From: a virus | Taxonomy: Duplodnaviria; Caudoviricetes | Direction: 5' to 3' (one strand) | Length of the DNA: 64,000 nucleotides | Virus record (IMG/VR): IMGVR_UViG_3300029305_004606 | Location: 64,001 to 128,000 of that record | Shown here: positions 1 through 64,000 of the stretch, piece by piece | Numbering within the stretch: the first letter of the stretch is position 1 | How the letters are laid out: every line of letters starts with the position of its first letter | Notes under the pieces: model-generated | Database searches by the model: none | What the model saw: only the letters and a program-made list of their open reading frames with translations | Told to the model about the DNA's origin: nothing | Position numbers and translations under genes: made by a program

Positions 1-2
1 TC

Positions 3-656
3 ACAGCTTTAGGTAAATCTAACTTGAGAGATTTGTGCTCTATGTCTAAATATGAATTAGTAAACATATTGGGAGAAGCAGACGGTAATAATATGGCAGA
101 AGTTATTTGTAATCTTTTGACAGTAAAACAAAGAGATTATGTTATTATGGGAGCTTTAGGTTTTACTTCTATTGCTAGAAAGAAATGGGAAGATATTTTG
201 AGACATGTAACATTGAAAGAATTACATGATACTTATCAAAATCTTCTTGATGCTGGCTGTTCTATGGATGAGATATTTGGAAAGTTTTCCTATTATCTTA
301 GATCTAAGATTCCTAATCTTGGAGAGATTACAGAATATACTATTGTCAAAGAATTTCCATATTTCTTTGCAGATATTAAATTCATTGTAGAGAATATACC
401 TTTAGAAAATTCTTATGGTATCGATAATAGTGGTAGAATTCAAGTAAGATTCACAGGATTTAGAAATTCACAACTAGTAGAACAGTTAATTACTGCGGGA
501 TATGACGCAGGAGATGGTTCAATTACAAAGAATACTAATATTCTATTAATTCCTTATACCGGTTTTACTAGCAGTAAAGTAACGAAAGCTGCAAAGATTC
601 CTAATATTATGATAATGACTGAACAGGAGTTCAGAGAGAGATTTAATATCTATTAA
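3..656 (+). CDS. NAD-dependent DNA ligase, C-terminal part with BRCT domain (5' truncated by window)
   Basis: Frame is open to the window start; C-terminal RFTGFRNSQL...AGY...SITKNTNILL...SSKVTKA...IMTEQEF matches the BRCT pattern of LigA C-termini. Confidence 0.7.
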   Translation, partial: TALGKSNLRDLCSMSKYELVNILGEADGNNMAEVICNLLTVKQRDYVIMGALGFTSIARKKWEDILRHVTLKELHDTYQNLLDAGCSMDEIFGKFSYYLRSKIPNLGEITEYTIVKEFPYFFADIKFIVENIPLENSYGIDNSGRIQVRFTGFRNSQLVEQLITAGYDAGDGSITKNTNILLIPYTGFTSSKVTKAAKIPNIMIMTEQEFRERFNIY

Positions 657-691
657 GAGATTAATTCCCTATAAAGTAAGCTGAAACTTGG

Positions 692-704
692 TTATATATT
701 ATAA
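692..704 (+). promoter_or_regulatory. Putative early promoter motif TTATATATTATAA (first of about 13 copies)
   Basis: Same 13-mer or a close variant upstream of genes/units at 692, 17416, 19514, 25970, 26824, 31064, 40120, 41338, 55675, 55855, 61122, 62714, 62863; core resembles the phiKZ early promoter TATATTAC. Confidence 0.7.
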
Positions 705-756
705 TCAAGATAGCATAGATATCTATTTAAAAATTAATCCTAGGAGGACAAGAACA

Positions 757-1356
757 ATGAAATTATTCGAAACAACTTTACCTCAGATGTATTCTAAGGC
801 ACTTTTTGAGGAGAAATGCTTTGATCTCGCACCCGAGCACACTGATAAGATGTTTGATACTCTGTTTACCGGAACAGCTAACTTACTTAAGTCTATCAAG
901 AGTCTGGAGAAGCCTGTAGCTTTTGCTATCAGAGAGCTTAATGGAAACCTTGTTGCAGCTGCTATTTGTCAGTATTTCAAGAATGATGATGCTAGTAAGC
1001 CTGGTAACTTCTCTCTGGTTTGGACTTTTGATGAAGCTGATATTCCTGCAGATGCTCTGGTTACATCTCTTGATGATACTAAGACACATTCATTCTTCAT
1101 TGCTGCAGCCGGCAGTAAGTATGGTATCAAGTTTAAGGATGCGAGCTGTGTTGTTAACACATTAAGCTATACAGTTTCTCAGTTAAAGAAGTGGTTGGAT
1201 GAGAATGCTAAAGAAGGATCAATTGTATCCGTAGAACAGGAAGGAATCTTCCAGGGTAGAGTTGAGGTTCAGAATGGTGTTAAGGTATTCGCTATTGAAC
1301 CTCACGGTGAGATCAAGAACCTTATTAAAGATGATGCTGCTATCGAAGAAAGATAA
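757..1356 (+). CDS. Hypothetical protein
   Basis: AGGAGG before ATG 757; long ORF downstream of promoter motif. Confidence 0.8.
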   Translation: MKLFETTLPQMYSKALFEEKCFDLAPEHTDKMFDTLFTGTANLLKSIKSLEKPVAFAIRELNGNLVAAAICQYFKNDDASKPGNFSLVWTFDEADIPADALVTSLDDTKTHSFFIAAAGSKYGIKFKDASCVVNTLSYTVSQLKKWLDENAKEGSIVSVEQEGIFQGRVEVQNGVKVFAIEPHGEIKNLIKDDAAIEER

Positions 1357-1537
1357 GATTATGCTATCAATATAGTGATTGACCAATGATGATACAACCA
1401 AGGTTATCACAGGTATCTATTCAAATTATTATGCTATCGTTTTGAGTAGATTCCTTGTGGTACTTTGGTTGTATCTAGGTCAATTACAACTTTCGAAAAA
1501 CGATTTTGATAATTCTTTTTTGACAGGAGATGCTAAA

Positions 1538-2284
1538 ATGATGATGATGAGTACTTTACCTCCTCTTAATATCTCTGTAACAAAAGCACCTGTAAATGGT
1601 CAAACTTTTGATATTATTGATTATGAGGAATATAGAGAACATTTTGATGCTTATAGTGGAAGATCAGATGTAGCTATTGCTGTAGACCATAGAGGAAGAC
1701 AAATGATGCTTCCGTTTAGAGGAAGTTATAACGGATCTACTACTCCTGGAGTTTATAATGCAGGATGTATTGATTTTATTGTAAAACCGGAAGAAGGTTT
1801 CGCCGACAGATATATTCCGGATCCTGAATCTATTATCTGTTTATCAAATACAGATACCATTAGAGATTTGATCATTAAAGAAGACAGCGTAAAAAAGCTG
1901 GACGAACCTTTCATTACAACGCCCGATAATATAACAAATATTCCGATCAATCCTAATGATCAACCTGAAATGGTTTGTTTAAAGAAAGCATTAAATGCTA
2001 AGAAAATTGATATCGACAAATATGCTGGTAGATTTGGGGATAATTTTCCAAATGATAAAAGACAGCTTAAAAGTAAAGGTGCAACTCTTAATATCATTAA
2101 GAGATATTGTAAGAATTGTGATATGGAAGCTTTACTTATTCTGAGAGATGCTTCTCCAGATGTTGCTAATCCAATGAACACAGAAGTCTGTGTATCTTTA
2201 ACTTCATTGGTAGAAGAAGACGAAATGGACATAAATTCAATTCCATCATATGAGTCTGATGAAGACGATTATGATGAGGATTAA
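1538..2284 (+). CDS. Hypothetical protein with acidic C-terminal tail
   Basis: AGGAG before ATG 1538; ends ESDEDDYDED. Confidence 0.75.
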   Translation: MMMMSTLPPLNISVTKAPVNGQTFDIIDYEEYREHFDAYSGRSDVAIAVDHRGRQMMLPFRGSYNGSTTPGVYNAGCIDFIVKPEEGFADRYIPDPESIICLSNTDTIRDLIIKEDSVKKLDEPFITTPDNITNIPINPNDQPEMVCLKKALNAKKIDIDKYAGRFGDNFPNDKRQLKSKGATLNIIKRYCKNCDMEALLILRDASPDVANPMNTEVCVSLTSLVEEDEMDINSIPSYESDEDDYDED

Positions 2285-2345
2285 AATTTTTATTCTTTAG
2301 ACTTTTTGTAATAATATATTATTACAATTTTAGGAGGCAGAAATA

Positions 2346-4157
2346 ATGTTTATAGACCAGGCTCAGTTTATGAGACAATTCAATGAAACTCACAGAGAAG
2401 AATTCAATCCTGAGTTATTTGAAAGAAATAATGAAGAGATTGTTGAAGCTATAAAGTCTGTTGTTATGTCATGTCAAAGAGACAAGTATTATACATTAAA
2501 ACTTTTAAGCTTCAAAGCTATCTATAAATATGAAGAGATTTATAACACTCTTAGAGATCATGAAGCTAAACGTAAGAGAAAGAACTCTAAGATTGATAAT
2601 ATCTATGATTTTATCAATATTAGAGATACAGATATGATTCTGATTAAGTTAGAATGGTTAGTAAGACACAATGGTGTTGAAAGAATTGAAGAAGATAATA
2701 AGACTATGGAAGTGGTAAACCCTGAACAGATTTTGGAAGTATTAATTGCAGTTCCTAGATTCGTTAGAAAATACTATTTCCGCTTGTCAGGAAACTTTTA
2801 TACAACCATCTTCCAGATTGTTGACGGTTCTACTTATAACAACTCTACTGCTAGCCAGAGTAAGGTTGATACTGTAACTATGAAGACAATGTTCATGCCT
2901 ATCCGTATCTTTAGAGGTTTCAATACAATGGTAGATAAAAATACTAATAAAGCTGTTAATGCTATTGAGTATCAATCTATTATCTTTAATAATGTAGTGA
3001 ATGTATTGTATTATATCCTTGCAGCTTATGGTATGTATGGTGCTATGAATTTCATGGAGATCAATTGTATTTCAATTACTCCTCATCAGTTTAATCATCC
3101 GGATTATTATTCATTCTGCAAAAATGATTCAATCTATATTAATTGTCCTAAGGTTTGTTTTGACAATGATGCAGTTGTGCAGAGTTTTGTTGCAACAATT
3201 TATGATGGAATTTCGAAGGATGTAACTGATCCTAATATGTTGTTTGATCAGAGATATTGGTTAAGAAATCTGGGTATTATTTTCAAACAGGCTACTGTAG
3301 AAAAAGGTTTATTTGTATTGGATTCTGTTGATGGAATCTATGATAATATTACCTTAAACGATTTACATCTTCCTATGAGAGATAAAGAGAATATCTATTG
3401 TGTACTTAGATGGCTCATTAGAGAATTTTCTAATCTTCGTTCAAAAGAAAATGTAGATGTAACTACAAAACGTATCCGTATTGCTGACTATATTGCAGCT
3501 GTATATGCTACAAAGTTAAACAAAGGTATTCATCGTATTTCAGATATGGGTAGCAAGGTTACTTTAAAGAAAGTTATTCAGGCTATATATACACAACCTA
3601 TGTATGTAATGAATAATATCTCTACAATGAGCAACTTGGTATCATATAGAGATTTGGTTAACGATTTGGATTCACTTACAGCTTTAAAATATACCTATAA
3701 AGGTATTTCAGGTCTTGGTGAGGATGGAGCTAGTATTCAGCCTATATATCGTTATGTAGATCCATCTCATGTTGGTATTCTTGATCTGGATGCTTCGTCT
3801 GCATCAGACCCGGGTATGTCTGGTATGATTTGTCCTATGACAAAATTATATGGTAATGATAGTTCGTTCTCTAATTATATGGAACCTAATGCTTGGAGAG
3901 AGAATTACAAACCATTTGCCGATGCTTATATGAATGGAGCCACTTCGCCTATTGTATTTGATAGACCACCAGAACAGCCTGACTATATGGCTCAAAGAGA
4001 ACAGATTGTTCAGGAAGAACTCGATATCAACAGAATTATTTGTCCTATTCAGAATATTAAGGATCCGAATATTCTGTATACTTGTTCACAGGCTATTATC
4101 GATCAGGATAATAGAAATGAACCGAAGTCTATCTTTACAATTAAAGATGAAAACTAA
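2346..4157 (+). CDS. Phage multisubunit RNA polymerase, beta subunit N-terminal half
   Basis: YFRLSGNFYTTIFQI resembles RpoB FIINGxERVxVSQL; YRYVDPSHVGILDLDASSASDPGMSG resembles [24 protein letters not shown]; the C-terminal beta motifs are absent. Confidence 0.85.
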   Translation: MFIDQAQFMRQFNETHREEFNPELFERNNEEIVEAIKSVVMSCQRDKYYTLKLLSFKAIYKYEEIYNTLRDHEAKRKRKNSKIDNIYDFINIRDTDMILIKLEWLVRHNGVERIEEDNKTMEVVNPEQILEVLIAVPRFVRKYYFRLSGNFYTTIFQIVDGSTYNNSTASQSKVDTVTMKTMFMPIRIFRGFNTMVDKNTNKAVNAIEYQSIIFNNVVNVLYYILAAYGMYGAMNFMEINCISITPHQFNHPDYYSFCKNDSIYINCPKVCFDNDAVVQSFVATIYDGISKDVTDPNMLFDQRYWLRNLGIIFKQATVEKGLFVLDSVDGIYDNITLNDLHLPMRDKENIYCVLRWLIREFSNLRSKENVDVTTKRIRIADYIAAVYATKLNKGIHRISDMGSKVTLKKVIQAIYTQPMYVMNNISTMSNLVSYRDLVNDLDSLTALKYTYKGISGLGEDGASIQPIYRYVDPSHVGILDLDASSASDPGMSGMICPMTKLYGNDSSFSNYMEPNAWRENYKPFADAYMNGATSPIVFDRPPEQPDYMAQREQIVQEELDINRIICPIQNIKDPNILYTCSQAIIDQDNRNEPKSIFTIKDEN

Positions 4158-4170
4158 AGGAGATTAAGAT

Positions 4171-4410
4171 ATGGTTTACTTCTTACATTCAGATGAACAA
4201 ATCAAAGAGAAAAATAAAATCCTGGCGAACTGTGGAAAGCAGTTCGTGCCAGGAACAGTTACAGTACAAGGTAAAAGATCTACTTTTACTCAGATTTCTA
4301 ATAACCCTAATATTGATAGATTTATCGATACAAAGGTTATTGCAAGTTTCAATAATATTGATGAGGCTACTTATATAGCTCCTACAACAACAGCTATCAG
4401 AGGTGATTAA
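4171..4410 (+). CDS. Hypothetical protein
   Basis: AAGGAG SD, 79-aa ORF in operon. Confidence 0.7.
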   Translation: MVYFLHSDEQIKEKNKILANCGKQFVPGTVTVQGKRSTFTQISNNPNIDRFIDTKVIASFNNIDEATYIAPTTTAIRGD

Positions 4411-4411
4411 A

Positions 4412-5167
4412 ATGAGAAATTTGATTAATCTATATTATAATGCTATTAGTAATAAAGCATTTGAAGGTATTAGATTGGTAAGAGAATTTTTCACAAAAGA
4501 CGGAGACATGTCCAGTTTCAGAAAACTGCGTTCATCTAATATAAGTTTACAAGAAAAAGTTATTTTAACAAGTCTTGACGAAAAATTGAAAATATCTGAA
4601 GAAGATTATGTTCATAATGGATATCTTGCATCTAATGGAGATAGATATATTTTTGTAGATAATCTCGATTTCACTTCAATTTTGTGCACTAAATTTCAGA
4701 CAGTAACAAAACAACCAAATGGAACTAATTTTATTTCAGATATATCTATATTCTTTATCAGTCGTAATTTGTTGAAAAACTGTGATGATAAGCAGGTAAT
4801 TTATACTTGTTATAAAATTGCTCAATGGTATTTCAAGATCTCATTAACGGATATAAATAATAGTCCAATAGCAATATCCGCTTATAGATCAGGATCAGAA
4901 AATATTTTTGACAAAAGAGATATATATGGTAGAGATGATAAGATTTTTTACGTGAATTATCTTATTACTATGATTATGATTTTAGACGTTATGTTTAATT
5001 TCAAATTCAATGATATTATGTTATTTATAGAATCTATATTTACATCTTGTCCATTTTGGTTATCAACAGAAGCTTTTAAAGGTATTTTTGAATATGCTAT
5101 TAATGAGCAACCTGACGATTCAGACTATGTTTTGATATTTAGAGAAATATTTAAAGAGAATAAATAA
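4412..5167 (+). CDS. Hypothetical protein
   Basis: GAGGTG SD before ATG 4412. Confidence 0.7.
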   Translation: MRNLINLYYNAISNKAFEGIRLVREFFTKDGDMSSFRKLRSSNISLQEKVILTSLDEKLKISEEDYVHNGYLASNGDRYIFVDNLDFTSILCTKFQTVTKQPNGTNFISDISIFFISRNLLKNCDDKQVIYTCYKIAQWYFKISLTDINNSPIAISAYRSGSENIFDKRDIYGRDDKIFYVNYLITMIMILDVMFNFKFNDIMLFIESIFTSCPFWLSTEAFKGIFEYAINEQPDDSDYVLIFREIFKENK

Positions 5168-5174
5168 ATTATAT

Positions 5175-5202
5175 GCTAGAAGAGGGGTAACTCTCTTCTA
5201 GC
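5175..5202 (+). terminator. Hairpin / intrinsic terminator
   Basis: GCTAGAAGAG...CTCTTCTAGC followed by TATTATTT. Confidence 0.6.
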
Positions 5203-5226
5203 TATTATTTATAGGAGGAATAAATC

Positions 5227-5556
5227 ATGTTAGGAATTGATATGAATATAAAATTGGATGTAAAGAGAGTTACCTCACCTATATATTTTCAACACAGAAA
5301 TGAATGTGTAAGGTGCGGAGCTAAAGGTAAACTCGTTTTTATAGATAGATTTGGAAGAGAATGTACAAGAGAAGTTAATGCGTTAGAGCATATTAAATGT
5401 ACAAACTGTGGTAAGTTATATTCTATTCTTTGGGAACCTAAAGAAGGGACTGATAAGTTAATGCCTTCTCCGATTGATACAAGTATTTCAGTTGATTTTA
5501 TGAATCTGGTTAGATTTAATAAACTTAAAAAAGATGGAGAGAATATTCTTTGTTAA
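5227..5556 (+). CDS. Zinc-ribbon protein
   Basis: CVRCG...CTNCG pair; AGGAGG SD. Confidence 0.7.
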   Translation: MLGIDMNIKLDVKRVTSPIYFQHRNECVRCGAKGKLVFIDRFGRECTREVNALEHIKCTNCGKLYSILWEPKEGTDKLMPSPIDTSISVDFMNLVRFNKLKKDGENILC

Positions 5557-5609
5557 TTACCATCCCTGAAACTTAGTAGTAATATTGAAAACTAAGAGGT
5601 GTAAGAATT

Positions 5610-8282
5610 ATGAAATATTTGCAGGCTACATTTAAGAACTATATAGGTTTTTATAATGGAATGGGTTTGTATGAAGTTAGTATAGATTTCAGAAAATGTA
5701 CTCATAATATCATTCTTATTACTGGTAAGAATGGTTCTGGAAAATCAACATTAATGAATCATCTTAATCCGTTTCCTGATGGTAGCAATTCTTTTATCCC
5801 TGGAAAGACAGCAGAAAAATGTCTTGTATTATTTGATAATGGTGACACATATACAATACAAATTATTTCTCCTGCTGATTTAAAAGGTAGAAAAACTACT
5901 AAAGCTTATATACAAAAGAATGGTGTTGAATTAAATGAAAATGGAAATGTATCATCTTATAAAGATATAGTATTTAACGAATTTGAATTGGATTCTAATT
6001 ATGTTTCTCTTTCTAGATTAAGTAATTCTGATAGAGGATTGGGAGATAAAACACCATCTGAAAGAAAAAGATTTGCTTCTAATATTATAGATAATCTTGA
6101 GATATATAATAATATCTACAAGACTCTTAATAAGAAAAGCTTAATATATAAATCTCATACCAATACTATTCACACTAAGATTCAAAATATTGGCAATGCT
6201 GAGAATTTAAAATCTAGATTGAAGATGCTTCAGGCTAGAGAAGGAGAATTGAATAGAGATATTATGGTTACTAATAATACTATAGTTTCTATAGAAGCTA
6301 AAAATAGTATTGATGAAGATGAAGCTATAAAAATTAAAGCTATCACTGATAAAGAAGCAGAATTATCTGCTCAAGTAGCTATAGTAGAAACTCAAGTTAA
6401 TTCTCATTATCATAGAACTAAAATTAAACCCGAAGATATTAGCAATCAACAAGAGACTGATAAAGCTTTATTAGAATCATATAGATTACAATTATCTCAG
6501 GCTACTGATAAATGGAGAACTGAAAGTCAAAGGTTGAGAGAAACTGATGAAAGTATAGCTTCATTGAGAGCTGAATTAGATTGTAATATAACAGAAACAG
6601 ATATTGTAGATAGATATAATAAATCTCAATCTATTATAGATGAAATTGTTGCAGAATTAAGACAGATGAATATTCCTCTCGATACAGATGTAATGGAGCT
6701 TGAAAGAATAATATCATTCTGTGAAAGATTCTCAGTTGCAATAGACAAATTCAATGATGGTTTAACTCCGAGAGATTTAGAATATATTATTAAAGAATTT
6801 GATTCTATATCTGTGAGAGATATGTTACAGTCTCAGGATATGTTGATCAGTGAAATTGATGCTAATAAACAACAATTAGCAGAAACACAAGGTAAATTAA
6901 AACTTTTAGCTACTCTTGAGGATAGACCAAAAGAATGTAAAATTGATACTTGTCCTTTTATTGCTAATGCTGTTCTGGTAAAGAATGAATTACAAGGAGA
7001 TATTGTAGAAACTTTATCTTTAATTCAGGATACAAATCTTGGATTATCGGAGAAAGTTACAGAAATTCAATCACAGATTGATTATCACAATACAATGTCT
7101 TACAAGAAGCTCGAATTAGATACAATTAGAAGAGAAATTTCGGAAATAAGTTTTATTCTAAAGAAATATTATCCTCAGTTTGTAGAAAATTTTGAAATTA
7201 TGGTTCTTAATATGAATACATTTGGATTCATTCGAGAACATAAAAAAGTTACAGATGTAGCAAATCTATTGAGAATTTTTGCTGCAGAAAAACAACAAAA
7301 TCAGTTGCTGGAATTGGAGTATAGAAATTATAGAGAAAAAGTTCAGTTATTAAATTCCTCTAGAAATATGCTCAATAAATTAGAAAAATCTCAAGCAGAG
7401 TTAATTGAAACTATTGCTAAAGCTAAATCTGATATGGATAGCTATTCTTCTACAGTTATAAGCCTTGAAACTAAGGTTAATAACGAAACAGAATATCTTG
7501 CAGTTTATCTAAGGTACGAAAAATTGTTAGAAGAATATATTGTTGTAAAAGATCAGGTTGAAGAATTTAAAAAGAAATCTTCAAAAGCTTTGGAAGCGTT
7601 ATCTTCTATAACTGCATTGAGAGACAAAATTAATGTTTTATCTGCAGAATTAGAACCTCTGATGAGGGAAATCAATACTATCTCGGGTCAGCTTACTTTG
7701 TTAGATTCATATTACGAAGAATATGCTAAGTATAAACAGAGTTACGATATGATAGAAACACTCAAAAAATACTGTTCCCCTACTTCCGGTGGTATTCAAA
7801 CATTATTCATGCAACTTTATATGAGCAAGACAAAGGATATTGCTAATAGTATTCTTTCAATGTTGTTTAATGGCTCATATAGACTTGAAGATTTTATTAT
7901 CAATGAGAATGAATTTAGAATACCATTTATTGGTGAAGGATTACCTGTAGATGATATTAGTTCTGGATCTGGTGCTCAGATTGCTATGATGGGGATGATT
8001 ATCAATCTGGTATTATTACATCAGGCATCTACTAGATTTAATATTGCTCAATTAGATGAAGTTACAGCAGCTTTAGATTCTTACAATAATTCACTCTTTA
8101 CAAATATCATGTTTTATTGTATGCAGATCTTAAATATAGAACAGTTATTCTTAATTTCTCATTCTACAGAAACTGATAATTCTTATGCTGATATTATTAA
8201 GCTTAAGGGATATGAAAACTACGAGTCAAGTATTCAATCAGGTAATGTAATTTGGGATTTTGACGAAATAATAAAGCAGTAA
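5610..8282 (+). CDS. SbcC/Rad50-like SMC ATPase
   Basis: Walker A GKNGSGKS, long coiled coils, central CKIDTCPF hook, signature-like SSGSGAQ, Walker B LDE, ISH loop. Confidence 0.9.
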   Translation: MKYLQATFKNYIGFYNGMGLYEVSIDFRKCTHNIILITGKNGSGKSTLMNHLNPFPDGSNSFIPGKTAEKCLVLFDNGDTYTIQIISPADLKGRKTTKAYIQKNGVELNENGNVSSYKDIVFNEFELDSNYVSLSRLSNSDRGLGDKTPSERKRFASNIIDNLEIYNNIYKTLNKKSLIYKSHTNTIHTKIQNIGNAENLKSRLKMLQAREGELNRDIMVTNNTIVSIEAKNSIDEDEAIKIKAITDKEAELSAQVAIVETQVNSHYHRTKIKPEDISNQQETDKALLESYRLQLSQATDKWRTESQRLRETDESIASLRAELDCNITETDIVDRYNKSQSIIDEIVAELRQMNIPLDTDVMELERIISFCERFSVAIDKFNDGLTPRDLEYIIKEFDSISVRDMLQSQDMLISEIDANKQQLAETQGKLKLLATLEDRPKECKIDTCPFIANAVLVKNELQGDIVETLSLIQDTNLGLSEKVTEIQSQIDYHNTMSYKKLELDTIRREISEISFILKKYYPQFVENFEIMVLNMNTFGFIREHKKVTDVANLLRIFAAEKQQNQLLELEYRNYREKVQLLNSSRNMLNKLEKSQAELIETIAKAKSDMDSYSSTVISLETKVNNETEYLAVYLRYEKLLEEYIVVKDQVEEFKKKSSKALEALSSITALRDKINVLSAELEPLMREINTISGQLTLLDSYYEEYAKYKQSYDMIETLKKYCSPTSGGIQTLFMQLYMSKTKDIANSILSMLFNGSYRLEDFIINENEFRIPFIGEGLPVDDISSGSGAQIAMMGMIINLVLLHQASTRFNIAQLDEVTAALDSYNNSLFTNIMFYCMQILNIEQLFLISHSTETDNSYADIIKLKGYENYESSIQSGNVIWDFDEIIKQ

Positions 8283-8330
8283 AACCACTATATATTAATC
8301 TAAAACTAGATTAGAAAAGGAGGTTTTGTT

Positions 8331-8591
8331 ATGAGATCTAGAGAAGAAATTGTTAAAGAGATTGAAACTCTTGAAGAAAAATACAAGAAATCAAGAAATG
8401 TTGTAGAGAAAGCAAGATTTACTGCTCAGATTAAAGAACTCAATGTTGAACTTGCAGCAATTGGTGTTAACCATGAGCAAAAAATAGTATATCAGAACGA
8501 TGCACCTTCCGTTGCTGATCACAAAAATACCAGAAAGTTATCCAGAGGAGATATTGCTAATGCCGGATCAGCTTTCGTCGGTATTATCTAA
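8331..8591 (+). CDS. Hypothetical coiled-coil protein
   Basis: AAGGAGG SD; own promoter-like motif at 8286. Confidence 0.7.
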   Translation: MRSREEIVKEIETLEEKYKKSRNVVEKARFTAQIKELNVELAAIGVNHEQKIVYQNDAPSVADHKNTRKLSRGDIANAGSAFVGII

Positions 8592-8603
8592 AACTAAAAA
8601 GTA

Positions 8604-8632
8604 ATCCCAAGGGTTGTTGAAACCCTTGGGAT
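8604..8632. terminator. Bidirectional terminator between convergent genes
   Basis: ATCCCAAGGGTT...AACCCTTGGGAT flanked by A- and T-runs. Confidence 0.75.
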
Positions 8633-8646
8633 CTTTATTTTTACTT

Positions 8647-9768
8647 TTAATACTGAGAAACAATATTATCATTAAGAACAATGATAGGAAAAGTTTCATT
8701 CAGGTTAATATTCTTTGCAATCTTTGTCTTAAGATCAAGAGTTGTATCTTCCATAAACATCTGATCATAAACAGGAACATTAGGAATTGCTTCTCCTGTT
8801 CTTACATTCATAACTTGGAAGAATTTTGCACCGGAAGCTGCATCATATACAACAACTTGTTTAACATCAGGATTACCTTCATATCTCATCATGTTCTGTT
8901 CAGGTGTCATATTAGCAACATAATTAAGATATCCAGCATCCATAATAGGCTGACCAGGATTGCTAACCATATCAGGAGTAAGATTTGCTCTTACAATACC
9001 AGAACCCATTATAGCAGGATCAATCATAGGCATCTGATACTGAGGTGCTGAATTATTAGGATTCTGAATAAATGCCTGATAAATATCAGAAATATATTTA
9101 TCATCATTCATGGTAGCTTGAGCTGCTTCGATATCCTTACGTTTCTTGTAATCCATATCATTGGCTTTTGTAATACAGTTATTGATTTCTTTGATTGCAG
9201 AAATTCTGTTACCAATCATAGCACCAATATTTTCAGATAATCCTGTTAATATACCATATTTATTCTTCAGAGTTCTATTATGACGAACCGCATTGAACTC
9301 TTGAACAAGTTCCCCATTTACAGCATCAATCTGTCTTAATGTTTCGTGTAACAAATTATTTGTTTCTCCATAACTGTAAATGGTGCCTGCTTCAACAAGT
9401 TCTGTTCCATTTACAACTTCAGCATCAGCTTTTACAATAGCTGTCTGTTGTTTAGTAGCAGGAAGACTAGAACCGCCTCTTTTTCTTCTCTTCTTCTCTT
9501 CTGCTTCCATATCAGAAATATTATCGACTTTGATTTTCATTGAATCATCTTCGATTTTAAATAAAGATGTCTTAGTTTCTCCCATAGTAATTGCAGGAGT
9601 TTCAAAGACTCTAGGATCTACAGCAGGTTTGTGTTGTACAACCTGAGGTGCCTGCTGACCATAACCATATGGATTTTGATTCATAGCAAACTGAGGTTGC
9701 TGATAAGGATCAATTCCAATTCCATTACCATAACCTACAGGCATCATACCATTGTTCATATATTGCAT
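8647..9768 (-). CDS. Hypothetical protein with Q/Y/G/P/M-rich low-complexity N-terminus and coiled coil
   Basis: GGAGG SD on minus strand; promoter-like CACA-N6-TAAT at 9844-9831. Confidence 0.8.
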   Translation of the reverse strand: MQYMNNGMMPVGYGNGIGIDPYQQPQFAMNQNPYGYGQQAPQVVQHKPAVDPRVFETPAITMGETKTSLFKIEDDSMKIKVDNISDMEAEEKKRRKRGGSSLPATKQQTAIVKADAEVVNGTELVEAGTIYSYGETNNLLHETLRQIDAVNGELVQEFNAVRHNRTLKNKYGILTGLSENIGAMIGNRISAIKEINNCITKANDMDYKKRKDIEAAQATMNDDKYISDIYQAFIQNPNNSAPQYQMPMIDPAIMGSGIVRANLTPDMVSNPGQPIMDAGYLNYVANMTPEQNMMRYEGNPDVKQVVVYDAASGAKFFQVMNVRTGEAIPNVPVYDQMFMEDTTLDLKTKIAKNINLNETFPIIVLNDNIVSQY

Positions 9769-9871
9769 GTATTTGTCCTCCTTTTCTTTAAAATAGTAGC
9801 AAATATATTACGTTTCATTCAATATGATATATTAACAAAATGTGCAGGTATTGGAAATCTATCGATAGAAA

Positions 9872-9885
9872 AACATCAGATTAAT
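9872..9885 (+). promoter_or_regulatory. Putative middle/late promoter NAC[A/T]-N6-TA (example AACA-TCAGAT-TAAT)
   Basis: Recurs at + 5570, 8286, 9872, 16545, 19958, 20500, 22620, 26777, 39355, 48110, 49558, 57490, 57752, 62322, 62491 and - 9844, 16474, 18169, 49542; matches the AR9 late promoter consensus AACA-N6-TA. Confidence 0.6.
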
Positions 9886-9922
9886 CAATAATATTAATAA
9901 ATATAGAAAGGATTTAAGCATT

Positions 9923-11911
9923 ATGGGAATGATACCTGAGTTAGAGTGTAGATATCCAGAAGGTTCAGATATTACAGTTATGAATACTTACTATCGTTAT
10001 CCTGAATTTGAAGAAGGTAAAAAAGTTTGTGATGATCAAATATTTATCATCTATAAGGATAATAAAACAAAAAAGAAAGACTTTCTGGTTATTACAAATC
10101 CTGATTATACTTTCTATAAGATTAAGGATGGAATTGAAGTTCCACCTTATAGTCAGCTCTTCATTGAAAGAGAAAAAGTTGAACCTATAACAGTTCCATT
10201 TCATAAATTGGAATTAAACTTAGCAAAGGCTACAGGAATGGAAGAGTTCTATAAACAGAACTTAATGAATAGAAATAAAAGGGCTAATCAGGCTCTTCAC
10301 AGTGACCCATCATTATTCTATTCAGATGCAAATATTGAAGATCATTATAGATTTAAGTTTGCTAATACATATAGCAACGAAATTTATAAGATTACTAAGG
10401 GATTCTTCGATATAGAAGTAGATGGTAAATGGGCAAAAGGTGATTTTGTTGAAATGGGAGAATGTGCTATCAATTGTGTATCTTATTATGATGAAGGTAC
10501 AGATACAGTATATACTTTTGTTTTAAGAGACGAAAGAAATCCTCAAATTCAACAACTTGAAGATTCATTTAAATCAGGTAAATTTGGTTGGAATGAAATT
10601 CATAAATTTGTAGTTGATGCGGTTGGTGGTATAAAAGCTGCTACAAAATATGGACTTATGAAGACTAAATTTTGTCCAATGTTTTATGATAGTGAAATTC
10701 AACTCATTGCAGATTTGTTTGAAACGATGCATAGAACATGTCCGGACTTTATTGAGGGTTGGAACTCCAGTGGATTCGACTTGGAATATATTATAGCCAG
10801 AGTAATAGCTCTTGGATATAATCCTGAAGATATATTATGTGATCAGAGATGGAAAGATAAGGTCGTTAAGAATTTCGTTGATCATCAACATCAAAACGAA
10901 TTGGCAGAACGTGGTGATTATACTTTTATTTCCGGATTACCTGTATTTCTTGATCAGATGATTCAATATGCTTCAAGAAGAAAATCTAAGATTGGTTCAT
11001 ATAAATCATTCAAATTAGATGATATTGGTTTGAAAGAAGCTAATGTAAGAAAGTTGGATTATCATCATATAACTGATTCTGTTACAGAATTACCTTGGTT
11101 AGATTTCAAGACATTCTTTTTATATAACATCATGGATGTTATTGTTCAGAAATGTATTGAAGCTCAAACTAATGACTTAGAATATATCTTCTCTAAGTGT
11201 GTAGTTAATAATACAGTATATAAGAAAGGTCATAGACAGACAGTATATCTTATCAATCGTATGGCTGCTGACTGGTATAAGATGGGTTATATTATTGGTA
11301 ATAACTGTAACAAAGAGAACCCTAAACCTCCAAAATATCTTGGAGCATTGGTAGGTGATCCTACAAAGACCAATGAATATTCAAAGATGATAATCGATGG
11401 TAGAGCAATTTGGGTATGTGAGAATTTGCTTGATTACGATTTTAAATCATTATATCCAAGCCTTATGGGTGAATATAATATTGCACCTAATACTCAGATT
11501 GGTAAGATTATCATTGATGAGAAGGTATATAAAGATGAAAACTATTATCATATCGAGGAAGAGAAATATTCTCGTGGAGGCGAGTTTATAGAAAATCTTG
11601 TTACTGATAATATGATTGAATTCTGTACAAGATGGTTCCATCTTGGAAATATTCAAGAAGTATTGTTTGATATGGACGAATATTATGAGAAAAAGTTTGG
11701 TCTTGGAAGATATAGTAATCTTATCTCAGCAGGATTTGGTAATATAGATTCAGATAAACCATTTGCTTATAGTCCTATTATTCCTACATCTTATAAGCCA
11801 GAATCTCCAATTGAATTTAATGCTCCTAAAGCTGAAAGTCCAATTATATTCCTTAATCAGAGACCGGATAATATGACTTATGAAAAATTACTTGAAAGTA
11901 AGAAAGGTTGA
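9923..11911 (+). CDS. Family B DNA polymerase, N-terminal piece (3'-5' exonuclease plus motif A) of a split enzyme
   Basis: ExoI FFDIEVD, ExoII GWNSSGFDLEY, ExoIII YNIMDV, motif A DFKSLYPS; no KxxxNSxYG or DTDS. Confidence 0.88.
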   Translation: MGMIPELECRYPEGSDITVMNTYYRYPEFEEGKKVCDDQIFIIYKDNKTKKKDFLVITNPDYTFYKIKDGIEVPPYSQLFIEREKVEPITVPFHKLELNLAKATGMEEFYKQNLMNRNKRANQALHSDPSLFYSDANIEDHYRFKFANTYSNEIYKITKGFFDIEVDGKWAKGDFVEMGECAINCVSYYDEGTDTVYTFVLRDERNPQIQQLEDSFKSGKFGWNEIHKFVVDAVGGIKAATKYGLMKTKFCPMFYDSEIQLIADLFETMHRTCPDFIEGWNSSGFDLEYIIARVIALGYNPEDILCDQRWKDKVVKNFVDHQHQNELAERGDYTFISGLPVFLDQMIQYASRRKSKIGSYKSFKLDDIGLKEANVRKLDYHHITDSVTELPWLDFKTFFLYNIMDVIVQKCIEAQTNDLEYIFSKCVVNNTVYKKGHRQTVYLINRMAADWYKMGYIIGNNCNKENPKPPKYLGALVGDPTKTNEYSKMIIDGRAIWVCENLLDYDFKSLYPSLMGEYNIAPNTQIGKIIIDEKVYKDENYYHIEEEKYSRGGEFIENLVTDNMIEFCTRWFHLGNIQEVLFDMDEYYEKKFGLGRYSNLISAGFGNIDSDKPFAYSPIIPTSYKPESPIEFNAPKAESPIIFLNQRPDNMTYEKLLESKKG

Positions 11912-11918
11912 TTAAATT

Positions 11919-12551
11919 ATGTTTGTAATTGATCCTAGATTGGACCAGGTACAAAAAATTGTAGAAAGTTTGGTTACTAAGAGTTTGTTGCCTAATACAA
12001 ACTGCTTGGTAACCAGCGATAATACTCTTGTACTATTAGTCGATGAAACTTTATTATATATAATTCATTTGAGAGATGAACTTTGTTATCCATCATTGGG
12101 ATTTTCTTATTCCAAGTTTATGTACGAGGTATCGAGTAGATCTATTACAGATTTTAATATATCTTCATTAGATATATACGATACTTTAATAACAACAAAA
12201 CTTCTTAATTATTATGCTTCCTATTATGGTTATATATTTGAGGAAGCTGTACCTGTAGCTGTAAATAATGATTTAAAAACAGACGAATCATTTTCTGATT
12301 ATCTCAATATTAAATCAGATGATGGTATGAAATACTACAGACTTCCTGCATTACAACCTGGAAAACAATATATGATTCCTATATTTACAGGATTTCCTAA
12401 TATCACTTCACAAGATAAGTTAGGAATATATGTCTATGATATAGGTAATAGTTTTCTAATTGGAAGATTTAAAATCTTTAAGAAGAAAATCAATAGAGAT
12501 ATCAATATATTCTTCAGAATGCTTGATATAACTGGAGGTATACTAAGATGA
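11919..12551 (+). CDS. Hypothetical protein
   Basis: 210-aa ORF directly after polB. Confidence 0.7.
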   Translation: MFVIDPRLDQVQKIVESLVTKSLLPNTNCLVTSDNTLVLLVDETLLYIIHLRDELCYPSLGFSYSKFMYEVSSRSITDFNISSLDIYDTLITTKLLNYYASYYGYIFEEAVPVAVNNDLKTDESFSDYLNIKSDDGMKYYRLPALQPGKQYMIPIFTGFPNITSQDKLGIYVYDIGNSFLIGRFKIFKKKINRDINIFFRMLDITGGILR

Positions 12552-13237
12552 TGAAAAGAGATATAATAGAAGAAATTATTGCTCAAAGCAACTTCAAACC
12601 TGATAATATTGATCAAGTTAAAGCTTTTACTAACTCATATATTGAGCATCTTGTCAATGTACTCAAATTAGAAGATAAAGATTATATCATATATATTAGT
12701 GGTCCTGTCACTAATATTGAAGATTATGAGAAAAGATTCAATGGTATTGAATTTATTACTTACCAGGCATTCTCGGCATATAATATCTATGTAATAAATC
12801 CTGTACAAGTGTTAAATTTGATAGATAAACATTTTGAGTTCACCTATATCGACAAAGTGTTTATATGTTATGCTTTATTATCAATTGCTAATGTAATGAT
12901 TTATGATAATAGAGATAATAAGTGGGAAAAGAGTATGGGCACATTTACTGAAATTTCTTTTGCAATGGGTAAAGGTATTGAAGTTATTGACTATATGTAT
13001 GTCAAAAACACTCTTAATGCTAGAAATCTTATTATTACAGATACACCTATTTTGCTTCTTAAACAGTCATTAAAATCTCCGAAAGAATTAATGGAAGATA
13101 CCGCAGCTAGAGAAGCATTAGGTGCTGTTAAATCGGATGATGAAGAGGTTGTAGAAAAAGAACCTGAAAAAAGAGACTTTGTAGAGATTGTAAGAGATAT
13201 GGCTGAAATTAATAAGATGAACAGAGAATCAAAATAA
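12548..13237 (+). CDS. Nucleoside 2-deoxyribosyltransferase-like (DUF4406-type) protein
   Basis: IYISGPVT...F...INPV...WEKSMGTFTE pattern. Confidence 0.6.
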   Translation: MMKRDIIEEIIAQSNFKPDNIDQVKAFTNSYIEHLVNVLKLEDKDYIIYISGPVTNIEDYEKRFNGIEFITYQAFSAYNIYVINPVQVLNLIDKHFEFTYIDKVFICYALLSIANVMIYDNRDNKWEKSMGTFTEISFAMGKGIEVIDYMYVKNTLNARNLIITDTPILLLKQSLKSPKELMEDTAAREALGAVKSDDEEVVEKEPEKRDFVEIVRDMAEINKMNRESK

Positions 13238-13294
13238 TCTGTTGTGAAAGAACTTATTAAAGAAACAGATAAAAAGATTGGAGGAATGTAAATC

Positions 13295-14041
13295 ATGAAA
13301 CAAAATGATGATGTTTTGCTCCATCGGAGAATAACAAAGCATAGTAATTTAATGATTCCTTTTTCGGATCATGTTACAGCTTTCAAATTTCCGAGTCAAA
13401 ATGAGCAGTTAATTAATACAACCGTTACACTAAAGTATAGAGATAGATATATAGCAGACAAAGAAGCTTATTCTATTTCTAATTCAAAAAGACCAAAAGA
13501 TGATACTCTTTGTATGCCTCCTGGAAATATGAAAGAAGATATAGGTGATATTATCTTTACAGGAGAATTTAGAATACTTAGAGCTGATAGATCTGCTCCA
13601 TTTATCTTTATAGGTATATCAACCAATTATAAATATATTGTAACTGGTAAAACTGATGAAAATGGTATTCTTGAAAATATTTATCCTGTAGCAATGTTTC
13701 AAATGTCAGAGTATGTTGGGTTATGTGTAACTAATATGTATTTTGGTAAGCTTGATATGACAGATGCTGTAGTATTAGCTTCTGATCATGGAGAACCTTG
13801 TAATGCTGTTATTATGGAATATCTCGATGATAAGAAAAAGCAAGTTAGATTTGTTTTAGGAGATGAATGTTTCTCTGTTCTTCGTGGTTATCTTGACAAA
13901 TCATTCAAGCAACAAAAATTAGAAACTCTTGATGAATTGAGAAATTATAAGATGAATCGTACTATCAATGAATGTATTGATTTAAGAAAATATCTTTTAA
14001 AAGATATCGTTATTAATCCTAATATGGAGAGTGACAAATAA
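13295..14041 (+). CDS. Hypothetical protein
   Basis: GGAGG SD, 248 aa. Confidence 0.75.
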   Translation: MKQNDDVLLHRRITKHSNLMIPFSDHVTAFKFPSQNEQLINTTVTLKYRDRYIADKEAYSISNSKRPKDDTLCMPPGNMKEDIGDIIFTGEFRILRADRSAPFIFIGISTNYKYIVTGKTDENGILENIYPVAMFQMSEYVGLCVTNMYFGKLDMTDAVVLASDHGEPCNAVIMEYLDDKKKQVRFVLGDECFSVLRGYLDKSFKQQKLETLDELRNYKMNRTINECIDLRKYLLKDIVINPNMESDK

Positions 14042-14949
14042 TGAAACGATTTCAAATATCAATGGATAGTGATATGAACAATGTATGTAGAAATACATAC
14101 ATTGTTAATCATATTATTCCTTTATGTATAAAAGAAAGAGATGAAAATTCTTTTACTATTTTATTTTTAGTTCAAAGTGATACTAAAGATGAAGATGAAA
14201 AAGAATATCTTAATATGTATTTTTCTTGTGATTCTGAAGAAGATAAGAAATTTATCAAAGCTCATGCTTTAAATTATAATAATATTATCAAAAATCCAAA
14301 ACAACTGCAGATGTATATGGAAATGACAAATGGTATAGATTCAGCAGTAATATATTCTACAGATTTAAATATGACTGTATATGAAAAGAAGAAAATGTAC
14401 TATTCTTCTCTTGCGTGGGGTAGAGATAAAGAATATAGAGATCCTTTTGTTATGGAACTAATTATTCCGAGATCTATATTTATACAGCTTAATTTATTTT
14501 TTGTAAGATTTGTTAATCATGATATATCAGCAGAAACTGTATTCTTTGATTATAAATTACATAAGGTTGAATTTGTAACACCAACATCTATCAAGTTAGA
14601 TGGTTCTGCAAAACCTGCTCCAAGTTCTATGTTTATAACGAATCATTATACAGCAAAACTTGGACCTAATACATACAGATTCCATTATATCAGTCCTTCT
14701 ATTTTCGGTAGAAGATTAGTTAGTCCTATGGCATATGAACCTTATTGTTCTTTATATTCAAAAGATACATTAATAGATCAGATGTTTTTTGATGCAGCGT
14801 CAGATACTCTGTTTATTATATATCACGAGCATAGTGAAATTGATGGTTCTTTCAAAAGAACTCTTGCTTTGAAACTTTCTAAGGAGTTATATAATCATAC
14901 TAACTTCTTAGATGTATATAAAATATATGAAAAAATAAAGGAGAACTAA
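14041..14949 (+). CDS. Hypothetical protein
   Basis: Overlapping stop/start TAATG, 302 aa. Confidence 0.75.
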   Translation: MKRFQISMDSDMNNVCRNTYIVNHIIPLCIKERDENSFTILFLVQSDTKDEDEKEYLNMYFSCDSEEDKKFIKAHALNYNNIIKNPKQLQMYMEMTNGIDSAVIYSTDLNMTVYEKKKMYYSSLAWGRDKEYRDPFVMELIIPRSIFIQLNLFFVRFVNHDISAETVFFDYKLHKVEFVTPTSIKLDGSAKPAPSSMFITNHYTAKLGPNTYRFHYISPSIFGRRLVSPMAYEPYCSLYSKDTLIDQMFFDAASDTLFIIYHEHSEIDGSFKRTLALKLSKELYNHTNFLDVYKIYEKIKEN

Positions 14950-14951
14950 AA

Positions 14952-16190
14952 ATGGCAGAGATTAAAGAATTTGTAAAACCTGAATTTGAAGAGGTAGATC
15001 CTAAACAGTTTGAAAACACTATTGTTGAGCTTGTGGAAGATCAGCCTTCTGAGATGGTAGAAGAATTACATGTTGAATCATCAGAAGATAATTTTATTGA
15101 CGCCGAAATAGTAGATGGTAAAGCTGTAGAAATTGCAGAAGAATTGTCTAATGAGTTGGAAGAAGATAATAATGAATATGAAGAGGTTGCTTCTGATGAA
15201 GTATACAACAATGTATATGGTACAAAACAGATTGATCCTAAAGAATCAGTAGCAGCAGATATCTTTATCAAAACAATAACACCATACAAGATTACTTTTA
15301 AGAAAAAAGATAATAGAGATATTGCTATTATTATTTTCTTATGTAGAGATGATTATGACAATCTGTTTATTATTGACAGAAATATTGCTATAAGAGATCA
15401 GGATCATCTTAGTGATTTGGAATGTATTCCATTTGCAGAAGATAAAGATTATGATTTCGTTAATGACAACATATGTACTAATTTGCTGCTTGGTCATCTT
15501 GATAACTATGTATGTGATATGAAGTTTGAGATTTCAAAAGAAGATATCAAATCTTCTAATCCGGTACTTACAACTACACTGACAAATGTTCATACAAGAG
15601 AAACTAAAGTAGCAGCTATTGGTGCAGATACTTATACAGCTCTTACATTTATTGATTCCTATGTATCGGAAGATATCATCAATGAGCACGATTTAGCTCT
15701 TGCAGTTGTTGCTGGCAGCAAAGATAATACAAAAGCAGAATTCTATGTAGTAGATTCTGTAGACAAGATTGTAGCTATGGCTCCTGCTGTAGTTGAACTT
15801 GGAGAAAAAGAAGGATTTTTTGCTAAGCTCAAATCAATGCTTTTCAAAAATGATGAATCTGATCATCCTACATCTGTTGGTATGGTTATCAAAGTATCAA
15901 GAATTGTAGGTACAGAAAGAGAAGTAGTACAATTACTTACTCCTTTTGATATTGGAGTTGAATTTGATGAGGACAAGTTCAAGGGTAATACTATTTCTAG
16001 CATTGAAGATAACTATTTTGGAGATGCTGACCAGTATGTTACTACTCTCACTATCAATTCTGCCAGAATTGAAGGTATCGATAAGTCATTTATGATTATC
16101 AGAGCAAAGTCTAAGACTGGTGATGTAAAATTATTCTTATTAGATTCTTCTGCACAGAAAGAATTGCAGGATAAAATTAATGAGTATTAA
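14952..16190 (+). CDS. Hypothetical protein with acidic N-terminus
   Basis: AAGGAG SD, 412 aa. Confidence 0.8.
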   Translation: MAEIKEFVKPEFEEVDPKQFENTIVELVEDQPSEMVEELHVESSEDNFIDAEIVDGKAVEIAEELSNELEEDNNEYEEVASDEVYNNVYGTKQIDPKESVAADIFIKTITPYKITFKKKDNRDIAIIIFLCRDDYDNLFIIDRNIAIRDQDHLSDLECIPFAEDKDYDFVNDNICTNLLLGHLDNYVCDMKFEISKEDIKSSNPVLTTTLTNVHTRETKVAAIGADTYTALTFIDSYVSEDIINEHDLALAVVAGSKDNTKAEFYVVDSVDKIVAMAPAVVELGEKEGFFAKLKSMLFKNDESDHPTSVGMVIKVSRIVGTEREVVQLLTPFDIGVEFDEDKFKGNTISSIEDNYFGDADQYVTTLTINSARIEGIDKSFMIIRAKSKTGDVKLFLLDSSAQKELQDKINEY

Positions 16191-16347
16191 TTTTATAAGA
16201 AACGTATTAGCTTGTAGAAAAAGATATTGTCCTAGATGTTGTGTGCAGATGGAAAGAGTAAAAATTAGATCTAATTCTAATAGTATTGCTGGAAGTAAAA
16301 GCTTTTTACAATGTCCTCGATGTAAATCTATACTAATGAGAAAATAA
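16180..16347 (+). CDS. Small zinc-ribbon protein (55 aa, not in ORF track)
   Basis: MSINFIRNVLACRKRYCPRCCVQ...LQCPRCKSILMRK; two CPRC motifs; overlaps previous stop. Confidence 0.6.
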   Translation: MSINFIRNVLACRKRYCPRCCVQMERVKIRSNSNSIAGSKSFLQCPRCKSILMRK

Positions 16348-16359
16348 ACAAAAGATACA

Positions 16360-16462
16360 CCCCTAGGCTGCAGCTAGCCTAGGGGTTTCTCTCCGACAAA
16401 GATATTATTATACCAAGAAGAAATAGGCACCATCAAGAGAGCAGCTTCCATCAAATACCTAT
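16360..16462 (-). ncRNA. Candidate small RNA (or 24-aa peptide MEAALLMVPISSWYIIISLSERNP)
   Basis: Minus-strand AACA-TTAATA-TAAT at 16474-16461, ends in CCCCTAGGCT/AGCCTAGGGG hairpin at 16360-16385. Confidence 0.35.
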
Positions 16463-16587
16463 TATATTAATGTTTATATCTATAATTTACCATTATTACT
16501 ATTCTAATAGTAGTAGATTATCAATTTTTGTTCCATTTTCTGTTCACTTAATAATAAAATGAGAATTTGCAGGAGGTGAATTGCTGT

Positions 16588-16872
16588 ATGAAAGAATATT
16601 TCATCTTATATGGTACAAAAGATAATGATACTTTCTATATCAGTAATACAAATCCTGTGATTTGGACTTCTGATATAAAAGAATCTAAACTATATCATCT
16701 TAGATATACAGCAGAGTTTGAAGTATTAAGAGATTATGATAATTATAGATCTATTATAAGTTTGATAAATAATAAAAAACTTGACTGCTTGTATGTATCT
16801 CAAATTCAAATAGAGATCAATGATGATAATAGTAAAGAATATGTTGAGAAAGGCAGGGTTAAAATATTATGA
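16588..16872 (+). CDS. Hypothetical protein
   Basis: AGGAGG SD before ATG 16588. Confidence 0.7.
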   Translation: MKEYFILYGTKDNDTFYISNTNPVIWTSDIKESKLYHLRYTAEFEVLRDYDNYRSIISLINNKKLDCLYVSQIQIEINDDNSKEYVEKGRVKIL

Positions 16873-17366
16873 AAAAGCATATTTACTCTGAGGCTCTCGA
16901 AGAAGAAGTTATAAGTACACGATATATTCCAAGAAAGTTTAGAGAAAATGAGAAGCTCAAATTATATCACAAATACTGGATACCTGAATTTGGTGGAACA
17001 ATTAAGGTACACGAAATAGAGTATATAAATGGGATTCCTTATTATTTTATTAAATTTAACAGGAATATGTCAGCCAATATTACATATCCATGTAATTATA
17101 CAGAAATGTATGAATTATTACATAATTATGATAATATTGAGAAGGAGAACATTATTAATTCTTCGAAAAGTTACTCCGGTGCAGAAATCAAATTCTGGTT
17201 CATTGTCAATAAAATAGACTTTGACGATCCTCAATATAGAGGCTTCTGGTCATTTCTTGACGATACAAGTATGTCTGTTGTTGCAGATAATAAATATTAT
17301 TTTGTAAAGTATAACCCGAATTTGAGACAGAGATTTAAAATCTCACTTGACAAATCAAAACTATAA
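16869..17366 (+). CDS. Hypothetical protein
   Basis: ATGA overlap with previous gene. Confidence 0.7.
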   Translation: MKKHIYSEALEEEVISTRYIPRKFRENEKLKLYHKYWIPEFGGTIKVHEIEYINGIPYYFIKFNRNMSANITYPCNYTEMYELLHNYDNIEKENIINSSKSYSGAEIKFWFIVNKIDFDDPQYRGFWSFLDDTSMSVVADNKYYFVKYNPNLRQRFKISLDKSKL

Positions 17367-17428
17367 AAATGAAGATTCTCTATGGCTGATAAAGCCATAG
17401 AGAACTTTATTTCGATTATATATTATAA

Positions 17429-17550
17429 TTTTGATAAATATCACGATCCATTGTACACCAGATAAATTAACACATTTGTTAATAGTGTATATATGGAAAG
17501 TGATACTTATCAAAAGATTAGATCCTAGGGTCGTAAACCCTAGGATCATT
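17429..17550 (+). ncRNA. Candidate rod-like small RNA
   Basis: Promoter motif 17416-17428; 17429-17444 pairs 15/16 with 17500-17515 with nested inner stems; hairpin terminator 17521-17547. Confidence 0.5.
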
Positions 17551-17586
17551 TATTTCTTATTTTTGATATAAAGAAAGGAGGTAAAA

Positions 17587-18108
17587 TTAGAAATCTTTGT
17601 GATTATACTGATAATCAGACATCTTAATTGTTACCTTATTTGCTCTACAAGCAATTTCATATGTAGGATGATTTCCAGATTTAGGAGAATTACTCTTGTA
17701 AGAAACTATAGTAGCAAAGTAACAAGGATAATTAGCAACAAGTTCTGCATATACCTGTACTTTGTCCAGTTCCGGATCATCAACCTGAGGAGTCTTGAGC
17801 TTATCTAATAATTCTACTACTTTGTCATCGATGAATTCGGCATCGATGAAAGTTATAGTTGTATGGAACTTCGAATCTGATAACCATACAAGATGAGATT
17901 TGTCAAAATATTCAGACATAAATGGAATAACTTCTGGAATCATTTTTACAGGATCCATTCCAACAAACATGGGAACTAAATTAATGTCCTGTACAAGTTC
18001 TGCCAATTTATCAAAGTTGATACAAAAATCTGCAGGATGACCTCCCTTCTTATATTTGCAAGCTTTGATGATGTTGGATTTTAATGTGCGATAATTTACA
18101 TTTGTCAT
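17587..18108 (-). CDS. Hypothetical protein
   Basis: AGGAGAGG SD, promoter-like AACA-N6-TA at 18169-18156. Confidence 0.75.
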   Translation of the reverse strand: MTNVNYRTLKSNIIKACKYKKGGHPADFCINFDKLAELVQDINLVPMFVGMDPVKMIPEVIPFMSEYFDKSHLVWLSDSKFHTTITFIDAEFIDDKVVELLDKLKTPQVDDPELDKVQVYAELVANYPCYFATIVSYKSNSPKSGNHPTYEIACRANKVTIKMSDYQYNHKDF

Positions 18109-18173
18109 GTTAATATCCTCTCCTTTATAAGTGAATTATTTTTGTTGGACCTTTTTATATTAAAATGTTAGAT

Positions 18174-18341
18174 CTATGTTGTTTTGCTACCTTTAGAATT
18201 ATTTAGATTTTCCGGAGCTGCAAATATTTTATTATAATACTCAGCTCTCAGATTATCTTTTTCTTTTGAAGTCATTTTATCAAAATTTGGATTTTCTTTT
18301 ATAGATTTTTCTATAAAAGAATTAATGATGTCTAGTATCAT
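18174..18341 (-). CDS. Small hypothetical protein (55 aa, not in ORF track)
   Basis: Strong AGGAGGAGG SD; MILDIINSFIEKSIKENPNFDK... Confidence 0.6.
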   Translation of the reverse strand: MILDIINSFIEKSIKENPNFDKMTSKEKDNLRAEYYNKIFAAPENLNNSKGSKTT

Positions 18342-18417
18342 AATAATCACCTCCTCCTATCACAGCCTTTAATTAAGGGTTGATATTTTATAATATTAAA
18401 GAAAGGAAGTAATCAAA

Positions 18418-19497
18418 TTGGCTGTAACAAGTACTGGTAATCGAAGAGGTAGACCTAGAAAAGACTTAACTCCTATGGATAGAGCTAAAATGCAGCTCAC
18501 AGATGATATAGTTAACAAACTTAAATACAATGCGGAATTATCAGATGAACAGATTTTCTTATTGAAACAAACTTTAGATGATACGTTTAAGTCTTATGAT
18601 TTTGAAAAACAAGAAGATTGCGAAGACATGTCTATTCAAGATATTAATAACGAAGCTATGCAGTTATTTTTACAATCTAAACGTGCAGAATCAAAATCAA
18701 AGACTACTATATATAATTACGGTAATGAATTGTCAAAATTATTTCTTATTATAAATAAAGATTATAGACAGATTACAGCTCAAGATATAAGAGAATATAT
18801 GGATTATCGTAGAGAGCATGATAAAGTTAAACCTATCACTATTCAGAACATTCGTATGTATTTAATGAGCTTTTATAAATGGGCTGTTATAGAAGAAAAG
18901 ATATTAAGAAATCCTATGGACAAAATAGGAACTATAAAAAGAGAGCAAAAAGTTATAGAAACATTTACAGATGAAGAAGTAGAAATGCTAAGATGTGCTT
19001 GTAAGAATGAAAGAGATTTAGCAATTATAGATTTATTAAGTTCTACAGGTATGCGTGTATCAGAACTTACAGGATTAAATAAAAGAGATGTAAACTTTGA
19101 AACTGGAGAAGTTAAAGTTTATGGTAAGGGTGCTAAGGAACGTATTTGTTTCCTTACAGGTCGTGCAAAGATTCATCTCAAATGGTATTTGGAATCTCGT
19201 GTTGATAATAATGAAGCTTTATTTGTTACTGCTAAAAAACCATATACAAGAATTACAAAAAATGGTGTTGAATATGCACTTAAAGAATTAGGAAAAAGTA
19301 GTGGACTTACAGTAACTGAACGTGTATTTCCTCATAAGTTCAGAGCAACATTAGCTACAAATATGCTTAATAAAGGTGCAGATATAGCAGATATACAGCA
19401 TATATTAGGACATCAATCTTGCGATACAACGTTACAATGTTATGCAAAGATGGAGAAAGATACTATAAAGAAAGCTCATAAGAAATATATTCATTAA
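18418..19497 (+). CDS. Tyrosine recombinase (XerC/D-like)
   Basis: STGMRVSEL, VYGKGAKER, PHKFRAT, ILGHQS, TTLQCY catalytic set; core-binding domain; N-terminal RRGRPRK. Confidence 0.93.
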   Translation: MAVTSTGNRRGRPRKDLTPMDRAKMQLTDDIVNKLKYNAELSDEQIFLLKQTLDDTFKSYDFEKQEDCEDMSIQDINNEAMQLFLQSKRAESKSKTTIYNYGNELSKLFLIINKDYRQITAQDIREYMDYRREHDKVKPITIQNIRMYLMSFYKWAVIEEKILRNPMDKIGTIKREQKVIETFTDEEVEMLRCACKNERDLAIIDLLSSTGMRVSELTGLNKRDVNFETGEVKVYGKGAKERICFLTGRAKIHLKWYLESRVDNNEALFVTAKKPYTRITKNGVEYALKELGKSSGLTVTERVFPHKFRATLATNMLNKGADIADIQHILGHQSCDTTLQCYAKMEKDTIKKAHKKYIH

Positions 19498-19566
19498 CTA
19501 TTGCTGTTAATAATTATATATTATAATACTGAAATATAATATAAATTAAAAAGTAGAGGTATTATA

Positions 19567-19935
19567 ATGAATCAAATTAATACTATTATCCCGTTTGTTT
19601 TTGAAGATCACAGATTAAAGATTAATAATAAACCTATACTTGTTCCAAGCAGTAATTCGAATGGACAAATAGAAAAACATCACGCTTTCACTTTATTGTC
19701 TGGAAGATTTAATAATAAGCAAGATCTACTTAATACTATACATGCTATTGGTTTAGATATAGATCCTGCCCATCTTGATATTAAAAAGAACTCTTATGTA
19801 GTAAAATATAAAGATGATATCCAGATAACAGTTGAAGATATGTATCAAGATAAATTAGATCCAGATTTTAATTCAAATTATGAGATTTCTACAGAAGATA
19901 ATTTTTCTTTATTTATGAATAAACCCTATTACTAG
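19567..19935 (+). CDS. Hypothetical protein (putative early)
   Basis: Promoter motif at 19514, GAGG SD. Confidence 0.7.
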   Translation: MNQINTIIPFVFEDHRLKINNKPILVPSSNSNGQIEKHHAFTLLSGRFNNKQDLLNTIHAIGLDIDPAHLDIKKNSYVVKYKDDIQITVEDMYQDKLDPDFNSNYEISTEDNFSLFMNKPYY

Positions 19936-19994
19936 GGTTTATTTTTTGATTTAAAACCACTATAATATAAATCACATCTAGGGAGGATATAAAT

Positions 19995-20420
19995 ATGGAT
20001 ACTTTTATTAAAGATCTTTTTACAGTCACCACTACCAAAGATATTTATACAGTAATTGTTACTTTAGTGGCTTTATTTTTTATATTGAAAGCAATGTATA
20101 ACAATATAAAGTTTATTTGTTTGAAAAAAGCAAGTGAAAAAATTGCATCGGTTGAAGAGTTGGCAGATCTTACAGGAGATGAAAAATTTGCTCTTGTTTT
20201 ATCATGGATAAATAGTGATCTTCCAAAAATATTTAATAATGCTGCTGCTCAAACTATTATTGAAAAGCTGGTAAATTTTGCTTATAACAATGCATTTAAA
20301 TATGCTCAGAATTATATTAAGAGGAAGACAGGATATGATATTCAGGAGCTCGTTGATATGATTAAAGATGGTAATAAGAATATGAAAAATGAGCCTTGTA
20401 CAGAAGATTCGAAAAAATAA
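19995..20420 (+). CDS. Single-pass membrane protein, possibly holin-like
   Basis: TM segment IYTVIVTLVALFFILKAMY; GDEKFALV resembles the G.EK motif of LL-H-like holins. Confidence 0.45.
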   Translation: MDTFIKDLFTVTTTKDIYTVIVTLVALFFILKAMYNNIKFICLKKASEKIASVEELADLTGDEKFALVLSWINSDLPKIFNNAAAQTIIEKLVNFAYNNAFKYAQNYIKRKTGYDIQELVDMIKDGNKNMKNEPCTEDSKK

Positions 20421-20566
20421 TACCCATAGTCTTAGGAGTTTACAGCTCCTAAGACTTTTATTTTATACTATTAATTTGGTAGTAATTTATCAAACGCTAC
20501 ACATTTTTATAATTCTAATAAAGATAATTGTAGTCTATTATAAAACTTTTTAAAGTTAAAGGAGAT

Positions 20567-20824
20567 TTGCCGATGAGTATTATGTTATACGAAGATCCCA
20601 AGTTGGCAAAGATTGACTCCAAGTTGAAAAAAGCCAGAATAGCACGAGGATATACACAAGAATCATTAGCCGAATTATCTGGCGTCAATATAAAGTCGAT
20701 CGCTGCATACGAACAATCACCCGCTAAGTTCGCAAACGCTTCAATCTCTACTGTTATGAAATTATGTGATAGTCTTGGAGTAGATATTGAAGATGTAATT
20801 AACAGAGACACTATTGATTTTTAA
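20567..20824 (+). CDS. XRE-family helix-turn-helix protein
   Basis: LKKARIARGYTQESLAELSGVNIKSIAAYEQ. Confidence 0.88.
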   Translation: MPMSIMLYEDPKLAKIDSKLKKARIARGYTQESLAELSGVNIKSIAAYEQSPAKFANASISTVMKLCDSLGVDIEDVINRDTIDF

Positions 20825-20840
20825 AAAAGGAGAAATTAAA

Positions 20841-21293
20841 ATGAGCGAAGTAAAAACAAATATTCCACAAATGAAAATTAGATATCACAGAGAAATGTTT
20901 CCTGAATTGCCTGACGTTGTTCAGCATGGTAACTTTATCGATCTTTATAATGCAAAAGAAGTAACTCTTAAGGCTGGAGAATTTGATTATATTAGTCTTG
21001 GTATTTCAATAGAATGTCCTGAAGGATATTGGTTCCAGTTAGTACCTCGTAGTTCAACATTTGCAAAATACGGTATTATTCAGACTAACTCCTTCGGAGT
21101 TGTAGATACAAAATATTGTGGAGATGATGATATAATTGCAATGCCTGCATATGCTGTGAGAGATACAGTTATTCCTGCTAATGAAAGAATTTGTCAGTTT
21201 AGATTGGTAAAAGATATTGAATTTATTATCAATGAAGTTCCTAAGCTTGAAAATGAAAATAGAGGCGGATTTGGAGTTTCAGGAAGGAAATAA
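20841..21293 (+). CDS. dut: Trimeric dUTPase
   Basis: Motifs IDL, PRSS, GVVDTKYCG, ERICQ, NRGGFGVSG. Confidence 0.9.
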   Translation: MSEVKTNIPQMKIRYHREMFPELPDVVQHGNFIDLYNAKEVTLKAGEFDYISLGISIECPEGYWFQLVPRSSTFAKYGIIQTNSFGVVDTKYCGDDDIIAMPAYAVRDTVIPANERICQFRLVKDIEFIINEVPKLENENRGGFGVSGRK

Positions 21294-21297
21294 TTAT

Positions 21298-22503
21298 ATG
21301 AGTAAAAAATTTCCCGGCGGTATAGATTCCAGAGCAAGTAATAGATTTCATTACTGCTCTGGAACCGATACTCTTGTTGAAGTAAATACTATATTTTTTG
21401 ATGAAAATCACAAAATACATTCATTTGGTACATCTATTGGAGATAGATTTAATTTGGTTCCTTCTGAACAAATATTTCATTCTCCTTATGGATCGTATTT
21501 TAAAGATTATATTCTCGAAGATCTTTTTTATCTTGGTTATATAGATAGAAAACATTATCTTACTGTAAAATTCTGTGTAGATATTACAGAAAGTTCTATT
21601 TTCAAAAACTCTATCAAGTGCTTTATTGAAAATAATCATAATAAGCTTTCTAAGGCAGAAATACATACATGTGGCGAAGTATGGACAAATGGTATGGAAA
21701 TAGCTATTTGTAACTTGGTTGCTAAGAAATATTATAGTAACGAAGAAGTAGAAAAAAGAAATGCTAAAAAGAATCCGGGTAAATTAATGAAAGAATATTC
21801 TGACAAAGATATGACTTCTGATGTATTATCTAAACTAAGAAAACCTTTTATAGAAATTCGTTGTTCATACAATAGTGTCGAAGATATGATAAAAGATAAA
21901 GATAGTTTGGATAGTGGTTCTATTATTCATATTCACGGTTCTGATAAATTCTACTACAAAGATACAGATGGAGAATTTTCATTTTTATACTGTTCTAAAC
22001 CAGAAAATGATTTAATACCTAATGATTATACAATCTCTTGGGGTAGTTATTTTATGGGTATTGCTCAATTGGTTAAGAAACGTTCCAAAGATCCTGCTTG
22101 TAAAGTTGGTGCTTGTATTGTAAGAGATAAAAAGATTCTTTCTACAGGTTATAATGGATTTCCTCGTGGTATAGATGATGATAAATATCCTTGGACTAAA
22201 GATAGCAATGATCCTACTAAGAATAAATTCTTTTATGTGGTACATGCAGAGTTAAATGCTATATTAAACTCTGACACTCCTGTTACAGATGCAGAGTTAT
22301 ATGTAACAAAATTTCCTTGTAATGAATGTGCCAAAGCTATTATTCAGTCAGGTATCAAGAAGATTATTTATAACGATGACAAAGATGATCCTGTATTATT
22401 TAATGCAGAAAAGAACAAAGTAACACTATCAATGCTTACTGATGCAGGAATTGAAGTGGTTAGATATTGTCCGATTAGATATAACGAATTAATTCGTCTT
22501 TAA
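21298..22503 (+). CDS. dCMP deaminase with long N-terminal extension
   Basis: RSKDP..KVGACIV, TGYNGFP, VHAELNA, FPCNECAK in the C-terminal about 160 aa. Confidence 0.88.
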   Translation: MSKKFPGGIDSRASNRFHYCSGTDTLVEVNTIFFDENHKIHSFGTSIGDRFNLVPSEQIFHSPYGSYFKDYILEDLFYLGYIDRKHYLTVKFCVDITESSIFKNSIKCFIENNHNKLSKAEIHTCGEVWTNGMEIAICNLVAKKYYSNEEVEKRNAKKNPGKLMKEYSDKDMTSDVLSKLRKPFIEIRCSYNSVEDMIKDKDSLDSGSIIHIHGSDKFYYKDTDGEFSFLYCSKPENDLIPNDYTISWGSYFMGIAQLVKKRSKDPACKVGACIVRDKKILSTGYNGFPRGIDDDKYPWTKDSNDPTKNKFFYVVHAELNAILNSDTPVTDAELYVTKFPCNECAKAIIQSGIKKIIYNDDKDDPVLFNAEKNKVTLSMLTDAGIEVVRYCPIRYNELIRL

Positions 22504-22701
22504 TCATCAAATTTATACCAGTAAAAAAGCATGTATTTTAAAGAGTATAGAATTGAAGAAAATGGATAGAGATTGACCTCTCTATCCATTTTTCTATGCT
22601 GAAATTCAACATGTAGTTTTACATTTAGATAATCGCTTAATATTATTAGAGCGAAATAAATCCTAAAAATATAAAGATAACTAGGAGAGGAGATTATTTT
22701 T

Positions 22702-25002
22702 ATGCATTACATTATTAAACGTGATGGAAGAAAAGACGATTTTAATCGTAGAAAAATTGAAAGAGCTGTTGAGAAAGCTTTTTTAGAAGTTGATGGTACA
22801 GTAGACAGTTATGCTACTAATAAAATTCATTCTATTGCTGATTTCATCGAAGAAAAAGTTAATACAACTGATCATGAATATACAGTAGAAGAAATTCAGG
22901 ATCTTGTACAGAACGGTCTTATGAATACAAAAAGAAAAGATGTAGCTGTAGCATATATTACATACCGTAACGAAAGAAATCGTATTAGAGGTAATCATAT
23001 TGATAAAGCGATTGATGAAATCGTTAATGGAAAATCTGAATATTGGAATGGAGAAAACTCCAATAAAAATTCGTTACTTGTAACTACTCAAAGAGACTAT
23101 ATTGCTGGTGAAGTATCTACAGACAAAGCTATGAGAGAGTTACTTCCTATCGAAGTTGTAATGGCTCACAAGGCTTCAGAAGCTCATTTCCATGATGCTG
23201 ATTATTTTGCTCAGAAAGCACTTACAAACTGTGAATTGGTTAATGCTGAAGATATGTTGCAGAATGGTACTGTAGTGAACGGTGTTGCTATTGATAAACC
23301 TAAGAGACTTATTACAGGATCTACTATTATTACTCAAATTATTCTTGCAGTAACTTCGTCCACATATGGTGGATGTACAGTAACTCTTACACATCTTGCA
23401 CCTTTTGTTCGTGACAGTTTCATTGGACATCTTAAAGATGGATTTATCTGGTGTGAAGATATGGATGAAGATGAAGCTGAAAAAATGGCTGAAGAATTCA
23501 GAAATTCTGGTATGACTGTTTTGGCTTCAGAAGAATTCAAAGCTGAACATAAGAAAGTGTATAAATATGCTCTTAAGAAAACTTTGAAAGAAGTTAGAGA
23601 TTCTGTTCAAACTTTCAACTATCAGGTTAATTCTATGACCAATACAAATGGTCAGGCTCCTTTCCTTACAGTATTCATGTATCTTGGAGAAACAGATGAG
23701 TTTAAACCTGAATTAGCCATGTTGATCGAAGAATTCTTACATCAGAGAATTTTAGGATTCAAGAATCGCAATGGTGTATATATTACTCCTGCATTTCCTA
23801 AGCTTATCTATGTAACAGAAGAAGACAATATTCATGAAGATTCTAAGTATTGGTATCTTACTGAACTTGCTGCTAAATGTATTGCTAAGAGAATGGTTCC
23901 TGATCTTATCTCAGAAAAGATAATGAAACAGTTGAAAATTGACGAAAATGGAAACGGAAACTGCTATCCTGCTATGGGTTGTCGTTCATTCCTTACACCT
24001 TATATCGATCCTAAAACAGGTAAACCTAAATATTATGGTCGTTTCAATGGTGGTGTTGTTACTATCAATCTTCCTGATATTGCATTATCTGCTCGTAGAG
24101 ATATATATGGAGAAACTGCTAATGATCAGCCTTTCGAACTTACACCTGAACTTGAAAAGAAATTCTGGGAAATCTTCGAAAAGAGAACAGAAGTATGTCA
24201 TAAGGGTCTTCGTAAGAGATATGAAAGAATTGCTTCTATCACTTCAGATGTAGCTCCTATTCTTTGGCAGGCAGGAACATTTGCAAGACTTCAGCCTGGT
24301 GAATCTGTAGAACCTCTTCTGAGAGGTGGTTATGCTACATTTTCTCTTGGATATGCAGGTCTCTATGAATGTGTAAAAGCTATGACTGGTAAGAGTCATT
24401 CAGGTGGAGAAGGTATGGAGTTTGGTATGAAAGTTATGCAGGCTCTAAATGATAAGTGTGCTCAATGGAGAGAAGCAGAAGACATTGCATACTCATTATA
24501 TGGAACACCTATTGAAAGTGTAACATATAAGTTTGCTAAGTCTCTTCAGAATAAGTTTGGTATTATTGAAGGTATTACCGACAGAGGTTATATCACTAAC
24601 TCTTATCATATTAACGTAAGAGAAGAGATTGACGCTTTCAGCAAACTATCTATCGAATCTCAGTATCAGAAACTTTCTCCTGGTGGAGCTATTTCATATG
24701 TAGAGGTTCCTAATATGCAGAATAATATTCCTGCTGTACTTGAACTTATGAAGTTCATGTATGATAATATCATGTATGCAGAGATTAATTCTAAGTCTGA
24801 TTACTGTCAGTGCTGTGGTTATGATGGTGAGATTCAGATTAAAGGAGAGAAAGCAGGAAATCTCTATTGGGAGTGTCCTAATTGTGGAAACAAAGACCAG
24901 AAACTTATGAATGTAGCAAGACGTACTTGTGGATATATTGGTACACAGTTCTGGAATCAGGGTCGTACCGAAGAGATTAAAGAAAGAGTGCTTCATTTAT
25001 AA
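22702..25002 (+). CDS. nrdD: Anaerobic ribonucleoside-triphosphate reductase
   Basis: ATP cone IIKRDG, MGCRSFL, YGRFN, YITNSYH, CxxC/CxxC, RRTCGY glycyl-radical motif. Confidence 0.97.
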   Translation: MHYIIKRDGRKDDFNRRKIERAVEKAFLEVDGTVDSYATNKIHSIADFIEEKVNTTDHEYTVEEIQDLVQNGLMNTKRKDVAVAYITYRNERNRIRGNHIDKAIDEIVNGKSEYWNGENSNKNSLLVTTQRDYIAGEVSTDKAMRELLPIEVVMAHKASEAHFHDADYFAQKALTNCELVNAEDMLQNGTVVNGVAIDKPKRLITGSTIITQIILAVTSSTYGGCTVTLTHLAPFVRDSFIGHLKDGFIWCEDMDEDEAEKMAEEFRNSGMTVLASEEFKAEHKKVYKYALKKTLKEVRDSVQTFNYQVNSMTNTNGQAPFLTVFMYLGETDEFKPELAMLIEEFLHQRILGFKNRNGVYITPAFPKLIYVTEEDNIHEDSKYWYLTELAAKCIAKRMVPDLISEKIMKQLKIDENGNGNCYPAMGCRSFLTPYIDPKTGKPKYYGRFNGGVVTINLPDIALSARRDIYGETANDQPFELTPELEKKFWEIFEKRTEVCHKGLRKRYERIASITSDVAPILWQAGTFARLQPGESVEPLLRGGYATFSLGYAGLYECVKAMTGKSHSGGEGMEFGMKVMQALNDKCAQWREAEDIAYSLYGTPIESVTYKFAKSLQNKFGIIEGITDRGYITNSYHINVREEIDAFSKLSIESQYQKLSPGGAISYVEVPNMQNNIPAVLELMKFMYDNIMYAEINSKSDYCQCCGYDGEIQIKGEKAGNLYWECPNCGNKDQKLMNVARRTCGYIGTQFWNQGRTEEIKERVLHL

Positions 25003-25066
25003 TTAAATTAACTAACTCTTGGTGGATGAAAATTCACCAAGAGTTTTATTTCGTTGGAGGTTTATT

Positions 25067-25567
25067 ATGAATTATGCAAATATAAAATATAATGATATTG
25101 CTAATGGATACGGTGTCAGAACTAGTTTATTTGTATCAGGTTGTAGAAATAATTGCCCTAATTGTTTTAATAAAGATGCTCAGAATTTTAAATACGGAAA
25201 TCCTTTTACCGATGAAGTAGCAGATAATATAATTGAATCAGTTAAAGCAAATCATTATAAAGGGATTACTATCTTAGGCGGGGAACCTATGGAACCTGAA
25301 AATGCTTCGGAACTTATAAAATTTGTCAAAAAGTTTAGAGAAGTATACGGTGATACCAAAGATATTTGGTTATTTACTGGATATATTTATGAAAACTTAC
25401 TGGAGTACGATGATGACAGGGCTAGACTTGCAGAAGCAGTTGATATTATCGTAGATGGTCCATTCATCGAAGCTAAAAAGAGTATTATTTTACAATTCAG
25501 AGGTAGTTCTAATCAAAGAATTATTGATGCTAAGAATAAAACTGATATAACTAGTCAGTTTAAATAA
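25067..25567 (+). CDS. nrdG: Anaerobic RNR activase
   Basis: [12 protein letters not shown] radical-SAM motif, [12 protein letters not shown]; follows nrdD. Confidence 0.95.
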
Positions 25568-25587
25568 AAGACAAGGAGAAAGATATT

Positions 25588-25920
25588 ATGTCAAGAAATG
25601 TGTCAGAAGATGGAAGATTAAAAGTAGGAGATATTGTATCTCATTTCAAAAGAGATGGATATCTCGAAGAAGTAGCGATGCTCGGTGTAACAGCACAAAA
25701 GAATATTTATTTGTATGAAATTTTAGCATTTGCTAAACATACAGAAACCAAAGAAGAATTAGTAGTATACAAAGCATTATATTCAAATCATGATATGGGA
25801 GTTGACTTCGGTGTATATTGTAGACCTTACAATATGTTTATGTCGGAAGTTGACAGAGAAAAATATCCTGATGTTAAACAGAAATATCGTTTTGAAATTT
25901 GGAACGGTGATACAGAGTAA
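25588..25920 (+). CDS. DUF1653-family protein
   Basis: HFK...Y...[17 protein letters not shown]...[11 protein letters not shown]...QKYRF. Confidence 0.8.
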
Positions 25921-26031
25921 AAATAAAGTTCCTCAGATGAGTAAATCATCTGAGGAATATTTTCTTAAATTATATATTATAAACTTGTATATACATATAG
26001 TTTATTTTATAGAAAGGAAACAAATGATACT

Positions 26032-26568
26032 ATGGACAAAGAAAAAGAGGAAAAAATGAAAAAAGCTGCAGAAGAAGCTTGTGAACAAATTAGAAAAGAA
26101 GCATCAAAAAGAGTTACAGATGCTATTGTTGACAAAGTAAAGACTATGAACTTAGATGAAGATATTCATTATGCTGAGTTTGTAAAATCTAACTTTGAAA
26201 TGATGAAAGAACTTGGAGTTATTGGCGTAGTTTTGGGAGGTGTAGTTCCTGATAATAAAGATAAGTCTAAAGTTATATATGATGGAACTTTGCCATTCAA
26301 ATTTGAAGTTAATGATGAGAATGGTGAACCTTATACACATTTTAAAGTAGCACAAAAAGCTAAGAAGATTATTACTGAATATAGAAGAAAAGTTGGTCCT
26401 ATGATTCTCGGAGATACTGATCCTGAAAATTTTACATTTTGTTACAGAATGAGAGATGATGTTTGGACTCAAGAAAGAGCGGATAATTATACTTGTCTTA
26501 TTCAGGAAGAAGTAGACAATGCTATAAAAGTTTTAGAAGAACTTGAAAAACAAAAGGAAAAAGAATAG
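26032..26568 (+). CDS. Hypothetical protein (putative early)
   Basis: Promoter motif at 25970, AAAGGA SD. Confidence 0.75.
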   Translation: MDKEKEEKMKKAAEEACEQIRKEASKRVTDAIVDKVKTMNLDEDIHYAEFVKSNFEMMKELGVIGVVLGGVVPDNKDKSKVIYDGTLPFKFEVNDENGEPYTHFKVAQKAKKIITEYRRKVGPMILGDTDPENFTFCYRMRDDVWTQERADNYTCLIQEEVDNAIKVLEELEKQKEKE

Positions 26569-26592
26569 AAATATTAGATTGAGGTATTATAT

Positions 26593-26766
26593 ATGGGCAA
26601 AGTATTAGAACCATTTGATTTTGCTTCTAGACTTATGGAGATGGATAAGGGAGTATTAGAAGAAATTTTTGGTACAAAATTAATTTCTAATGAAGATTTA
26701 TTTAAGAAATTCTCTTATAATGAGGCTATGGCTATTTACAATGTTTGGATGGATATTAACTTTTAA
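26593..26766 (+). CDS. Small hypothetical protein (57 aa, not in ORF track)
   Basis: GAGG SD; MGKVLEPFDFASRL... Confidence 0.6.
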   Translation: MGKVLEPFDFASRLMEMDKGVLEEIFGTKLISNEDLFKKFSYNEAMAIYNVWMDINF

Positions 26767-26860
26767 TATACTATTAAACAATCAGTTAATAGTCCTCTAC
26801 TGGAGTATTAAATCTTATTAAAGTTATATATTATAAATTTAGAAAGGAGGAAATAAAGTA

Positions 26861-27084
26861 ATGGGGTAGTAAATAATATAAGTTATGATAATTTTCCTAA
26901 ACAAAATATGGGTGATTTGGGTGTAGGAACTAAAGTAAATGTATATTATCATTATGATACCAGTAAAAAACATACTGGAATTATTGTTAGAGATGATCAA
27001 GAAGAACCATTTGAAACAATTATTAAACTTGATGATGGAAGATTTCTAAGAGGCACAGAATGCCAGTATAGTCCTATAGAGTAA
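26861..27084 (+). pseudogene. Frameshifted small gene (1-nt loss in G run at codon 2)
   Basis: Promoter 26824 and AAAGGAGG SD precede ATG GGG TAG; another frame reads VVNNISYDNFPKQ...IVRDDQEEPFETIIKLDDGRFLRGTECQYSPIE to 27084. Confidence 0.6.
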
Positions 27085-27123
27085 TAACAACTAATTATTT
27101 TGTTAGAAAGGAGGAAATAAAAG

Positions 27124-27318
27124 ATGGAATCCACAAAGATTTATGAAGAATCGCACAAAGAGCTTGTCAGAATTACCAGAGAAACCAGTACAGGTGAAAT
27201 TAGAATTGATCCTAGTAAACTTGATGCTGAAACTAAAGGTCAGATGCTGAAAGCTATTAGAGGTGTAGCAAATCAGAGACAAAAAGACATCGAGAAAATT
27301 ATTTTCGGTGTACAGTAG
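27124..27318 (+). CDS. Hypothetical protein
   Basis: AAGGAGG SD. Confidence 0.65.
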   Translation: MESTKIYEESHKELVRITRETSTGEIRIDPSKLDAETKGQMLKAIRGVANQRQKDIEKIIFGVQ

Positions 27319-27335
27319 TAGGAGGTCTAAAAAAA

Positions 27336-27533
27336 GTGAGCAACAACGATTTCGATATTCCAGTTAAGATTGAAGTTGACACTAATGAAGTTGAAAATCA
27401 ACTTGGTAAAGTTGGTTCGTTTCTATTGGTACATGCAGTCGATATGTTGTTTGGTAAAAGAGGTTTAATAAGACCAGAGTTTGAAACAACTTTCTGGTTA
27501 GGAAATTACTATATCAAGATCGATATGCATTAG
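27336..27533 (+). CDS. Hypothetical protein
   Basis: AGGAGG SD, GTG start. Confidence 0.6.
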   Translation: MSNNDFDIPVKIEVDTNEVENQLGKVGSFLLVHAVDMLFGKRGLIRPEFETTFWLGNYYIKIDMH

Positions 27534-27558
27534 ATATTTCTAAGGAAGAGGTGCTATT

Positions 27559-27975
27559 ATGGCAAAAAAGGATACTTTTGAAAAAATGTACGACTTGTAC
27601 AATGCTATTGTCGATATCGACAGAATTATTAACTCTACTGATGATATTAATCAAAATGGAGAATGTAAATTAGATCAGGTTTTATTCTATGTAAAAGACA
27701 TCCCTAAATCAGAATATAATCCTCAAATAGCTGCAGAGATTATAAGTTCTATTAGAACTGCTATTGTAGAGATATATTCTAAAACAGCTCAAGAAATTAA
27801 TAATGATATTGGATCAGGAATGGTTTCAATGGGTTGTAGACAGGAAAGTCCTATAGCTGGTAAAATTCCGGTCATGATTAATCCTACTCAGGTTCAGAAT
27901 AACTTTGGTCTTGGAGCTAGGAAAAACAATGTAGAAAGAGGTATGGTCTATGCAGCAGGACAACAAACAAATTAG
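27559..27975 (+). CDS. Hypothetical protein
   Basis: GAGGTG SD. Confidence 0.7.
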   Translation: MAKKDTFEKMYDLYNAIVDIDRIINSTDDINQNGECKLDQVLFYVKDIPKSEYNPQIAAEIISSIRTAIVEIYSKTAQEINNDIGSGMVSMGCRQESPIAGKIPVMINPTQVQNNFGLGARKNNVERGMVYAAGQQTN

Positions 27976-29536
27976 TGTCACGCTCACTTATCCTCATTCA
28001 GACGAATATGAATTTCTTACAAAGATTGAGATAATCGATTTGGATGCTGAGGCTAAGAAAGATATTGCTACTGGTGATGGTTTCTTAATTGGTAAACCTA
28101 AGAATAGCAATAAGAAAGATATGAAAGATATTAATGGTATTTATTCATCTAGATTCGGTCAGAAATTAGGTGATGTAAATCCATTCGCTGATAGATATAG
28201 CTGTGAATGTGGCTATACAACATCTCGTATTAATCATGGTATTGAATGCCCAATGTGTAAAACCAAGGTTAAGTATGTTGATGATAACTTCAAGATGTTT
28301 GGATGGATTGTATTAAAAGACGAATATCACATTATTCATCCTAAATTTTATGATGCTCTTGATTATATCTTCGGCGAATCAAAATATAACGAAGAAAGAA
28401 AGAAGATGAAAGGTGGTAGAAGATTAAAGAATATTCTTAACTATTCACCTGAAGTAGATCAACATGGTTTTGAAAAAGAATGTGCTTTTAAACCGGATAA
28501 AGAACCTTATTATGGTATTGGTATGATCGAATTCTATAATAGATTTGATGAAATATTACAGTATTATTATGGACTTAATCCAAAGAAGAAAGATTATTAT
28601 GACGAGATTATGGAATACAGACATCTTGTATTCTGTCATTCAATTCCTGTATTTACAACACATCTTCGTCCGGCAGATATTAGAGATTCTTATATGTACT
28701 TTGAACCTACAAATGGTATGTACAATATGATCAACAAGCATGTCCATAAGATCAATAAGAATACTCGTAAGATGGATAATAATATCAAGATTAAGAACAG
28801 TGAATTGTTCAAAGTACAGATGACTTATATGGAGCTTGTTAACGAAGTAATGAATATCTTAACAGGTAAACGTGGACAGTTAAGAAACTTGGTATCCGGT
28901 CGTTACAATTTCAGTTGTAGAGCAGTTATTAGACAGGATGCATCTTTAAGAGTAGATCAGGTTAAACTTCCTTATGTTGAGTTGTGTATTACATTACGTC
29001 AGCAGATTATCAATATACTGGTTAGAAACTATAATATATCTCCTTTGGAAGCTTATGATAAGTGGTATAAGGCTGTAGCAAAGAAAGATGATCGTGTAGC
29101 TGAGATTATTGATAATTTGATCCATGCAAATCCCGAAGGTTTACCTGTATTGATAAATCGAAATCCTACTATCAATTATGGATCTGTACTTCAGGTTTAT
29201 GTTGTGGGGTATACAGATACATTAACCATGTCAGTACCACTTCAGGCTATTAAGTCTATGGGTGCAGACTTTGATGGAGACGTACTCAATATTCTCCATA
29301 TTATTAATCAAGCATTTTATGAGAGATGCCGTATTGTATTCAATCCTCGTAATGCTATGTATATTTCTAGAATTGATGGTTATCTTAACAGTGATCTTAT
29401 TGTTCAGAGAGATACATTGATTAATGCTAATACTTTTGTTTATCTTGGTCGTAACAAATATAATCAAGCTCAGCTTGATAAAATTGCTGCTATTAAAGAA
29501 AAACAGAAAGTCTATTTCAAAGGCTATGATGAATAA
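27950..29536 (+). CDS. Phage RNA polymerase beta' subunit, N-terminal half with catalytic site
   Basis: Zn ribbon YSCECG...CPMC, GKRGQLRNLVSGRYNFSCRAVI, NRNPTI, GADFDGD. Confidence 0.93.
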   Translation: MQQDNKQISVTLTYPHSDEYEFLTKIEIIDLDAEAKKDIATGDGFLIGKPKNSNKKDMKDINGIYSSRFGQKLGDVNPFADRYSCECGYTTSRINHGIECPMCKTKVKYVDDNFKMFGWIVLKDEYHIIHPKFYDALDYIFGESKYNEERKKMKGGRRLKNILNYSPEVDQHGFEKECAFKPDKEPYYGIGMIEFYNRFDEILQYYYGLNPKKKDYYDEIMEYRHLVFCHSIPVFTTHLRPADIRDSYMYFEPTNGMYNMINKHVHKINKNTRKMDNNIKIKNSELFKVQMTYMELVNEVMNILTGKRGQLRNLVSGRYNFSCRAVIRQDASLRVDQVKLPYVELCITLRQQIINILVRNYNISPLEAYDKWYKAVAKKDDRVAEIIDNLIHANPEGLPVLINRNPTINYGSVLQVYVVGYTDTLTMSVPLQAIKSMGADFDGDVLNILHIINQAFYERCRIVFNPRNAMYISRIDGYLNSDLIVQRDTLINANTFVYLGRNKYNQAQLDKIAAIKEKQKVYFKGYDE

Positions 29537-29597
29537 ATAACTATTAATATTCCCTAGAGGTATAAATCCACCTCTAGGGATTTTATATTATAGGAGG
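29537..29597 (+). repeat. About 60-bp direct repeat (hairpin plus SD), second copy at about 30086-30147
   Basis: ATAACTATTAATRTTCCCTAGAGGTATA...ACCTCTAGGGATTT...ATAGGAGG on both sides of ORF 29609-30088. Confidence 0.8.
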
Positions 29598-29608
29598 AAG
29601 ATTATAGA

Positions 29609-30088
29609 ATGAGAAAATTCGAAGATGTTATAAATCATTTTTCTGTAATTGATTTAAGTGATGACTCTCTTCATGGTGAATTTACTAAAAAATTTGGTAT
29701 TCTTGCTAGTGATGAAAATGTATCTGATATTGAAGCTATTGATACTTATGTTACAATGAAAGTTGACAATAATGATGTGCATATTGATACTATATACCAG
29801 GATATTCATTATGATGGTATTGTTGTACAAACCGAAACAGGTGCTACGAATATAAAATCAGATGAAAAAGAAGATAATGCATTTGCATATATGAGATTTG
29901 AAAATATCGGTAAAGATGAACCTATAAATATTCATGTATCATCTATCTCTAATAAAAGTAGTAGTGAAGCTGGATTTGAACTTGCTGTAGCTGGATTTAA
30001 AGATATTAAAACTGTCATTTTAGGATTGAGAACAATTGCTGATAATTTAGAAGAACAGCTTGAAGTGGCAATCGAAGAAACTAAATAA
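29609..30088 (+). CDS. Hypothetical protein flanked by direct repeats
   Basis: AGGAGG SD, 159 aa. Confidence 0.75.
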   Translation: MRKFEDVINHFSVIDLSDDSLHGEFTKKFGILASDENVSDIEAIDTYVTMKVDNNDVHIDTIYQDIHYDGIVVQTETGATNIKSDEKEDNAFAYMRFENIGKDEPINIHVSSISNKSSSEAGFELAVAGFKDIKTVILGLRTIADNLEEQLEVAIEETK

Positions 30089-30154
30089 CTATTAATGTTC
30101 CCTAGAGGTATATTATACCTCTAGGGATTTATATTTTCTATAGGAGGTAACAAT

Positions 30155-30487
30155 ATGTTTCAGGTATTAGTACATGAAAAGAAATTAGAAGATGGTACAG
30201 AAATTTGTACATTTTCTAGAGAAATTGTATCTGCTAATATATTAGAAGTAGAGGCAGGTAGTAATGGTTATTATGGTGGAGATTCTGGTCACGGATCTAG
30301 AACTTATTTTAGAATTGAAGATCTTGCTAGTACAGATATGGAAGTTAATATTATTGATGCTGGTAATGGTCATGTAAAAGGTTTTGAAGTTACTCTTGGT
30401 GGCGATACAGAGTTGGAAACTATGATTAAAGCTTTGAAGTTCATTACACAGTGTCTCGAAGATGCGGCTAATGAAGTTGTTGATTAG
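30155..30487 (+). CDS. Hypothetical phage protein
   Basis: AGGAGG SD; G-rich motif GSNGYYGGDSGHGSRTY. Confidence 0.75.
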   Translation: MFQVLVHEKKLEDGTEICTFSREIVSANILEVEAGSNGYYGGDSGHGSRTYFRIEDLASTDMEVNIIDAGNGHVKGFEVTLGGDTELETMIKALKFITQCLEDAANEVVD

Positions 30488-30496
30488 GAGGTATTA

Positions 30497-31030
30497 ATGA
30501 AACTTGTTAACTTGTCAGCATACTTATTTGTCGAAAATGATAAACTTGCTCAATTAGAGAAAGAGTTTAATGAATTATTGGATAAATATTCAAATGATGA
30601 ATTAGATAATAATCGTAGATTTAATGTAAATCATGTGTGGGAGTTAGATGGTGATAAAGAACCTAGAAAATATAAACCTGGGCAGATTTATAAAATCAAA
30701 ACTAATATTAATCACTTACAAATGTATCTGATTATTTGGACTGTTAGTCATAATGTAGGTACAGTGATAGGTTCTTTTGCTTCTATTGATACGATAAATG
30801 AGATCAAGAAATCCAGAACTGGAAAATTTGAAACTAGAATAGAGCCGGCTTTAAAATTCATGCATCTCGATGAAAAAGATAATTTAATGTATGATATGGG
30901 TTATAAACAAGGTAGAGTAGGCTATGCTGGAGATTATCAACCTATAGATGAGTTTCTTGAATTTTATCAAGATTTAGATGAAAGAATTGTTAAGAATGTT
31001 GCAGCGAAAATATATAATAAAAGAATATGA
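30497..31030 (+). CDS. Hypothetical protein
   Basis: AGGAGG SD. Confidence 0.7.
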   Translation: MKLVNLSAYLFVENDKLAQLEKEFNELLDKYSNDELDNNRRFNVNHVWELDGDKEPRKYKPGQIYKIKTNINHLQMYLIIWTVSHNVGTVIGSFASIDTINEIKKSRTGKFETRIEPALKFMHLDEKDNLMYDMGYKQGRVGYAGDYQPIDEFLEFYQDLDERIVKNVAAKIYNKRI

Positions 31031-31125
31031 TACTATAATAAATGCATAGTTATATTATTTCAATTATATATTATAAATATGATAACCATATAATTGTTAC
31101 CAAATGATAAGGAGGATATGATACT

Positions 31126-31716
31126 ATGAAAAACGAAGAACTTAAGAAATTGGCAATGTATAAGGTAGAAGGTAAGGATTTTACTGATGATGATTTTCTG
31201 GTATTTTTACATGTAGAAGATCATTCTGTTATTGTAATTGCGTTAACTGATGATGAAATTAATCAGATTAATTTGGCTGGATTGGAAGATTCTGTTCTGG
31301 ATATCAATGTTAATGATTCATTTATTCAGGAAAAGATTTTTGCTTTCGATGCTCTTGACGATAAACATGATCCGTTGGATGTAGATTCTATTGAGCAGTT
31401 AATAGAAGGTCAAATGTTCTATAGCGGCACTATAAATGAAGCAGGTATCGAAAAACTGGTAGGATTGATCAAAGACAATTATGTATCAAAAGTTTCAATT
31501 GAAGAGTTTGAAGATCAGGTGTTTGAAGTAGAAGGTGTAAGAATCAAAGTGACTGATCCGGATTCTGATGAAGAAGATTGGATTGACAAAGATTATGTAA
31601 TGATTGATGCTTATCCTTATACCCAGCCTATGGACGGTGAAGTAACAGTAGATGAATTAAGAAATGAGAGAATTCGTCCGCTGATTACAACCATTGTTCC
31701 CAAACATTGGTGGTAA
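31126..31716 (+). CDS. Acidic hypothetical protein (putative early, monocistronic)
   Basis: Promoter motif at 31064, AAGGAGG SD, hairpin at about 31730-31760. Confidence 0.75.
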   Translation: MKNEELKKLAMYKVEGKDFTDDDFLVFLHVEDHSVIVIALTDDEINQINLAGLEDSVLDINVNDSFIQEKIFAFDALDDKHDPLDVDSIEQLIEGQMFYSGTINEAGIEKLVGLIKDNYVSKVSIEEFEDQVFEVEGVRIKVTDPDSDEEDWIDKDYVMIDAYPYTQPMDGEVTVDELRNERIRPLITTIVPKHWW

Positions 31717-31792
31717 GTAATACCTATATACTCCTGGGATGATTTGTATCCCAGGAGTTAAAATTTTTATTTTTAAGATTGGAGGGACATTT

Positions 31793-32119
31793 ATGTCAAC
31801 TTGGAATAGTTGGAATACCATGGATTGTTCTACAGATACAATATTTGTAGCATTAGAAGAAGCAGAAAGAAAACTTGTAGAATCTGCAACAGTTTTAATG
31901 TGTCATCCTGAGGTTAAAGAAAAGATAATAGAGACCAAAGAGTATAAAGAAACAAATAATGTATATATTGTATGTTTTGATATATGTCCAAAAGATAAGG
32001 TTTGGGTTATCGAGGAATTTGGTTTAAAAAGAGAATATATCAAGATTGCTAAGCATCAGGAAGAAAAAGAGAGAATAAAAATACAGAAGGAGAAAGAGAA
32101 AAATGATCAAGCAAATTAA
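31793..32119 (+). CDS. Hypothetical protein
   Basis: GGAGG SD before ATG 31793. Confidence 0.65.
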   Translation: MSTWNSWNTMDCSTDTIFVALEEAERKLVESATVLMCHPEVKEKIIETKEYKETNNVYIVCFDICPKDKVWVIEEFGLKREYIKIAKHQEEKERIKIQKEKEKNDQAN

Positions 32120-32537
32120 AGGTGACATGTTTAATTATGTAACTGAGAATGATTATATTGCACATTGTATCTCAGCAGATTTTGCTCTCGGTGCCGGAAT
32201 TGCTAAAACAATTGATCTTAAATATGGTATTAGATCCACGTTATTATCTAATCCAGATTATAAGAAAAATTACAAAGATGGAAATGGATATGTTATTGCT
32301 ACAGGTCATATATTTAATTTGGTTACTAAAGCCAGATACAATGATAAACCTACATATGCTAGTTTAGATAATGCCCTTATAAAGTTAGCTGAACTTTGTA
32401 AATGTAGAAAAATTGATACTATTCATATGCCCAGAATAGGATGCGGTTTAGACAGATTACATTGGGATCTTGTATTTCCTATGATTTGTAGAATCTTTAC
32501 AGAGTACGGTATCAATGTAACAATTTATCATTTGTAA
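32103..32537 (+). CDS. Macrodomain protein, TARG1/DarG-like ADP-ribosylhydrolase
   Basis: IKGDMF, AHCISADFALGAGIAK, FNLVTK, KPTY, MPRIGCGLDRLHW. Confidence 0.88.
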   Translation: MIKQIKGDMFNYVTENDYIAHCISADFALGAGIAKTIDLKYGIRSTLLSNPDYKKNYKDGNGYVIATGHIFNLVTKARYNDKPTYASLDNALIKLAELCKCRKIDTIHMPRIGCGLDRLHWDLVFPMICRIFTEYGINVTIYHL

Positions 32538-32593
32538 TGAGGAGGATTATGGATAGATATATTAAAAAATATTATTAGAAGGAGGAAAATAAT

Positions 32594-33136
32594 ATGTACG
32601 ATATCAAGAAATTAGTTCATGGTAATCATGTAACGGTTGAAGAGGTGATTGAACAATTGAAAAAATTACCTCAAAAAGCAGTGTTTACTTGTTGTGGTGA
32701 CGAATATTTATTTATTCATGTTGAAGAAGATGGATCTGTAGTTACTCTTGATAATGAGATTCTTTGTGAAGTTGGAGCTTATCCTGATGATATATTGGAT
32801 GTATTTCCTAATGATAACGAGGTTCCTAGATTTGGTGGGTCTCTTCATAGAAATATGATTCAGGTAAGATATTATCCAGATGAACGTGAAAAAGCTAGAT
32901 GTAAAGAGCATGAGTATGATCTTATAGAAGGTTGTATGTATTGGATGACTGAAGATGATTATATAACAGAATCTCAGTTAGTAGATATTTATAGTGGAAT
33001 CTTTACTGAAAATGGTCCTGTTGGAACTGTTATCCGGTCATGTTTAAAAACAACAGGTAACAAATATTGTTACAAAGATTATTTATTAGCACAGGAGGAT
33101 GAAAATCATGAGATTAGCAAAGATAACTCAAACTGA
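32594..33136 (+). CDS. Hypothetical protein
   Basis: AAGGAGG SD. Confidence 0.7.
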   Translation: MYDIKKLVHGNHVTVEEVIEQLKKLPQKAVFTCCGDEYLFIHVEEDGSVVTLDNEILCEVGAYPDDILDVFPNDNEVPRFGGSLHRNMIQVRYYPDEREKARCKEHEYDLIEGCMYWMTEDDYITESQLVDIYSGIFTENGPVGTVIRSCLKTTGNKYCYKDYLLAQEDENHEISKDNSN

Positions 33137-33695
33137 TCAAAGACAAAGTTTAGGTAGATCGTATGTTGCATTTGCCAATCAAGGTGTTGAATTTGGTCTT
33201 TTCTTTAGATTGCCTATAAGAAAAATAATATATTCATCGGCGGATTATTATCAGACAGGATTTTATCTCTCAGATTATATTGCTATATGTAAATCAAAAT
33301 TAAAAAGAGTGTGGCAATATCTTCTCGGTAATAAACAAGCAGTATTTAATGCACTTGATCCTGAGTATTTTAATAATGAAGAAAATATCGGTATAGAGGT
33401 TAACAAGTTTGTTTTTCCAATATATTTTAAAAGATATTATCAGGAAATTACATGTATCAATATGGATGATGATGTAGATACTGTTATCGAGTGGATAGAA
33501 TCATATGGATATCATGATAAGTATACACATGATCTTGGCGATTGTATCAAAGAAGTAACAAAAATTCATTTTAAGTACAAAATGACTGATACTAAAATAA
33601 GAACTGGCAAGAAGTATCTTTATACTCATATGATAGGTATGATCGAACTGGTAAAACTTATTGAATCGAAAGTAAAAGTCACAGAAGATGGTTAG
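33099..33695 (+). CDS. Hypothetical protein
   Basis: ORF in operon, AGGAGG SD. Confidence 0.65.
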   Translation: MKIMRLAKITQTDQRQSLGRSYVAFANQGVEFGLFFRLPIRKIIYSSADYYQTGFYLSDYIAICKSKLKRVWQYLLGNKQAVFNALDPEYFNNEENIGIEVNKFVFPIYFKRYYQEITCINMDDDVDTVIEWIESYGYHDKYTHDLGDCIKEVTKIHFKYKMTDTKIRTGKKYLYTHMIGMIELVKLIESKVKVTEDG

Positions 33696-33713
33696 AAAAG
33701 GAGATATGGTACC

Positions 33714-34097
33714 ATGGATAAAATTGAAGCAATTTGTATTAATCATTTGGGTGTTTCTAGATCGTTTACAACTACAGCAATAGGACGCAGTCCTAATTCA
33801 GATAGATTTAGAAAAATGTATTTGTTCAATAGATTCTACCCTGAAGCTACTGCAACTTTCACGGAAATATGTGACACTGATATTACAGATATTGATAATG
33901 GTTTTGAAACTAGATGTTTGTGTCATTCTAGTAATAATGTAACTTTAACTGTTAAAGATTATGATAAAGAAACGGGGAACTGTGTAGATTGTGTAATTAT
34001 TTTACCATTTGATGTTGCTTTGTTTCTTGGTCTTGATCCAGGTGTAGATGTTATTGGAACAGTAATCTTATTCAAGGAGGATACAAATGATGACTAA
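33714..34097 (+). CDS. Hypothetical protein
   Basis: AAGGAG SD. Confidence 0.65.
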   Translation: MDKIEAICINHLGVSRSFTTTAIGRSPNSDRFRKMYLFNRFYPEATATFTEICDTDITDIDNGFETRCLCHSSNNVTLTVKDYDKETGNCVDCVIILPFDVALFLGLDPGVDVIGTVILFKEDTNDD

Positions 34098-34398
34098 AAA
34101 TAAGAAAATTATGAAACTTTTTGAAGACTCTGTTAGAGATATCAGAATTCTTAAGAGAGCTGCTAAACAAATTAGAGATAAGTTTATATCAGCGGACAAA
34201 GATATTTCTGAAATTCTTAAATGGATTATAAAGACTGAACTTGACTCGAAAAGTACACATCATGTATGTTTAACAATTCATACCTGTAATTCGGAACAAG
34301 CTCAAAAGTTAAGAGATATAGGTTTTACAGTAACTGAAGATAGAAATGAATTTGGACAACTTTGTGGTCATGATATAAGTTGGGAGGCGGTAGAATGA
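34087..34398 (+). CDS. Hypothetical protein
   Basis: AAGGAGG SD. Confidence 0.65.
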   Translation: MMTKNKKIMKLFEDSVRDIRILKRAAKQIRDKFISADKDISEILKWIIKTELDSKSTHHVCLTIHTCNSEQAQKLRDIGFTVTEDRNEFGQLCGHDISWEAVE

Positions 34399-35342
34399 AA
34401 GTACCTAATATTATTTCAGGATATAATGAAGAAACAAAACAGTTTACTTATATTCTTGAAGGAAATACTTGTAATTATAATTTATCTAGATTGCTTGCTA
34501 TGCCTGCAGTTTCAGATATCTTTTCTAGTTTTCAATATAGAAAGGATATAGTATTTTGTAATGGTGTTATTCAGAAAGGTTTTCAGAAAATGATTAATAT
34601 GATTCCTGAAGATATCATTCTGAAATTTCTTCATACTATGGATAGTAAAGCAAATATAGATAATATAGAAGACAGATCTAATTTGGAATATTGTTCTCTT
34701 AGTATGTATATAGATGATGATGTTGCTCATCAAAATATCCCTGCTATATTTTTCGATTTCAATAAACATATTCCGGGTTGTAGAAAGTCTGGAAAGATTA
34801 TTATACTTGGTGAATTTATTATTACAGTGCTAATATATCCTGGTGTAGTGGATATAGATCATCCTGAAAATAACAGGATTTATACAGATTATACTATCTA
34901 TGATCGAAAAGATATAAGCAAATTTATATATTCTCTTACCGGTGTTAATTATGACACCAAGTTTTTTATGGTTGATAATTTTCCAGCATATCCTCATATT
35001 AGGGAAGTAATTAAGAAAACAATTAATCTTGACCCTAACCATGTAATTCATCATCATACTATTGTCTATGCTAATACTTACGATGAACGAGCATTTGTTC
35101 AAGCAATTGATATTGTACATGATATGGACGATATGGGTGGTATTCATATATTAGATAATTATTTTGAACCATCTATAACAAAGATATTATTGGCTATTGG
35201 TGAAGATATTCCGGAAAATTTTGAGAGACTTAAATCTATTGTAACTTATAATGAGCTGGAGAACAGTTCCGTATATGATTTGTTTGGAAATCATGCAACT
35301 TTTAAACAATTTAAAGATTCAATTTCTATTAGGAGGGATTAA
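34395..35342 (+). CDS. Hypothetical protein
   Basis: GGAGG SD, ATGA overlap. Confidence 0.7.
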   Translation: MKVPNIISGYNEETKQFTYILEGNTCNYNLSRLLAMPAVSDIFSSFQYRKDIVFCNGVIQKGFQKMINMIPEDIILKFLHTMDSKANIDNIEDRSNLEYCSLSMYIDDDVAHQNIPAIFFDFNKHIPGCRKSGKIIILGEFIITVLIYPGVVDIDHPENNRIYTDYTIYDRKDISKFIYSLTGVNYDTKFFMVDNFPAYPHIREVIKKTINLDPNHVIHHHTIVYANTYDERAFVQAIDIVHDMDDMGGIHILDNYFEPSITKILLAIGEDIPENFERLKSIVTYNELENSSVYDLFGNHATFKQFKDSISIRRD

Positions 35343-35343
35343 A

Positions 35344-36063
35344 ATGTCCGCAAAATACGATTTAAACACTATGGCTGCTCTTGGTAATTTGTTCGAAGGT
35401 ACTATGTTTGATAAAGTATTCAAAGAAACTTTCACGAAAACATTTGCAGAACTTAAAGAAACAACAGATGGAATTACAGCTTTTCAAAAGGCTAATGCTG
35501 CAGCTACTGCACAATCTATAAGATTTCTCCCGTTATTGATGAGAATCAATTATTTACTTAATAGCTTAGTAAAGATTGATGAAGTTAAGAATGAAGATGT
35601 AGGGGATATCGATCCATTGGTAGATTGGGATTTTATTAACCAGATTCTTACAGATAATATTGAACCTTCAGATTACAATTGTGGTGAAAGGAAAGTAAAT
35701 TCTGTCGAAGAATTGAAACAGTATAAGATTGATATTGAACTTGCGTTATCTGATATTCAGCCTTGGATAATAAGAAAATGTAAACAGTGTGGAGAAGAAT
35801 TTTCTATATTTTTCTCTGAAGCAGAATATTTCAATCAGAAAGAAATGCAGCTTCCTAAAAGATGTAAGAAATGTCGAAAAGCTAGAAAGGATGCAGCTAA
35901 TAAGAAGATTGATGAATCTCATCAGGCATTGGCAAAAGCTATACTTGATGATGTACACAATAAAGCAGAAGAAATTACAAAGAGTATAGAGGAAGCTAAA
36001 GAAGAGCGTAAGAAGTTCGGATCTGCTTCTATGGCTGATGCTTTGAAGAGAGCTGGTTTTTAA
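35344..36063 (+). CDS. Protein with zf-trcl-like zinc ribbon
   Basis: CKQCGEEFSIFFSEAEYFNQKEMQLPKRCKKCRKAR. Confidence 0.75.
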   Translation: MSAKYDLNTMAALGNLFEGTMFDKVFKETFTKTFAELKETTDGITAFQKANAAATAQSIRFLPLLMRINYLLNSLVKIDEVKNEDVGDIDPLVDWDFINQILTDNIEPSDYNCGERKVNSVEELKQYKIDIELALSDIQPWIIRKCKQCGEEFSIFFSEAEYFNQKEMQLPKRCKKCRKARKDAANKKIDESHQALAKAILDDVHNKAEEITKSIEEAKEERKKFGSASMADALKRAGF

Positions 36064-36142
36064 TAAGAAATTAAATTTAATATGGTACCATAATAACACC
36101 CTCTAGGTTTTGACCTAGAGGGTACAAAGGAGCGAATAAACT

Positions 36143-37672
36143 ATGAAGAGAAAATATAATGAAATCGAAAGAGGATTGTTAAAAGTAAATCCAATGTACA
36201 AGTCTGCTATAGATACATTCTATGAAGTGGATAAGAAATATGTTAAAGAAGAATTATATGCAGATTATACAGGAAAAGAAAATGATTTATTAATTATCCT
36301 GTATTATCGAACACTCTGTAAAGTGTATAGAGAGTGTGAAAAAATTGGTAGCTTTAGAAACTTTGACGATATTGTTGGTTCTGTAACTATAAAAGTTACA
36401 GAATATATTTTGTCTAAGCATTCTATAGTAAATACATCAGGTAAAATTGCAGATTATGTGAGAGTTGTTATGAAAGATTTGGAACCAATTGTAGACACAT
36501 TTGTTCCACTTAGACAATGTAAAGATATAGAATCGCATAGTAACGTTGAAGATGCTTATATAGAGTCAGAAATTGTAGATAAGATGATCGATATTGTATA
36601 TCATAATCTAACCATAAGAGAACAAAAAATTCTTGAAGATATTGCAGATGATTATACTCTTAAAGAAATGGGAGAGAAATATAATGTAACTATTCATAGA
36701 ATCTCTCAGATCAGAAATAAAGCATTCAGAAAGATTCGTACAAGAATGAGTAAATTTTTATCAGAGCCCACCATCAAAAGATCAACCAAAATATATTCAA
36801 CTGGAGCTAGGTTATCTAGTGATAAGAGTACAAGAAGTATAGAAGATCTTAAGATGATAAAATATATCGAAAGTCTTGATGAAAGACATGATATTGATGA
36901 TGACGACTGGTGCTTTGTATCATCTGATAGCTTGAGAAATAAATTATTTGACAGTATCGCTGTAACCAGATTTTGTATGTGTAATTTTGATACTAAAATA
37001 GATACATTGTATAATTTTTATAGAGATATTCCAAAAACAGAAGGTCTCTGTGATATTTATAACATATTTGCAAATTTTTGTAGGAATTATTATATTGGAA
37101 CAAATCTTTATCACAAATTGGAAAATAAATCATATATAGAAGCTATTTTGTTCCATTTATTCTTATCTTCTGTAGAATTTGCTATTATAAACGAAAATGC
37201 CTATGCAGGTATGCAAATGTATGAATGTATGGTATCAGAATATGGTGAGCGATTAAGTAAATATATTACTGTTGCAAAACCAATTATGGGATCAAACAAA
37301 TATGCTGTTATAAATTATATTGCTTTAGCAATGAGAATTTACAAGTGTTCAATCATTAGATTTGTAGATGGAAGATCTTTTTCTCGTAAAGATATATTAA
37401 AAGATTTATTATGTAAGGAAAGATTTTATGATAAATATACTAAATTTAGTAAGATCTGCACTTTTAATGATATTATGAAAGAAGTAGAAAAGTTTGGTAT
37501 AGATAAAATTGCAGCTCCTGGTATTATTCCAACTTATTCTTATTTTATTCAGGTTTTGGAGGATAGAATTTTGGATAAGAAGCTCCTGTCTAAAGTTTTA
37601 GATTTTCTTGTTAGCAATTATATTATAACCGAAGAAGCATCTGTAATTATTTTAAATAATGGAGGATTATAA
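36143..37672 (+). CDS. Sigma-70 region-4 HTH protein with long C-terminal extension
   Basis: LTIREQKIL...YTLKEMGEKYNVTIHRISQIRNKAFRKIR closely matches sigma region 4.2. Confidence 0.7.
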   Translation: MKRKYNEIERGLLKVNPMYKSAIDTFYEVDKKYVKEELYADYTGKENDLLIILYYRTLCKVYRECEKIGSFRNFDDIVGSVTIKVTEYILSKHSIVNTSGKIADYVRVVMKDLEPIVDTFVPLRQCKDIESHSNVEDAYIESEIVDKMIDIVYHNLTIREQKILEDIADDYTLKEMGEKYNVTIHRISQIRNKAFRKIRTRMSKFLSEPTIKRSTKIYSTGARLSSDKSTRSIEDLKMIKYIESLDERHDIDDDDWCFVSSDSLRNKLFDSIAVTRFCMCNFDTKIDTLYNFYRDIPKTEGLCDIYNIFANFCRNYYIGTNLYHKLENKSYIEAILFHLFLSSVEFAIINENAYAGMQMYECMVSEYGERLSKYITVAKPIMGSNKYAVINYIALAMRIYKCSIIRFVDGRSFSRKDILKDLLCKERFYDKYTKFSKICTFNDIMKEVEKFGIDKIAAPGIIPTYSYFIQVLEDRILDKKLLSKVLDFLVSNYIITEEASVIILNNGGL

Positions 37673-39266
37673 AATTATGAAAGAAAGATTAATAAAATTA
37701 AATAATACCATTTTTAATGGTGAAAGATCCGCAAATGTTATTCAAATTAATTTAGTTAGAGATAAGAATTCTATACATGATCCTTATTCTCGTTTTGAAA
37801 TTGATCTTGATTTTGACAAGGTTGAAATTTCTCGTGGTATGATATTTTATGATGACCCTTCTACAGCTGGAATAGGAATATTTAAAGCTGATGGTGATGA
37901 ATCTAAACTTGCAGATGCTAGTAATATGTATCTTGTAAATAAGCTTAATTATATATTTTCTGGGTTATCTAGTTCTATTATCGGAAATGCTGATGCAAGA
38001 AGAGCAAATTTTCATGTTGCTTGGAATGATGAATTTGAAATTTATGAAGTATCTAATAATTTGCTGAATAATTCTCCTCTTGACGAGAAGATGGTAAAAC
38101 AGTTAGCAGCTTCTTCCGGTTCATTAAAAAGACATTTCGAGCAAAAGCTTGTAATTCCTAAAGAAGTAATTACTTTGCTTGTAGTTTATCCAAATACTGC
38201 AACAATTCCTCTTGTATTTGGTTATAATGTATCTTGTCCTGATGTAAATCTTATATTAGCCGATGATCCTACTTGTATATATTCATCATTTAAAGAACAG
38301 TTTGAATTCTATGATGAAGTTGTAACTATATCAAATCCTATGACAATCGGATTAGATTCTAATTATTGCAAAGTAAAAAATGCTATACATGTATTGGAAA
38401 ACGAGAAGATTGAAAGAGAAGTAGATCCCGAAACTGATCAGGTAAGATATATATATTCTACTGATAATATAACCGGTATGTTCTATGAGGATGGAACCGA
38501 TGCTGTATTTTATTTAAGAAATGAGCTCAATGAATATCTGTTATATGATTACAGTAAAAACTACAATGCAAACCAGTATAAATTCTTTGAAAGTTTATAT
38601 AAATCTGAAGAATTACATGATAAGGATTCGCTTGATGATTTTAGACTTCTGTTGATGGATTTATTTAGAGATAATTTCTTATGTAGTTATCTTCAGATTA
38701 TGCCTATGGGAGAATATAAAGTATACTTTGATAACAAGAATATTAGAACATATCATGTGTGGGTTAAAGATGAAATGCATGGATGTAATAAAGTGATTAC
38801 TTTATATGGTGGTGATTTTGTTATGATAAGAGAATTTTACAATTTACATCCACTTCATAAAGGTGATTTTTCTCTTGCAATTTTCAAAATAAACAAAGCT
38901 CCAGAAAGTGCTACAACTGTATTAAATTCTAAAGTCAAATTTGACTATGATTATGATGGATTTGTAGATATGTATTATTCTGGTAATATCGGAACTAAAT
39001 TTGCTTTTGAAGGAAATATTTCTGAGAGTGCTAAGGAGGAATCTCAGTTTAATCACAATGAAGTTGTTCAGAAATTTGGTTATCATTGCATTGATGTAGA
39101 AAATCTTATGATGGACAAATTGTACAATCATGTTGTAGGTAGCACTGTACCATTAATTAAGAAATACGATTCAATGTTCTATCCGGTAGATAAAATAGAT
39201 CAGATCATTATTCGTAATTATTTCGGTCTTCCTGTAAATCATAGATATATAAATATTAGAGTTTAA
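37659..39266 (+). CDS. Hypothetical protein
   Basis: 535-aa ORF followed by hairpin 39277-39304 and T-run. Confidence 0.75.
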   Translation: MEDYKIMKERLIKLNNTIFNGERSANVIQINLVRDKNSIHDPYSRFEIDLDFDKVEISRGMIFYDDPSTAGIGIFKADGDESKLADASNMYLVNKLNYIFSGLSSSIIGNADARRANFHVAWNDEFEIYEVSNNLLNNSPLDEKMVKQLAASSGSLKRHFEQKLVIPKEVITLLVVYPNTATIPLVFGYNVSCPDVNLILADDPTCIYSSFKEQFEFYDEVVTISNPMTIGLDSNYCKVKNAIHVLENEKIEREVDPETDQVRYIYSTDNITGMFYEDGTDAVFYLRNELNEYLLYDYSKNYNANQYKFFESLYKSEELHDKDSLDDFRLLLMDLFRDNFLCSYLQIMPMGEYKVYFDNKNIRTYHVWVKDEMHGCNKVITLYGGDFVMIREFYNLHPLHKGDFSLAIFKINKAPESATTVLNSKVKFDYDYDGFVDMYYSGNIGTKFAFEGNISESAKEESQFNHNEVVQKFGYHCIDVENLMMDKLYNHVVGSTVPLIKKYDSMFYPVDKIDQIIIRNYFGLPVNHRYINIRV

Positions 39267-39393
39267 TCTTTTCTTTATCCGGGGCAAAAATAACTGCCCC
39301 GGATTCTTTTTTGCTATTTTATTAGTAGTAATTGTAAGAAAATACATCGTTATTGACATATCTATAATAAATATATGAAAGGATGTAGTAACG

Positions 39394-40107
39394 ATGATTT
39401 TTAATAATGAATTTATTGATCCTAAATCTAGTAATTTCGTTATAGATATGATAAAAAATCCAGATACATTGAATATATTCAGTGATGCTTCTATGAGAGC
39501 TAGATCAAAAAATATACTTGATACTTGTTATGGTTCAGTAGCTGTTAATAAAGATACAATAATAGATGAAAAATTTAGATTGAGTTCAGAATCTACAGTT
39601 CCAGCTGCAGAAATAAGAGGTATTAGATGCTCATTAAGTTTAGCTTTACAATATAGACATCAGTATAAAGTTATAAATATCTTCTCAGACTCTCAAGTTG
39701 CATTATTTAGTTTAAGAGATTATGTTTATGGTTGGAAGTATAGAAGTGATGGACATATTTACAATAAATCTGCTAAAGTGGTAAAAAACGAAGAATTATT
39801 TGTAGAATGTTTCCAGCTATTACAGGAATTAAGAAAGACAAATATAGTTAATTTATATCACCAACCTGGACATGTTGAAAATGGATTAGAAAATCTTAGA
39901 TATGGTATTAGCGTTTTCAAAAAATCAAATGGTATTTTAGGAACTGTTGATTATAATACTATTAGATACATATCTCTGTACAATAACTATGTAGATAGCA
40001 AGTCTAGATCTTTTATAAGAGGGATAAATATATATGAGAATACTTTTTGTGACCCATTAATATTTTACCCAAAGCCTGACATTTTTAATAATATACGGTA
40101 TATCTAA
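39394..40107 (+). CDS. Ribonuclease H (type 1 fold)
   Basis: IFSDAS, AEIRGI, IFSDSQ, HQPGH, YNNYVD catalytic arrangement. Confidence 0.85.
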   Translation: MIFNNEFIDPKSSNFVIDMIKNPDTLNIFSDASMRARSKNILDTCYGSVAVNKDTIIDEKFRLSSESTVPAAEIRGIRCSLSLALQYRHQYKVINIFSDSQVALFSLRDYVYGWKYRSDGHIYNKSAKVVKNEELFVECFQLLQELRKTNIVNLYHQPGHVENGLENLRYGISVFKKSNGILGTVDYNTIRYISLYNNYVDSKSRSFIRGINIYENTFCDPLIFYPKPDIFNNIRYI

Positions 40108-40163
40108 AACCGTATGAAATTATATATTATATAATAAATAAGAGTAAAGGAGATTGAACTATT

Positions 40164-41123
40164 ATGGATCAGAAGATGCAAAATTTTTCAGAAAACAGGG
40201 AAACAATAGTCCCTATTACTTTTGTGAACGGTAACATTAGAGCAACTGAAGAGTTGAATTCTATGTTTACTCTTCCTTACGATTTGGCAGTTCTTGGTAG
40301 AGCAACAACTTTGGATGGTTGCGAGAATATTGCAAAATCTGGACAGGTTTCAGAGCCTGTGTTTAAGTCATTTGCTATGGATGTAGTTAGAATGAATAAG
40401 AACAACTTTGAGGATGCAATTAAAGTTTATTTGCTTATGAACTGTAGAGAATTTATTTATTCATTCGTATGTCATATGATGAATAATATCTGCGATGTTC
40501 AGGCAAATCCTAATTACAGACCGGCTGATGACGATGATTATGATGATGGATATTATTCTTCACCTTATTATATCAATGACAGAGATATTGATAAGTTGGT
40601 TCTTGATCATCTTAATACTTTTGTATTTGCTACATCTACAAATGGTGATATGACAAAAATATATTATTACCAGTTGATGAACAGTTTGTATTTCCAGGTT
40701 GTAGCATTTGTAGATGGTCTTATTAGAGCTACTTCTTTCAGAAGATATACAAGAAATAACAGAGTGTTCAATAAACTGGTAGAAAAGGTATATGGACCTA
40801 ACAATGGTATTGATCCTAAGACTTTAACAGCAGAATTCAGATATACATTTTCTACTTCTATTATGAGAGAGATGGCTGAAAAGGAACTTCCTGTATTATA
40901 TCAGGGATTACACAAAATCTTTATGACAGCAGCATCTATGGCTTGTATTGATGCTATTCCTAATGGTAGAGAAGAAATCTTCGGAGCAGCTCAGCCTCAG
41001 ATTCCTGATCATCAACATGAATGTATGTGTGGTGGAAATTGTCATCATGAAGAGCAGCCTAGTCCGGCAGCTTCAGCAATTCCTCCTACTCCTAAAGGAT
41101 TTGGAAGAGGAAAACGTAAATAA
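40164..41123 (+). CDS. Hypothetical protein with His/Cys-rich tail
   Basis: Promoter motif at 40120; HQHECMCGGNCHH. Confidence 0.75.
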   Translation: MDQKMQNFSENRETIVPITFVNGNIRATEELNSMFTLPYDLAVLGRATTLDGCENIAKSGQVSEPVFKSFAMDVVRMNKNNFEDAIKVYLLMNCREFIYSFVCHMMNNICDVQANPNYRPADDDDYDDGYYSSPYYINDRDIDKLVLDHLNTFVFATSTNGDMTKIYYYQLMNSLYFQVVAFVDGLIRATSFRRYTRNNRVFNKLVEKVYGPNNGIDPKTLTAEFRYTFSTSIMREMAEKELPVLYQGLHKIFMTAASMACIDAIPNGREEIFGAAQPQIPDHQHECMCGGNCHHEEQPSPAASAIPPTPKGFGRGKRK

Positions 41124-41137
41124 ATTAAAAGAGGTGA

Positions 41138-41329
41138 ATGTCAATGAATATTATGGAGAACAATCCTAACAATGTACTTAAGCCTAATCTTAAGACATTA
41201 TTAGCCGAGCGTCAGGAACTTGATGCAGAGAGAAAAGCTAGTAAGAGTTTCTTTGAAAGAATGAAAATCTCTAGCAAAATAGCTGCAGTTGATAAGCAGA
41301 TAGCTAGTATTGATCTGAAGACCAAGTAG
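41138..41329 (+). CDS. Small hypothetical protein
   Basis: GAGGTG SD. Confidence 0.6.
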   Translation: MSMNIMENNPNNVLKPNLKTLLAERQELDAERKASKSFFERMKISSKIAAVDKQIASIDLKTK

Positions 41330-41377
41330 TACTATGATTATATATTATAATTATGGTATAAAAGGAGGCATATAATT

Positions 41378-42769
41378 ATGAGATCAGAAGATTTTTATAC
41401 AGGAGAGCCGGTAGTAACTGGCTCTCCGATTTCATTTTCAGAAAATATGGTACCATCTAATAATGATGTTACAGAAGCAGCAAATATGGCAGCTTTTGGA
41501 GCATATGCATATGATCCTGGTATGAGACAACAATTAATGACACCTGGTGGATATGGTTATGGAGTAAGTCCAAACTTTATGAATCCACCAACTCAGTTTG
41601 GAGGTGTAGTATATCAACCTCCTATGTATGGAATAGGAGCACCACCTAGTCCATATGGAAATATTCAGCCTAGTTATAACATATATCGTCCTAATATGCC
41701 CAATCCTGCAATGCAGATGGGTATGGTGCAACCTCAATATCAGCAAGTACCAACTCAGTATCATATTCCTGGAGTGAATATGGGTGGTGAATATATGCCA
41801 CCTGCAGATTTTGAACAAAGATTATCTGAATTAGAAATGGCTTACTATTCCAAAGTAATTAATCAACAGGCTATAGATGAAGTAAACATGTCCATGAATC
41901 AATCTGTATACGGTTATGGATATAATGGTGGGTTTAATTATTATGGAATGCCATTCTATAATCAGTATCAGTATTCTTCTGCAGATTTAGAACTTAGACG
42001 AGCTGTAGAAGCTATGCAGCAGGAAGCTAGAGATAATCGAATGGCTTTCAATATGCAAATGTCAAGACTTGCTCACAACTTCAGTGGTCATGAAATTACG
42101 GACGAGCAAATCAGAGAAAGATATGAAGGTAGAACAATTGATATTCCTCAGCAAAGCGGAATAGTTGTTACACCTCAAGATTATTGGGAAATCGGAAGGT
42201 TCTATCAAACAGAACCGTTTGATAATTCTCAAATGTATAGAGATCATTTCAATAGAGTTAGAGAAGAGTTCCAAAAGATTATTCCAGCAAACTCAGATCT
42301 TCAATCTACTTTCAGTAATATGGGTATTGTTGCAGCCCAGTATGAAATGGAAGAGGAGATGCATAGAAGACGAGATGGTGGAAACCTCTATAATAACACC
42401 GATAATGCTTATAAGCGATTAATTCGTAAGAAAGCAAAAGAAAGATATGCAGCTGAAAAAGGTATAGTATTATCAAATACTGGAGCTGCTCTTCCTAATT
42501 TCTCTGCTCAGCAAGCTAAGCAGAATTTTATATCTAACTCTACTCTGTCAAACTGTGCAACTTTGCAGGATGATGGAACATTGAATGTATCATTAAGATT
42601 ACCTTGTAATGTAGGAAGTCATGCTGGACAAATGTATGAAGTGAACAGTCAGGAGTCTCAGTATGATGAAAAGAGAGCAAGATTTGGACAGTTTATCGAT
42701 TCGATTCCCGGTTCTATATATTTAGATCAAAAGAAACGGGAAAAGATGGAGGATTATAAGTATGAATGA
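41378..42769 (+). CDS. Hypothetical protein with prion-like Y/G/Q/P/M-rich N-terminal region
   Basis: Promoter motif at 41338, AAGGAGG SD; GGYGYG, YQPPMYG, YGYGYNGG. Confidence 0.8.
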   Translation: MRSEDFYTGEPVVTGSPISFSENMVPSNNDVTEAANMAAFGAYAYDPGMRQQLMTPGGYGYGVSPNFMNPPTQFGGVVYQPPMYGIGAPPSPYGNIQPSYNIYRPNMPNPAMQMGMVQPQYQQVPTQYHIPGVNMGGEYMPPADFEQRLSELEMAYYSKVINQQAIDEVNMSMNQSVYGYGYNGGFNYYGMPFYNQYQYSSADLELRRAVEAMQQEARDNRMAFNMQMSRLAHNFSGHEITDEQIRERYEGRTIDIPQQSGIVVTPQDYWEIGRFYQTEPFDNSQMYRDHFNRVREEFQKIIPANSDLQSTFSNMGIVAAQYEMEEEMHRRRDGGNLYNNTDNAYKRLIRKKAKERYAAEKGIVLSNTGAALPNFSAQQAKQNFISNSTLSNCATLQDDGTLNVSLRLPCNVGSHAGQMYEVNSQESQYDEKRARFGQFIDSIPGSIYLDQKKREKMEDYKYE

Positions 42770-45119
42770 TGATCGTAATTATATCTTAGATAGACTTAAA
42801 AGTCGAAGTATCTCTATTGATGAGTTTAATTTCGATAACTTAAAAGCACCACCGTTATCTATGTTTCTAACACCTGGAGATATTCAGGAATTAAACTCAA
42901 TTGCAACATCTTTAAAATTATCTGCTAAACCTCAGGAAAGATACAGGTTGATTGATCAAGTTATGAATAGAAGAGGATTGGTTAAATTCTTATCCGGAAC
43001 TAATCGAGTTACTTATCGTCATCCTGAATTTCCTGATATATTGTTTAAGGTTGCTAGTGATGCTGTTGGTATTAGTGACAATCCGGCAGAATTTTACAAT
43101 CAGCATTTGCTTAAACCGTTTGTAACAAAAATATTCGAAGTAAGTCCTGGAGGGGTTGTAGCAATTACAGAAAGGGTAAATCCAATAACTTCTAGGGAAG
43201 AATTCTTATCAGTTGCAGACGATATATTTGAATTGATAACAGAATGGTTGATAGGAGAATATGTATTAGCAGACTTTGGTTCTAAATTTTTCATGAATTA
43301 TGGAATCAGAAAAGGATTTGGATGTGTATTGTTAGACTATCCATATCTTTATAAGCTTGATGGTAATAAGTTGTATTGTAATAAACCAGATCATACTTCA
43401 CCTACAGGTAAATGTGAAGGTACAATAGATTATGATAGTGGTTACAACTTTTTACATTGTACAAAATGTGGTGCAACTTATAAAGCCAAAGAGTTGGAAC
43501 AAAAAATCAAAAATAATGAAATCATAAATATTGACGAAGGAGAGAAGAAAATGGAAATCATTATCAAAGGTGGCAGCAAGGATTTAAAGGAAAGAAAGAT
43601 CAGAACTATGGATTCTGATAATGCAAATTTTGCAGAAACAATTATGTCTACTGGTCAGCTTGGTGAGAGAATGGAAGGTGCAATTCAGAGAGCAGTAGCA
43701 GAAGCAGCTGAAAGAACTGTTGTAAACACCTCTAATATCGGTGGTTCTGAGTATAAGTTTGAGGTTAGAACTAACAAAAGAACCAATGCTCCTATACCTG
43801 TAGAGGAACCTAAGCAGGAAGAGAAGAAAGTAAATAAGAGCGATGACGATAAGGTAATAGCTCCTGCACCTAAAAAAGAATCCAAGAAGGATAAGAAGAA
43901 AGAGAAATCTGGAGCTCCTGTAGCACCTATTGTTACAGAAGAACCTGTTGCTCCTATTGTTAAGGTAGAAGAAGAGCTTACAGTTAATGGTGTGAATCCC
44001 AAGGCAGGTATTGCAGAATCTCCTATTAGTATTTCTGAAGAGACTAAGAAAGAGTTTGCAAATGTTGACCAGGATAAAGAACCTAGTCCTGTAGAAACTA
44101 TTGAGAGAGCTATCAACAACATTACAAGATGTATGAACGAGATTGAAATTGATGTTGTTAAAGATGATATCATGGAAAGATTGTTCATTGCTGTTGCTTC
44201 TATGCTTCCTAATAATAACAAGAGTCTTCATATGCTTATCTCTGCTGCAAGAGATATTATTGATGCTGATATTGAAGAAGATGAAATCGATGATCATACT
44301 ATTATGGATATGGAAGCTATCCTTTCTTTTGTAGGTAAGAGTATCGTTGATGATTCTGATTGTGAAGCATCAGAAGATGGTCCGGATAAGATTACTCGTT
44401 TACAGGAATCTGTTGACAAATTAACAGCTTATAACGAAGAGCTCAATGTAACTGTTGGCAAACTTACAGCAGAAAATCAGGAGCTTCAGGAATCATATGA
44501 GAAAGCTACAGAATTAATCGAATGTCTTGAAAAGAAGTATGATAAAACTTCTAAGGATTTGATTGATGTTGAAGATGAATTAAGTTCTGTTAAGTCAGAT
44601 AGGGATCAGATTCAGAGAGAACTTGATGATGTAAAAGCAGCAAATGAACAACTTGTAAGTCAGGTAGAAGTTCTTGAGTCTGAAAAGGCTACAGCTTCAG
44701 AAGCTGAAATTACAGGTCCTAAATTTACTGATGATGAAATTATTGGTATTAAGACATTTGAAGCAGTAACTGTCGATCTTCAGGAATTACTTCCTACACA
44801 GGAAGAGTCACATAATATCGTTGTTCTTGTTGATGAAGATGGCAAGTATGTAGCAATTGACAAATTGATGATTGCTATCGATGAAGTTGATGGTATTTCT
44901 ATTGATGAAGCTGAATTTGTCTCTAAAGAATATATTGCTGATTTGATGGCAGTTGCAGAAGGTCATATGGCTACAGAAGAATCTGATACTGATGCTAACA
45001 ATGAAGAATCTGCTGAAGAGGTTGAGGATTCTGAAGAGACAGAAGATGTTCCTGTAGATTCTAATATTGCAATTGCTACACAGCAGTTTTTAGATGAAGA
45101 GGAGAAATTGGAGGTATAA
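42762..45119 (+). CDS. Protein-kinase-like domain plus zinc ribbon plus long acidic coiled coil
   Basis: SGTNRVTY, LFKVA, AEF, ADFGSKFFMNYG, LLDY in kinase order; CTKCG. Confidence 0.6.
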   Translation: MNDDRNYILDRLKSRSISIDEFNFDNLKAPPLSMFLTPGDIQELNSIATSLKLSAKPQERYRLIDQVMNRRGLVKFLSGTNRVTYRHPEFPDILFKVASDAVGISDNPAEFYNQHLLKPFVTKIFEVSPGGVVAITERVNPITSREEFLSVADDIFELITEWLIGEYVLADFGSKFFMNYGIRKGFGCVLLDYPYLYKLDGNKLYCNKPDHTSPTGKCEGTIDYDSGYNFLHCTKCGATYKAKELEQKIKNNEIINIDEGEKKMEIIIKGGSKDLKERKIRTMDSDNANFAETIMSTGQLGERMEGAIQRAVAEAAERTVVNTSNIGGSEYKFEVRTNKRTNAPIPVEEPKQEEKKVNKSDDDKVIAPAPKKESKKDKKKEKSGAPVAPIVTEEPVAPIVKVEEELTVNGVNPKAGIAESPISISEETKKEFANVDQDKEPSPVETIERAINNITRCMNEIEIDVVKDDIMERLFIAVASMLPNNNKSLHMLISAARDIIDADIEEDEIDDHTIMDMEAILSFVGKSIVDDSDCEASEDGPDKITRLQESVDKLTAYNEELNVTVGKLTAENQELQESYEKATELIECLEKKYDKTSKDLIDVEDELSSVKSDRDQIQRELDDVKAANEQLVSQVEVLESEKATASEAEITGPKFTDDEIIGIKTFEAVTVDLQELLPTQEESHNIVVLVDEDGKYVAIDKLMIAIDEVDGISIDEAEFVSKEYIADLMAVAEGHMATEESDTDANNEESAEEVEDSEETEDVPVDSNIAIATQQFLDEEEKLEV

Positions 45120-45122
45120 ACG

Positions 45123-45797
45123 ATGTCTTTACTCAAAGGAACTATATACATTACCGAAGATGTAAATCTTGTTATGTCTATACCTTATAACGGTAATACA
45201 AAAATAGTTAACCTTGATGAGGACGGAGTGCTTCCGGAGATGAATCACATTTTGGCGGGAACATGTTTGCTCCCGCCAATTGAAGCCAAAATTGCTGAAG
45301 TGGACGGTAATCAATCATTATATGATACGATATATTCAAATCATCTATTGATGCCGTTCCAACAGCAATTTATGGCTGCTCTGTTAGCATATCTGTACAA
45401 AGGTGGTAATTTAATTTTGTTTTTACCTGAGTTGGGTTATACTAACACAAAAGAAATGGTAATATTCGAAATATTCAAACTATATGGTGTTCATATTGGT
45501 ATGATTGGTGCACAGGATCCTATGGTAGCAAATTGTTATTATGACGAAACTTGTGTTCCTATGTGGTTAAATAGTATATATTCTGTGTCTGCTATTACTC
45601 CATACGAATTTTTATATATGTATCCTTTAGATGCTATATTGAACAACAATGTGATTGTACAAAAATTAGTACGAGAATTAAATCCATATGGTGAGAATTA
45701 TAATGACCAGGTAGCATATATTCAGGAATTTAGAAAGAAGATTCATGATAATCCTAATGTAAGACCTGCTTTGTTTAATAAATATGAAGCTTTTTAG
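45123..45797 (+). CDS. Hypothetical protein (paralog of next gene)
   Basis: GGAGG SD; LLPP...YDTIYSNH...LYKG. Confidence 0.75.
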   Translation: MSLLKGTIYITEDVNLVMSIPYNGNTKIVNLDEDGVLPEMNHILAGTCLLPPIEAKIAEVDGNQSLYDTIYSNHLLMPFQQQFMAALLAYLYKGGNLILFLPELGYTNTKEMVIFEIFKLYGVHIGMIGAQDPMVANCYYDETCVPMWLNSIYSVSAITPYEFLYMYPLDAILNNNVIVQKLVRELNPYGENYNDQVAYIQEFRKKIHDNPNVRPALFNKYEAF

Positions 45798-45812
45798 AGG
45801 AGGTAATGAGAT

Positions 45813-46355
45813 ATGCTGATGTATGGTGAAGATAAACCAGAAGTATTATCTTTAACTTTCTCAGGAACCGGTATGATATTTAACTTAACTTCGTATAAGG
45901 AGGGATATAATAGATTGAATCTGTTGGTTCCTCCTAATGAGTTGGGAAGATTTACTGATAGAGATTTCGATATAGCTTATGCAAATTATGTTATGATGAA
46001 TGATACAGTATTTTGTCAGTTTTTCTGGATAATATATAATTTGTATATTGGAAACCATGTTTTTATAATAGCTAATCCGGCAGATTGGAGCGAAAACATT
46101 CTCGAATCTCTACTCAAACTTATACAGCAAAGATATGGTTATAATGCAATAAGAATTGACAATGATGATGATTATATCTATGCTGCTAATTTTATGAACC
46201 CTGGTTTTGCTCCTGGGTTTGGATTATATAATCTTGACCAGGATAAAGAAAGATTTACTTATCTAATGGAGTCTTATAGACTTGCTAACAACGGAGCATT
46301 ACCTTATCAATTAGATGGTTTTGTAGTACCACCTGATAATCCGGAGGAAGCATAA
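45813..46355 (+). CDS. Hypothetical protein (paralog of previous gene)
   Basis: GAGGAGG SD; LVPP...FDIAYANY...LYIG. Confidence 0.75.
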   Translation: MLMYGEDKPEVLSLTFSGTGMIFNLTSYKEGYNRLNLLVPPNELGRFTDRDFDIAYANYVMMNDTVFCQFFWIIYNLYIGNHVFIIANPADWSENILESLLKLIQQRYGYNAIRIDNDDDYIYAANFMNPGFAPGFGLYNLDQDKERFTYLMESYRLANNGALPYQLDGFVVPPDNPEEA

Positions 46356-46398
46356 ACTTCCTCCGGAATTTATTTTTATGAAAGAAAGGATACTTTTT

Positions 46399-47007
46399 AT
46401 GTCAGAAGCAAATATAGCAATTAAATATCAAAATAAAGTAATAGAAGATAATAAAGTAGTAGCATTAATGTGTCCAAAATGTTATGGATTAATTGGATCC
46501 ATTTCTCAGAAATTAAAAACCGAGTTTTGGACTATAGAAGGTGGAGAGCAAAAGTTCTATGGACATAATGTAAGATTTGATGTAGATGGACAATGTGAAT
46601 ATTGTGGAGAATATATTGATCAATATATAGAGATTGATGGCGATCTTGCTGCTACTATATCTAATCTTAATCAGAAAGGTTGGAAAACAAACTTCTGTTG
46701 TGCTGGACATCCTATATCAACTTCTGCATATATAGCATTTAAACATAATCATTATCTTAAATATATTTCTGTATTGCCTAAAGGATGGAAACTGGATGTT
46801 AAAGACTATTCCGTAATGAGAGAATTTATTATAAGATCAGAACTTGGTAAATATGATCCTATTGAATTATATGAATGGTCTAAGAGATTGCCTATTATTC
46901 CAAACACAACAAGTTTAAAAAGAATTCCTGATAAAGAACTTATTGATATTATAATGAGTATGAAAGAAGATCAGTTAGATTTTGATGACGAAGAAACACA
47001 GGAATAA
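46399..47007 (+). CDS. Zinc-ribbon protein with CCAGH motif
   Basis: CPKC...CEYC, then IDGDLAATISNLNQKGWKTNFCCAGH. Confidence 0.65.
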   Translation: MSEANIAIKYQNKVIEDNKVVALMCPKCYGLIGSISQKLKTEFWTIEGGEQKFYGHNVRFDVDGQCEYCGEYIDQYIEIDGDLAATISNLNQKGWKTNFCCAGHPISTSAYIAFKHNHYLKYISVLPKGWKLDVKDYSVMREFIIRSELGKYDPIELYEWSKRLPIIPNTTSLKRIPDKELIDIIMSMKEDQLDFDDEETQE

Positions 47008-47019
47008 ATGGAGGTTAAT

Positions 47020-47235
47020 ATGTTGTATTTATCTAGACCAAAAGAAGATTTTACAATAACCACAACAACAGGATATCCTACAGAATTTAATAAAGATAAA
47101 CTTTATGGTATGGATATTGTATTAGGATTTGTAACTGGTGGAGAAGATAAGTATTATGTAAAAGATAAGTATGGATATAATATTCCTTTTACTAAGAATG
47201 AGTATGAAGAATTCTTTGAAACTGTAAAAGAATAA
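47020..47235 (+). CDS. Small hypothetical protein
   Basis: GGAGG SD before ATG 47020. Confidence 0.65.
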   Translation: MLYLSRPKEDFTITTTTGYPTEFNKDKLYGMDIVLGFVTGGEDKYYVKDKYGYNIPFTKNEYEEFFETVKE

Positions 47236-47259
47236 ATATAATCATAGAAGGAGATTTAT

Positions 47260-48093
47260 ATGAAAAATCCGGCAATAGATATAGCAAAATCTGTAAATTA
47301 TTTATCTCCTTCTAGATTAATATCTGGAAGGATAGTAGAATATGATATCAAAGCTGCAAATATTTCGTGTTTAAGACAAACAGGATTTATTACAGAGGAA
47401 GATTATCAATATCTTTTAAGATTACCTAAGAAACAAAGAGAAATAGAAATAGGTCTCAGAATAAAACAAGATCCAAAGGTATATACTAATATCCAGAAAG
47501 GTATTAAATGGGCTAAGGAACAATTAGTTACTGTAAATAATATACAAGAAGATCAGATTGTTAGAATTGCTAATGATGCTGTGTATATCAATACTCTTGT
47601 TGATTTACCAATAATTAAATTTGGAGATTATATACAATTTGTTCCTAAGTCAGTTTCAAATATATATCTTAATCTAAACAAGACAATAGTATTATTAAAT
47701 TTTCATCAAGATGGAAATATATCAGTAGATGTAAAAGGTATCGCTGATAATCAGATTCCTTTGCATGAAAATTATATAATCAATGCTATTGTAACTTGTA
47801 TAGTTTATATAGAAAGGTCAGGTATTCAAGAAGCTGTAGCTTACTTGTCAGATTTATGTCAGCATTATGTAAGATATGATTTACCAATAGGATATTATAG
47901 AGAATTCAATGCTTTTTCGTGTTACAGAATAAAGAATATATTTGGTCCTTATAATCCTTTTAATGGTGATACATTTGGTGCTGATAATCTTAACGAAGCT
48001 GACAAATATTCGCTTGATATTAATTATAATTATTCTGTACTTAGAGAATTATGGTCTATATTGCTTGAAATTTACAGTTTCAGAATACATTAA
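47260..48093 (+). CDS. Hypothetical protein, possible minimal polymerase-palm fold
   Basis: IVEYDIKAANIS (motif A-like) and IANDAVYI (motif C-like). Confidence 0.4.
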   Translation: MKNPAIDIAKSVNYLSPSRLISGRIVEYDIKAANISCLRQTGFITEEDYQYLLRLPKKQREIEIGLRIKQDPKVYTNIQKGIKWAKEQLVTVNNIQEDQIVRIANDAVYINTLVDLPIIKFGDYIQFVPKSVSNIYLNLNKTIVLLNFHQDGNISVDVKGIADNQIPLHENYIINAIVTCIVYIERSGIQEAVAYLSDLCQHYVRYDLPIGYYREFNAFSCYRIKNIFGPYNPFNGDTFGADNLNEADKYSLDINYNYSVLRELWSILLEIYSFRIH

Positions 48094-48120
48094 AATTCTA
48101 TAAGCCGAGAACATATATGT

Positions 48121-48268
48121 AATGCTATCTGGAACAAGGGCGTGCGGACAGTTGGCAGGTGCGATTATTCTTACATATACTAAGTTCTTGACTTTGGTGT
48201 GAACTATGTAACCCCAAGAAGACCCCTAGAGCTTCGGCGGCTCTAGGGGTCTTCGTTTCTTTTTTTAT
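48121..48268 (+). ncRNA. Candidate small RNA
   Basis: AACA-TATATG-TAAT at 48110-48123, GC-richer body, hairpin 48217-48254 plus T-run; no SD-led ORF. Confidence 0.4.
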
Positions 48269-48269
48269 T

Positions 48270-48722
48270 TTAAGATAAAGTGGATGAATTGAAAGCTGAT
48301 ACTTGATCAACTGCAATTGATTTTACTTTAGAATTGATAAACTTTAATAGATCTTCATCATTAGAAATATTATATATCATTTTAATATAGAAAATATATA
48401 ATTCCGAGATTTCAAGAGCTATAACTTTAGTAATATCTCTTACCATAATCTCACAATCTTCTTCTTTAATATATTCAATCTTTCTAACTATAAACTTCAT
48501 AGAAATATATCTTTGAATATATCTCTCAAAATATTCATCAATATATTGATTGATAGATTCAATCGATAGAACACTGAAAAGATTATATTTTTCGTTTTTG
48601 ATCTTCATTTCTTCCAATTTATTTTTTGGCTCTAAGTAATTCTTAGTAATATAAATTGTACTCCATGTACAGAAAGACAATACTAATATAATTACTATTA
48701 ATAAAAATATATAATTCATCAT
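48270..48722 (-). CDS. Membrane-anchored hypothetical protein
   Basis: N-terminal TM YIFLLIVIILVLSFCTWSTIYI. Confidence 0.7.
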   Translation of the reverse strand: MMNYIFLLIVIILVLSFCTWSTIYITKNYLEPKNKLEEMKIKNEKYNLFSVLSIESINQYIDEYFERYIQRYISMKFIVRKIEYIKEEDCEIMVRDITKVIALEISELYIFYIKMIYNISNDEDLLKFINSKVKSIAVDQVSAFNSSTLS

Positions 48723-49492
48723 AATAACAATTCTCCATTTCCGTTATTTTCAAGATATCCGTATGCTTGTTTATCAGGTAAATATCCACAATCTGCTACA
48801 GCCCAACCATATTCATTATAGTGAGCAAATCCTAATATTTCTTCTTGATGAGGTAATTGTACACTCAAAGGTAAATTATTCTGATACTTCTTGATATAAT
48901 TTATAACCTTTGCCGCAATGTCGTAAGTTATACCGTATCTATATCTAGATAATAATTCCCACCATCTTCCAAAAGTCATTTCAGGTGGTATATAAGCATT
49001 AGGATCATTAGTATATTTTTGATGAGCAGTCTTGCATAAAAACGTAACACCAACTCTATTTTGTCTATGTTCCTCTATAAGTAATTGTACCAAATCAAAA
49101 GTACTAATAATTCCTATAGTATTTACTACATGAGAAGTTATAAGTAAACAGATATCAAATAATCCTAATACATTATGATGTAATTCTATATCTGCATCTT
49201 CTGTAGTAATATTTCCCATTACTTGACATCTATCTATTCCTAATGATTCTATTAAAAATGCTTTATAAGCTTTATATTCTTTACTAGCTCTAAATCTACT
49301 CTCAGCATTCTTTAAAAAGTTTCTAAATGTATCTACATCAGCTAAAGTTTCCTTAGTCTGGTAAAAGAAAAGGTCTGAAGTAGCATATGGTGAATGAACC
49401 ATAGGATTCTTATCATCATATGTAATTACTTCAGGAAATGTATTATATTCATGATGAACTGGTACTGTAACTAATTCATTCATATTATTCAC
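48719..49492 (-). CDS. Hypothetical protein, HNH-like His pattern; paralog of 60125-60946
   Basis: RASKEYKAY...RCQV...IELHH...LFDI...LCKTAHQ. Confidence 0.7.
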   Translation of the reverse strand: MNNMNELVTVPVHHEYNTFPEVITYDDKNPMVHSPYATSDLFFYQTKETLADVDTFRNFLKNAESRFRASKEYKAYKAFLIESLGIDRCQVMGNITTEDADIELHHNVLGLFDICLLITSHVVNTIGIISTFDLVQLLIEEHRQNRVGVTFLCKTAHQKYTNDPNAYIPPEMTFGRWWELLSRYRYGITYDIAAKVINYIKKYQNNLPLSVQLPHQEEILGFAHYNEYGWAVADCGYLPDKQAYGYLENNGNGELLL

Positions 49493-49592
49493 CGTCCTTC
49501 TTTGTGAACTTTAAAAGGGTCACTTATTATTAATATAAAGTTTTTCTGCTTATTTTCCACATATTATTAATTTTAAACAGGAGGTGAAAATA

Positions 49593-52500
49593 ATGGCTTA
49601 CGTCAAAAATAAGGCATTTACTGACCATCCTCTAATGGATGAGATTTGCTTTAATTGTAAACGTATTCTGAAAGGTATAGTTGTCAAGAACGATGTATTG
49701 GCTAATCAAAAAGAAACAGAAAAATCAATTGAAAATGCCGAAATGTATTCAGTATACAAACGATACGGAACTATTCCATTTGAAATGTTTCCATTTAATG
49801 AAGACATGTTATATACTTTTGGATATACAAAATATCAAGTTAGAGCAATTCTTCAAGACCGGAACGCTATTCCTAAAGAAGACAGAGAAAAACTTACAGA
49901 ATTTGCTAATCAGTATTTCTTAGATAATTATTTTGAAGCTGATGGTAGATTTAAAGAAGAAAATGATTATTACAGAATGCTTACCGGATTGCCTCCATAT
50001 GAAACTGGTGAGGAATATTATATCTATTTATCACAATCTGATATTCCTAATACTTATGGAAAGAAAGTAGATTTATCTCTTCCACTTCATATGCAGGATA
50101 AACACCTGATTAATGTTTTATATTCTAACGGTGTTATTGATACATTGAGAACTAGATATCGTGGTTCCAATTATTCATACATGCTATATCTTGGTGATAG
50201 AGCTATTGATTTATTCACTGCTAGAAAAGCTAGCAAATGGGATATATTATATATTCCAAACGTAGAAGATCTTGTTAAAGATAAATTTATAGAATTCTAT
50301 CGTGTAAATAGAGATATGTATGCAAACCGTTCTTATCAGGAATTTTATGCTGATACTGGAGAATATTATGATCAGATGATGATTGTCATTGTTCTGGCTC
50401 AAACTTTCAATGACTTAATTGTAGATACTCCTCAGTGGTATATTAGAAGAGATATATTCGATTTAAGATCTTGTCAATACTTCTTAGAATCTAATGGAGT
50501 TGAATTCTTTAAGATTATTCCTTTGAAGTATCAGATTAGAATTGTAAAAAATCTGAATAGATTGATTTCATACAAATCTTCTAATAAGAATGCTATGGAT
50601 ATTTTAGATATCTTTGATATTGATAATACTAAGATATTTAAATATTGGCTATATAAAAAGAAAATTGATAATGTCAATGTTTATGAAGATGATAAGACAT
50701 TTGAAAATGGAGATAATCCTGGAGAAACTGGAGAGAATGATCTCGATTATGATTTTGGATCATTAGAAGAAGGTAAAAGTAAAACTTCTGTTGTTGCAGA
50801 AGGAGATGATTGGGATTTTAATCTTCTTGCTACTTATTCTTTTGATGATATTAAAGGTGTTGAATTTGACGAAAATGATAGAGTTAATTTAGTTGACACT
50901 AAAGATACTGCTATTGGACAATATGAACTTGAATTTATTGCTTCCGAAATTAATGAATCATATGATGATTATATTAAGGAATCTAGGTATAGAACTCCTT
51001 ATGATGATATTACTCTTCAGGATAAATTCTGGGATGGTGATCTTGAACATGAATTTGTAAAGAGCGAGATCTTAAAACAGGATTTCACAATTGTTGGAAC
51101 AAAGTATATGTCACTTGAATATGAAGTAGACTTGGAAAAATTCCAATATCAGATGTCATACTTATTGGGACTGATTATAAATTCTAATCTTGATACTTCT
51201 GATTTGGTAATTGGAGTTCCATCTATTGATGAATTTGCTCACTTTACTATTTCAGATTTGTTCTTATTCTTAATTGCACTTACAAACAACTATAGTGTTA
51301 GAGACGGAAGAAGTGGTTCTGAGACTAGACTATTTGATTTGTGGCAAGGTGTTACTCCAGAGATTGATGAAAAGCTCTATGATTGGAAAAAGAAATATTT
51401 CCCTGAATTTTTCATTAAGAAAGATGGTAGAGTAAATGGATTCAATCCCGATGTTGATATAAATTCTTTAGTGAAGATTCTCGAAAGAAGACATTCTCAT
51501 TATAGATTTGGACACGGTGATACAGAAAATGCTATTCCTCTTGTAGGTGAAGAATATAAAGCTAGAGCTCATGAATGGATTAAAGAACTTGGTGTATTTG
51601 ATTATACTGCTCCTAATTATAAGCTCAAAAGTATCAACGATCTAATCAAAGTTTATCATAGTAATACAAAATGCTATGATATTTTAAAAGAAGCTTTAAA
51701 TAATGCTTCTGATCAGGATGATAAGAAATATATGGAATATATTTTCCAGGAATTGTACACAAGAGATTTTGATATCGATTATTACACAGATCCTGATACA
51801 GGAAGAACTTATGAAAACTTGGTAGATATTATTAAAGATCATAATTATATTCTGTATTCTACTTATCATAAGATTATGCAGGAAACAAATATTGAATCTC
51901 GTCAAGATACTATTAGAGCTGTAATGGATGACGTTATTAGTACTCTTCAATATTATTTATCTGCTGATGGAATGGATTTCTTATTTTCATTTACATCAAA
52001 TGAATCATTCTCATCTATTATCTATTATATTTACTTGATGATTAACTTCTTCAAGTCATATAAAGTATATTTCTTAGATCCATATATCACTTTTAGTTCT
52101 AGTAATAAAAATGAAAACAATGCTAAAGCTATTGATAGAGTTGAAGAATGGAAATATGAATATACTAAATGGGATAGAGCTTTTGTATCAGATGCAATTA
52201 CAGGTATCAGTGTACAGCTTTATATGCCAGATAAATCTATTATAGAATTAACATCTGGTGATGAAGTTGATATTTATGCTCATCATGAACCTAATTTATT
52301 TATGGATTATGATTATGATGGATATACTGAAGATGAATCTATATCAAGAGAAGATGTCAATGGTGGAACTGCTGACGAAACAAAGATTGCTCCGTATATA
52401 ATGATTAACGGTGGTAAGTCTTATCAGAAAAATATAGATCTTTCCAATATTGATGGTGGAGAAGCTAATCAATATGATAGAGATTATTGCGATATTGATG

Positions 52501-53024
52501 GTGGAGAAGCTCTGCATAAAGATGATATCAAAACAGATATGTTTGGTAGTCAGAAATTCAATTATATGATTGATGGTGGATGTGCAGATGGAAGAAGATT
52601 CATCAATAATTTAATAGATTTATATCTGGTTGGGACTCAGTTATTTGGAGATGTTATTATTTCTCCAAGAACTAGATTTATCGAAATTAAAGAAGATGGT
52701 TTATATGTAAACCCTGATAATTTTGCAAGTCCTGCACAGTTTATTAATCTAATAAATACTGTTAACTATTTGGTCGATGAGATTTTGGTAAAAGGTTCTG
52801 AAATTGCAGAGGACCTTAAAGTTATGACAAACATGACTCTGTTTGAAGCTAGAGTAAAGAAATGTGTTAACGAAATTACATATGATATGGAATATGTAAT
52901 TAATAATGTTTTGAATAGCGATAATTACCTTAATGGAATAAAGACTATAATAGATGATATTAATGCAGCTTTGGTTGCAGAATATAAGACAGTAATTAAT
53001 CCTTATGCATGGAAAGAACTTTAG
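49593..53024 (+). CDS. Large putative virion structural protein
   Basis: GGAGG SD before ATG 49593; late-type promoter 49558; repeated DGG/NGG motifs near C-terminus; function is inference. Confidence 0.55.
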   Translation: MAYVKNKAFTDHPLMDEICFNCKRILKGIVVKNDVLANQKETEKSIENAEMYSVYKRYGTIPFEMFPFNEDMLYTFGYTKYQVRAILQDRNAIPKEDREKLTEFANQYFLDNYFEADGRFKEENDYYRMLTGLPPYETGEEYYIYLSQSDIPNTYGKKVDLSLPLHMQDKHLINVLYSNGVIDTLRTRYRGSNYSYMLYLGDRAIDLFTARKASKWDILYIPNVEDLVKDKFIEFYRVNRDMYANRSYQEFYADTGEYYDQMMIVIVLAQTFNDLIVDTPQWYIRRDIFDLRSCQYFLESNGVEFFKIIPLKYQIRIVKNLNRLISYKSSNKNAMDILDIFDIDNTKIFKYWLYKKKIDNVNVYEDDKTFENGDNPGETGENDLDYDFGSLEEGKSKTSVVAEGDDWDFNLLATYSFDDIKGVEFDENDRVNLVDTKDTAIGQYELEFIASEINESYDDYIKESRYRTPYDDITLQDKFWDGDLEHEFVKSEILKQDFTIVGTKYMSLEYEVDLEKFQYQMSYLLGLIINSNLDTSDLVIGVPSIDEFAHFTISDLFLFLIALTNNYSVRDGRSGSETRLFDLWQGVTPEIDEKLYDWKKKYFPEFFIKKDGRVNGFNPDVDINSLVKILERRHSHYRFGHGDTENAIPLVGEEYKARAHEWIKELGVFDYTAPNYKLKSINDLIKVYHSNTKCYDILKEALNNASDQDDKKYMEYIFQELYTRDFDIDYYTDPDTGRTYENLVDIIKDHNYILYSTYHKIMQETNIESRQDTIRAVMDDVISTLQYYLSADGMDFLFSFTSNESFSSIIYYIYLMINFFKSYKVYFLDPYITFSSSNKNENNAKAIDRVEEWKYEYTKWDRAFVSDAITGISVQLYMPDKSIIELTSGDEVDIYAHHEPNLFMDYDYDGYTEDESISREDVNGGTADETKIAPYIMINGGKSYQKNIDLSNIDGGEANQYDRDYCDIDGGEALHKDDIKTDMFGSQKFNYMIDGGCADGRRFINNLIDLYLVGTQLFGDVIISPRTRFIEIKEDGLYVNPDNFASPAQFINLINTVNYLVDEILVKGSEIAEDLKVMTNMTLFEARVKKCVNEITYDMEYVINNVLNSDNYLNGIKTIIDDINAALVAEYKTVINPYAWKEL

Positions 53025-53042
53025 AATGGAGGAAATATTAAA

Positions 53043-53918
53043 ATGGTTAAAACAATCATGGCTTCAGAAGATGCTCGTGTTAAAAGAGAAGAATCCAGTT
53101 TAACTATTGAAGATAGACTTAAGGCTGGTCCTAAGAGAACAAAAGTAACTTTAATCAATCATGATACTGGTGAAACATTAGGTGTATATGAAAATAAGTT
53201 GACTATTTCTGGTTCTCAGTATAATGCTATGAGAGCATTTGGTCTTCAGGTAGCTGGTGTAGAATTTCCTAGCTACAATGATGAAATGAAATTAGATAAT
53301 ACAACTACAGCTGCACCTAAGAATGAGAAAATTGTATGTCTCTTCTGTGTATCTGATACTGGTTGTGGATCTACTCCTAAAGATGTAAAGGTTGCTTCTT
53401 ATACAGATAGAATCAATCCTGCACCTGAAAATCCTGCAAATGTGAGAGAATTTGATAGTAGCATGATTATGCCTTTCAGATTTGTAGATAAAAATAAAGA
53501 TCTTAATGATGATCTTAGAAAGTATTATTTTGGTCGTAAGACTTTTAATATTCTTAATAAGATTGGTTATTACTTTAAGACTTTCGATACAGAACCTCAG
53601 CTTTATGTAAGATATGCTGATGGTACTCCTATTACTCCGGAAATGTATAATGTACATTCTGAACAAACAGCTGAATGTTTCATTCAGACAAGATTGAGAA
53701 TTACAACTCTCGATTTTAGAGATTATTTTGAGCAGGTTCTTGGATGGGATAAGGCTAGAATTAGTTCTCTTTCTTTATGTTATGCTTGGCATGATGATAC
53801 TATTGATAAGTATAGATATTATCAGGACATTACTCCTTATTCTATCTTATATTTCTCTTATCAGTGGTTGGTAGATGCTAATGTAGCAATTGATGTACTT
53901 TACGACATTTACTATTAA
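53043..53918 (+). CDS. Putative virion structural protein
   Basis: Cotranscribed with previous gene; beta-rich, ends DVLYDIYY like jumbo-phage tail/baseplate proteins. Confidence 0.5.
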   Translation: MVKTIMASEDARVKREESSLTIEDRLKAGPKRTKVTLINHDTGETLGVYENKLTISGSQYNAMRAFGLQVAGVEFPSYNDEMKLDNTTTAAPKNEKIVCLFCVSDTGCGSTPKDVKVASYTDRINPAPENPANVREFDSSMIMPFRFVDKNKDLNDDLRKYYFGRKTFNILNKIGYYFKTFDTEPQLYVRYADGTPITPEMYNVHSEQTAECFIQTRLRITTLDFRDYFEQVLGWDKARISSLSLCYAWHDDTIDKYRYYQDITPYSILYFSYQWLVDANVAIDVLYDIYY

Positions 53919-53984
53919 AATATAGAGACCGAGGTTGTTCTATAACCTCGGTCTTTAATTATACAAAGAAGGGAGCTATATAGT

Positions 53985-55295
53985 ATGGCTAGAGTATCTA
54001 AAAACTGGGGTTCGCCTAGTCCTAATTATAAAGATATTGGATTTGATCCTAAAAATCTTAACTCTAAAACTCTCGTAGATATGATGTGTAATTTGAAACA
54101 GGAACATATTACTTCATCTTTAGTAATGAAATTATTTGGTTCATTTAAAGGAAAGAAGTTATGTAATCATTATGATACTTTTACAGTACCTGTTGGGTGT
54201 TATTCTTTTGAGAACGATAAAGGTAAAGTTGTATCTAACAAAACACCTTTTGTTACTACATTTGGCATCTGGATTTTTAATATTTTTATGATTTCAGGTT
54301 TAGGTATGGCAAAAATTGTTGGTGGATATATTAACGAAAACCTTACAAAAAAGAGTTTTAATAAAATTCATCAGCAAATTCTCAATGCTTTGATTGAAGA
54401 TAAGATTGATGTTGTTTCATATAAGAAATTTATTACTAATATCGATTTTATTATGCCTTGGGAAACTTTCTTATCTCCTGCACAATCAGAAAAACTTTTA
54501 TCTTGTACAAAAGAAATTGGTAAAATGAAAGCCAGATTAATTAAAGAAAATAAGGCTGCAGTTGATGCCGGTGATCCTGTTGTTGTAGAACAAATTGAAA
54601 AAAAGTTGTTAGATTTTGCTCTTGAATATCTTAAAGATGATCCTGCATTAGATGGATATCTTTCTGGTGCTGGTGGATCAATTGGCAATAACTTCAAAAA
54701 CATGTATGTTATGAAAGGTGTAGTTAGAGATCCCGATCCCAATACATCAAAAGAATATAATTGTGCTGTATCATCTTTCATTGATGGTATTGCTCCTGAA
54801 GAATATTCTTTATTGGCAAATTCATTGTCAGGCGGTCCTTATTCTCGTGCTAAGAAGACCGAATTAGGCGGATATTGGGAAAAGCTTATTGAAGCTGCAG
54901 AAAACACAGTAGTATTGGCTGGTAAAGGTACAGACTGTAAATCAGATAAGTATATTGAAACAGTTTTAACTGATGATTTGGTAGGTTCTTTCATGTACAG
55001 TTATGTCTTAAAAAGCGATGGTAATTTGGAAGAATTAAATTCTGAAACTATAGACAAATATAGAAATAAGAAAATTAAAGCAAGATCTACTTTATTCTGT
55101 AAAGAATATGCTAAGACTGGACATGTATGTAACATGTGTGCAGGAAACTTCTTTTATAGAAGAGGAAGTGAAAATATTGGACTTGCATGTTCTCAAATTA
55201 GTACCAAGTTAAAGCTTGTTTCAATGAAGGCTTTCCATGATTCTACTGTTAATACTACAGAAATGGATGTAATGAAAGCTTTTGGATTAAAGTAA
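53985..55295 (+). CDS. Phage RNA polymerase beta' subunit, C-terminal half
   Basis: TTFG, SSFIDGIAPEEY, bridge helix SRAKKTELGGYWEK, Zn site DCKS/RSTLFCK/VCNMCAG, trigger loop NIGL...SMKAFH. Confidence 0.88.
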   Translation: MARVSKNWGSPSPNYKDIGFDPKNLNSKTLVDMMCNLKQEHITSSLVMKLFGSFKGKKLCNHYDTFTVPVGCYSFENDKGKVVSNKTPFVTTFGIWIFNIFMISGLGMAKIVGGYINENLTKKSFNKIHQQILNALIEDKIDVVSYKKFITNIDFIMPWETFLSPAQSEKLLSCTKEIGKMKARLIKENKAAVDAGDPVVVEQIEKKLLDFALEYLKDDPALDGYLSGAGGSIGNNFKNMYVMKGVVRDPDPNTSKEYNCAVSSFIDGIAPEEYSLLANSLSGGPYSRAKKTELGGYWEKLIEAAENTVVLAGKGTDCKSDKYIETVLTDDLVGSFMYSYVLKSDGNLEELNSETIDKYRNKKIKARSTLFCKEYAKTGHVCNMCAGNFFYRRGSENIGLACSQISTKLKLVSMKAFHDSTVNTTEMDVMKAFGLK

Positions 55296-55362
55296 ATAAT
55301 ATGCTAGTAGACTGGTAATGTCTACTAGCATAAAATATAAAAATTATAATAGAGGTGAAATT

Positions 55363-55659
55363 ATGACAAAAAATGATGTAGAAAAATTGTTTGTAAAAGT
55401 GTGCACTAATAGATCGCCAGCTGTTGATTTTAAAAACGGTAAAAGAGTTCCTTTTTTATATAGAAGAAATGATTTAACCGAATTTGCTAAACAAGCATTT
55501 GAAGAGGGTAAGAATTATATATACACAGAACCTGTTAATCCTAATAATCCGTACGGTACTCAAAGAAGATGTGAACCAAAATATGTATATAAATTAAGGG
55601 ATAATTTGTCAGAAGAACAATATAAAGAACTTATTGAATCTATAAAAAATAATTGTTAA
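55363..55659 (+). CDS. Hypothetical protein
   Basis: GAGGTG SD before ATG 55363. Confidence 0.65.
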   Translation: MTKNDVEKLFVKVCTNRSPAVDFKNGKRVPFLYRRNDLTEFAKQAFEEGKNYIYTEPVNPNNPYGTQRRCEPKYVYKLRDNLSEEQYKELIESIKNNC

Positions 55660-55687
55660 GCTTTCATATTTCAATTATATATTATAA

Positions 55688-55840
55688 TACTGATACATAA
55701 GAGATTCTTTTGATTTACATATGATTTTATTCATAAATACATAGGATATTATATAATATCAAAATCTAGTTAATTGTTTTAAATAAACTTATATAAAACA
55801 CTAGATAGGTCCTGGGCGAAAGCCCAGGACTACTTTATTT
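55688..55840 (+). ncRNA. Candidate small RNA
   Basis: Promoter motif 55675-55687, internal hairpins, terminator GTCCTGGGC-GAAA-GCCCAGGAC 55810-55830; no ORF. Confidence 0.45.
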
Positions 55841-55910
55841 ATTTTTTGTTTCAATTATATATTATATTTTTGATATAAAACAAATGATACTTTTTATGGA
55901 GGTATAATCT

Positions 55911-57212
55911 ATGGATTACACAAGAGAACAATTGATCAGTATGTTACCTAGATTTGATAGGTATAACAGAGAGAAACAAACAAAAAATATAGTTGATCTT
56001 TTATCTGATAAAAATTTGTTAGATCTATATGAATTAGATAAATTAGATACTACAAGTGGTAGACGATTTTATAAGAATTATCTTTCTCATGCTAAGAAAC
56101 AATATTCTTGTTATATGAAAGATGATATTTGGTCTGGAGAAATTGATGAAAATAAAATGAGAGAAATCTTTGAAACTTATTATGTTTCTGTATTAAAAGA
56201 TTTTATCAAAATGAGACCTACATATATCTATGGTAGAGAAACAGAAGGAACACATCAGGTATTCCAAGATAGAAAAATGTATGATGATATTCTTGAATAT
56301 ATACAGAATTTATATATGAAATTTTTATCAAAAGAAAATAAAATTTGGTATATATTTATTTGTAATAATGATCCAAAGGGATTAGCTGCATGTTTCCTCA
56401 ATAAATACGGCGATGTAAAAATGGAATTATTTGATAATATGATGAATAAGATCAAAGAAGATTTAAGGTATATTAATACTATTCCTTTTATTGCAAAATG
56501 TCCAGTTAGTATATATCGTCAAGAAAATAGATTTAGAGAAGAATATTCTAGATATATAAGAGAAACAGGATTAAGAGAAATGTATGCAGAAATCAATAAA
56601 ACTAAAAATAAACAGATAAAATCTACAGATGCTATAAAAGTAATTGAAGAATTTGTTAATTCTGAAGAATATGATGCTGTAAAATATTTCTATAATGATA
56701 AATATCCTGATAGAAATTACCATAATGATGTGGAACTTGTAAAAGAGTTTGATCCTGATTTGCATGTAAGATATATAGAAAAGACTGATACTACTCATAG
56801 AACTAGATATGCTATTTTATCAGCAACAGGAAGAAAGCTTAAGGATGCTATTATTAAATCCAAATATAAATTATCATTATTAGAATTCTTTAATATTTAT
56901 AATCCTGGTACTATTGCTAATTTTTTAAATTATAAAAATAATGTAATCAAGAATCTACAACCAGATGTGTATAATGTTCTTAATTCATATCTTCGTAAAC
57001 TTAGTTTTAGACAAATCGAAATAAAAGAAATTATGGAGATGAAAGTTATTATTAATGGTAGAGAATTAGCTAATGAAGAAAAAGAAATGATACTCAAGTA
57101 TATCAAAGATAACAAATTACCTTTCATGTTTAGACTTTATAATGAAATTTATAGAGAATATATAAAAGGTAATCTTGATCTTAATAAACCATTTAAGGAG
57201 GATACTTTATAA
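55911..57212 (+). CDS. Hypothetical protein (putative early)
   Basis: Promoter motif at 55855, GGAGG SD. Confidence 0.75.
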   Translation: MDYTREQLISMLPRFDRYNREKQTKNIVDLLSDKNLLDLYELDKLDTTSGRRFYKNYLSHAKKQYSCYMKDDIWSGEIDENKMREIFETYYVSVLKDFIKMRPTYIYGRETEGTHQVFQDRKMYDDILEYIQNLYMKFLSKENKIWYIFICNNDPKGLAACFLNKYGDVKMELFDNMMNKIKEDLRYINTIPFIAKCPVSIYRQENRFREEYSRYIRETGLREMYAEINKTKNKQIKSTDAIKVIEEFVNSEEYDAVKYFYNDKYPDRNYHNDVELVKEFDPDLHVRYIEKTDTTHRTRYAILSATGRKLKDAIIKSKYKLSLLEFFNIYNPGTIANFLNYKNNVIKNLQPDVYNVLNSYLRKLSFRQIEIKEIMEMKVIINGRELANEEKEMILKYIKDNKLPFMFRLYNEIYREYIKGNLDLNKPFKEDTL

Positions 57213-57472
57213 TGACTATGGTAAAAACAGAAATTCATGGAGCAATTGTAGACAAATTTGTTATCAGACCTATCAATGGTCCTAGTGATTCTATTGTTAT
57301 GGAATCAATTGGTGATAAGAAAGAACCTGCAGTTTTTAATACTGAAGAGGATGTACAAAAGTATTTAGATTTTATGGATATTGACCAGGAAGAAAGAGCT
57401 AATATAAAGATAGATTGTACTAATATTAGTTATTTCAATAACGGTGGTATTTTGGTAGAATTTGAAGAGTAA
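57212..57472 (+). CDS. Hypothetical protein
   Basis: AAGGAGG SD, TAATG overlap. Confidence 0.7.
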   Translation: MTMVKTEIHGAIVDKFVIRPINGPSDSIVMESIGDKKEPAVFNTEEDVQKYLDFMDIDQEERANIKIDCTNISYFNNGGILVEFEE

Positions 57473-57500
57473 GTTTCAATCTACCTTGATACATAAATAT

Positions 57501-57660
57501 AACGGTGGATAGTACTCATGAAAATTTGTGCTAAGGCTCCCCGGCTGATGTATACAAATTCCATTGACAAAAATTAAATAAAATACCATAATAGTGCAAA
57601 CAGTTTTAGCAGAGTGATTTCCACCGTTGTCACTCTGCTAGAGCTAATATTTTATTTTTT
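57501..57660 (+). ncRNA. Candidate structured small RNA
   Basis: TACA-N6-TAAC at 57490; 5' AACGGTGGA complementary to terminator loop TCCACCGTT; stem 57607-57640. Confidence 0.45.
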
Positions 57661-57803
57661 ATAAAAACATTGCTTATAAAGTTTTACATTTACTAGTAGA
57701 CTTTATCGTCTACTAGAGTTTTTATTTTGTTTTATATATAGCGATTTTTCGAACTTTATATTAATATCAGTGACTAATTTAATTAGTCGGAAGGAGAGTA
57801 ATT

Positions 57804-59123
57804 ATGTCTATTTTATATGTAGAAGATTTGATTGCTTCTCGTCGAAATGATATTGTTATGAATGAAGCTTACGTTGGTAAGTCTCAGACACTGTTGGATA
57901 TAGAAAGAGAATTTAATAAGATGCGTTCTGAAAAATTAGATTTCTATTCTAATATAAGTCAGCATCCTAGCATTATCAGAATTAATCGACTTTTTGAGAA
58001 GCAATTCGGAATGTATCTTTTTGCTTTAAAGATTGATCCTACAAAAGAGCATAATGCATATACAATGGTTATTGCTAATAACTTTGATATTGCTCACTAT
58101 ACAGATCTTCCTAGTTTAGTATCAGGAACTATGTCTGAAGGTTTTCGTTGGAAAGAAGATAATGGTCTTTGTATTATTATCAATATATCTTATGGTATGC
58201 TTATTGATGAAAATCTTACAGACTCTGAATTGGTAGCTATCATATTACATGAAATTGGTCATAATTTTGCAGATGCTTTATATGGAGAAATTAATATTGC
58301 TAATAAGAAACAGATGATAGAATATGAGAAATATCTTTCTAGTTATGCTACAGTAATAGGTTTCTTACTTGCACTACCTTACTATATTAAAGCTAAACAG
58401 CTCTTAAAAGAATATAATAATAGTACAAGAGTAGAAAGAGAATCAAAACCTAAAAAGACTTCTAAATTAAGAGGTATTTTAACAGGTCTTGGTGCTAAAT
58501 GGAAAGATTATCAGTCATATAAAGCTGAAATAAGAGCAAGAAAACGTGGCGGAAAAGTTTACAGAGATGCTAAACGTAGAGCTGGAGAAGTGGCTAAAAA
58601 AGCTGCTAGAGAAGGATTAGAAAGACAAAATGAAGTTATTGCAGATAAATTTGCAGGTATATATGGATATGCTGTAGAGATTTCTTCTGCATTATCAAAA
58701 CTTACTTATCATAAATCAGAAGCTGCTAAGAAATTGGAAGCAGCTGGTGGTAGAGTAGCTGATGCTAGTAGAGACTTTGATGATGCTGTTAAAGATATTT
58801 GTGATTACGATTGTCATCCTCATCTTATACAGAGAATTAATGAAGAAATTAAGTTACTTGAAAGGGAAGTAGCTAAAGATGATATTGATCCTCGTTTCAA
58901 GGTTATTATGTATGATCAGTTAGATCAATTAAGAAGTTTATTAGCAAAGATTACTAAGACATCAAAATTATTGTCTAAGGATGAAAATGCTAAAAATGCT
59001 TATCATGATTACGTTAACAAAAATTGTCCTACTGCAGTATCAGATGAGATTGAAGATAAAATCGAACAATCTCTTGATAGATTATTTGAAGAGGATAAAA
59101 AGAAGACAAAGAAATTAAAATAA
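57804..59123 (+). CDS. Zinc metallopeptidase-like protein (HExxH), possibly an internal head protein
   Basis: LTDSELVAIILHEIGHNF, later NEVIADKFAGIYGY and HP; late-type promoter 57752. Confidence 0.7.
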   Translation: MSILYVEDLIASRRNDIVMNEAYVGKSQTLLDIEREFNKMRSEKLDFYSNISQHPSIIRINRLFEKQFGMYLFALKIDPTKEHNAYTMVIANNFDIAHYTDLPSLVSGTMSEGFRWKEDNGLCIIINISYGMLIDENLTDSELVAIILHEIGHNFADALYGEINIANKKQMIEYEKYLSSYATVIGFLLALPYYIKAKQLLKEYNNSTRVERESKPKKTSKLRGILTGLGAKWKDYQSYKAEIRARKRGGKVYRDAKRRAGEVAKKAAREGLERQNEVIADKFAGIYGYAVEISSALSKLTYHKSEAAKKLEAAGGRVADASRDFDDAVKDICDYDCHPHLIQRINEEIKLLEREVAKDDIDPRFKVIMYDQLDQLRSLLAKITKTSKLLSKDENAKNAYHDYVNKNCPTAVSDEIEDKIEQSLDRLFEEDKKKTKKLK

Positions 59124-59137
59124 ATGGAGGTATTCTC

Positions 59138-60085
59138 ATGAATGCATATGTAAGTGAATCTGTTCGTGCTATGCTTGAACAGAAACAGATTTCTAATATT
59201 TCTGAATCATTTGGTGATTATGCTTTATCAGAAGATGCTCAGGCTATTAGATCAAGAATCAATGATATTGTTACTAAAGGTTCATGTTCTATTGTTGAAA
59301 TGAATGAAGTGATTACAAGTATCAAAGATTCTAATTTATCAGAATCTACTCAAAGATTTCTGGTTAAGAAGATTTTCAACATCTTTAATGAAGCAGATGA
59401 AGAAGAATTTGTAGAAGAAGGTATTGCTTTACTTGGTAATACTAAATTTGATGGAGATCCGGTTAAAAATGCAGAATATATCGCTCTGCTTAAAGAAATG
59501 GACAAATTTGTTGCTCATCTTGTAGATTTATTAGATGCAGATTTTGATATTGCAGACGATATTCTTAATATTCTTGAAACTTCAGCTAAGAGTGCTAAGA
59601 ATAAAGAGGATATCGATAAATGTATTTCTAATTGTCTTAACAGATTTGATGCTGGAAATAAGAAATATAATCAGGATCTTTATAAGGAATATTATCAGAA
59701 GTTTGTTAAATTTAATAGAATCGGTAAGAGTTTCAATAATAGATACTCTAAGATTACTATGGCTGAAAAGAAAATTATTGATGAGAAATTTGATAAGATT
59801 CTTGGAACACTTTATGGTGATATTATCAGAGATTGGTTTAAGTTCGAAGCTTTCAACAATGATACACCTAAGACAGATAAGCTCAATGCAGCTTGGTTAA
59901 AGCTTAAAGAAATTGACAGAGATAAAACTGTTGAACTTTCTAACAGAATTCTCAATCCTATGTATAACTATCTTGCTAAGAGCTGGTCTCAGACAGTTAA
60001 CAATGTTAATTATATGAGAAAAATCTTAGGTATTGAGCTTGAAGATACTATCAAATGGAAAATTGTTCATAAATTGTATAAGTAG
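59138..60085 (+). CDS. Putative internal virion protein
   Basis: N-terminal region rich in VSES/ISES/LSED/LSES/FNEA/VEEG, like cleaved propeptides. Confidence 0.5.
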   Translation: MNAYVSESVRAMLEQKQISNISESFGDYALSEDAQAIRSRINDIVTKGSCSIVEMNEVITSIKDSNLSESTQRFLVKKIFNIFNEADEEEFVEEGIALLGNTKFDGDPVKNAEYIALLKEMDKFVAHLVDLLDADFDIADDILNILETSAKSAKNKEDIDKCISNCLNRFDAGNKKYNQDLYKEYYQKFVKFNRIGKSFNNRYSKITMAEKKIIDEKFDKILGTLYGDIIRDWFKFEAFNNDTPKTDKLNAAWLKLKEIDRDKTVELSNRILNPMYNYLAKSWSQTVNNVNYMRKILGIELEDTIKWKIVHKLYK

Positions 60086-60095
60086 AATAATAAGT

Positions 60096-60121
60096 CCGGT
60101 GGAGTGATAAACTCCACCGGA
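60096..60121. terminator. Terminator between convergent genes
   Basis: TCCGGTGGAGT...ACTCCACCGGA plus T-run. Confidence 0.75.
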
Positions 60122-60124
60122 TTT

Positions 60125-60946
60125 TTACCGTTTTATTAAACTAGGATCAAACGAAATAGGACAAATTACTTCTTTCTTTTGAACTATTGGTGTAGAATTT
60201 TTATCTTCTATACTAGGAAGAATATAATTATTATTTCTTATCTCATTCATTTGTTCAATCATAGCAGTATTAATACCAGACATATCAGGAAGCATATAGT
60301 TTTGATCAGTGATTTGATAAGTTACTCTATTTTCATCTAATATAGTAGTATTAAGAATTCTACTTTGTTTTTCTTCAGTATACTTTTCTATCCTATCTAA
60401 TATTTCTAATAAACCAGGTTCTATAAAAGGCTCATAATATTGAACAAATACATTATATCTTCCTAATACTTTGTCGGCAGGAATAAATAATCTACTAGCA
60501 TGAGATACTTGATGTACAGTTTCAGATAATGATATAAGTCCAATTATTAATTTATAATGAGCAATCATAACTTCTTTTGCTACCATTTGAACTTCAAGTG
60601 ATTCATTATAATATTTTCTCTTATTTACAACTATTTCAGTTATATCGTGAAGAGAAAAAGGATAATGATGAATTTCAATCTTAATATCAAAAGTTTCAGT
60701 ATTATCTACTCCTTGAATAAAAGCACATTGATTCATTTGCATATAATCTCTTATATATGCTATAAATCTTCTATATTCAAAACTTCTTCTTACAGACTTT
60801 TCTATATCATCTATATAATGCTTATAACTTTTTTCATCTTCTAGACAATAACATTCAAAATCACATACCGGTATTTCTGCATTTGCAATTATAATTTTAT
60901 TTGGTAGATTACTTTCTTGTATTTGTATTCCATCAGGATCAATCAT
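60125..60946 (-). CDS. Hypothetical protein, HNH-like His pattern; paralog of 48719-49492
   Basis: RRSFEYRRF...QCAF...IEIHH...LHDI...LSETVHQ. Confidence 0.7.
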   Translation of the reverse strand: MIDPDGIQIQESNLPNKIIIANAEIPVCDFECYCLEDEKSYKHYIDDIEKSVRRSFEYRRFIAYIRDYMQMNQCAFIQGVDNTETFDIKIEIHHYPFSLHDITEIVVNKRKYYNESLEVQMVAKEVMIAHYKLIIGLISLSETVHQVSHASRLFIPADKVLGRYNVFVQYYEPFIEPGLLEILDRIEKYTEEKQSRILNTTILDENRVTYQITDQNYMLPDMSGINTAMIEQMNEIRNNNYILPSIEDKNSTPIVQKKEVICPISFDPSLIKR

Positions 60947-61187
60947 TATCAGTATCCTCCTTTTTATTTTACATTTAAACTTTTATATAGATATCAATTA
61001 TCGTTTAATTATAATGATATATAATTTATAATATATACAATTATCATATTTTTAATAACTCTCTACGATAAAGTTTTAATTAAGTGTATTTTCAAGATAT
61101 TTTTAACATTATTCAATATAATTATATATTATAATTAAGATATAAAGATGATACTATATTAATATTATACAGAAAGGATATTATAAT

Positions 61188-61724
61188 ATGAATGAAGTTA
61201 TTTTTTCTTCAGAAAACAACGAGTATAAAATTAGACTTACAAAACAAAAGAAATTTTTCACTCAATCTCAATTTGGGCAATATAATTGTACAATAGAATT
61301 CTATAATAGTATAAATCTTCTTGTTTTAAAAATTAATTGTACTGAAAAAGAATTATATTTATGCATACAAAAATTATCAGAACTTGGAACAAATATTATG
61401 GTCGTTGGAGATACAGAAGGAATAGAATTATCTTCAGTTATAGAATTTAATTCTACTGGCGATTTGAATAATTATTTTTGGTATTTATCGACAACAAATA
61501 TTACTACATTCCCTATGGATTATCCAACTGATGATGATATTATGTGCTCTATATGTATATTTTCTAATAAAATGGATCAAAATTCATTAAGAATTTTTCT
61601 TCCTATGACATATTCATTTCTTGATGTTATGATATATAATATATATTTAGTTTTAGAAGATATTCCATATTTAGATGAACTGAATAATCAGGTTATAAAG
61701 GAATTTATAGAGGGGGAGTTATAA
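61188..61724 (+). CDS. Hypothetical protein (tandem paralog 1)
   Basis: Promoter motif at 61122, AAAGGA SD. Confidence 0.7.
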   Translation: MNEVIFSSENNEYKIRLTKQKKFFTQSQFGQYNCTIEFYNSINLLVLKINCTEKELYLCIQKLSELGTNIMVVGDTEGIELSSVIEFNSTGDLNNYFWYLSTTNITTFPMDYPTDDDIMCSICIFSNKMDQNSLRIFLPMTYSFLDVMIYNIYLVLEDIPYLDELNNQVIKEFIEGEL

Positions 61725-61725
61725 T

Positions 61726-62304
61726 ATGAAAGAACCTGTAGTTTTTAGATCTCAGAATCAAGATATTATAATAGAATTTCAAAAAGAAAAGGTTAATAGG
61801 GTATTTTCATTTGCTAAAACTGATGAAGAAGATAGATATTTATATACTATGATTTTTAAGAATATTTTAGGTTCTATTATAAAAGTTATTCAGCTTTCTG
61901 ATTGTGAAATGTATATACTTCTTGATAATATTTATAATTTTATATATACAAATTCTGATAATATGTCTGTTTCTTTATCATGTAAAGATTCTGTTGGAAA
62001 ATCATATATTTTTGTTATAGATACTGATATAATTGAACCAGAAATATTTGCAGAATATAATTCGTATCAATTATCTCATACATTGTCAATTAAAAGAAAA
62101 AATATTTTTAAGATATATGAACATATTTCTGAATCATTAGTTTCTGTATTATCTTTTGAGATATCTAATTCAATTCCAGAATTTGCAAATTGTATATATG
62201 AAATATGTATACAGGGTATGGATATACCTAGAGAACAATTATCTGAAATTACTGCAACTAATATTGGAACTTTATTAAAACCTGATTTTTTACTTGGAAA
62301 ATAA
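61726..62304 (+). CDS. Hypothetical protein (tandem paralog 2)
   Basis: GGGGAG SD; N-terminal similarity to previous gene. Confidence 0.7.
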   Translation: MKEPVVFRSQNQDIIIEFQKEKVNRVFSFAKTDEEDRYLYTMIFKNILGSIIKVIQLSDCEMYILLDNIYNFIYTNSDNMSVSLSCKDSVGKSYIFVIDTDIIEPEIFAEYNSYQLSHTLSIKRKNIFKIYEHISESLVSVLSFEISNSIPEFANCIYEICIQGMDIPREQLSEITATNIGTLLKPDFLLGK

Positions 62305-62321
62305 TAAATTAATACAACCAG

Positions 62322-62668
62322 AACAGTTCAGTAGAATAGAGGGGCGGGGGCAGGGAGAGAGTAGGAATAAAAGGGTCTATTTTATATTAACTATATTTTT
62401 ATAAAAGATAAAGTATTAGTTTAAATTCTATTTAAAATATTAGAATTTTAGGTAAGCAAAAAGTTAAAATTAAAAAACTTTTTGCTTATAAACAATGTGA
62501 TAGAGAATACCCTCTCGGGAGGGGAGTTCCTCCCCTCCCTGGCGGGACGCCACCCCTCCCCTAATATAAGTGCCCGCCATAATAATAGACCCGTACTTTG
62601 TACGAATTTTTTCTTAATATAGTTTATTTTTTGAGATTTGTCCCCTATAGGTTTATAGCCTATAGGGG
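62322..62668 (+). other. GC-rich structured non-coding island (candidate origin or ncRNA locus)
   Basis: Two AACA-N6-TAGA motifs, G-tracts, several perfect hairpins, AT-rich spacer. Confidence 0.5.
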
Positions 62669-62927
62669 TTATTTTTCTTTTATTTCTAAAAATGTAAAAG
62701 TTGAGTTTTTCAATAATATACTATAATTATGAATAGAAGATAGATATCAATTAAAAGTTGGGATTTTATCTAATATTTAATCTATATATTTTGATATATA
62801 AATATTATAGATTTTACTAGAAATATTAGGTAATCGAAAAATGTAAAAGTCAAGAATTTCGGTTATATAATATAATAGTGAATAAAGAGATATAGTTATT
62901 TCTATCAAAAGAAAAGGAGGTGAAAGC

Positions 62928-63044
62928 ATGAAAGGAATAATTATATTATCTGTTGGAATTACAGCAGGATTCTGTCTAGCATGTTATGCATTAGACGAAC
63001 AACCTTCTTATGCTTTTGATAGGTTGGTTGAACATTTTTCCTAA
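62928..63044 (+). CDS. Small hydrophobic protein (38 aa, not in ORF track)
   Basis: AAGGAGG SD; MKGIIILSVGITAGFCLACYAL... Confidence 0.6.
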   Translation: MKGIIILSVGITAGFCLACYALDEQPSYAFDRLVEHFS

Positions 63045-63109
63045 GATCCGAGGAATAAAACGGATCAATTCGTCATCAAAAAATAATTAAGAAAATGGAG
63101 GAAAGAAAA

Positions 63110-63508
63110 ATGATGAATGTATTAGCAGAAGCTGCGTTATCAGCAGGTGTAAAAACAGGTTGTAAAATTGGAGCAAAAGTAGCTTGTTATGTAGGTGGTA
63201 CATTACTTGGTTATGGAGTAAGCCAGGTGGTAATGCCTGAAGTTCGTAAAAGTATGGACAAATACATGACAAAGAAATTTGGAGAAGAAGCATGGAATCA
63301 TGCTCAGGCTACCGGTCAGTTTACTGAAGAGATGCAAGAAGAAATCAATTGGTACAATTGGGAAGCTACTTGTATCAATGGGTTATGTAATGCAGTTGGA
63401 GCAATCGCTTCAGCATTTGCAGATACTGCAGCTTGTAAAGCAATTGATAAGTCAGAATTTTCAGGTACTTGCAATGGTTTTACAATTGGAAACAATTATA
63501 AGATTTAA
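63110..63508 (+). CDS. Ala/Gly-rich hypothetical protein, possibly membrane-associated
   Basis: GGAGG SD; hydrophobic glycine-zipper-like segments. Confidence 0.7.
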   Translation: MMNVLAEAALSAGVKTGCKIGAKVACYVGGTLLGYGVSQVVMPEVRKSMDKYMTKKFGEEAWNHAQATGQFTEEMQEEINWYNWEATCINGLCNAVGAIASAFADTAACKAIDKSEFSGTCNGFTIGNNYKI

Positions 63509-63617
63509 GTTTCCAAATTACAATTTCATATGGTAAATATAGTAACTATTAATTTCCCTTGAGGGAACAAATGATACTCTTATTTAAGAAAAATAATATT
63601 ATAAGGAGGACAAAAAT

Positions 63618-64000
63618 ATGAGTATGAAGAGTGTAGCATTAGCAACTATGGGAGCAACAGCAGGTTTTGTAGCAGGTAATTATTTATATAACCTGGATAA
63701 GGAAGCAAACAAATATAAGGAGGTACCTGTACCTTTTTATACAGTACGCAAAGTAGCTGACGATATCAGCAAAGAAACCAAGAAAATGGTTGACGAGATA
63801 AAGGCTAAATGTTGTAAGAATGCTGAAGAAGTTATTGATGAAGATGTTGTGGAAGAAGTAGAACAGCAGATTCATGAGGTAACAGATGAAGAAGTTGCAG
63901 AAGAACTTAAGAGTTCTGAACAGCCTATTATTGACGCTACTGTTGTAGATGGTAAAGCTGTAGAAGTTGATGGAGAAGGAAATCCTGTATCTATGCAAAC
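63618..64000 (+). CDS. Hypothetical protein, N-terminal hydrophobic helix plus acidic region (3' truncated)
   Basis: AAGGAGG SD; MSMKSVALATMGATAGFVAGNYL...; open to window end. Confidence 0.7.
   Translation, partial: MSMKSVALATMGATAGFVAGNYLYNLDKEANKYKEVPVPFYTVRKVADDISKETKKMVDEIKAKCCKNAEEVIDEDVVEEVEQQIHEVTDEEVAEELKSSEQPIIDATVVDGKAVEVDGEGNPVSMQ

Follow-up and report, generated by a model that had tools for sequence, protein, structure and literature searches.

A short terminal peptide motif on replication and transcription proteins of a jumbo phage and its possible clamp-like receptor

Tagged proteins in the window

The window is a 64,000-nucleotide stretch of a 200,990-bp jumbo phage genome. 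This phage carries a short motif, IxPIxF, on the floppy ends of at least 12 unrelated proteins of DNA replication, repair, and late transcription. Carriers are three non-virion RNA polymerase (RNAP) subunits, a family-B DNA polymerase (PolB), DnaB, an SF2 helicase, an NAD ligase, RNase H, RusA, a Zn-ribbon protein, a PHROG 12252 protein, and several unknowns. The window contains the following tagged genes and candidate receptors:

3..656 (genome 62239-64656), plus strand: NAD-dependent DNA ligase, C-terminal part (Pfam ligase domains)
2346..4157, plus strand: non-virion RNAP beta N-half subunit, 603 aa (AR9 nvRNAP chain c, PDB 7S00)
5227..5556, plus strand: Zn-ribbon protein, 109 aa; SPIYF at residues 17-21 (5275-5289)
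8647..9768, minus strand: conserved 373-aa protein adjoining PolB, alternative hub candidate (homologues and AF2 model)
9923..11911, plus strand: family-B DNA polymerase N-subunit (exonuclease and partial palm), 662 aa (Pfam DNA_pol_B_exo1)
11919..12551, plus strand: predicted cryptic sliding-clamp-fold protein, 210 aa, 7 nt downstream of PolB (predicted fold)
39394..40107, plus strand: RNase H1-type protein, 237 aa (Pfam RNase_H, residues 26-167)
40164..41123, plus strand: unknown 319-aa protein; VPITF at residues 16-20 (40209-40223; motif match only)
41378..42769, plus strand: unknown 463-aa protein; SPISF at residues 16-20 (41423-41437; motif match)
60125..60946, minus strand: PHROG 12252 protein, 273 aa, C-end ICPISFDPSLIKR; motif at 60149-60163 (PHROG match and motif)

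Every motif copy listed in a preliminary description of the window is present, in a coding frame and correctly placed. From the sequences, we propose the consensus [I/T]-[S/C/V]-P-I-[E/S/T]-F-[V/D]-x-P as a putative short linear docking motif. An example of a tag peptide is KKEIICPIEFVPP.

Two of the carriers needed to be named more precisely. The motif attributed to the C-tail of RNAP beta stands, on the non-virion RNAP subunit that is really the N-half of beta; the “PolB” tail does belong to a family-B polymerase, more exactly to its exonuclease and partial-palm (DNAP-N type) subunit. Since the match of the RNAP beta N-half to AR9 nvRNAP chain c of 7S00 (E 2.9e-29) spans query residues 128-510, its tail lies beyond the matched core. 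This tail holds SPIVF (3945-3959), with P[IV]xF at the equal position in four of five orthologues, and the conserved variant ICPIQN (4035-4055). The CPIQN of the latter, previously counted as a motif copy, is a separate element, CP[IV]xN, found in all five. The RNAP beta-C subunit has three tandem tag copies with an 11-residue period, and in the Zn-ribbon protein SPIYF directly precedes the first CxxC; here, P[IV]xF is kept in four of five orthologues, the fifth having an N-terminal extension.

The C-tail of PolB bears three units spaced 11 residues apart, namely, SPIIP (11771-11785), SPIEF (11804-11818), and SPIIF (11837-11851). Among 89 aligned orthologues, the motif columns have P in 72 to 80, I, V, or L in ∼84, and F in 73 to 77, and the commonest residue of any spacer column occurs in at most 38; P629 and P640 do not vary within a subset of 41 sequences. 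The motif core is conserved in these PolB tails while the spacers drift.

RNase H carries DPLIF in its C-tail (residues 220-224; 40051-40065), and its orthologue in lineage L040 has PVHF at the equal position. Family searches with the 319-aa protein returned no match. The SPISF reported for the 463-aa protein is in the sequence but is not kept in the sole orthologue seen (L040, 23% identity), which has no clear copy. Nine residues, PISFDPSLI, are common to the PHROG 12252 protein and the N terminus of RusA (genome 153042-153527), with different codons. In the ligase, the tags IICPIEFVPP (residues 120-129) and TSPIEFE (residues 160-166) occupy an N-terminal extension just upstream of the window, and the Pfam ligase domains begin after both, at residue 218. 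At its C-end, the dCMP deaminase ORF (21217-22503) has CPIRY; this copy and those of the kinase linker are putative. The metabolic enzymes NrdD and NrdG are untagged, as are UvsX-like, Dda-like, and SbcC proteins.

Motif statistics and exchange between lineages

The motif is real and acts at the protein level; it is terminal, conserved, and swapped in concert between lineages. Enrichment was measured over the whole genome containing the window (209 ORFs, 61,918 aa) against 400 within-protein shuffles. PIxF occurs 21 times versus 7.1 in shuffles (maximum, 15), [SC]PIxF 12 times versus 0.56 expected (maximum, 3), and IxPIxF 10 times versus 0.65. In an unbiased listing of every 4-residue gapped pattern (∼1.6 million tested), IxPIxF (10 copies in 9 proteins, p = 9e-10), SPIxF, and PIEF were the top patterns among those dispersed over many proteins; the patterns ranking above IxPIxF were A/T/S repeats limited to few proteins. 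Thirteen of the 21 PIxF copies lie within 30 residues of a protein terminus and 16 within 80 (expected fraction, 0.47; p = 0.007). The codons differ among copies (Ser, TCT, TCG, TCA, or AGT; Pro, CCA, CCT, or CCG; Ile, ATT, ATA, or ATC; Phe, TTT or TTC), which shows that the motif acts at the protein level.

The copies avoid the cores matched in Pfam or the PDB and are found in tails or loops. In RNase H, RusA, DnaB, ligase, and helicase, the tags lie beyond the Pfam domain boundaries, and the tagged RNAP tails reach past the AR9 nvRNAP chains of 7S00. The preliminary description was right in expecting enrichment over a composition-matched background, placement outside folded cores, and conservation in orthologue tails (PolB, RNAP beta-N, Zn-ribbon, RNase H).

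The pattern is almost certainly not due to chance, to biased composition, or to DNA-level elements at gene ends, such as promoters or repeats. The motif was chosen post hoc by eye and regulatory DNA is located at gene ends, but IxPIxF passes Bonferroni correction in the unbiased listing, the observed count was reached in 0 of 400 shuffles, and the motif is kept in the 89 PolB orthologues. Both the codons and the x position are variable, which argues against a DNA element. Furthermore, a swap predicted from RNAP tails was then seen in the ligases of four further lineages. Tested in these ways, the reading found no support.

On the same proteins and in the same places, at least eight further lineages have a different, lineage-specific motif (LFxF, LFHK, NPFKK, PFTI, IFPL, IxPAxI, or PIxR). 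Lineage G001 has six DLFYFLDP-type repeats in its RNAP beta-C tail and GLFKYMGD at the RNAP beta' end; its DnaB tail carries GLFVYVP and its ligase loop ALFMFQP. RNAP tail and ligase share a motif type in L041 (NPFKK with NPFVK/NPFRR, p = 1e-6), L042 (PFTI, p = 1.3e-5), and L043 (IFPL). L044 has IxPAY in RNAP beta-C, RNAP beta-N, ligase, and Zn ribbon, the last with IIPAIV at the tag place. Over the whole G006 genome, no widely dispersed pattern ranks above IxPAxI (15 copies in 12 proteins versus 0.7 expected), whose carriers include DnaB, helicase, ligase, RNAP beta-C, and an SbcD-like protein. LFHK is found in G004 on RNAP beta', beta-N, beta-C, helicase, and PolB (three copies), and a small protein there starts MKRLFHKI. 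The G007 orthologue of the PHROG 12252 protein ends in that lineage's motif, CPIIRI. Throughout G001, L041, L042, L043, L044, and G006, the ligase tag is constant in position and swapped in sequence, and other lineages also place three copies of their own motif in the PolB tail. AR9 has no PolB tails, RNAP tails, or detectable clamp-like gene.

This concerted swap is the signature expected of a docking peptide coevolving with one receptor. The G001 PolB tail motif, PKYEFE, is unlike the LF-type tags of RNAP, DnaB, and ligase, so more than one pocket or receptor is possible.

A predicted clamp fold and comparison with known systems

The 210-aa protein encoded behind PolB matches no PHROG and no family. 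Its AF2 model (pLDDT, 89.8; pTM, 0.85) confidently predicts a two-domain sliding clamp fold. The top 50 Foldseek matches in the PDB were all DnaN clamps, and the top 38 VIA-align matches were all clamps or processivity factors, with T4 gp45 the best (Z 9.1, 178 residues aligned). Best structural matches were T4 gp45, PCNA, DnaN, UL44/UL42, and chimallivirus Rhc, and BFVD matches include chimallivirus RNase H-clamp proteins; sequence-level homology with Rhc was not detected. The gene keeps its position after PolB in 7 close relatives, G001-type phages, and 11 IMG/VR loci, and its product evolves fast (28 to 40% identity where PolB has 61 to 70%). Co-variation of this gene with the tag type could not be told apart from phylogeny, a point against the clamp as receptor. 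The predicted clamp fold is a new observation, of a previously unrecognized clamp-like protein.

The closest parallel is in T4, where gp45 binds one shared motif on the polymerase, the ligase, the RNAP cofactor gp33, and probably RNase H (PMC6212786). That motif, (S/T)LDFLF in T4 and RB69, lies on the gp43 C terminus, a ligase loop, gp33, gp55, and RNase H. In both systems, the polymerase C terminus, a loop of the ligase, the nuclease that removes primers, and the machinery of late transcription all bear one short hydrophobic motif, and the proposed receptor is a two-domain clamp protomer; G001-type tags (DLFYFLD, ALFMFQP) also resemble LDFLF. Unlike in T4, the motif is PIxF with a fixed Pro, RNAP core subunits, DnaB, SF2 helicase, and RusA carry it themselves, often as tandem copies, no gp44/62-type or other clamp loader was detected, and contact with the clamp is a prediction.

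Similar logic applies to the PIP box of PCNA (QxxLxxFF) and the bacterial beta-clamp motif (QL[SD]LF), terminal or loop peptides that bring polymerases, ligase, flap or RNase H nucleases, resolvases, and helicases to one clamp pocket in a tool-belt manner. N-terminal placement of a PIP box exists in human ligase I. Unlike these motifs, which are conserved across domains of life, the tag matches neither consensus and is recoded between close lineages. Herpesvirus UL42, UL44, and BMRF1, all three among the fold matches of the 210-aa model, are loader-free clamp folds to which a family-B polymerase attaches by its flexible C-terminal tail; there, hardly any protein but the polymerase makes such a contact, whereas here a dozen or more proteins are tagged. 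The SSB C-terminal tip (DDDIPF) is likewise a short acidic/hydrophobic peptide ending in Phe that serves many replication and repair enzymes, but there it is the hub that displays the peptide, and the pockets are on the clients.

Chimalliviruses and this phage fall in one broad group of jumbo phages whose RNAPs are multisubunit and whose PolB is split. Their Rhc protein, a clamp-fold polymerase accessory (e.g., PhiKZ gp155 and Goslar gp190), fuses an RNase H domain to a clamp-derived domain, boosts the DNA polymerase, pulls down nvRNAP subunits, and has a predicted RuvC-like resolvase partner (preprints PMC13648687, PMC13648698). Here, the predicted clamp-fold protein is free-standing beside DNAP-N and RNase H is separate and tagged; no shared peptide motif has been reported for Rhc. 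As a Rosetta stone, the Rhc fusion links the tagged RNase H of this phage to its free clamp-like protein.

Candidate receptors and the role of the tag

The preliminary description proposed a phage-specific docking peptide that recruits enzymes to one hub, such as a clamp. Enrichment, conservation, and concerted swapping bear out the peptide, and a cryptic gene with a predicted clamp fold does adjoin PolB; the contact with a partner, and the clamp as that partner, are what we infer. One common receptor for all tags very probably exists, and we see about an even chance that it is the 210-aa clamp-like protein, which would make the tag a predicted clamp client motif comparable to T4 LDFLF or the PIP box. 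Several observations count against a clamp: the tag matches no canonical clamp motif (QxxLxxFF, QL[SD]LF, or LDFLF), the search found no loader, and both the three to six tandem copies and the up to ∼15 carriers, including many small unknown proteins in G006, exceed what is typical of phage clamp clients. The clamp domain of Rhc is a monomer whose contact with DNAP-C is a large folded interface, not a peptide (PMC13648687, PMC13648698), which counts against a clamp as the receptor of a peptide.

It is rather unlikely that the receptor is another phage hub, either the 373-aa protein or the product of a gene missing from the contig. The contig has no DNAP-C and so seems incomplete, and an unseen gene could therefore encode the receptor. 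Like a typical scaffold, the 373-aa protein, which is conserved and syntenic with PolB, combines a prion-like disordered stretch of ∼130 aa rich in Q, N, P, Y, G, and M with a long helical (coiled-coil) hairpin and a small alpha/beta C-domain (AF2 model, domain-level pLDDT of ∼80). None of its 339 homologues has a family. It would organize a replication-transcription factory as a scaffold or condensate, with tandem tags as multivalent “stickers,” which suits the tandem copies and the many small carriers. However, a PDB fold search with the model found no match and hence no known peptide-binding fold, and at 50 to 60% identity in clade A it is more conserved than one would expect of a receptor that changes specificity between lineages. 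Clamps, moreover, are the textbook receptor for just these enzymes.

It is improbable that the tag is an address label by which an import or partition factor would bring enzymes into, or keep them in, a replication compartment made by the phage. The carriers are protein classes that are nuclear in chimalliviruses, with NrdD and NrdG outside the set; relatives have a tubulin gene adjoining the UvsX-like gene, and a contact with the importer PicA is predicted for the Rhc clamp protein of PhiKZ. Against this, the PhiKZ shell protein has no homologue in this genome, G001, or AR9 (a weak, single-sequence test), and the RNAP is far closer to that of AR9, whose group we take to be non-nucleus phages, than to that of PhiKZ. 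The untagged UvsX-like, Dda-like, and SbcC proteins would also need import, as would two untagged ∼785-aa ORFs (at a guess, topoisomerase II subunits), and we know of no linear import signal in nucleus-forming phages. Docking on a host hub (beta sliding clamp, SSB, or RNAP) that is hijacked for phage replication is more improbable still. A phage without a clamp loader could borrow the host clamp and loader, and the tag's hydrophobic-x-aromatic pattern is loosely similar to the end of beta-clamp hexapeptides, but the tag lacks Gln and any QL[SD]LF match. The motifs that bind the beta clamp and SSB are shared by almost all bacteria, whereas the tag is rapidly recoded between related phages (PIxF, LFHK, PFTI, IFPL, IxPAxI), which points to a fast-evolving, phage-encoded receptor. 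Least probable of these functions is a degron or chaperone tag by which a protease adaptor or chaperone would time the removal or folding of early and middle proteins: many degrons are also at extreme N or C termini and the tag is on many unrelated proteins, yet internal ligase-loop copies and tandem arrays would be unusual, the carriers are limited to DNA-handling proteins, and late RNAP has to persist.

The best explanation, evenly balanced as a whole between right and wrong, is a docking tag with a clamp-like receptor in a tool-belt system like T4 gp45/LDFLF or PCNA/PIP box. In agreement with the earlier statement that the motif was undescribed, literature searches found no description of it; its principle is known from T4 LDFLF and the PIP box. 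The tag would be displayed on disordered N- or C-terminal tails, or on the ligase loop, of DNA-handling enzymes, and one phage-encoded receptor would bind every copy, with tandem copies (three in PolB, three in RNAP beta-C) raising avidity. The receptor pocket would coevolve with the tag, so that every phage lineage would have its own “code.” On replicated DNA, the clamp-like protein would gather polymerase, primer-removal, sealing, resolution, and helicase activities, and it may also tether the late RNAP, coupling late transcription (or RNAP priming) to replication.

The tag and its carriers

A short PIxF-type peptide, here called the tag, lies on the tails and loops of unrelated phage proteins involved in DNA handling and late transcription. 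The preliminary description had proposed it, as [S/C/V/D]-P-[I/L]-x-F, to be a phage-specific docking peptide toward one hub, and all the instances it listed were found in place and in coding frame. We assessed enrichment on the whole source genome (G000, a contig of 200,990 bp with 31% G+C; the window is its bases 64,001 to 128,000), using 209 called ORFs (61,918 aa) and 400 within-protein shuffles. The genome encodes 12 copies of [S/C]PIxF compared with 0.56 in these composition-matched shuffles, 21 copies of PIxF (7.1 in shuffles), and 10 of IxPIxF (0.65 in shuffles); none of the 400 shuffles reached any of these counts. Because the motif had been picked by eye, all gapped 4-residue patterns of the proteome (∼1.6 million) were also listed. 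With A/T/S repeats (limited to 3 to 7 repeat-rich proteins), zinc-knuckle patterns, and EExKK-type charge runs set aside in the ranking, the leading dispersed patterns were IxPIxF (10 copies in 9 proteins, p = 9e-10), SPIxF, ICPI, and PIEF.

Motif copies differ in how S, P, I, and F are encoded and in the entire x codon, which places the signal at the level of protein rather than DNA; a DNA-level element (promoter or repeat) is ruled out by the same variation in synonymous codons and at the x position. The fuller consensus is [I/T]-[S/C/V]-P-I-[E/S/T]-F-[V/D]-x-P, and KKEIICPIEFVPP is an example of a tag-type peptide. The PHROG-12252 protein and RusA have nine residues in common, PISFDPSLI, written in different codons. 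Thirteen of the 21 PIxF copies are ≤30 residues from a terminus, and the tags are outside the folded cores, as originally described: they fall outside Pfam limits and beyond the segments that align to the AR9 RNAP structure. The PIxF tag was not found in literature searches, in agreement with the initial view that the motif is undescribed.

Proteins carrying the tag (genome coordinate minus 64,000 gives window coordinate; nvRNAP, non-virion RNAP)
Genome 34019-35908: divergent DnaB, two tags at the extreme C-end
Genome 37725-39875: part of nvRNAP beta', tag in the C-tail
Genome 40292-41920: SF2/ResIII helicase, two tags in the C-tail
Genome 47942-48523: 193-aa protein, tag at the N-end
Genome 59308-61533: C-half of nvRNAP beta, three tags in the C-tail
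Genome 62239-64656: NAD ligase, two tags in the N-terminal extension before the adenylation domain
Window 2346-4157: N-half of nvRNAP beta
Window 5227-5556: Zn-ribbon protein
Window 9923-11911: PolB (family-B polymerase N-subunit), three tag units at 11-residue spacing
Window 39394-40107: RNase H
Window 40164-41123: protein of unassigned family
Window 41378-42769: protein of unassigned family
Window 60125-60946, minus strand: PHROG-12252 protein
Genome 153042-153527: RusA, tag at the N-end

The host-like NrdD and NrdG carry no tag, as the first reading had it, and none was found in the vRNAP-like 1703-aa protein or the structural proteins of G000. A virion packaging signal is ruled out, as the tagged RNAP subunits are of the AR9 non-virion type and the 1703-aa vRNAP-like protein is untagged. 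A Sigma70 region 4 domain (E 3e-7) was matched in a 509-aa protein (window 36143-37672), an unusual feature in a phage with its own multisubunit RNAPs. A tyrosine-integrase-like gene (PHROG 1, E 8.5e-51; window 18418-19497) lies within the jumbo-phage replication module, and its orthologue in one related locus (L034) has Phage_integrase Pfam domains.

Conservation and recoding in related phages

The G000 PolB is nearest to those of the uracil-DNA jumbo phages AR9/PBS1, Staphylococcus S6, and Yersinia phiR1-37 (27% identity). Three RNAP subunits resemble the AR9 nvRNAP (PDB 7S00 chains C, c, and D; E 2e-82, 3e-29, and 8e-42); their match to PhiKZ is far poorer. Closer relatives are metagenomic only, with hundreds of PolB homologues at 56 to 89% identity on contigs of up to 267 kb; a metagenome scan with the helicase query yielded one locus only. 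The ends of the G000 contig are perfect inverted repeats, and DNAP-C, the separate C-half of the polymerase, was absent from it by BLAST and phmmer while being encoded in relatives (G001, 184879-186984; L035, 2635-4860). The full genome is therefore probably ∼220 to 260 kb long, with the 201-kb assembly a folded-back or incomplete form of it.

The expected conservation in orthologue tails was borne out for PolB, where all three tail units are kept in 89 full-length orthologues (P in 72 to 80, I/V/L in ∼84, and F in 73 to 77 at the motif columns). No single spacer residue occurs in more than 38 of the 89, indels are many, and both Pro residues of the tail are invariant in a 41-sequence subset. 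In relatives at 38 to 69% identity, P-[IVL]-x-F is likewise kept in place in the RNAP beta-N tail, the N-end of the Zn-ribbon protein, both helicase copies, and the RNase H tail. The RNAP beta-N tail has a second conserved element, [IV][IVT]-C-P-[IV]-x-N-[IM]-x-D-P (window 4035-4070), ∼30 residues past the tag, in which N replaces the F of the tag and which is kept in 5/5 orthologues. An invariant-looking block in a 101-aa protein (window 16567-16872; s-N-T-x-P-[IVL]-[IL]-W-T, 7/7 orthologues) is tag-like, but it has W, sits mid-protein, and is probably part of the fold.

No PIxF excess was seen in G001, a 224.6-kb relative with a PolB 41% identical to that of G000, and its orthologues have another motif at the same places. 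Its RNAP beta-C tail has six units of the DLFYFLDP, ELFVDV, or KLFVPV type at 11-residue spacing, the beta' subunit terminates in GLFKYMGD, the DnaB tail has GLFVYVP, and in the ligase loop alignment ALFMFQP stands exactly opposite the G000 IICPIEFVPP. Among 150 representatives of RNAP beta-C drawn from all public proteins, most of those >700 aa end in 2 to 6 tandem short hydrophobic units, which are lineage-specific. We had predicted beforehand that the motif of an RNAP tail should recur in the neighboring ligase, and it did so in 4/4 lineages fetched: NPFKK recurs as NPFVK and NPFRR in L041 (p = 1e-6), PFTI twice in L042 (p = 1.3e-5), IFPL in L043 (p = 6e-3), and IxPAY as IIPAR and TPAL in L044 (p = 1e-3). 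In L044, RNAP beta-N also ends with IIPAYVN and the Zn-ribbon protein starts with MIIPAIV.

Across the whole genome of another relative, G006, IxPAxI was the top widely dispersed pattern, with 15 copies in 12 proteins versus 0.7 expected; it was seen in the RNAP beta-C tail and the ligase loop, at the C-ends of DnaB and the helicase (twice in the latter), at the N-end of an SbcD-like protein, and in many small proteins. In G001, G004, and G007, the unbiased listing is dominated by repeat-rich structural proteins, and their tags were found via orthologous tails. The G004 motif is [KP]LFHK[IF]: the PolB tail has three copies, the RNAP beta-C tail has it as well, and the helicase, RNAP beta-N, and RNAP beta' all end in it. 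In G007, PIxR[YVF] is present as three copies in the tail of PolB, and the PHROG-12252 orthologue has it at its C-end. Orthologous positions are occupied by at least eight different tag “codes.” Unrelated proteins that switch one short peptide together are otherwise hard to explain than by a shared, co-evolving receptor. The feature is real, conserved, and co-evolving, and we regard it as very probable that the tag is a docking motif with one co-evolving receptor. Since the motif is recoded between close relatives, this receptor is probably phage-encoded and not a conserved host hub.

Several relatives have PolB and RNAP beta-C interrupted, with a truncated ORF and a second piece 1 to 2 kb away (IMG/VR PolB loci L045 to L048, L059, and L060; G004:C1:218696-222865; G006:C1:117532-120169), which suggests introns, inteins, or homing-endonuclease insertions. 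A tubulin gene lies directly upstream of a UvsX-like recombinase gene in four relatives (G001:C1:37003-38298, L041:7191-8537, L043:4200-5480, and L044:6299-7477; Pfam Tubulin matched in L043 and L044); tubulin was not found in the G000 contig.

A predicted clamp-fold protein encoded behind PolB

The receptor was sought among conserved genes without annotation close to the carriers. One of these, an ORF of 210 aa (window 11919-12551, plus strand), starts 7 nt 3' of PolB, and its product had no match in Pfam or PHROG. Seven close relatives and the G001-type phages also have the gene behind PolB, where it often overlaps the PolB stop codon, and its profile placed it behind PolB in 11 further IMG/VR loci. 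An AlphaFold2 model built from a 26-sequence alignment had a pLDDT of 89.8 and a pTM of 0.85. The top 50 rows of a Foldseek search against the PDB were bacterial beta clamps only (best E 6e-4). In a VIA-align all-against-all comparison, the first 38 rows were clamps and clamp-fold processivity factors only, including T4 gp45 (Z 9.1, 178 residues aligned), 9-1-1, the ASFV clamp, PCNAs, DnaN, UL44, UL42, PF-8, and BMRF1, after which Z falls to ≤4.8. Matches among predicted viral structures (BFVD) were ∼200-aa uncharacterized myovirus proteins (E 3e-9), phage beta clamps, the “ribonuclease H” of one Myoviridae sp. (E 1.6e-3, prob 1.0), and ∼500-aa “ribonuclease H” proteins (E 6e-3 to 2e-2, prob 0.94 to 0.96) of Erwinia phage Wellington, Ralstonia phage RP12, and Pseudomonas phage Noxifer, which we take to be chimalliviruses. 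This fold prediction suggests that G000 encodes a DNA-clamp-fold protein. The clade with such a gene beside its polymerase is large, mostly metagenomic, at least partly from the gut, and related to AR9/PBS1.

The clamp-like protein evolves fast, with 28 to 40% identity where PolB has 61 to 70%. For a clamp loader (RFC, gp44-62, or gamma complex), PF13177 had no match in G000 and PF00004 matched only the Dda-like helicase, on a contig that is probably incomplete; loader-free clamp-fold factors are known, namely, UL42 and Rhc. In these searches, neither the clamp-like family profile nor the RNase H query had a match in AR9 or PhiKZ; in AR9, which lacks the PolB and RNAP tails, an RNase H gene comes after PolB. 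Downstream of PolB, several relatives (loci L030, L031, L034, and L035) encode ThyA or ThyX plus DHFR, at which position G000 has a nucleoside 2-deoxyribosyltransferase-like gene (window 12548-13237), so thymidine or uracil DNA chemistry may vary within the clade.

Candidate receptors and implications

Like known clamp-interaction motifs, the tag is short and hydrophobic, and it sits in flexible ends or loops of several enzymes of DNA metabolism. The T4 motif LDFLF, present at the C-end of the polymerase, in a loop of the ligase, and on gp33, a co-factor of the RNAP, engages the same gp45 pocket in each case (PMC6212786). PhiKZ-type phages lack a classical clamp, according to Iyer et al. 2021 (PMC7824862), and jumbo phages with multisubunit RNAPs of their own had been taken to have no sliding clamp. 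Not until October 2026 was a clamp-derived domain reported in nucleus-forming phages: the chimallivirus protein Rhc joins this domain, which is monomeric, to an RNase H and boosts the split PolB (PMC13648687; October 2026 preprint). In Goslar, pull-downs with Rhc recover both halves of the DNAP along with three nvRNAP subunits (PMC13648698; October 2026 preprint), and the partners of Rhc in a PhiKZ AlphaFold screen are DNAP-C, a RuvC-like resolvase, and PicA (PMC13648698). The tagged set (polymerase, ligase, RNase H, junction resolvase, helicases, and late RNAP) comprises clamp clients in T4, archaea, and eukaryotes and overlaps the reported Rhc partners. On these grounds, and by analogy with the RNase H-clamp fusion, we propose that the tag may be the client motif of the clamp-like protein encoded behind PolB. 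In the manner of a Rosetta stone, this fusion hints that the tagged RNase H and the clamp-fold protein, both free in G000, may meet there.

We consider it about as likely as not that the clamp-like protein is the receptor. Against it, the tag has no consensus match to QxxLxxFF, QL[SD]LF, or LDFLF: [IT][SCV]PI[EST]F[VD]xP has a fixed Pro and neither Gln nor a double aromatic, and likeness to LDFLF is confined to the G001-type variant. Rhc, moreover, binds through a folded interface and not a peptide. In Rhc, an N-terminal RNase H1 is fused to the clamp domain, whereas the 210-aa protein has the predicted clamp fold only and G000 encodes RNase H separately (39394-40107); a subunit of the Rhc type binds the DNAP-C thumb and stimulates the polymerase, and the G000 contig has no DNAP-C. 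The tandem arrays and the large clientele, with many tiny proteins of no known family, would fit a scaffold or targeting receptor too. A credible alternative hub is a conserved protein of 373 aa encoded on the opposite flank of PolB (window 8647-9768, minus strand; 339 homologues), which may be a scaffold or mediator. It has ∼130 aa of Q/N/P/Y/G/M-rich disordered N-region, a long helical, coiled-coil hairpin (residues 133-235), and a small alpha/beta C-domain; the model is of low confidence overall, and no Pfam or PHROG family or PDB fold matched. Since the G000 contig has fold-back ends and is missing DNAP-C, the true receptor could also be a gene that the contig does not contain.

The tag might instead be a lineage-coded linear “address label,” distinct from a clamp motif and read by a dedicated receptor, which we consider rather unlikely. 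Its reader would be a scaffold, condensate organizer, or import/partition factor that gathers replication, recombination, and late-transcription machinery in one place, and the code would be rewritten per lineage, perhaps barring co-infecting relatives or host decoys from that machinery. If true, this would be the first linear localization-signal system described in phages. A single-sequence search with the chimallin shell protein PhiKZ gp54, whose family is very divergent, had no match in G000, G001, or AR9.

Other hub candidates, including proteins of 301, 252, and 168 aa, had no Pfam or PHROG match, and for the 252-aa protein the ESM Atlas gave a sub-threshold Whirly lead only (0.82). The 301-aa protein (window 1379-2284; 226 to 240 aa in relatives) is encoded at a conserved place between the genes for the ligase and RNAP beta-N; its C-terminal tail is strongly acidic and its pI is 4.5, which is reminiscent of phage SSBs.

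The principle of such docking is already known from the clamp, the PIP-box, and the gp45 motif. What is new is the motif itself and its recoding from lineage to lineage, the fact that RNAP core subunits, DnaB, and RusA carry it, and the stand-alone gene for the predicted clamp fold. The recoded tags are a source of orthogonal peptide-receptor pairs for synthetic biology, and the at least eight codes form a natural experiment in the co-evolution of a short linear motif with its receptor, in which specificity switching is testable. The tag also helps in guessing the function of small uncharacterized carriers. Because every client bears the same tag, a map of probable clients, including late RNAP core subunits, DnaB, and RusA, can be read from sequence, and the tagged late-RNAP subunits point to a direct physical coupling of late transcription, or of priming by RNAP, with replication.

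What the first reader, a model, noticed from the sequence alone, without database searches (positions are those of the whole stretch)
62322..62668. GC-rich island with tandem promoters that would make G-rich RNAs: candidate R-loop origin or structured RNA
Seen: AACA-GTTCAG-TAGA (62322) is followed by GAGGGGCGGGGGCAGGGAGAGAG, then about 110 bp of very AT-rich DNA with hairpins (including a 13-bp TAAGCAAAAAGTT/AACTTTTTGCTTA). A second AACA-ATGTGA-TAGA (62491) is followed by the hairpin GGGAGGGGAG-TTC-CTCCCCTCCC (62517-62539), GGCGGG/CCCGCC (62541/62573), an alternative partner CCCCTCCCC (62553) and CGTAC-TTT-GTACG plus T-run. GGGTCTATT (62373) is complementary to AATAGACCC (62584). Nothing else in the window is this G/C-skewed. 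Known: ColE1 RNAII, mitochondrial CSBII and T4 origins use transcript-primed R-loops, the first two with G-tracts. Inference: RNAP-primed origin, possibly processed by the phage RNase H, or a switchable ncRNA.
Basis: partly seen in the sequence, partly recalled or inferred. Interest (0 to 1): 0.72.

Follow-up and report, generated by a model that had tools for sequence, protein, structure and literature searches.

The report
G-rich-headed late non-coding unit, jumbo phage
Between two early gene clusters of an uncultured 201-kb AR9-like gut/rumen phage lies a single-copy, protein-less unit with a late promoter, a conserved guanine-cluster start and terminators. Related phages keep it at the same spot, but it is unresolved whether it works as a small RNA or as an RNA-primed start site for DNA replication.

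Summary
In the 200,990-bp genome, these 260 bp hold the most G-rich 30-mer, the most C-rich 30-mer, the most GC-rich 40-mer, the top G-quadruplex score and the fourth most AT-rich 100-mer.

The first motif fits the AR9 late-promoter consensus, AACA-N6-T(A/G). That motif is depleted genome-wide and enriched in intergenic DNA.

At least ten related metagenomic phage contigs carry one such unit each, beside the same HNH-like gene (AR9 g242 homologue). Only the promoter and a G-cluster head at about +2 to +29 are conserved. In one subclade a 27-nt head is invariant, while the promoter spacer and the 115-190-nt body cannot be aligned.

The second "tandem" promoter, the GC hairpin block and the long-range pairings are specific to this phage. 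I found no Rfam, tRNA or tmRNA match, no conserved ORF and no GC-skew inflection.

Verdict: this is a real, conserved, stand-alone late non-coding unit. I favour an RNA whose G-rich 5' head is the working part (about 0.4). An R-loop/G-loop replication primer is about 0.3. No RNA or coverage data could be obtained.

The scan has noted late-promoter ncRNA units in other AR9-like phages. A look-up by sequence found no look-alike of this one on other DNA.

The parts
62322..62333 (+). P1, an AR9-type late (non-virion RNAP) promoter AACA-GTTCAG-TA. The predicted start is A62333.
   Evidence: The AR9 consensus is AACA-(6N)-T(A/G), with the last base as the start (PMC5312081). The motif is depleted in the genome and enriched in intergenic DNA. 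It is conserved in relatives.
62339..62375 (+). Purine/G-cluster head (GAGGGGCGGGGGCAGGGAGAGAG...GGG). This is the conserved working part.
   Evidence: It holds the top G-count and the top G4Hunter score of the genome. It is homologous to GGGG(A)CGG(K)GG(Y)(M)GGG in L001, L002, L008, L022 and L072, and to G-run heads in L003, L021, L041, L024 and L005. RNAfold with G-quadruplexes allowed places a two-layer G4 here.
62376..62452 (+). Extremely AT-rich spacer.
   Evidence: 62378-62477 is 11% GC, the fourth lowest 100-mer of the genome.
62453..62488 (+). 13-bp A/U hairpin with no U-tail.
   Evidence: It is not conserved in relatives.
62491..62502 (+). P2, a candidate second late promoter AACA-ATGTGA-TA. 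The predicted start is A62502. It is specific to this phage.
   Evidence: It matches the motif, but no relative has an internal promoter at the same place. It could be a chance match.
62517..62539 (+). Perfect 10-bp G/C hairpin.
   Evidence: Same-strain metagenome contigs stop just before it.
62541..62578 (+). Stem GGCGGG.CGC / GUG.CCCGCC, whose loop displays CCACCCCUCCCCUA.
   Evidence: The loop has P(unpaired) 0.93 in the fold of the body alone.
62592..62612 (+). Weak intrinsic terminator T1 (5-bp stem plus U6).
62642..62680 (+). Strong intrinsic terminator T2 (12-bp stem plus a U-rich tail). This is the end of the unit.
60125..60946 (-). Synteny anchor: a homologue of AR9 g242 with a weak HNH-like fold and a C-terminal clamp-type peptide. 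Its function is unknown.
   Evidence: phrog_12252. Relatives were found. Homologues in the phage collection occur only in AR9, PBS1, Staphylococcus S6-like phages, phiR1-37 and LPJP1. Weak HNH structural matches: GVE2 Z 5.3, T5 SciA Z 4.9.

Best explanation
This is a stand-alone, single-copy non-coding gene.

The transcript:
- The phage's own late (non-virion, AR9-type) RNA polymerase is predicted to read it from P1, starting at A62333.
- Transcription ends at the tandem terminators near 62612 and 62680, which gives an RNA of about 280-345 nt.
- A 110-180-nt form from P2 is possible in this phage only.

The working part is the conserved purine/G-cluster 5' head. It is predicted to be single-stranded or a two- to three-layer G-quadruplex, and several relatives have GGAGG-like words in it.

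I infer that the head acts as RNA:
- It could be a docking or decoy site for a C/U-rich partner, such as anti-Shine-Dalgarno-like loops of phage or host small RNAs, or a G-rich-RNA-binding protein.
- The body is a fast-evolving scaffold that supplies stability and the terminator.
- In this phage, the body additionally displays a CCCCUCCCC loop that the head can mask in the long isoform.

Shown: the unit, its promoter type by motif, its conservation, and which parts are conserved. Inferred: that the RNA rather than the DNA/RNA hybrid is the effector, and what it binds.
For: The unit is real and conserved:
- One copy in the genome. One in each of ten relative loci (a second G-rich stretch lies in L005). 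All are on the divergent side of the g242-like gene.
- AACA-N6-TA occurs 69 times on the plus strand and 54 on the minus strand, against 102-136 for N5 or N7 spacing. 24 of the 123 sites lie in the 7% of the genome that is intergenic.
- The AR9 late consensus was defined by dRNA-seq (PMC5312081).

Sequence-specific selection on the head:
- In L001, L002 and L072, the upstream box, AACA and 27 nt (GGGGACGGTGGYCGGGTATAGATAA) are invariant.
- In the same three loci, the promoter's N6 spacer differs at most positions and the body cannot be aligned.
- This is more than R-loop formation alone would demand.

RNA-gene features:
- A strong terminator closes the unit in the window, L001, L002, L003, L008 and L072.
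- There is no start codon or conserved ORF.
- The fold z-score is -6.3 on the plus strand and -3.9 on the minus strand.
- Exposed C/U-rich loops occur in the window, L001 and L008.
- The only near-complements of CCCCUCCCC on the plus strand of the whole genome lie inside this same transcript.

Context: it is a late promoter isolated among early-promoter operons, with no gene to serve. In L001, L002 and L072 a convergent gene follows.
Against: - There is no covariation and no conserved secondary structure. The bodies cannot be aligned and range from 165 to 430 nt.
- The L003 RNA is polypurine and unstructured, z = +0.55.
- Head-to-body pairing is not better than in shuffles: p = 0.05 for the window and 0.08-0.8 for the others.
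- Across the wider clade the head keeps its G-runs but changes the bases between them. That fits a structural or compositional constraint (G4, R-loop) better than a fixed base-pairing seed.
- In L021 no terminator is seen in the 420 nt read, and after about 290 nt an ATG follows on the same strand; tRNA genes lie further downstream.
- No transcript data were available.
Confidence: 0.42

Rival explanations
1. Transcription-primed replication origin (R-loop or G-loop).
- The late RNA polymerase starts at P1.
- The nascent G/purine-rich RNA invades the C-rich template behind the polymerase. G-runs on the displaced strand, or hybrid RNA:DNA quadruplexes, stabilise the structure.
- The adjacent AT-rich stretch melts.
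- The RNA, perhaps trimmed by the phage RNase H, primes the T4-like replisome.
For: - The only conserved parts are the promoter (with a conserved box near -30) and a G-cluster on the non-template strand at about +2 to +29. That cluster is the top G4Hunter peak of the genome and of 9 of 10 relative loci.
- The sequence downstream is free to vary. The same holds for T4 oriF/oriG: a minimal origin is a factor-dependent promoter plus an A+T-rich unwinding element that heterologous sequence can replace (PMC3016281).
- In this phage the head is followed by the fourth most AT-rich 100-mer of the genome. L021 has about 200 nt of nearly pure A/T. L003, L031 and L075 have polypurine transcripts.
- G-rich non-template DNA forms hybrid G-quadruplexes during transcription and makes the mitochondrial primer at CSB II (PMC3488243, PMC4176368).
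- It is a single-copy late promoter that serves no gene.
Against: - Cumulative GC skew has no inflection at 126 kb. Skew simply follows gene orientation.
- AR9 has no G-cluster matching the one pattern I searched for, so this would not be a family-wide origin design.
- The invariant 27-nt head includes non-G bases (TATAGATAA), which priming does not require.
- Most units end in strong terminators.
- The window's distal block makes C-rich RNA, which disfavours hybrid extension.
- AT-richness after the head is not extreme in most relatives.
- No replication gene lies next to the unit.
Confidence: 0.3
2. No function of its own. The region would be the 3' untranslated tail and terminator/insulator zone between two early operons. 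It would have collected a stray late-type promoter and lineage-specific GC-rich hairpins (RNA 3'-end stabilisers or selfish GC-cluster insertions, as in AT-rich organelle genomes).
For: - In the window no terminator separates ORF 61726-62304 from the unit, so early transcripts must run into it and stop at T1/T2.
- The GC hairpin block and P2 are not conserved.
- The bodies turn over rapidly by insertion and deletion.
Against: - Promoter plus head is kept in at least ten diverged phages, and 27 nt are invariant while neighbouring non-functional positions have changed.
- In L001, L002 and L072 the upstream gene has its own terminator before the unit's promoter.
- The AACA-N6-TA motif is selected against elsewhere in the genome.
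Confidence: 0.12
3. A DNA site recognised by a phage protein. Candidates are a packaging (pac) site, a site-specific nick, or a site cut or bound by the neighbouring HNH-like protein. Transcription would be incidental.
For: - The head is conserved at the sequence level.
- Synteny with an HNH-fold gene is constant. The weak structural matches are to the T5 SciA nicking enzyme and to the GVE2 HNH endonuclease.
- Six of eight same-strain contigs, and three relative contigs, end in or beside the GC/G-rich DNA.
Against: - Contig ends are scattered over 62390-62516, to the left of the perfect GC hairpin. That pattern fits sequencing dropout rather than a fixed DNA end.
- The HNH assignment is weak: Foldseek E = 0.2, Z about 5.
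- The distance between the gene and the unit ranges from 0.2 to 3.5 kb.
- The spacing of the head from the start site ranges from +2 to +29.
- There are no repeats or iterons.
Confidence: 0.08

Closest known systems
AR9 (Bacillus jumbo phage) late transcription units, including orphan, antisense and long-leader late transcripts (PMC5312081)
   Same: - The promoter word is the same: AACA-(6N)-T(A/G), with the last base as the start.
- The phage lineage is the same: multisubunit RNAP, and a g242 homologue found only in AR9/PBS1-type phages.
- AR9 also has a late-promoter motif with no ORF for 490 nt, in the gap after g242.
   Different: - There is no sequence similarity to any AR9 region.
- AR9 has no G-cluster matching the one pattern searched.
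- The conserved upstream box TTGTAAAAAAWTAC is not part of the AR9 late consensus.
Phage T4 oriF/oriG (R-loop origins; PMC3016281)
   Same: - A phage-specific promoter with a factor box near -30 is followed by replaceable A+T-rich DNA.
- The downstream sequence is not conserved.
- A T4-like replisome is reported elsewhere in this genome, and an RNase H in this window, by earlier scan notes. I did not check either.
   Different: - T4 origins have no G-cluster and use host RNAP with MotA.
- Nothing here shows R-loop formation or DNA synthesis starting at this site.
ColE1 RNA II and the mitochondrial LSP-CSB II primer (PMC3488243, PMC4176368; ColE1 from general knowledge)
   Same: G-runs in the nascent RNA or non-template strand, downstream of a dedicated promoter. 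The L041 head (G5-AA-G6-TTT-G5) resembles the G-run pattern of CSB II as I recall it.
   Different: - In those systems the G-run lies 100-300 nt from the start and defines the primer's 3' end or the anchoring of the hybrid. Here it lies at +2 to +29.
- There is no homology.
C-rich-seed small RNAs of Firmicutes (RsaE/RoxS type; from general knowledge)
   Same: The distal part of the window's unit is a roughly 110-nt RNA with GC stems, an unpaired CCCCUCCCC loop and an intrinsic terminator.
   Different: - There is no Rfam match.
- This part is not conserved in relatives.
- The conserved part is G-rich, the opposite polarity.
T7 primary origin (two tandem phage-RNAP promoters followed by an AT-rich region; from general knowledge)
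   Same: Phage-RNAP promoters with adjacent AT-rich DNA.
   Different: - The second promoter here lies after the AT-rich stretch and is not conserved.
- The RNAP here is multisubunit.

Membership tests
Any Rfam 15 family (including GOLLD, ROOL, pRNA, 6S, SRP, RsaE, tmRNA) | Covariance-model score at or above the gathering threshold | tested here: not met
   There were 0 matches in the 64-kb window and only tRNAs in 11 relative loci. Permissive searches of 62200-62950 and of the L001 unit gave only sub-threshold noise.
AR9-type late (nvRNAP) promoter | AACA, six bases, T, then A or G as the start site | tested here: met
   P1 at 62322-62333 and P2 at 62491-62502 both match. The consensus comes from PMC5312081. 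The motif is depleted genome-wide and 2.7-fold enriched in intergenic DNA. P1 is conserved in relatives.
AR9-type late (nvRNAP) promoter | Transcription start mapped at the motif, with late timing | not testable with these tools
Transcript-primed (R-loop) origin, T4 oriF/oriG type | Phage-specific promoter followed by an A+T-rich unwinding element | tested here: inconclusive
   This is met in the window, where 11% GC is the fourth lowest 100-mer, and in L021. The spacers in L001, L002, L008 and L072 are only ordinarily AT-rich, at 13-23% GC.
Transcript-primed (R-loop) origin, T4 oriF/oriG type | Persistent RNA-DNA hybrid and DNA synthesis starting there | not testable with these tools
   This needs DRIP/S9.6, marker-frequency or plasmid origin assays. 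GC skew gives no signal.
G-quadruplex-forming element (CSB II-like) | Four G-runs of three or more with short loops, or a G4Hunter score of 1.5 or more | tested here: met
   - G4Hunter is 2.0 at 62341, the genome maximum.
- Relatives score 1.4-2.9, the locus maximum in 9 of 10.
- L021 has a canonical G3-C-G6-C-G6-C-G4.
- The window has G4-C-G5-CA-G3 plus a fourth run after 17 nt, and RNAfold with G4s allowed predicts a two-layer quadruplex.
- Actual folding is untested.
Trans-acting sRNA with a conserved 5' seed | 5' end more conserved than the body, with a Rho-independent terminator | tested here: met
   One search shows the invariant head against an unalignable body. Terminators are shown.
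Trans-acting sRNA with a conserved 5' seed | Identifiable conserved target complementary to the seed | tested here: not met
   On the transcript's own strand, the only strong partners of the G-runs and C-runs lie inside the same unit. Head-to-body pairing is not significant. Host targets could not be searched.
Structured ncRNA (conserved fold) | Compensatory base changes that keep helices across relatives | tested here: not met
   The bodies cannot be aligned. L003 is unstructured. Same-strain contigs are 99.7-100% identical, so they carry no information.
tRNA / tmRNA | ARAGORN detection of an acceptor arm, a T-arm and a tag | tested here: not met
   None at the unit in the window or in nine relative loci.

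The most novel reading that the evidence does not exclude
The unit is the lytic replication origin of this clade of AR9-like (probably deoxyuridine-DNA) jumbo phages. The phage's own multisubunit late RNA polymerase would make a G/purine-rich transcript that locks into an R-loop/G-loop at the start of one of the most meltable stretches of the genome, and that RNA would prime the T4-like replisome. As far as I know, and by one literature search, no origin has been defined for any RNAP-encoding jumbo phage, so this would be the first. It would also be a bacterial-virus counterpart of mitochondrial CSB II priming.
Probability: 0.28. Interest if true: 0.8.

Novelty: new variant of a known kind. 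Interest (0 to 1): 0.52.

Why it matters
As far as I know, replication origins of jumbo phages that carry their own RNA polymerases have not been mapped, and their non-coding RNAs are almost unstudied.

This unit is a compact and unusually clean object. It has a defined promoter, a 20-30-nt conserved G-cluster head, replaceable DNA behind it and a terminator. It can be synthesised and tested directly for G-quadruplex formation, R-loop formation with an AR9-type polymerase, origin activity or RNA binding partners.

Either outcome would be new. One is a G-headed late regulatory RNA family. The other is an R-loop origin fired by a phage multisubunit polymerase.

There is also a practical point. 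The GC hairpin breaks most metagenome assemblies of this phage, which matters for recovering complete genomes of AT-rich phages.

Tried and rejected
- Phage-collection BLAST of 60000-64000: no match.
- Exact search for the GC hairpin in viral contigs: none.
- Relatives through ORF 61726-62304 and ORF 63095-63508: none in viral contigs.
- Pattern GGGGACGGKGGYCGGG in viral contigs: swamped by high-GC chance hits; the only low-GC hit was L171 (the L002 record).
- Promoter-plus-head pattern in viral and genome collections: only known loci plus chance hits, including an unrelated Chitinophagaceae repeat.
- Whole-record searches of metagenome loci: the records are not held.
- tmRNA idea (GGGGACG start, CCACCGU near the 3' end of L001): ARAGORN was negative.
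- SRP-like idea (CCGGAAGG in L001): no Rfam signal.
- Idea that the divergent ORFs are RNase H, as in AR9 g241: no similarity. The two ORFs are weak paralogues of each other.
- Five-codon mini-ORF (GTG-GYC-GGG-TAT-AGA-TAA behind an AGGAGG) in L001, L002 and L072: absent in L008 and in the window, so it was not pursued.
- A conserved closing helix between the head and the 3' region: not significant.
- Iterons or repeats: only the duplicated early promoters downstream.
- Neighbour protein: nothing by PDB sequence search, no Pfam family and only a far sub-threshold NCBIfam match; only weak HNH-like structural matches.
- Literature search for jumbo-phage R-loop origins: nothing relevant.

Full report
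**What the window is**

The window is bases 64001-128000 of a single 200,990-bp contig with 31% GC. The contig encodes a phage-type multisubunit RNA polymerase beta subunit (phrog_2962) and a virion structural protein. The gene next to the finding, 60125-60946 on the minus strand, has homologues in the phage collection only in AR9, PBS1, Staphylococcus S6-like phages, Yersinia phiR1-37 and Listeria LPJP1. By my knowledge these include the known deoxyuridine-DNA jumbo phages. In AR9 the homologue is g242. The genome is therefore an uncultured AR9-like jumbo phage. Its relatives come from rumen and gut metagenomes.

Every motif is at the stated coordinate. The compositional claim holds for the whole genome, not only the window:
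- 62505-62578 is the only 40-mer with GC of 67.5% or more; its peak is 78%.
- The locus holds the most G-rich 30-mer (18 G) and the most C-rich 30-mer (19 C).
- It holds both G4Hunter extremes, +2.0 and -1.64.
- 62378-62477, at 11% GC, is the fourth most AT-rich 100-mer.
- The RNA fold of 62500-62612 is -44.5 kcal/mol. Its z-score is -6.3 on the plus strand and -3.9 on the minus strand.

**The promoters**

In AR9, dRNA-seq defined the late promoter as AACA-(6N)-T(A/G), with the last base as the start. The early promoter is an extended AT-rich word (PMC5312081).

In this genome AACA-N6-TA is depleted. It occurs 69 and 54 times on the two strands, against 102-136 for N5 or N7 spacing and about 146 expected from base composition. 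Of the 123 copies, 24 lie in the 7% of the genome that is intergenic. This is the signature of a real signal.

P1 predicts a start at A62333 and P2 a start at A62502.

The early promoter of this phage is TTA-TATAWTATA-AWWATGA. Its core word lies in 32 intergenic segments (49 occurrences on the two strands genome-wide). One clear copy (about 62866) and a weaker duplicate (about 62715) lie just downstream of the unit and drive the next genes, and another drives the upstream ORFs. The unit is therefore a late promoter isolated among early operons, with no gene of its own. No ORF with a plausible start exists.

**Comparative evidence**

I used the g242-like protein as the anchor and retrieved 83 loci. 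Findings on the unit:
- A profile of the promoter plus head finds exactly one copy in the genome. It finds one each in L001(=L012), L002(=L014), L003(=L023), L005, L008, L021, L022, L024, L041 and L072.
- Every copy is on the divergent side of the anchor gene, 0.2-3.5 kb away.
- Among L001, L002 and L072, the preceding terminator, an upstream box (TTTGTAAAAAA), AACA and a 27-nt head (GGGGACGGTGGYCGGGTATAGATAA) are invariant.
- In the same three loci, the promoter's six-base spacer differs at most positions and the 115-190-nt body cannot be aligned. The closing terminator and the convergent gene are again conserved.
- The window's head, GGGGCGGGGGCAGGG, matches that consensus at 13 of 16 positions.
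- More distant heads keep their G-runs with different interrupting bases: L021 has G3-C-G6-C-G6-C-G4, L041 has G5-AA-G6-TTT-G5, and L003 has GGCG7TGGG.
- The head is the strongest G4Hunter peak in 9 of 10 relative loci, always on the non-template strand.

**What is not conserved**

- P2 has no counterpart in relatives.
- The GC hairpin block and everything else in the body find no match in any locus.
- The long-range pairings are not supported. The best duplex between head and body is no better than with dinucleotide shuffles: p = 0.05 for the window and 0.08-0.8 for six relatives.
- L003's transcript is about 110 nt of polypurine with no fold, z = +0.55.
- Exposed C/U-rich loops recur in the window (P unpaired 0.93), L001 and L008, but not in the other four units tested (L002, L003, L005b, L072).
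- No Rfam family, tRNA or tmRNA matches the unit.

**Origin evidence**

- Cumulative GC skew follows gene orientation and has no inflection near 126 kb. This is weak negative evidence, because skew here simply tracks gene orientation.
- AR9 has no G-cluster matching the one pattern I searched for.
- The two ORFs between the anchor gene and the unit are not RNase H.

In favour of an origin, the conserved parts are what an R-loop initiation site needs: a promoter and a G-cluster directly after the start. The replaceable downstream DNA mirrors T4 oriF/oriG, where a factor-dependent promoter plus any unwinding element is sufficient (PMC3016281). Transcription of G-rich non-template DNA forms hybrid quadruplexes that make the mitochondrial primer (PMC3488243, PMC4176368).

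**Assembly behaviour**

The same strain was found in eight further contigs, 99.7-100% identical. Six of them stop at 62390, 62415 (twice), 62452, 62480 (then chimeric) or 62516, which is the base before the perfect GC hairpin. Relative contigs L024 and L041 end inside the G-run, and L007 ends in GC-rich DNA. The scatter of end points fits read dropout at an extreme hairpin in an AT-rich genome better than a fixed DNA end.

**Weighing the readings**

I am about 0.8 confident that this is a conserved, stand-alone, late non-coding unit whose functional core is the promoter plus the G-cluster head. The mechanism is open.

Arguments for the RNA as effector:
- The units end in terminators.
- The 27-nt head is conserved in sequence, including non-G bases.
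- C/U-rich loops are exposed in some units.
- This genome has several other sRNA-like late units (earlier scan notes).

Arguments for an R-loop or G-loop primer:
- In the wider clade, conservation is of G-runs rather than of exact sequence.
- The cluster sits right after the start site.
- It is followed here by an extreme AT-rich stretch.
- The body is free to vary.

I put the RNA reading at about 0.4, the origin reading at about 0.3, passive DNA at about 0.1 and a protein-recognised DNA site at just under 0.1.

**Earlier scan notes**

A second first-stage note on the same stretch gave the same two readings. The scan has also reported late-promoter ncRNA units in other AR9-like phages. A look-up by sequence found no look-alike of this unit on other DNA. 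I did not treat any of these notes as evidence.

Noticed in passing
whole genome (G000:C1 1-127 and 200864-200990): The contig's first and last 127 bases are perfect reverse complements of each other. I take this to be an assembly-graph end at an inverted repeat (perhaps assembler k = 127), so the contig may not be a complete or correctly closed genome.
   Followed up: partly
genome-wide; in the window e.g. 61120-61149, 62712-62741, 62860-62884: The early promoter consensus is TTA-TATAWTATA-AWWATGA; its core word lies in 32 intergenic segments. A subset carries an upstream box (A/T)TGTAAAA(G/A)T 17 nt before the core. That box resembles the TTGTAAAAAAWTAC box in front of the G-headed unit in relatives.
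   Followed up: partly
window 48110-48266 and 57490-57660: Two further ORF-free units have late-type promoters and strong terminators. The first has the second most G-rich 30-mer of the genome (14 G). Neither has a detectable homologue in the 83 relative loci.
   Followed up: partly
window 60125-60946 (-): This is a homologue of AR9 g242. In the phage collection it is found only in AR9, PBS1, S6-like phages, phiR1-37 and LPJP1. It has an invariant HH...H...H...H pattern and weak HNH-like structural matches (GVE2 HNH Z 5.3; T5 SciA nicking enzyme Z 4.9). Its function is unknown.
   Followed up: partly
L210 (AR9 KU878088) 6651-7151: The 560-bp gap after AR9 g242 starts with a late-promoter motif (AACA-ATTTAA-TA) and has no ORF for 490 nt. 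That length matches the longest 5' UTR (491 nt) reported in PMC5312081. It may be a non-coding RNA or a regulatory leader.
   Followed up: no
L065 2088-2151 (-), L077 1985-2084 (-), also L069: More distant relatives carry, on the same side of the anchor gene, a short unit of about 65-95 nt. It has a late promoter, makes a C-rich unstructured RNA (CCACCCACCAACCACCACC) and ends in a GC terminator.
   Followed up: no
L203-L209 (same strain), window 62390-62516: Six of eight independent metagenome contigs of this strain stop just left of the perfect 10-bp GC hairpin. L207 continues into unrelated sequence (a chimera). The island is an assembly breaker.
   Followed up: yes
L031 1-1350: A 170-kb contig with a relative of the anchor gene runs into higher-GC DNA that reads like bacterial coding sequence. 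My by-eye guess, not searched, is an AraC-type regulator and a sugar kinase, about 2 kb beyond a purine-rich stretch. This is either a chimeric assembly or phage-host joined DNA.
   Followed up: no
L233, L243, L277, L304, L311, L324, L329, L336 (Chitinophagaceae and other MAG contigs): The word AACACCCCTTTAGGGGACGGGGG recurs on many contigs of Chitinophagaceae genomes, which suggests a dispersed hairpin repeat. It is unrelated to the phage unit and was picked up by chance through the pattern scan.
   Followed up: no
L021 1509-2220 (-): In this relative, three tRNA genes (Pro, Thr, Gln) lie about 1.8-2.5 kb downstream of the G-headed promoter on the same strand. Between them are about 290 nt of mostly A/T-rich DNA and then what looks like an ORF.
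   Followed up: no
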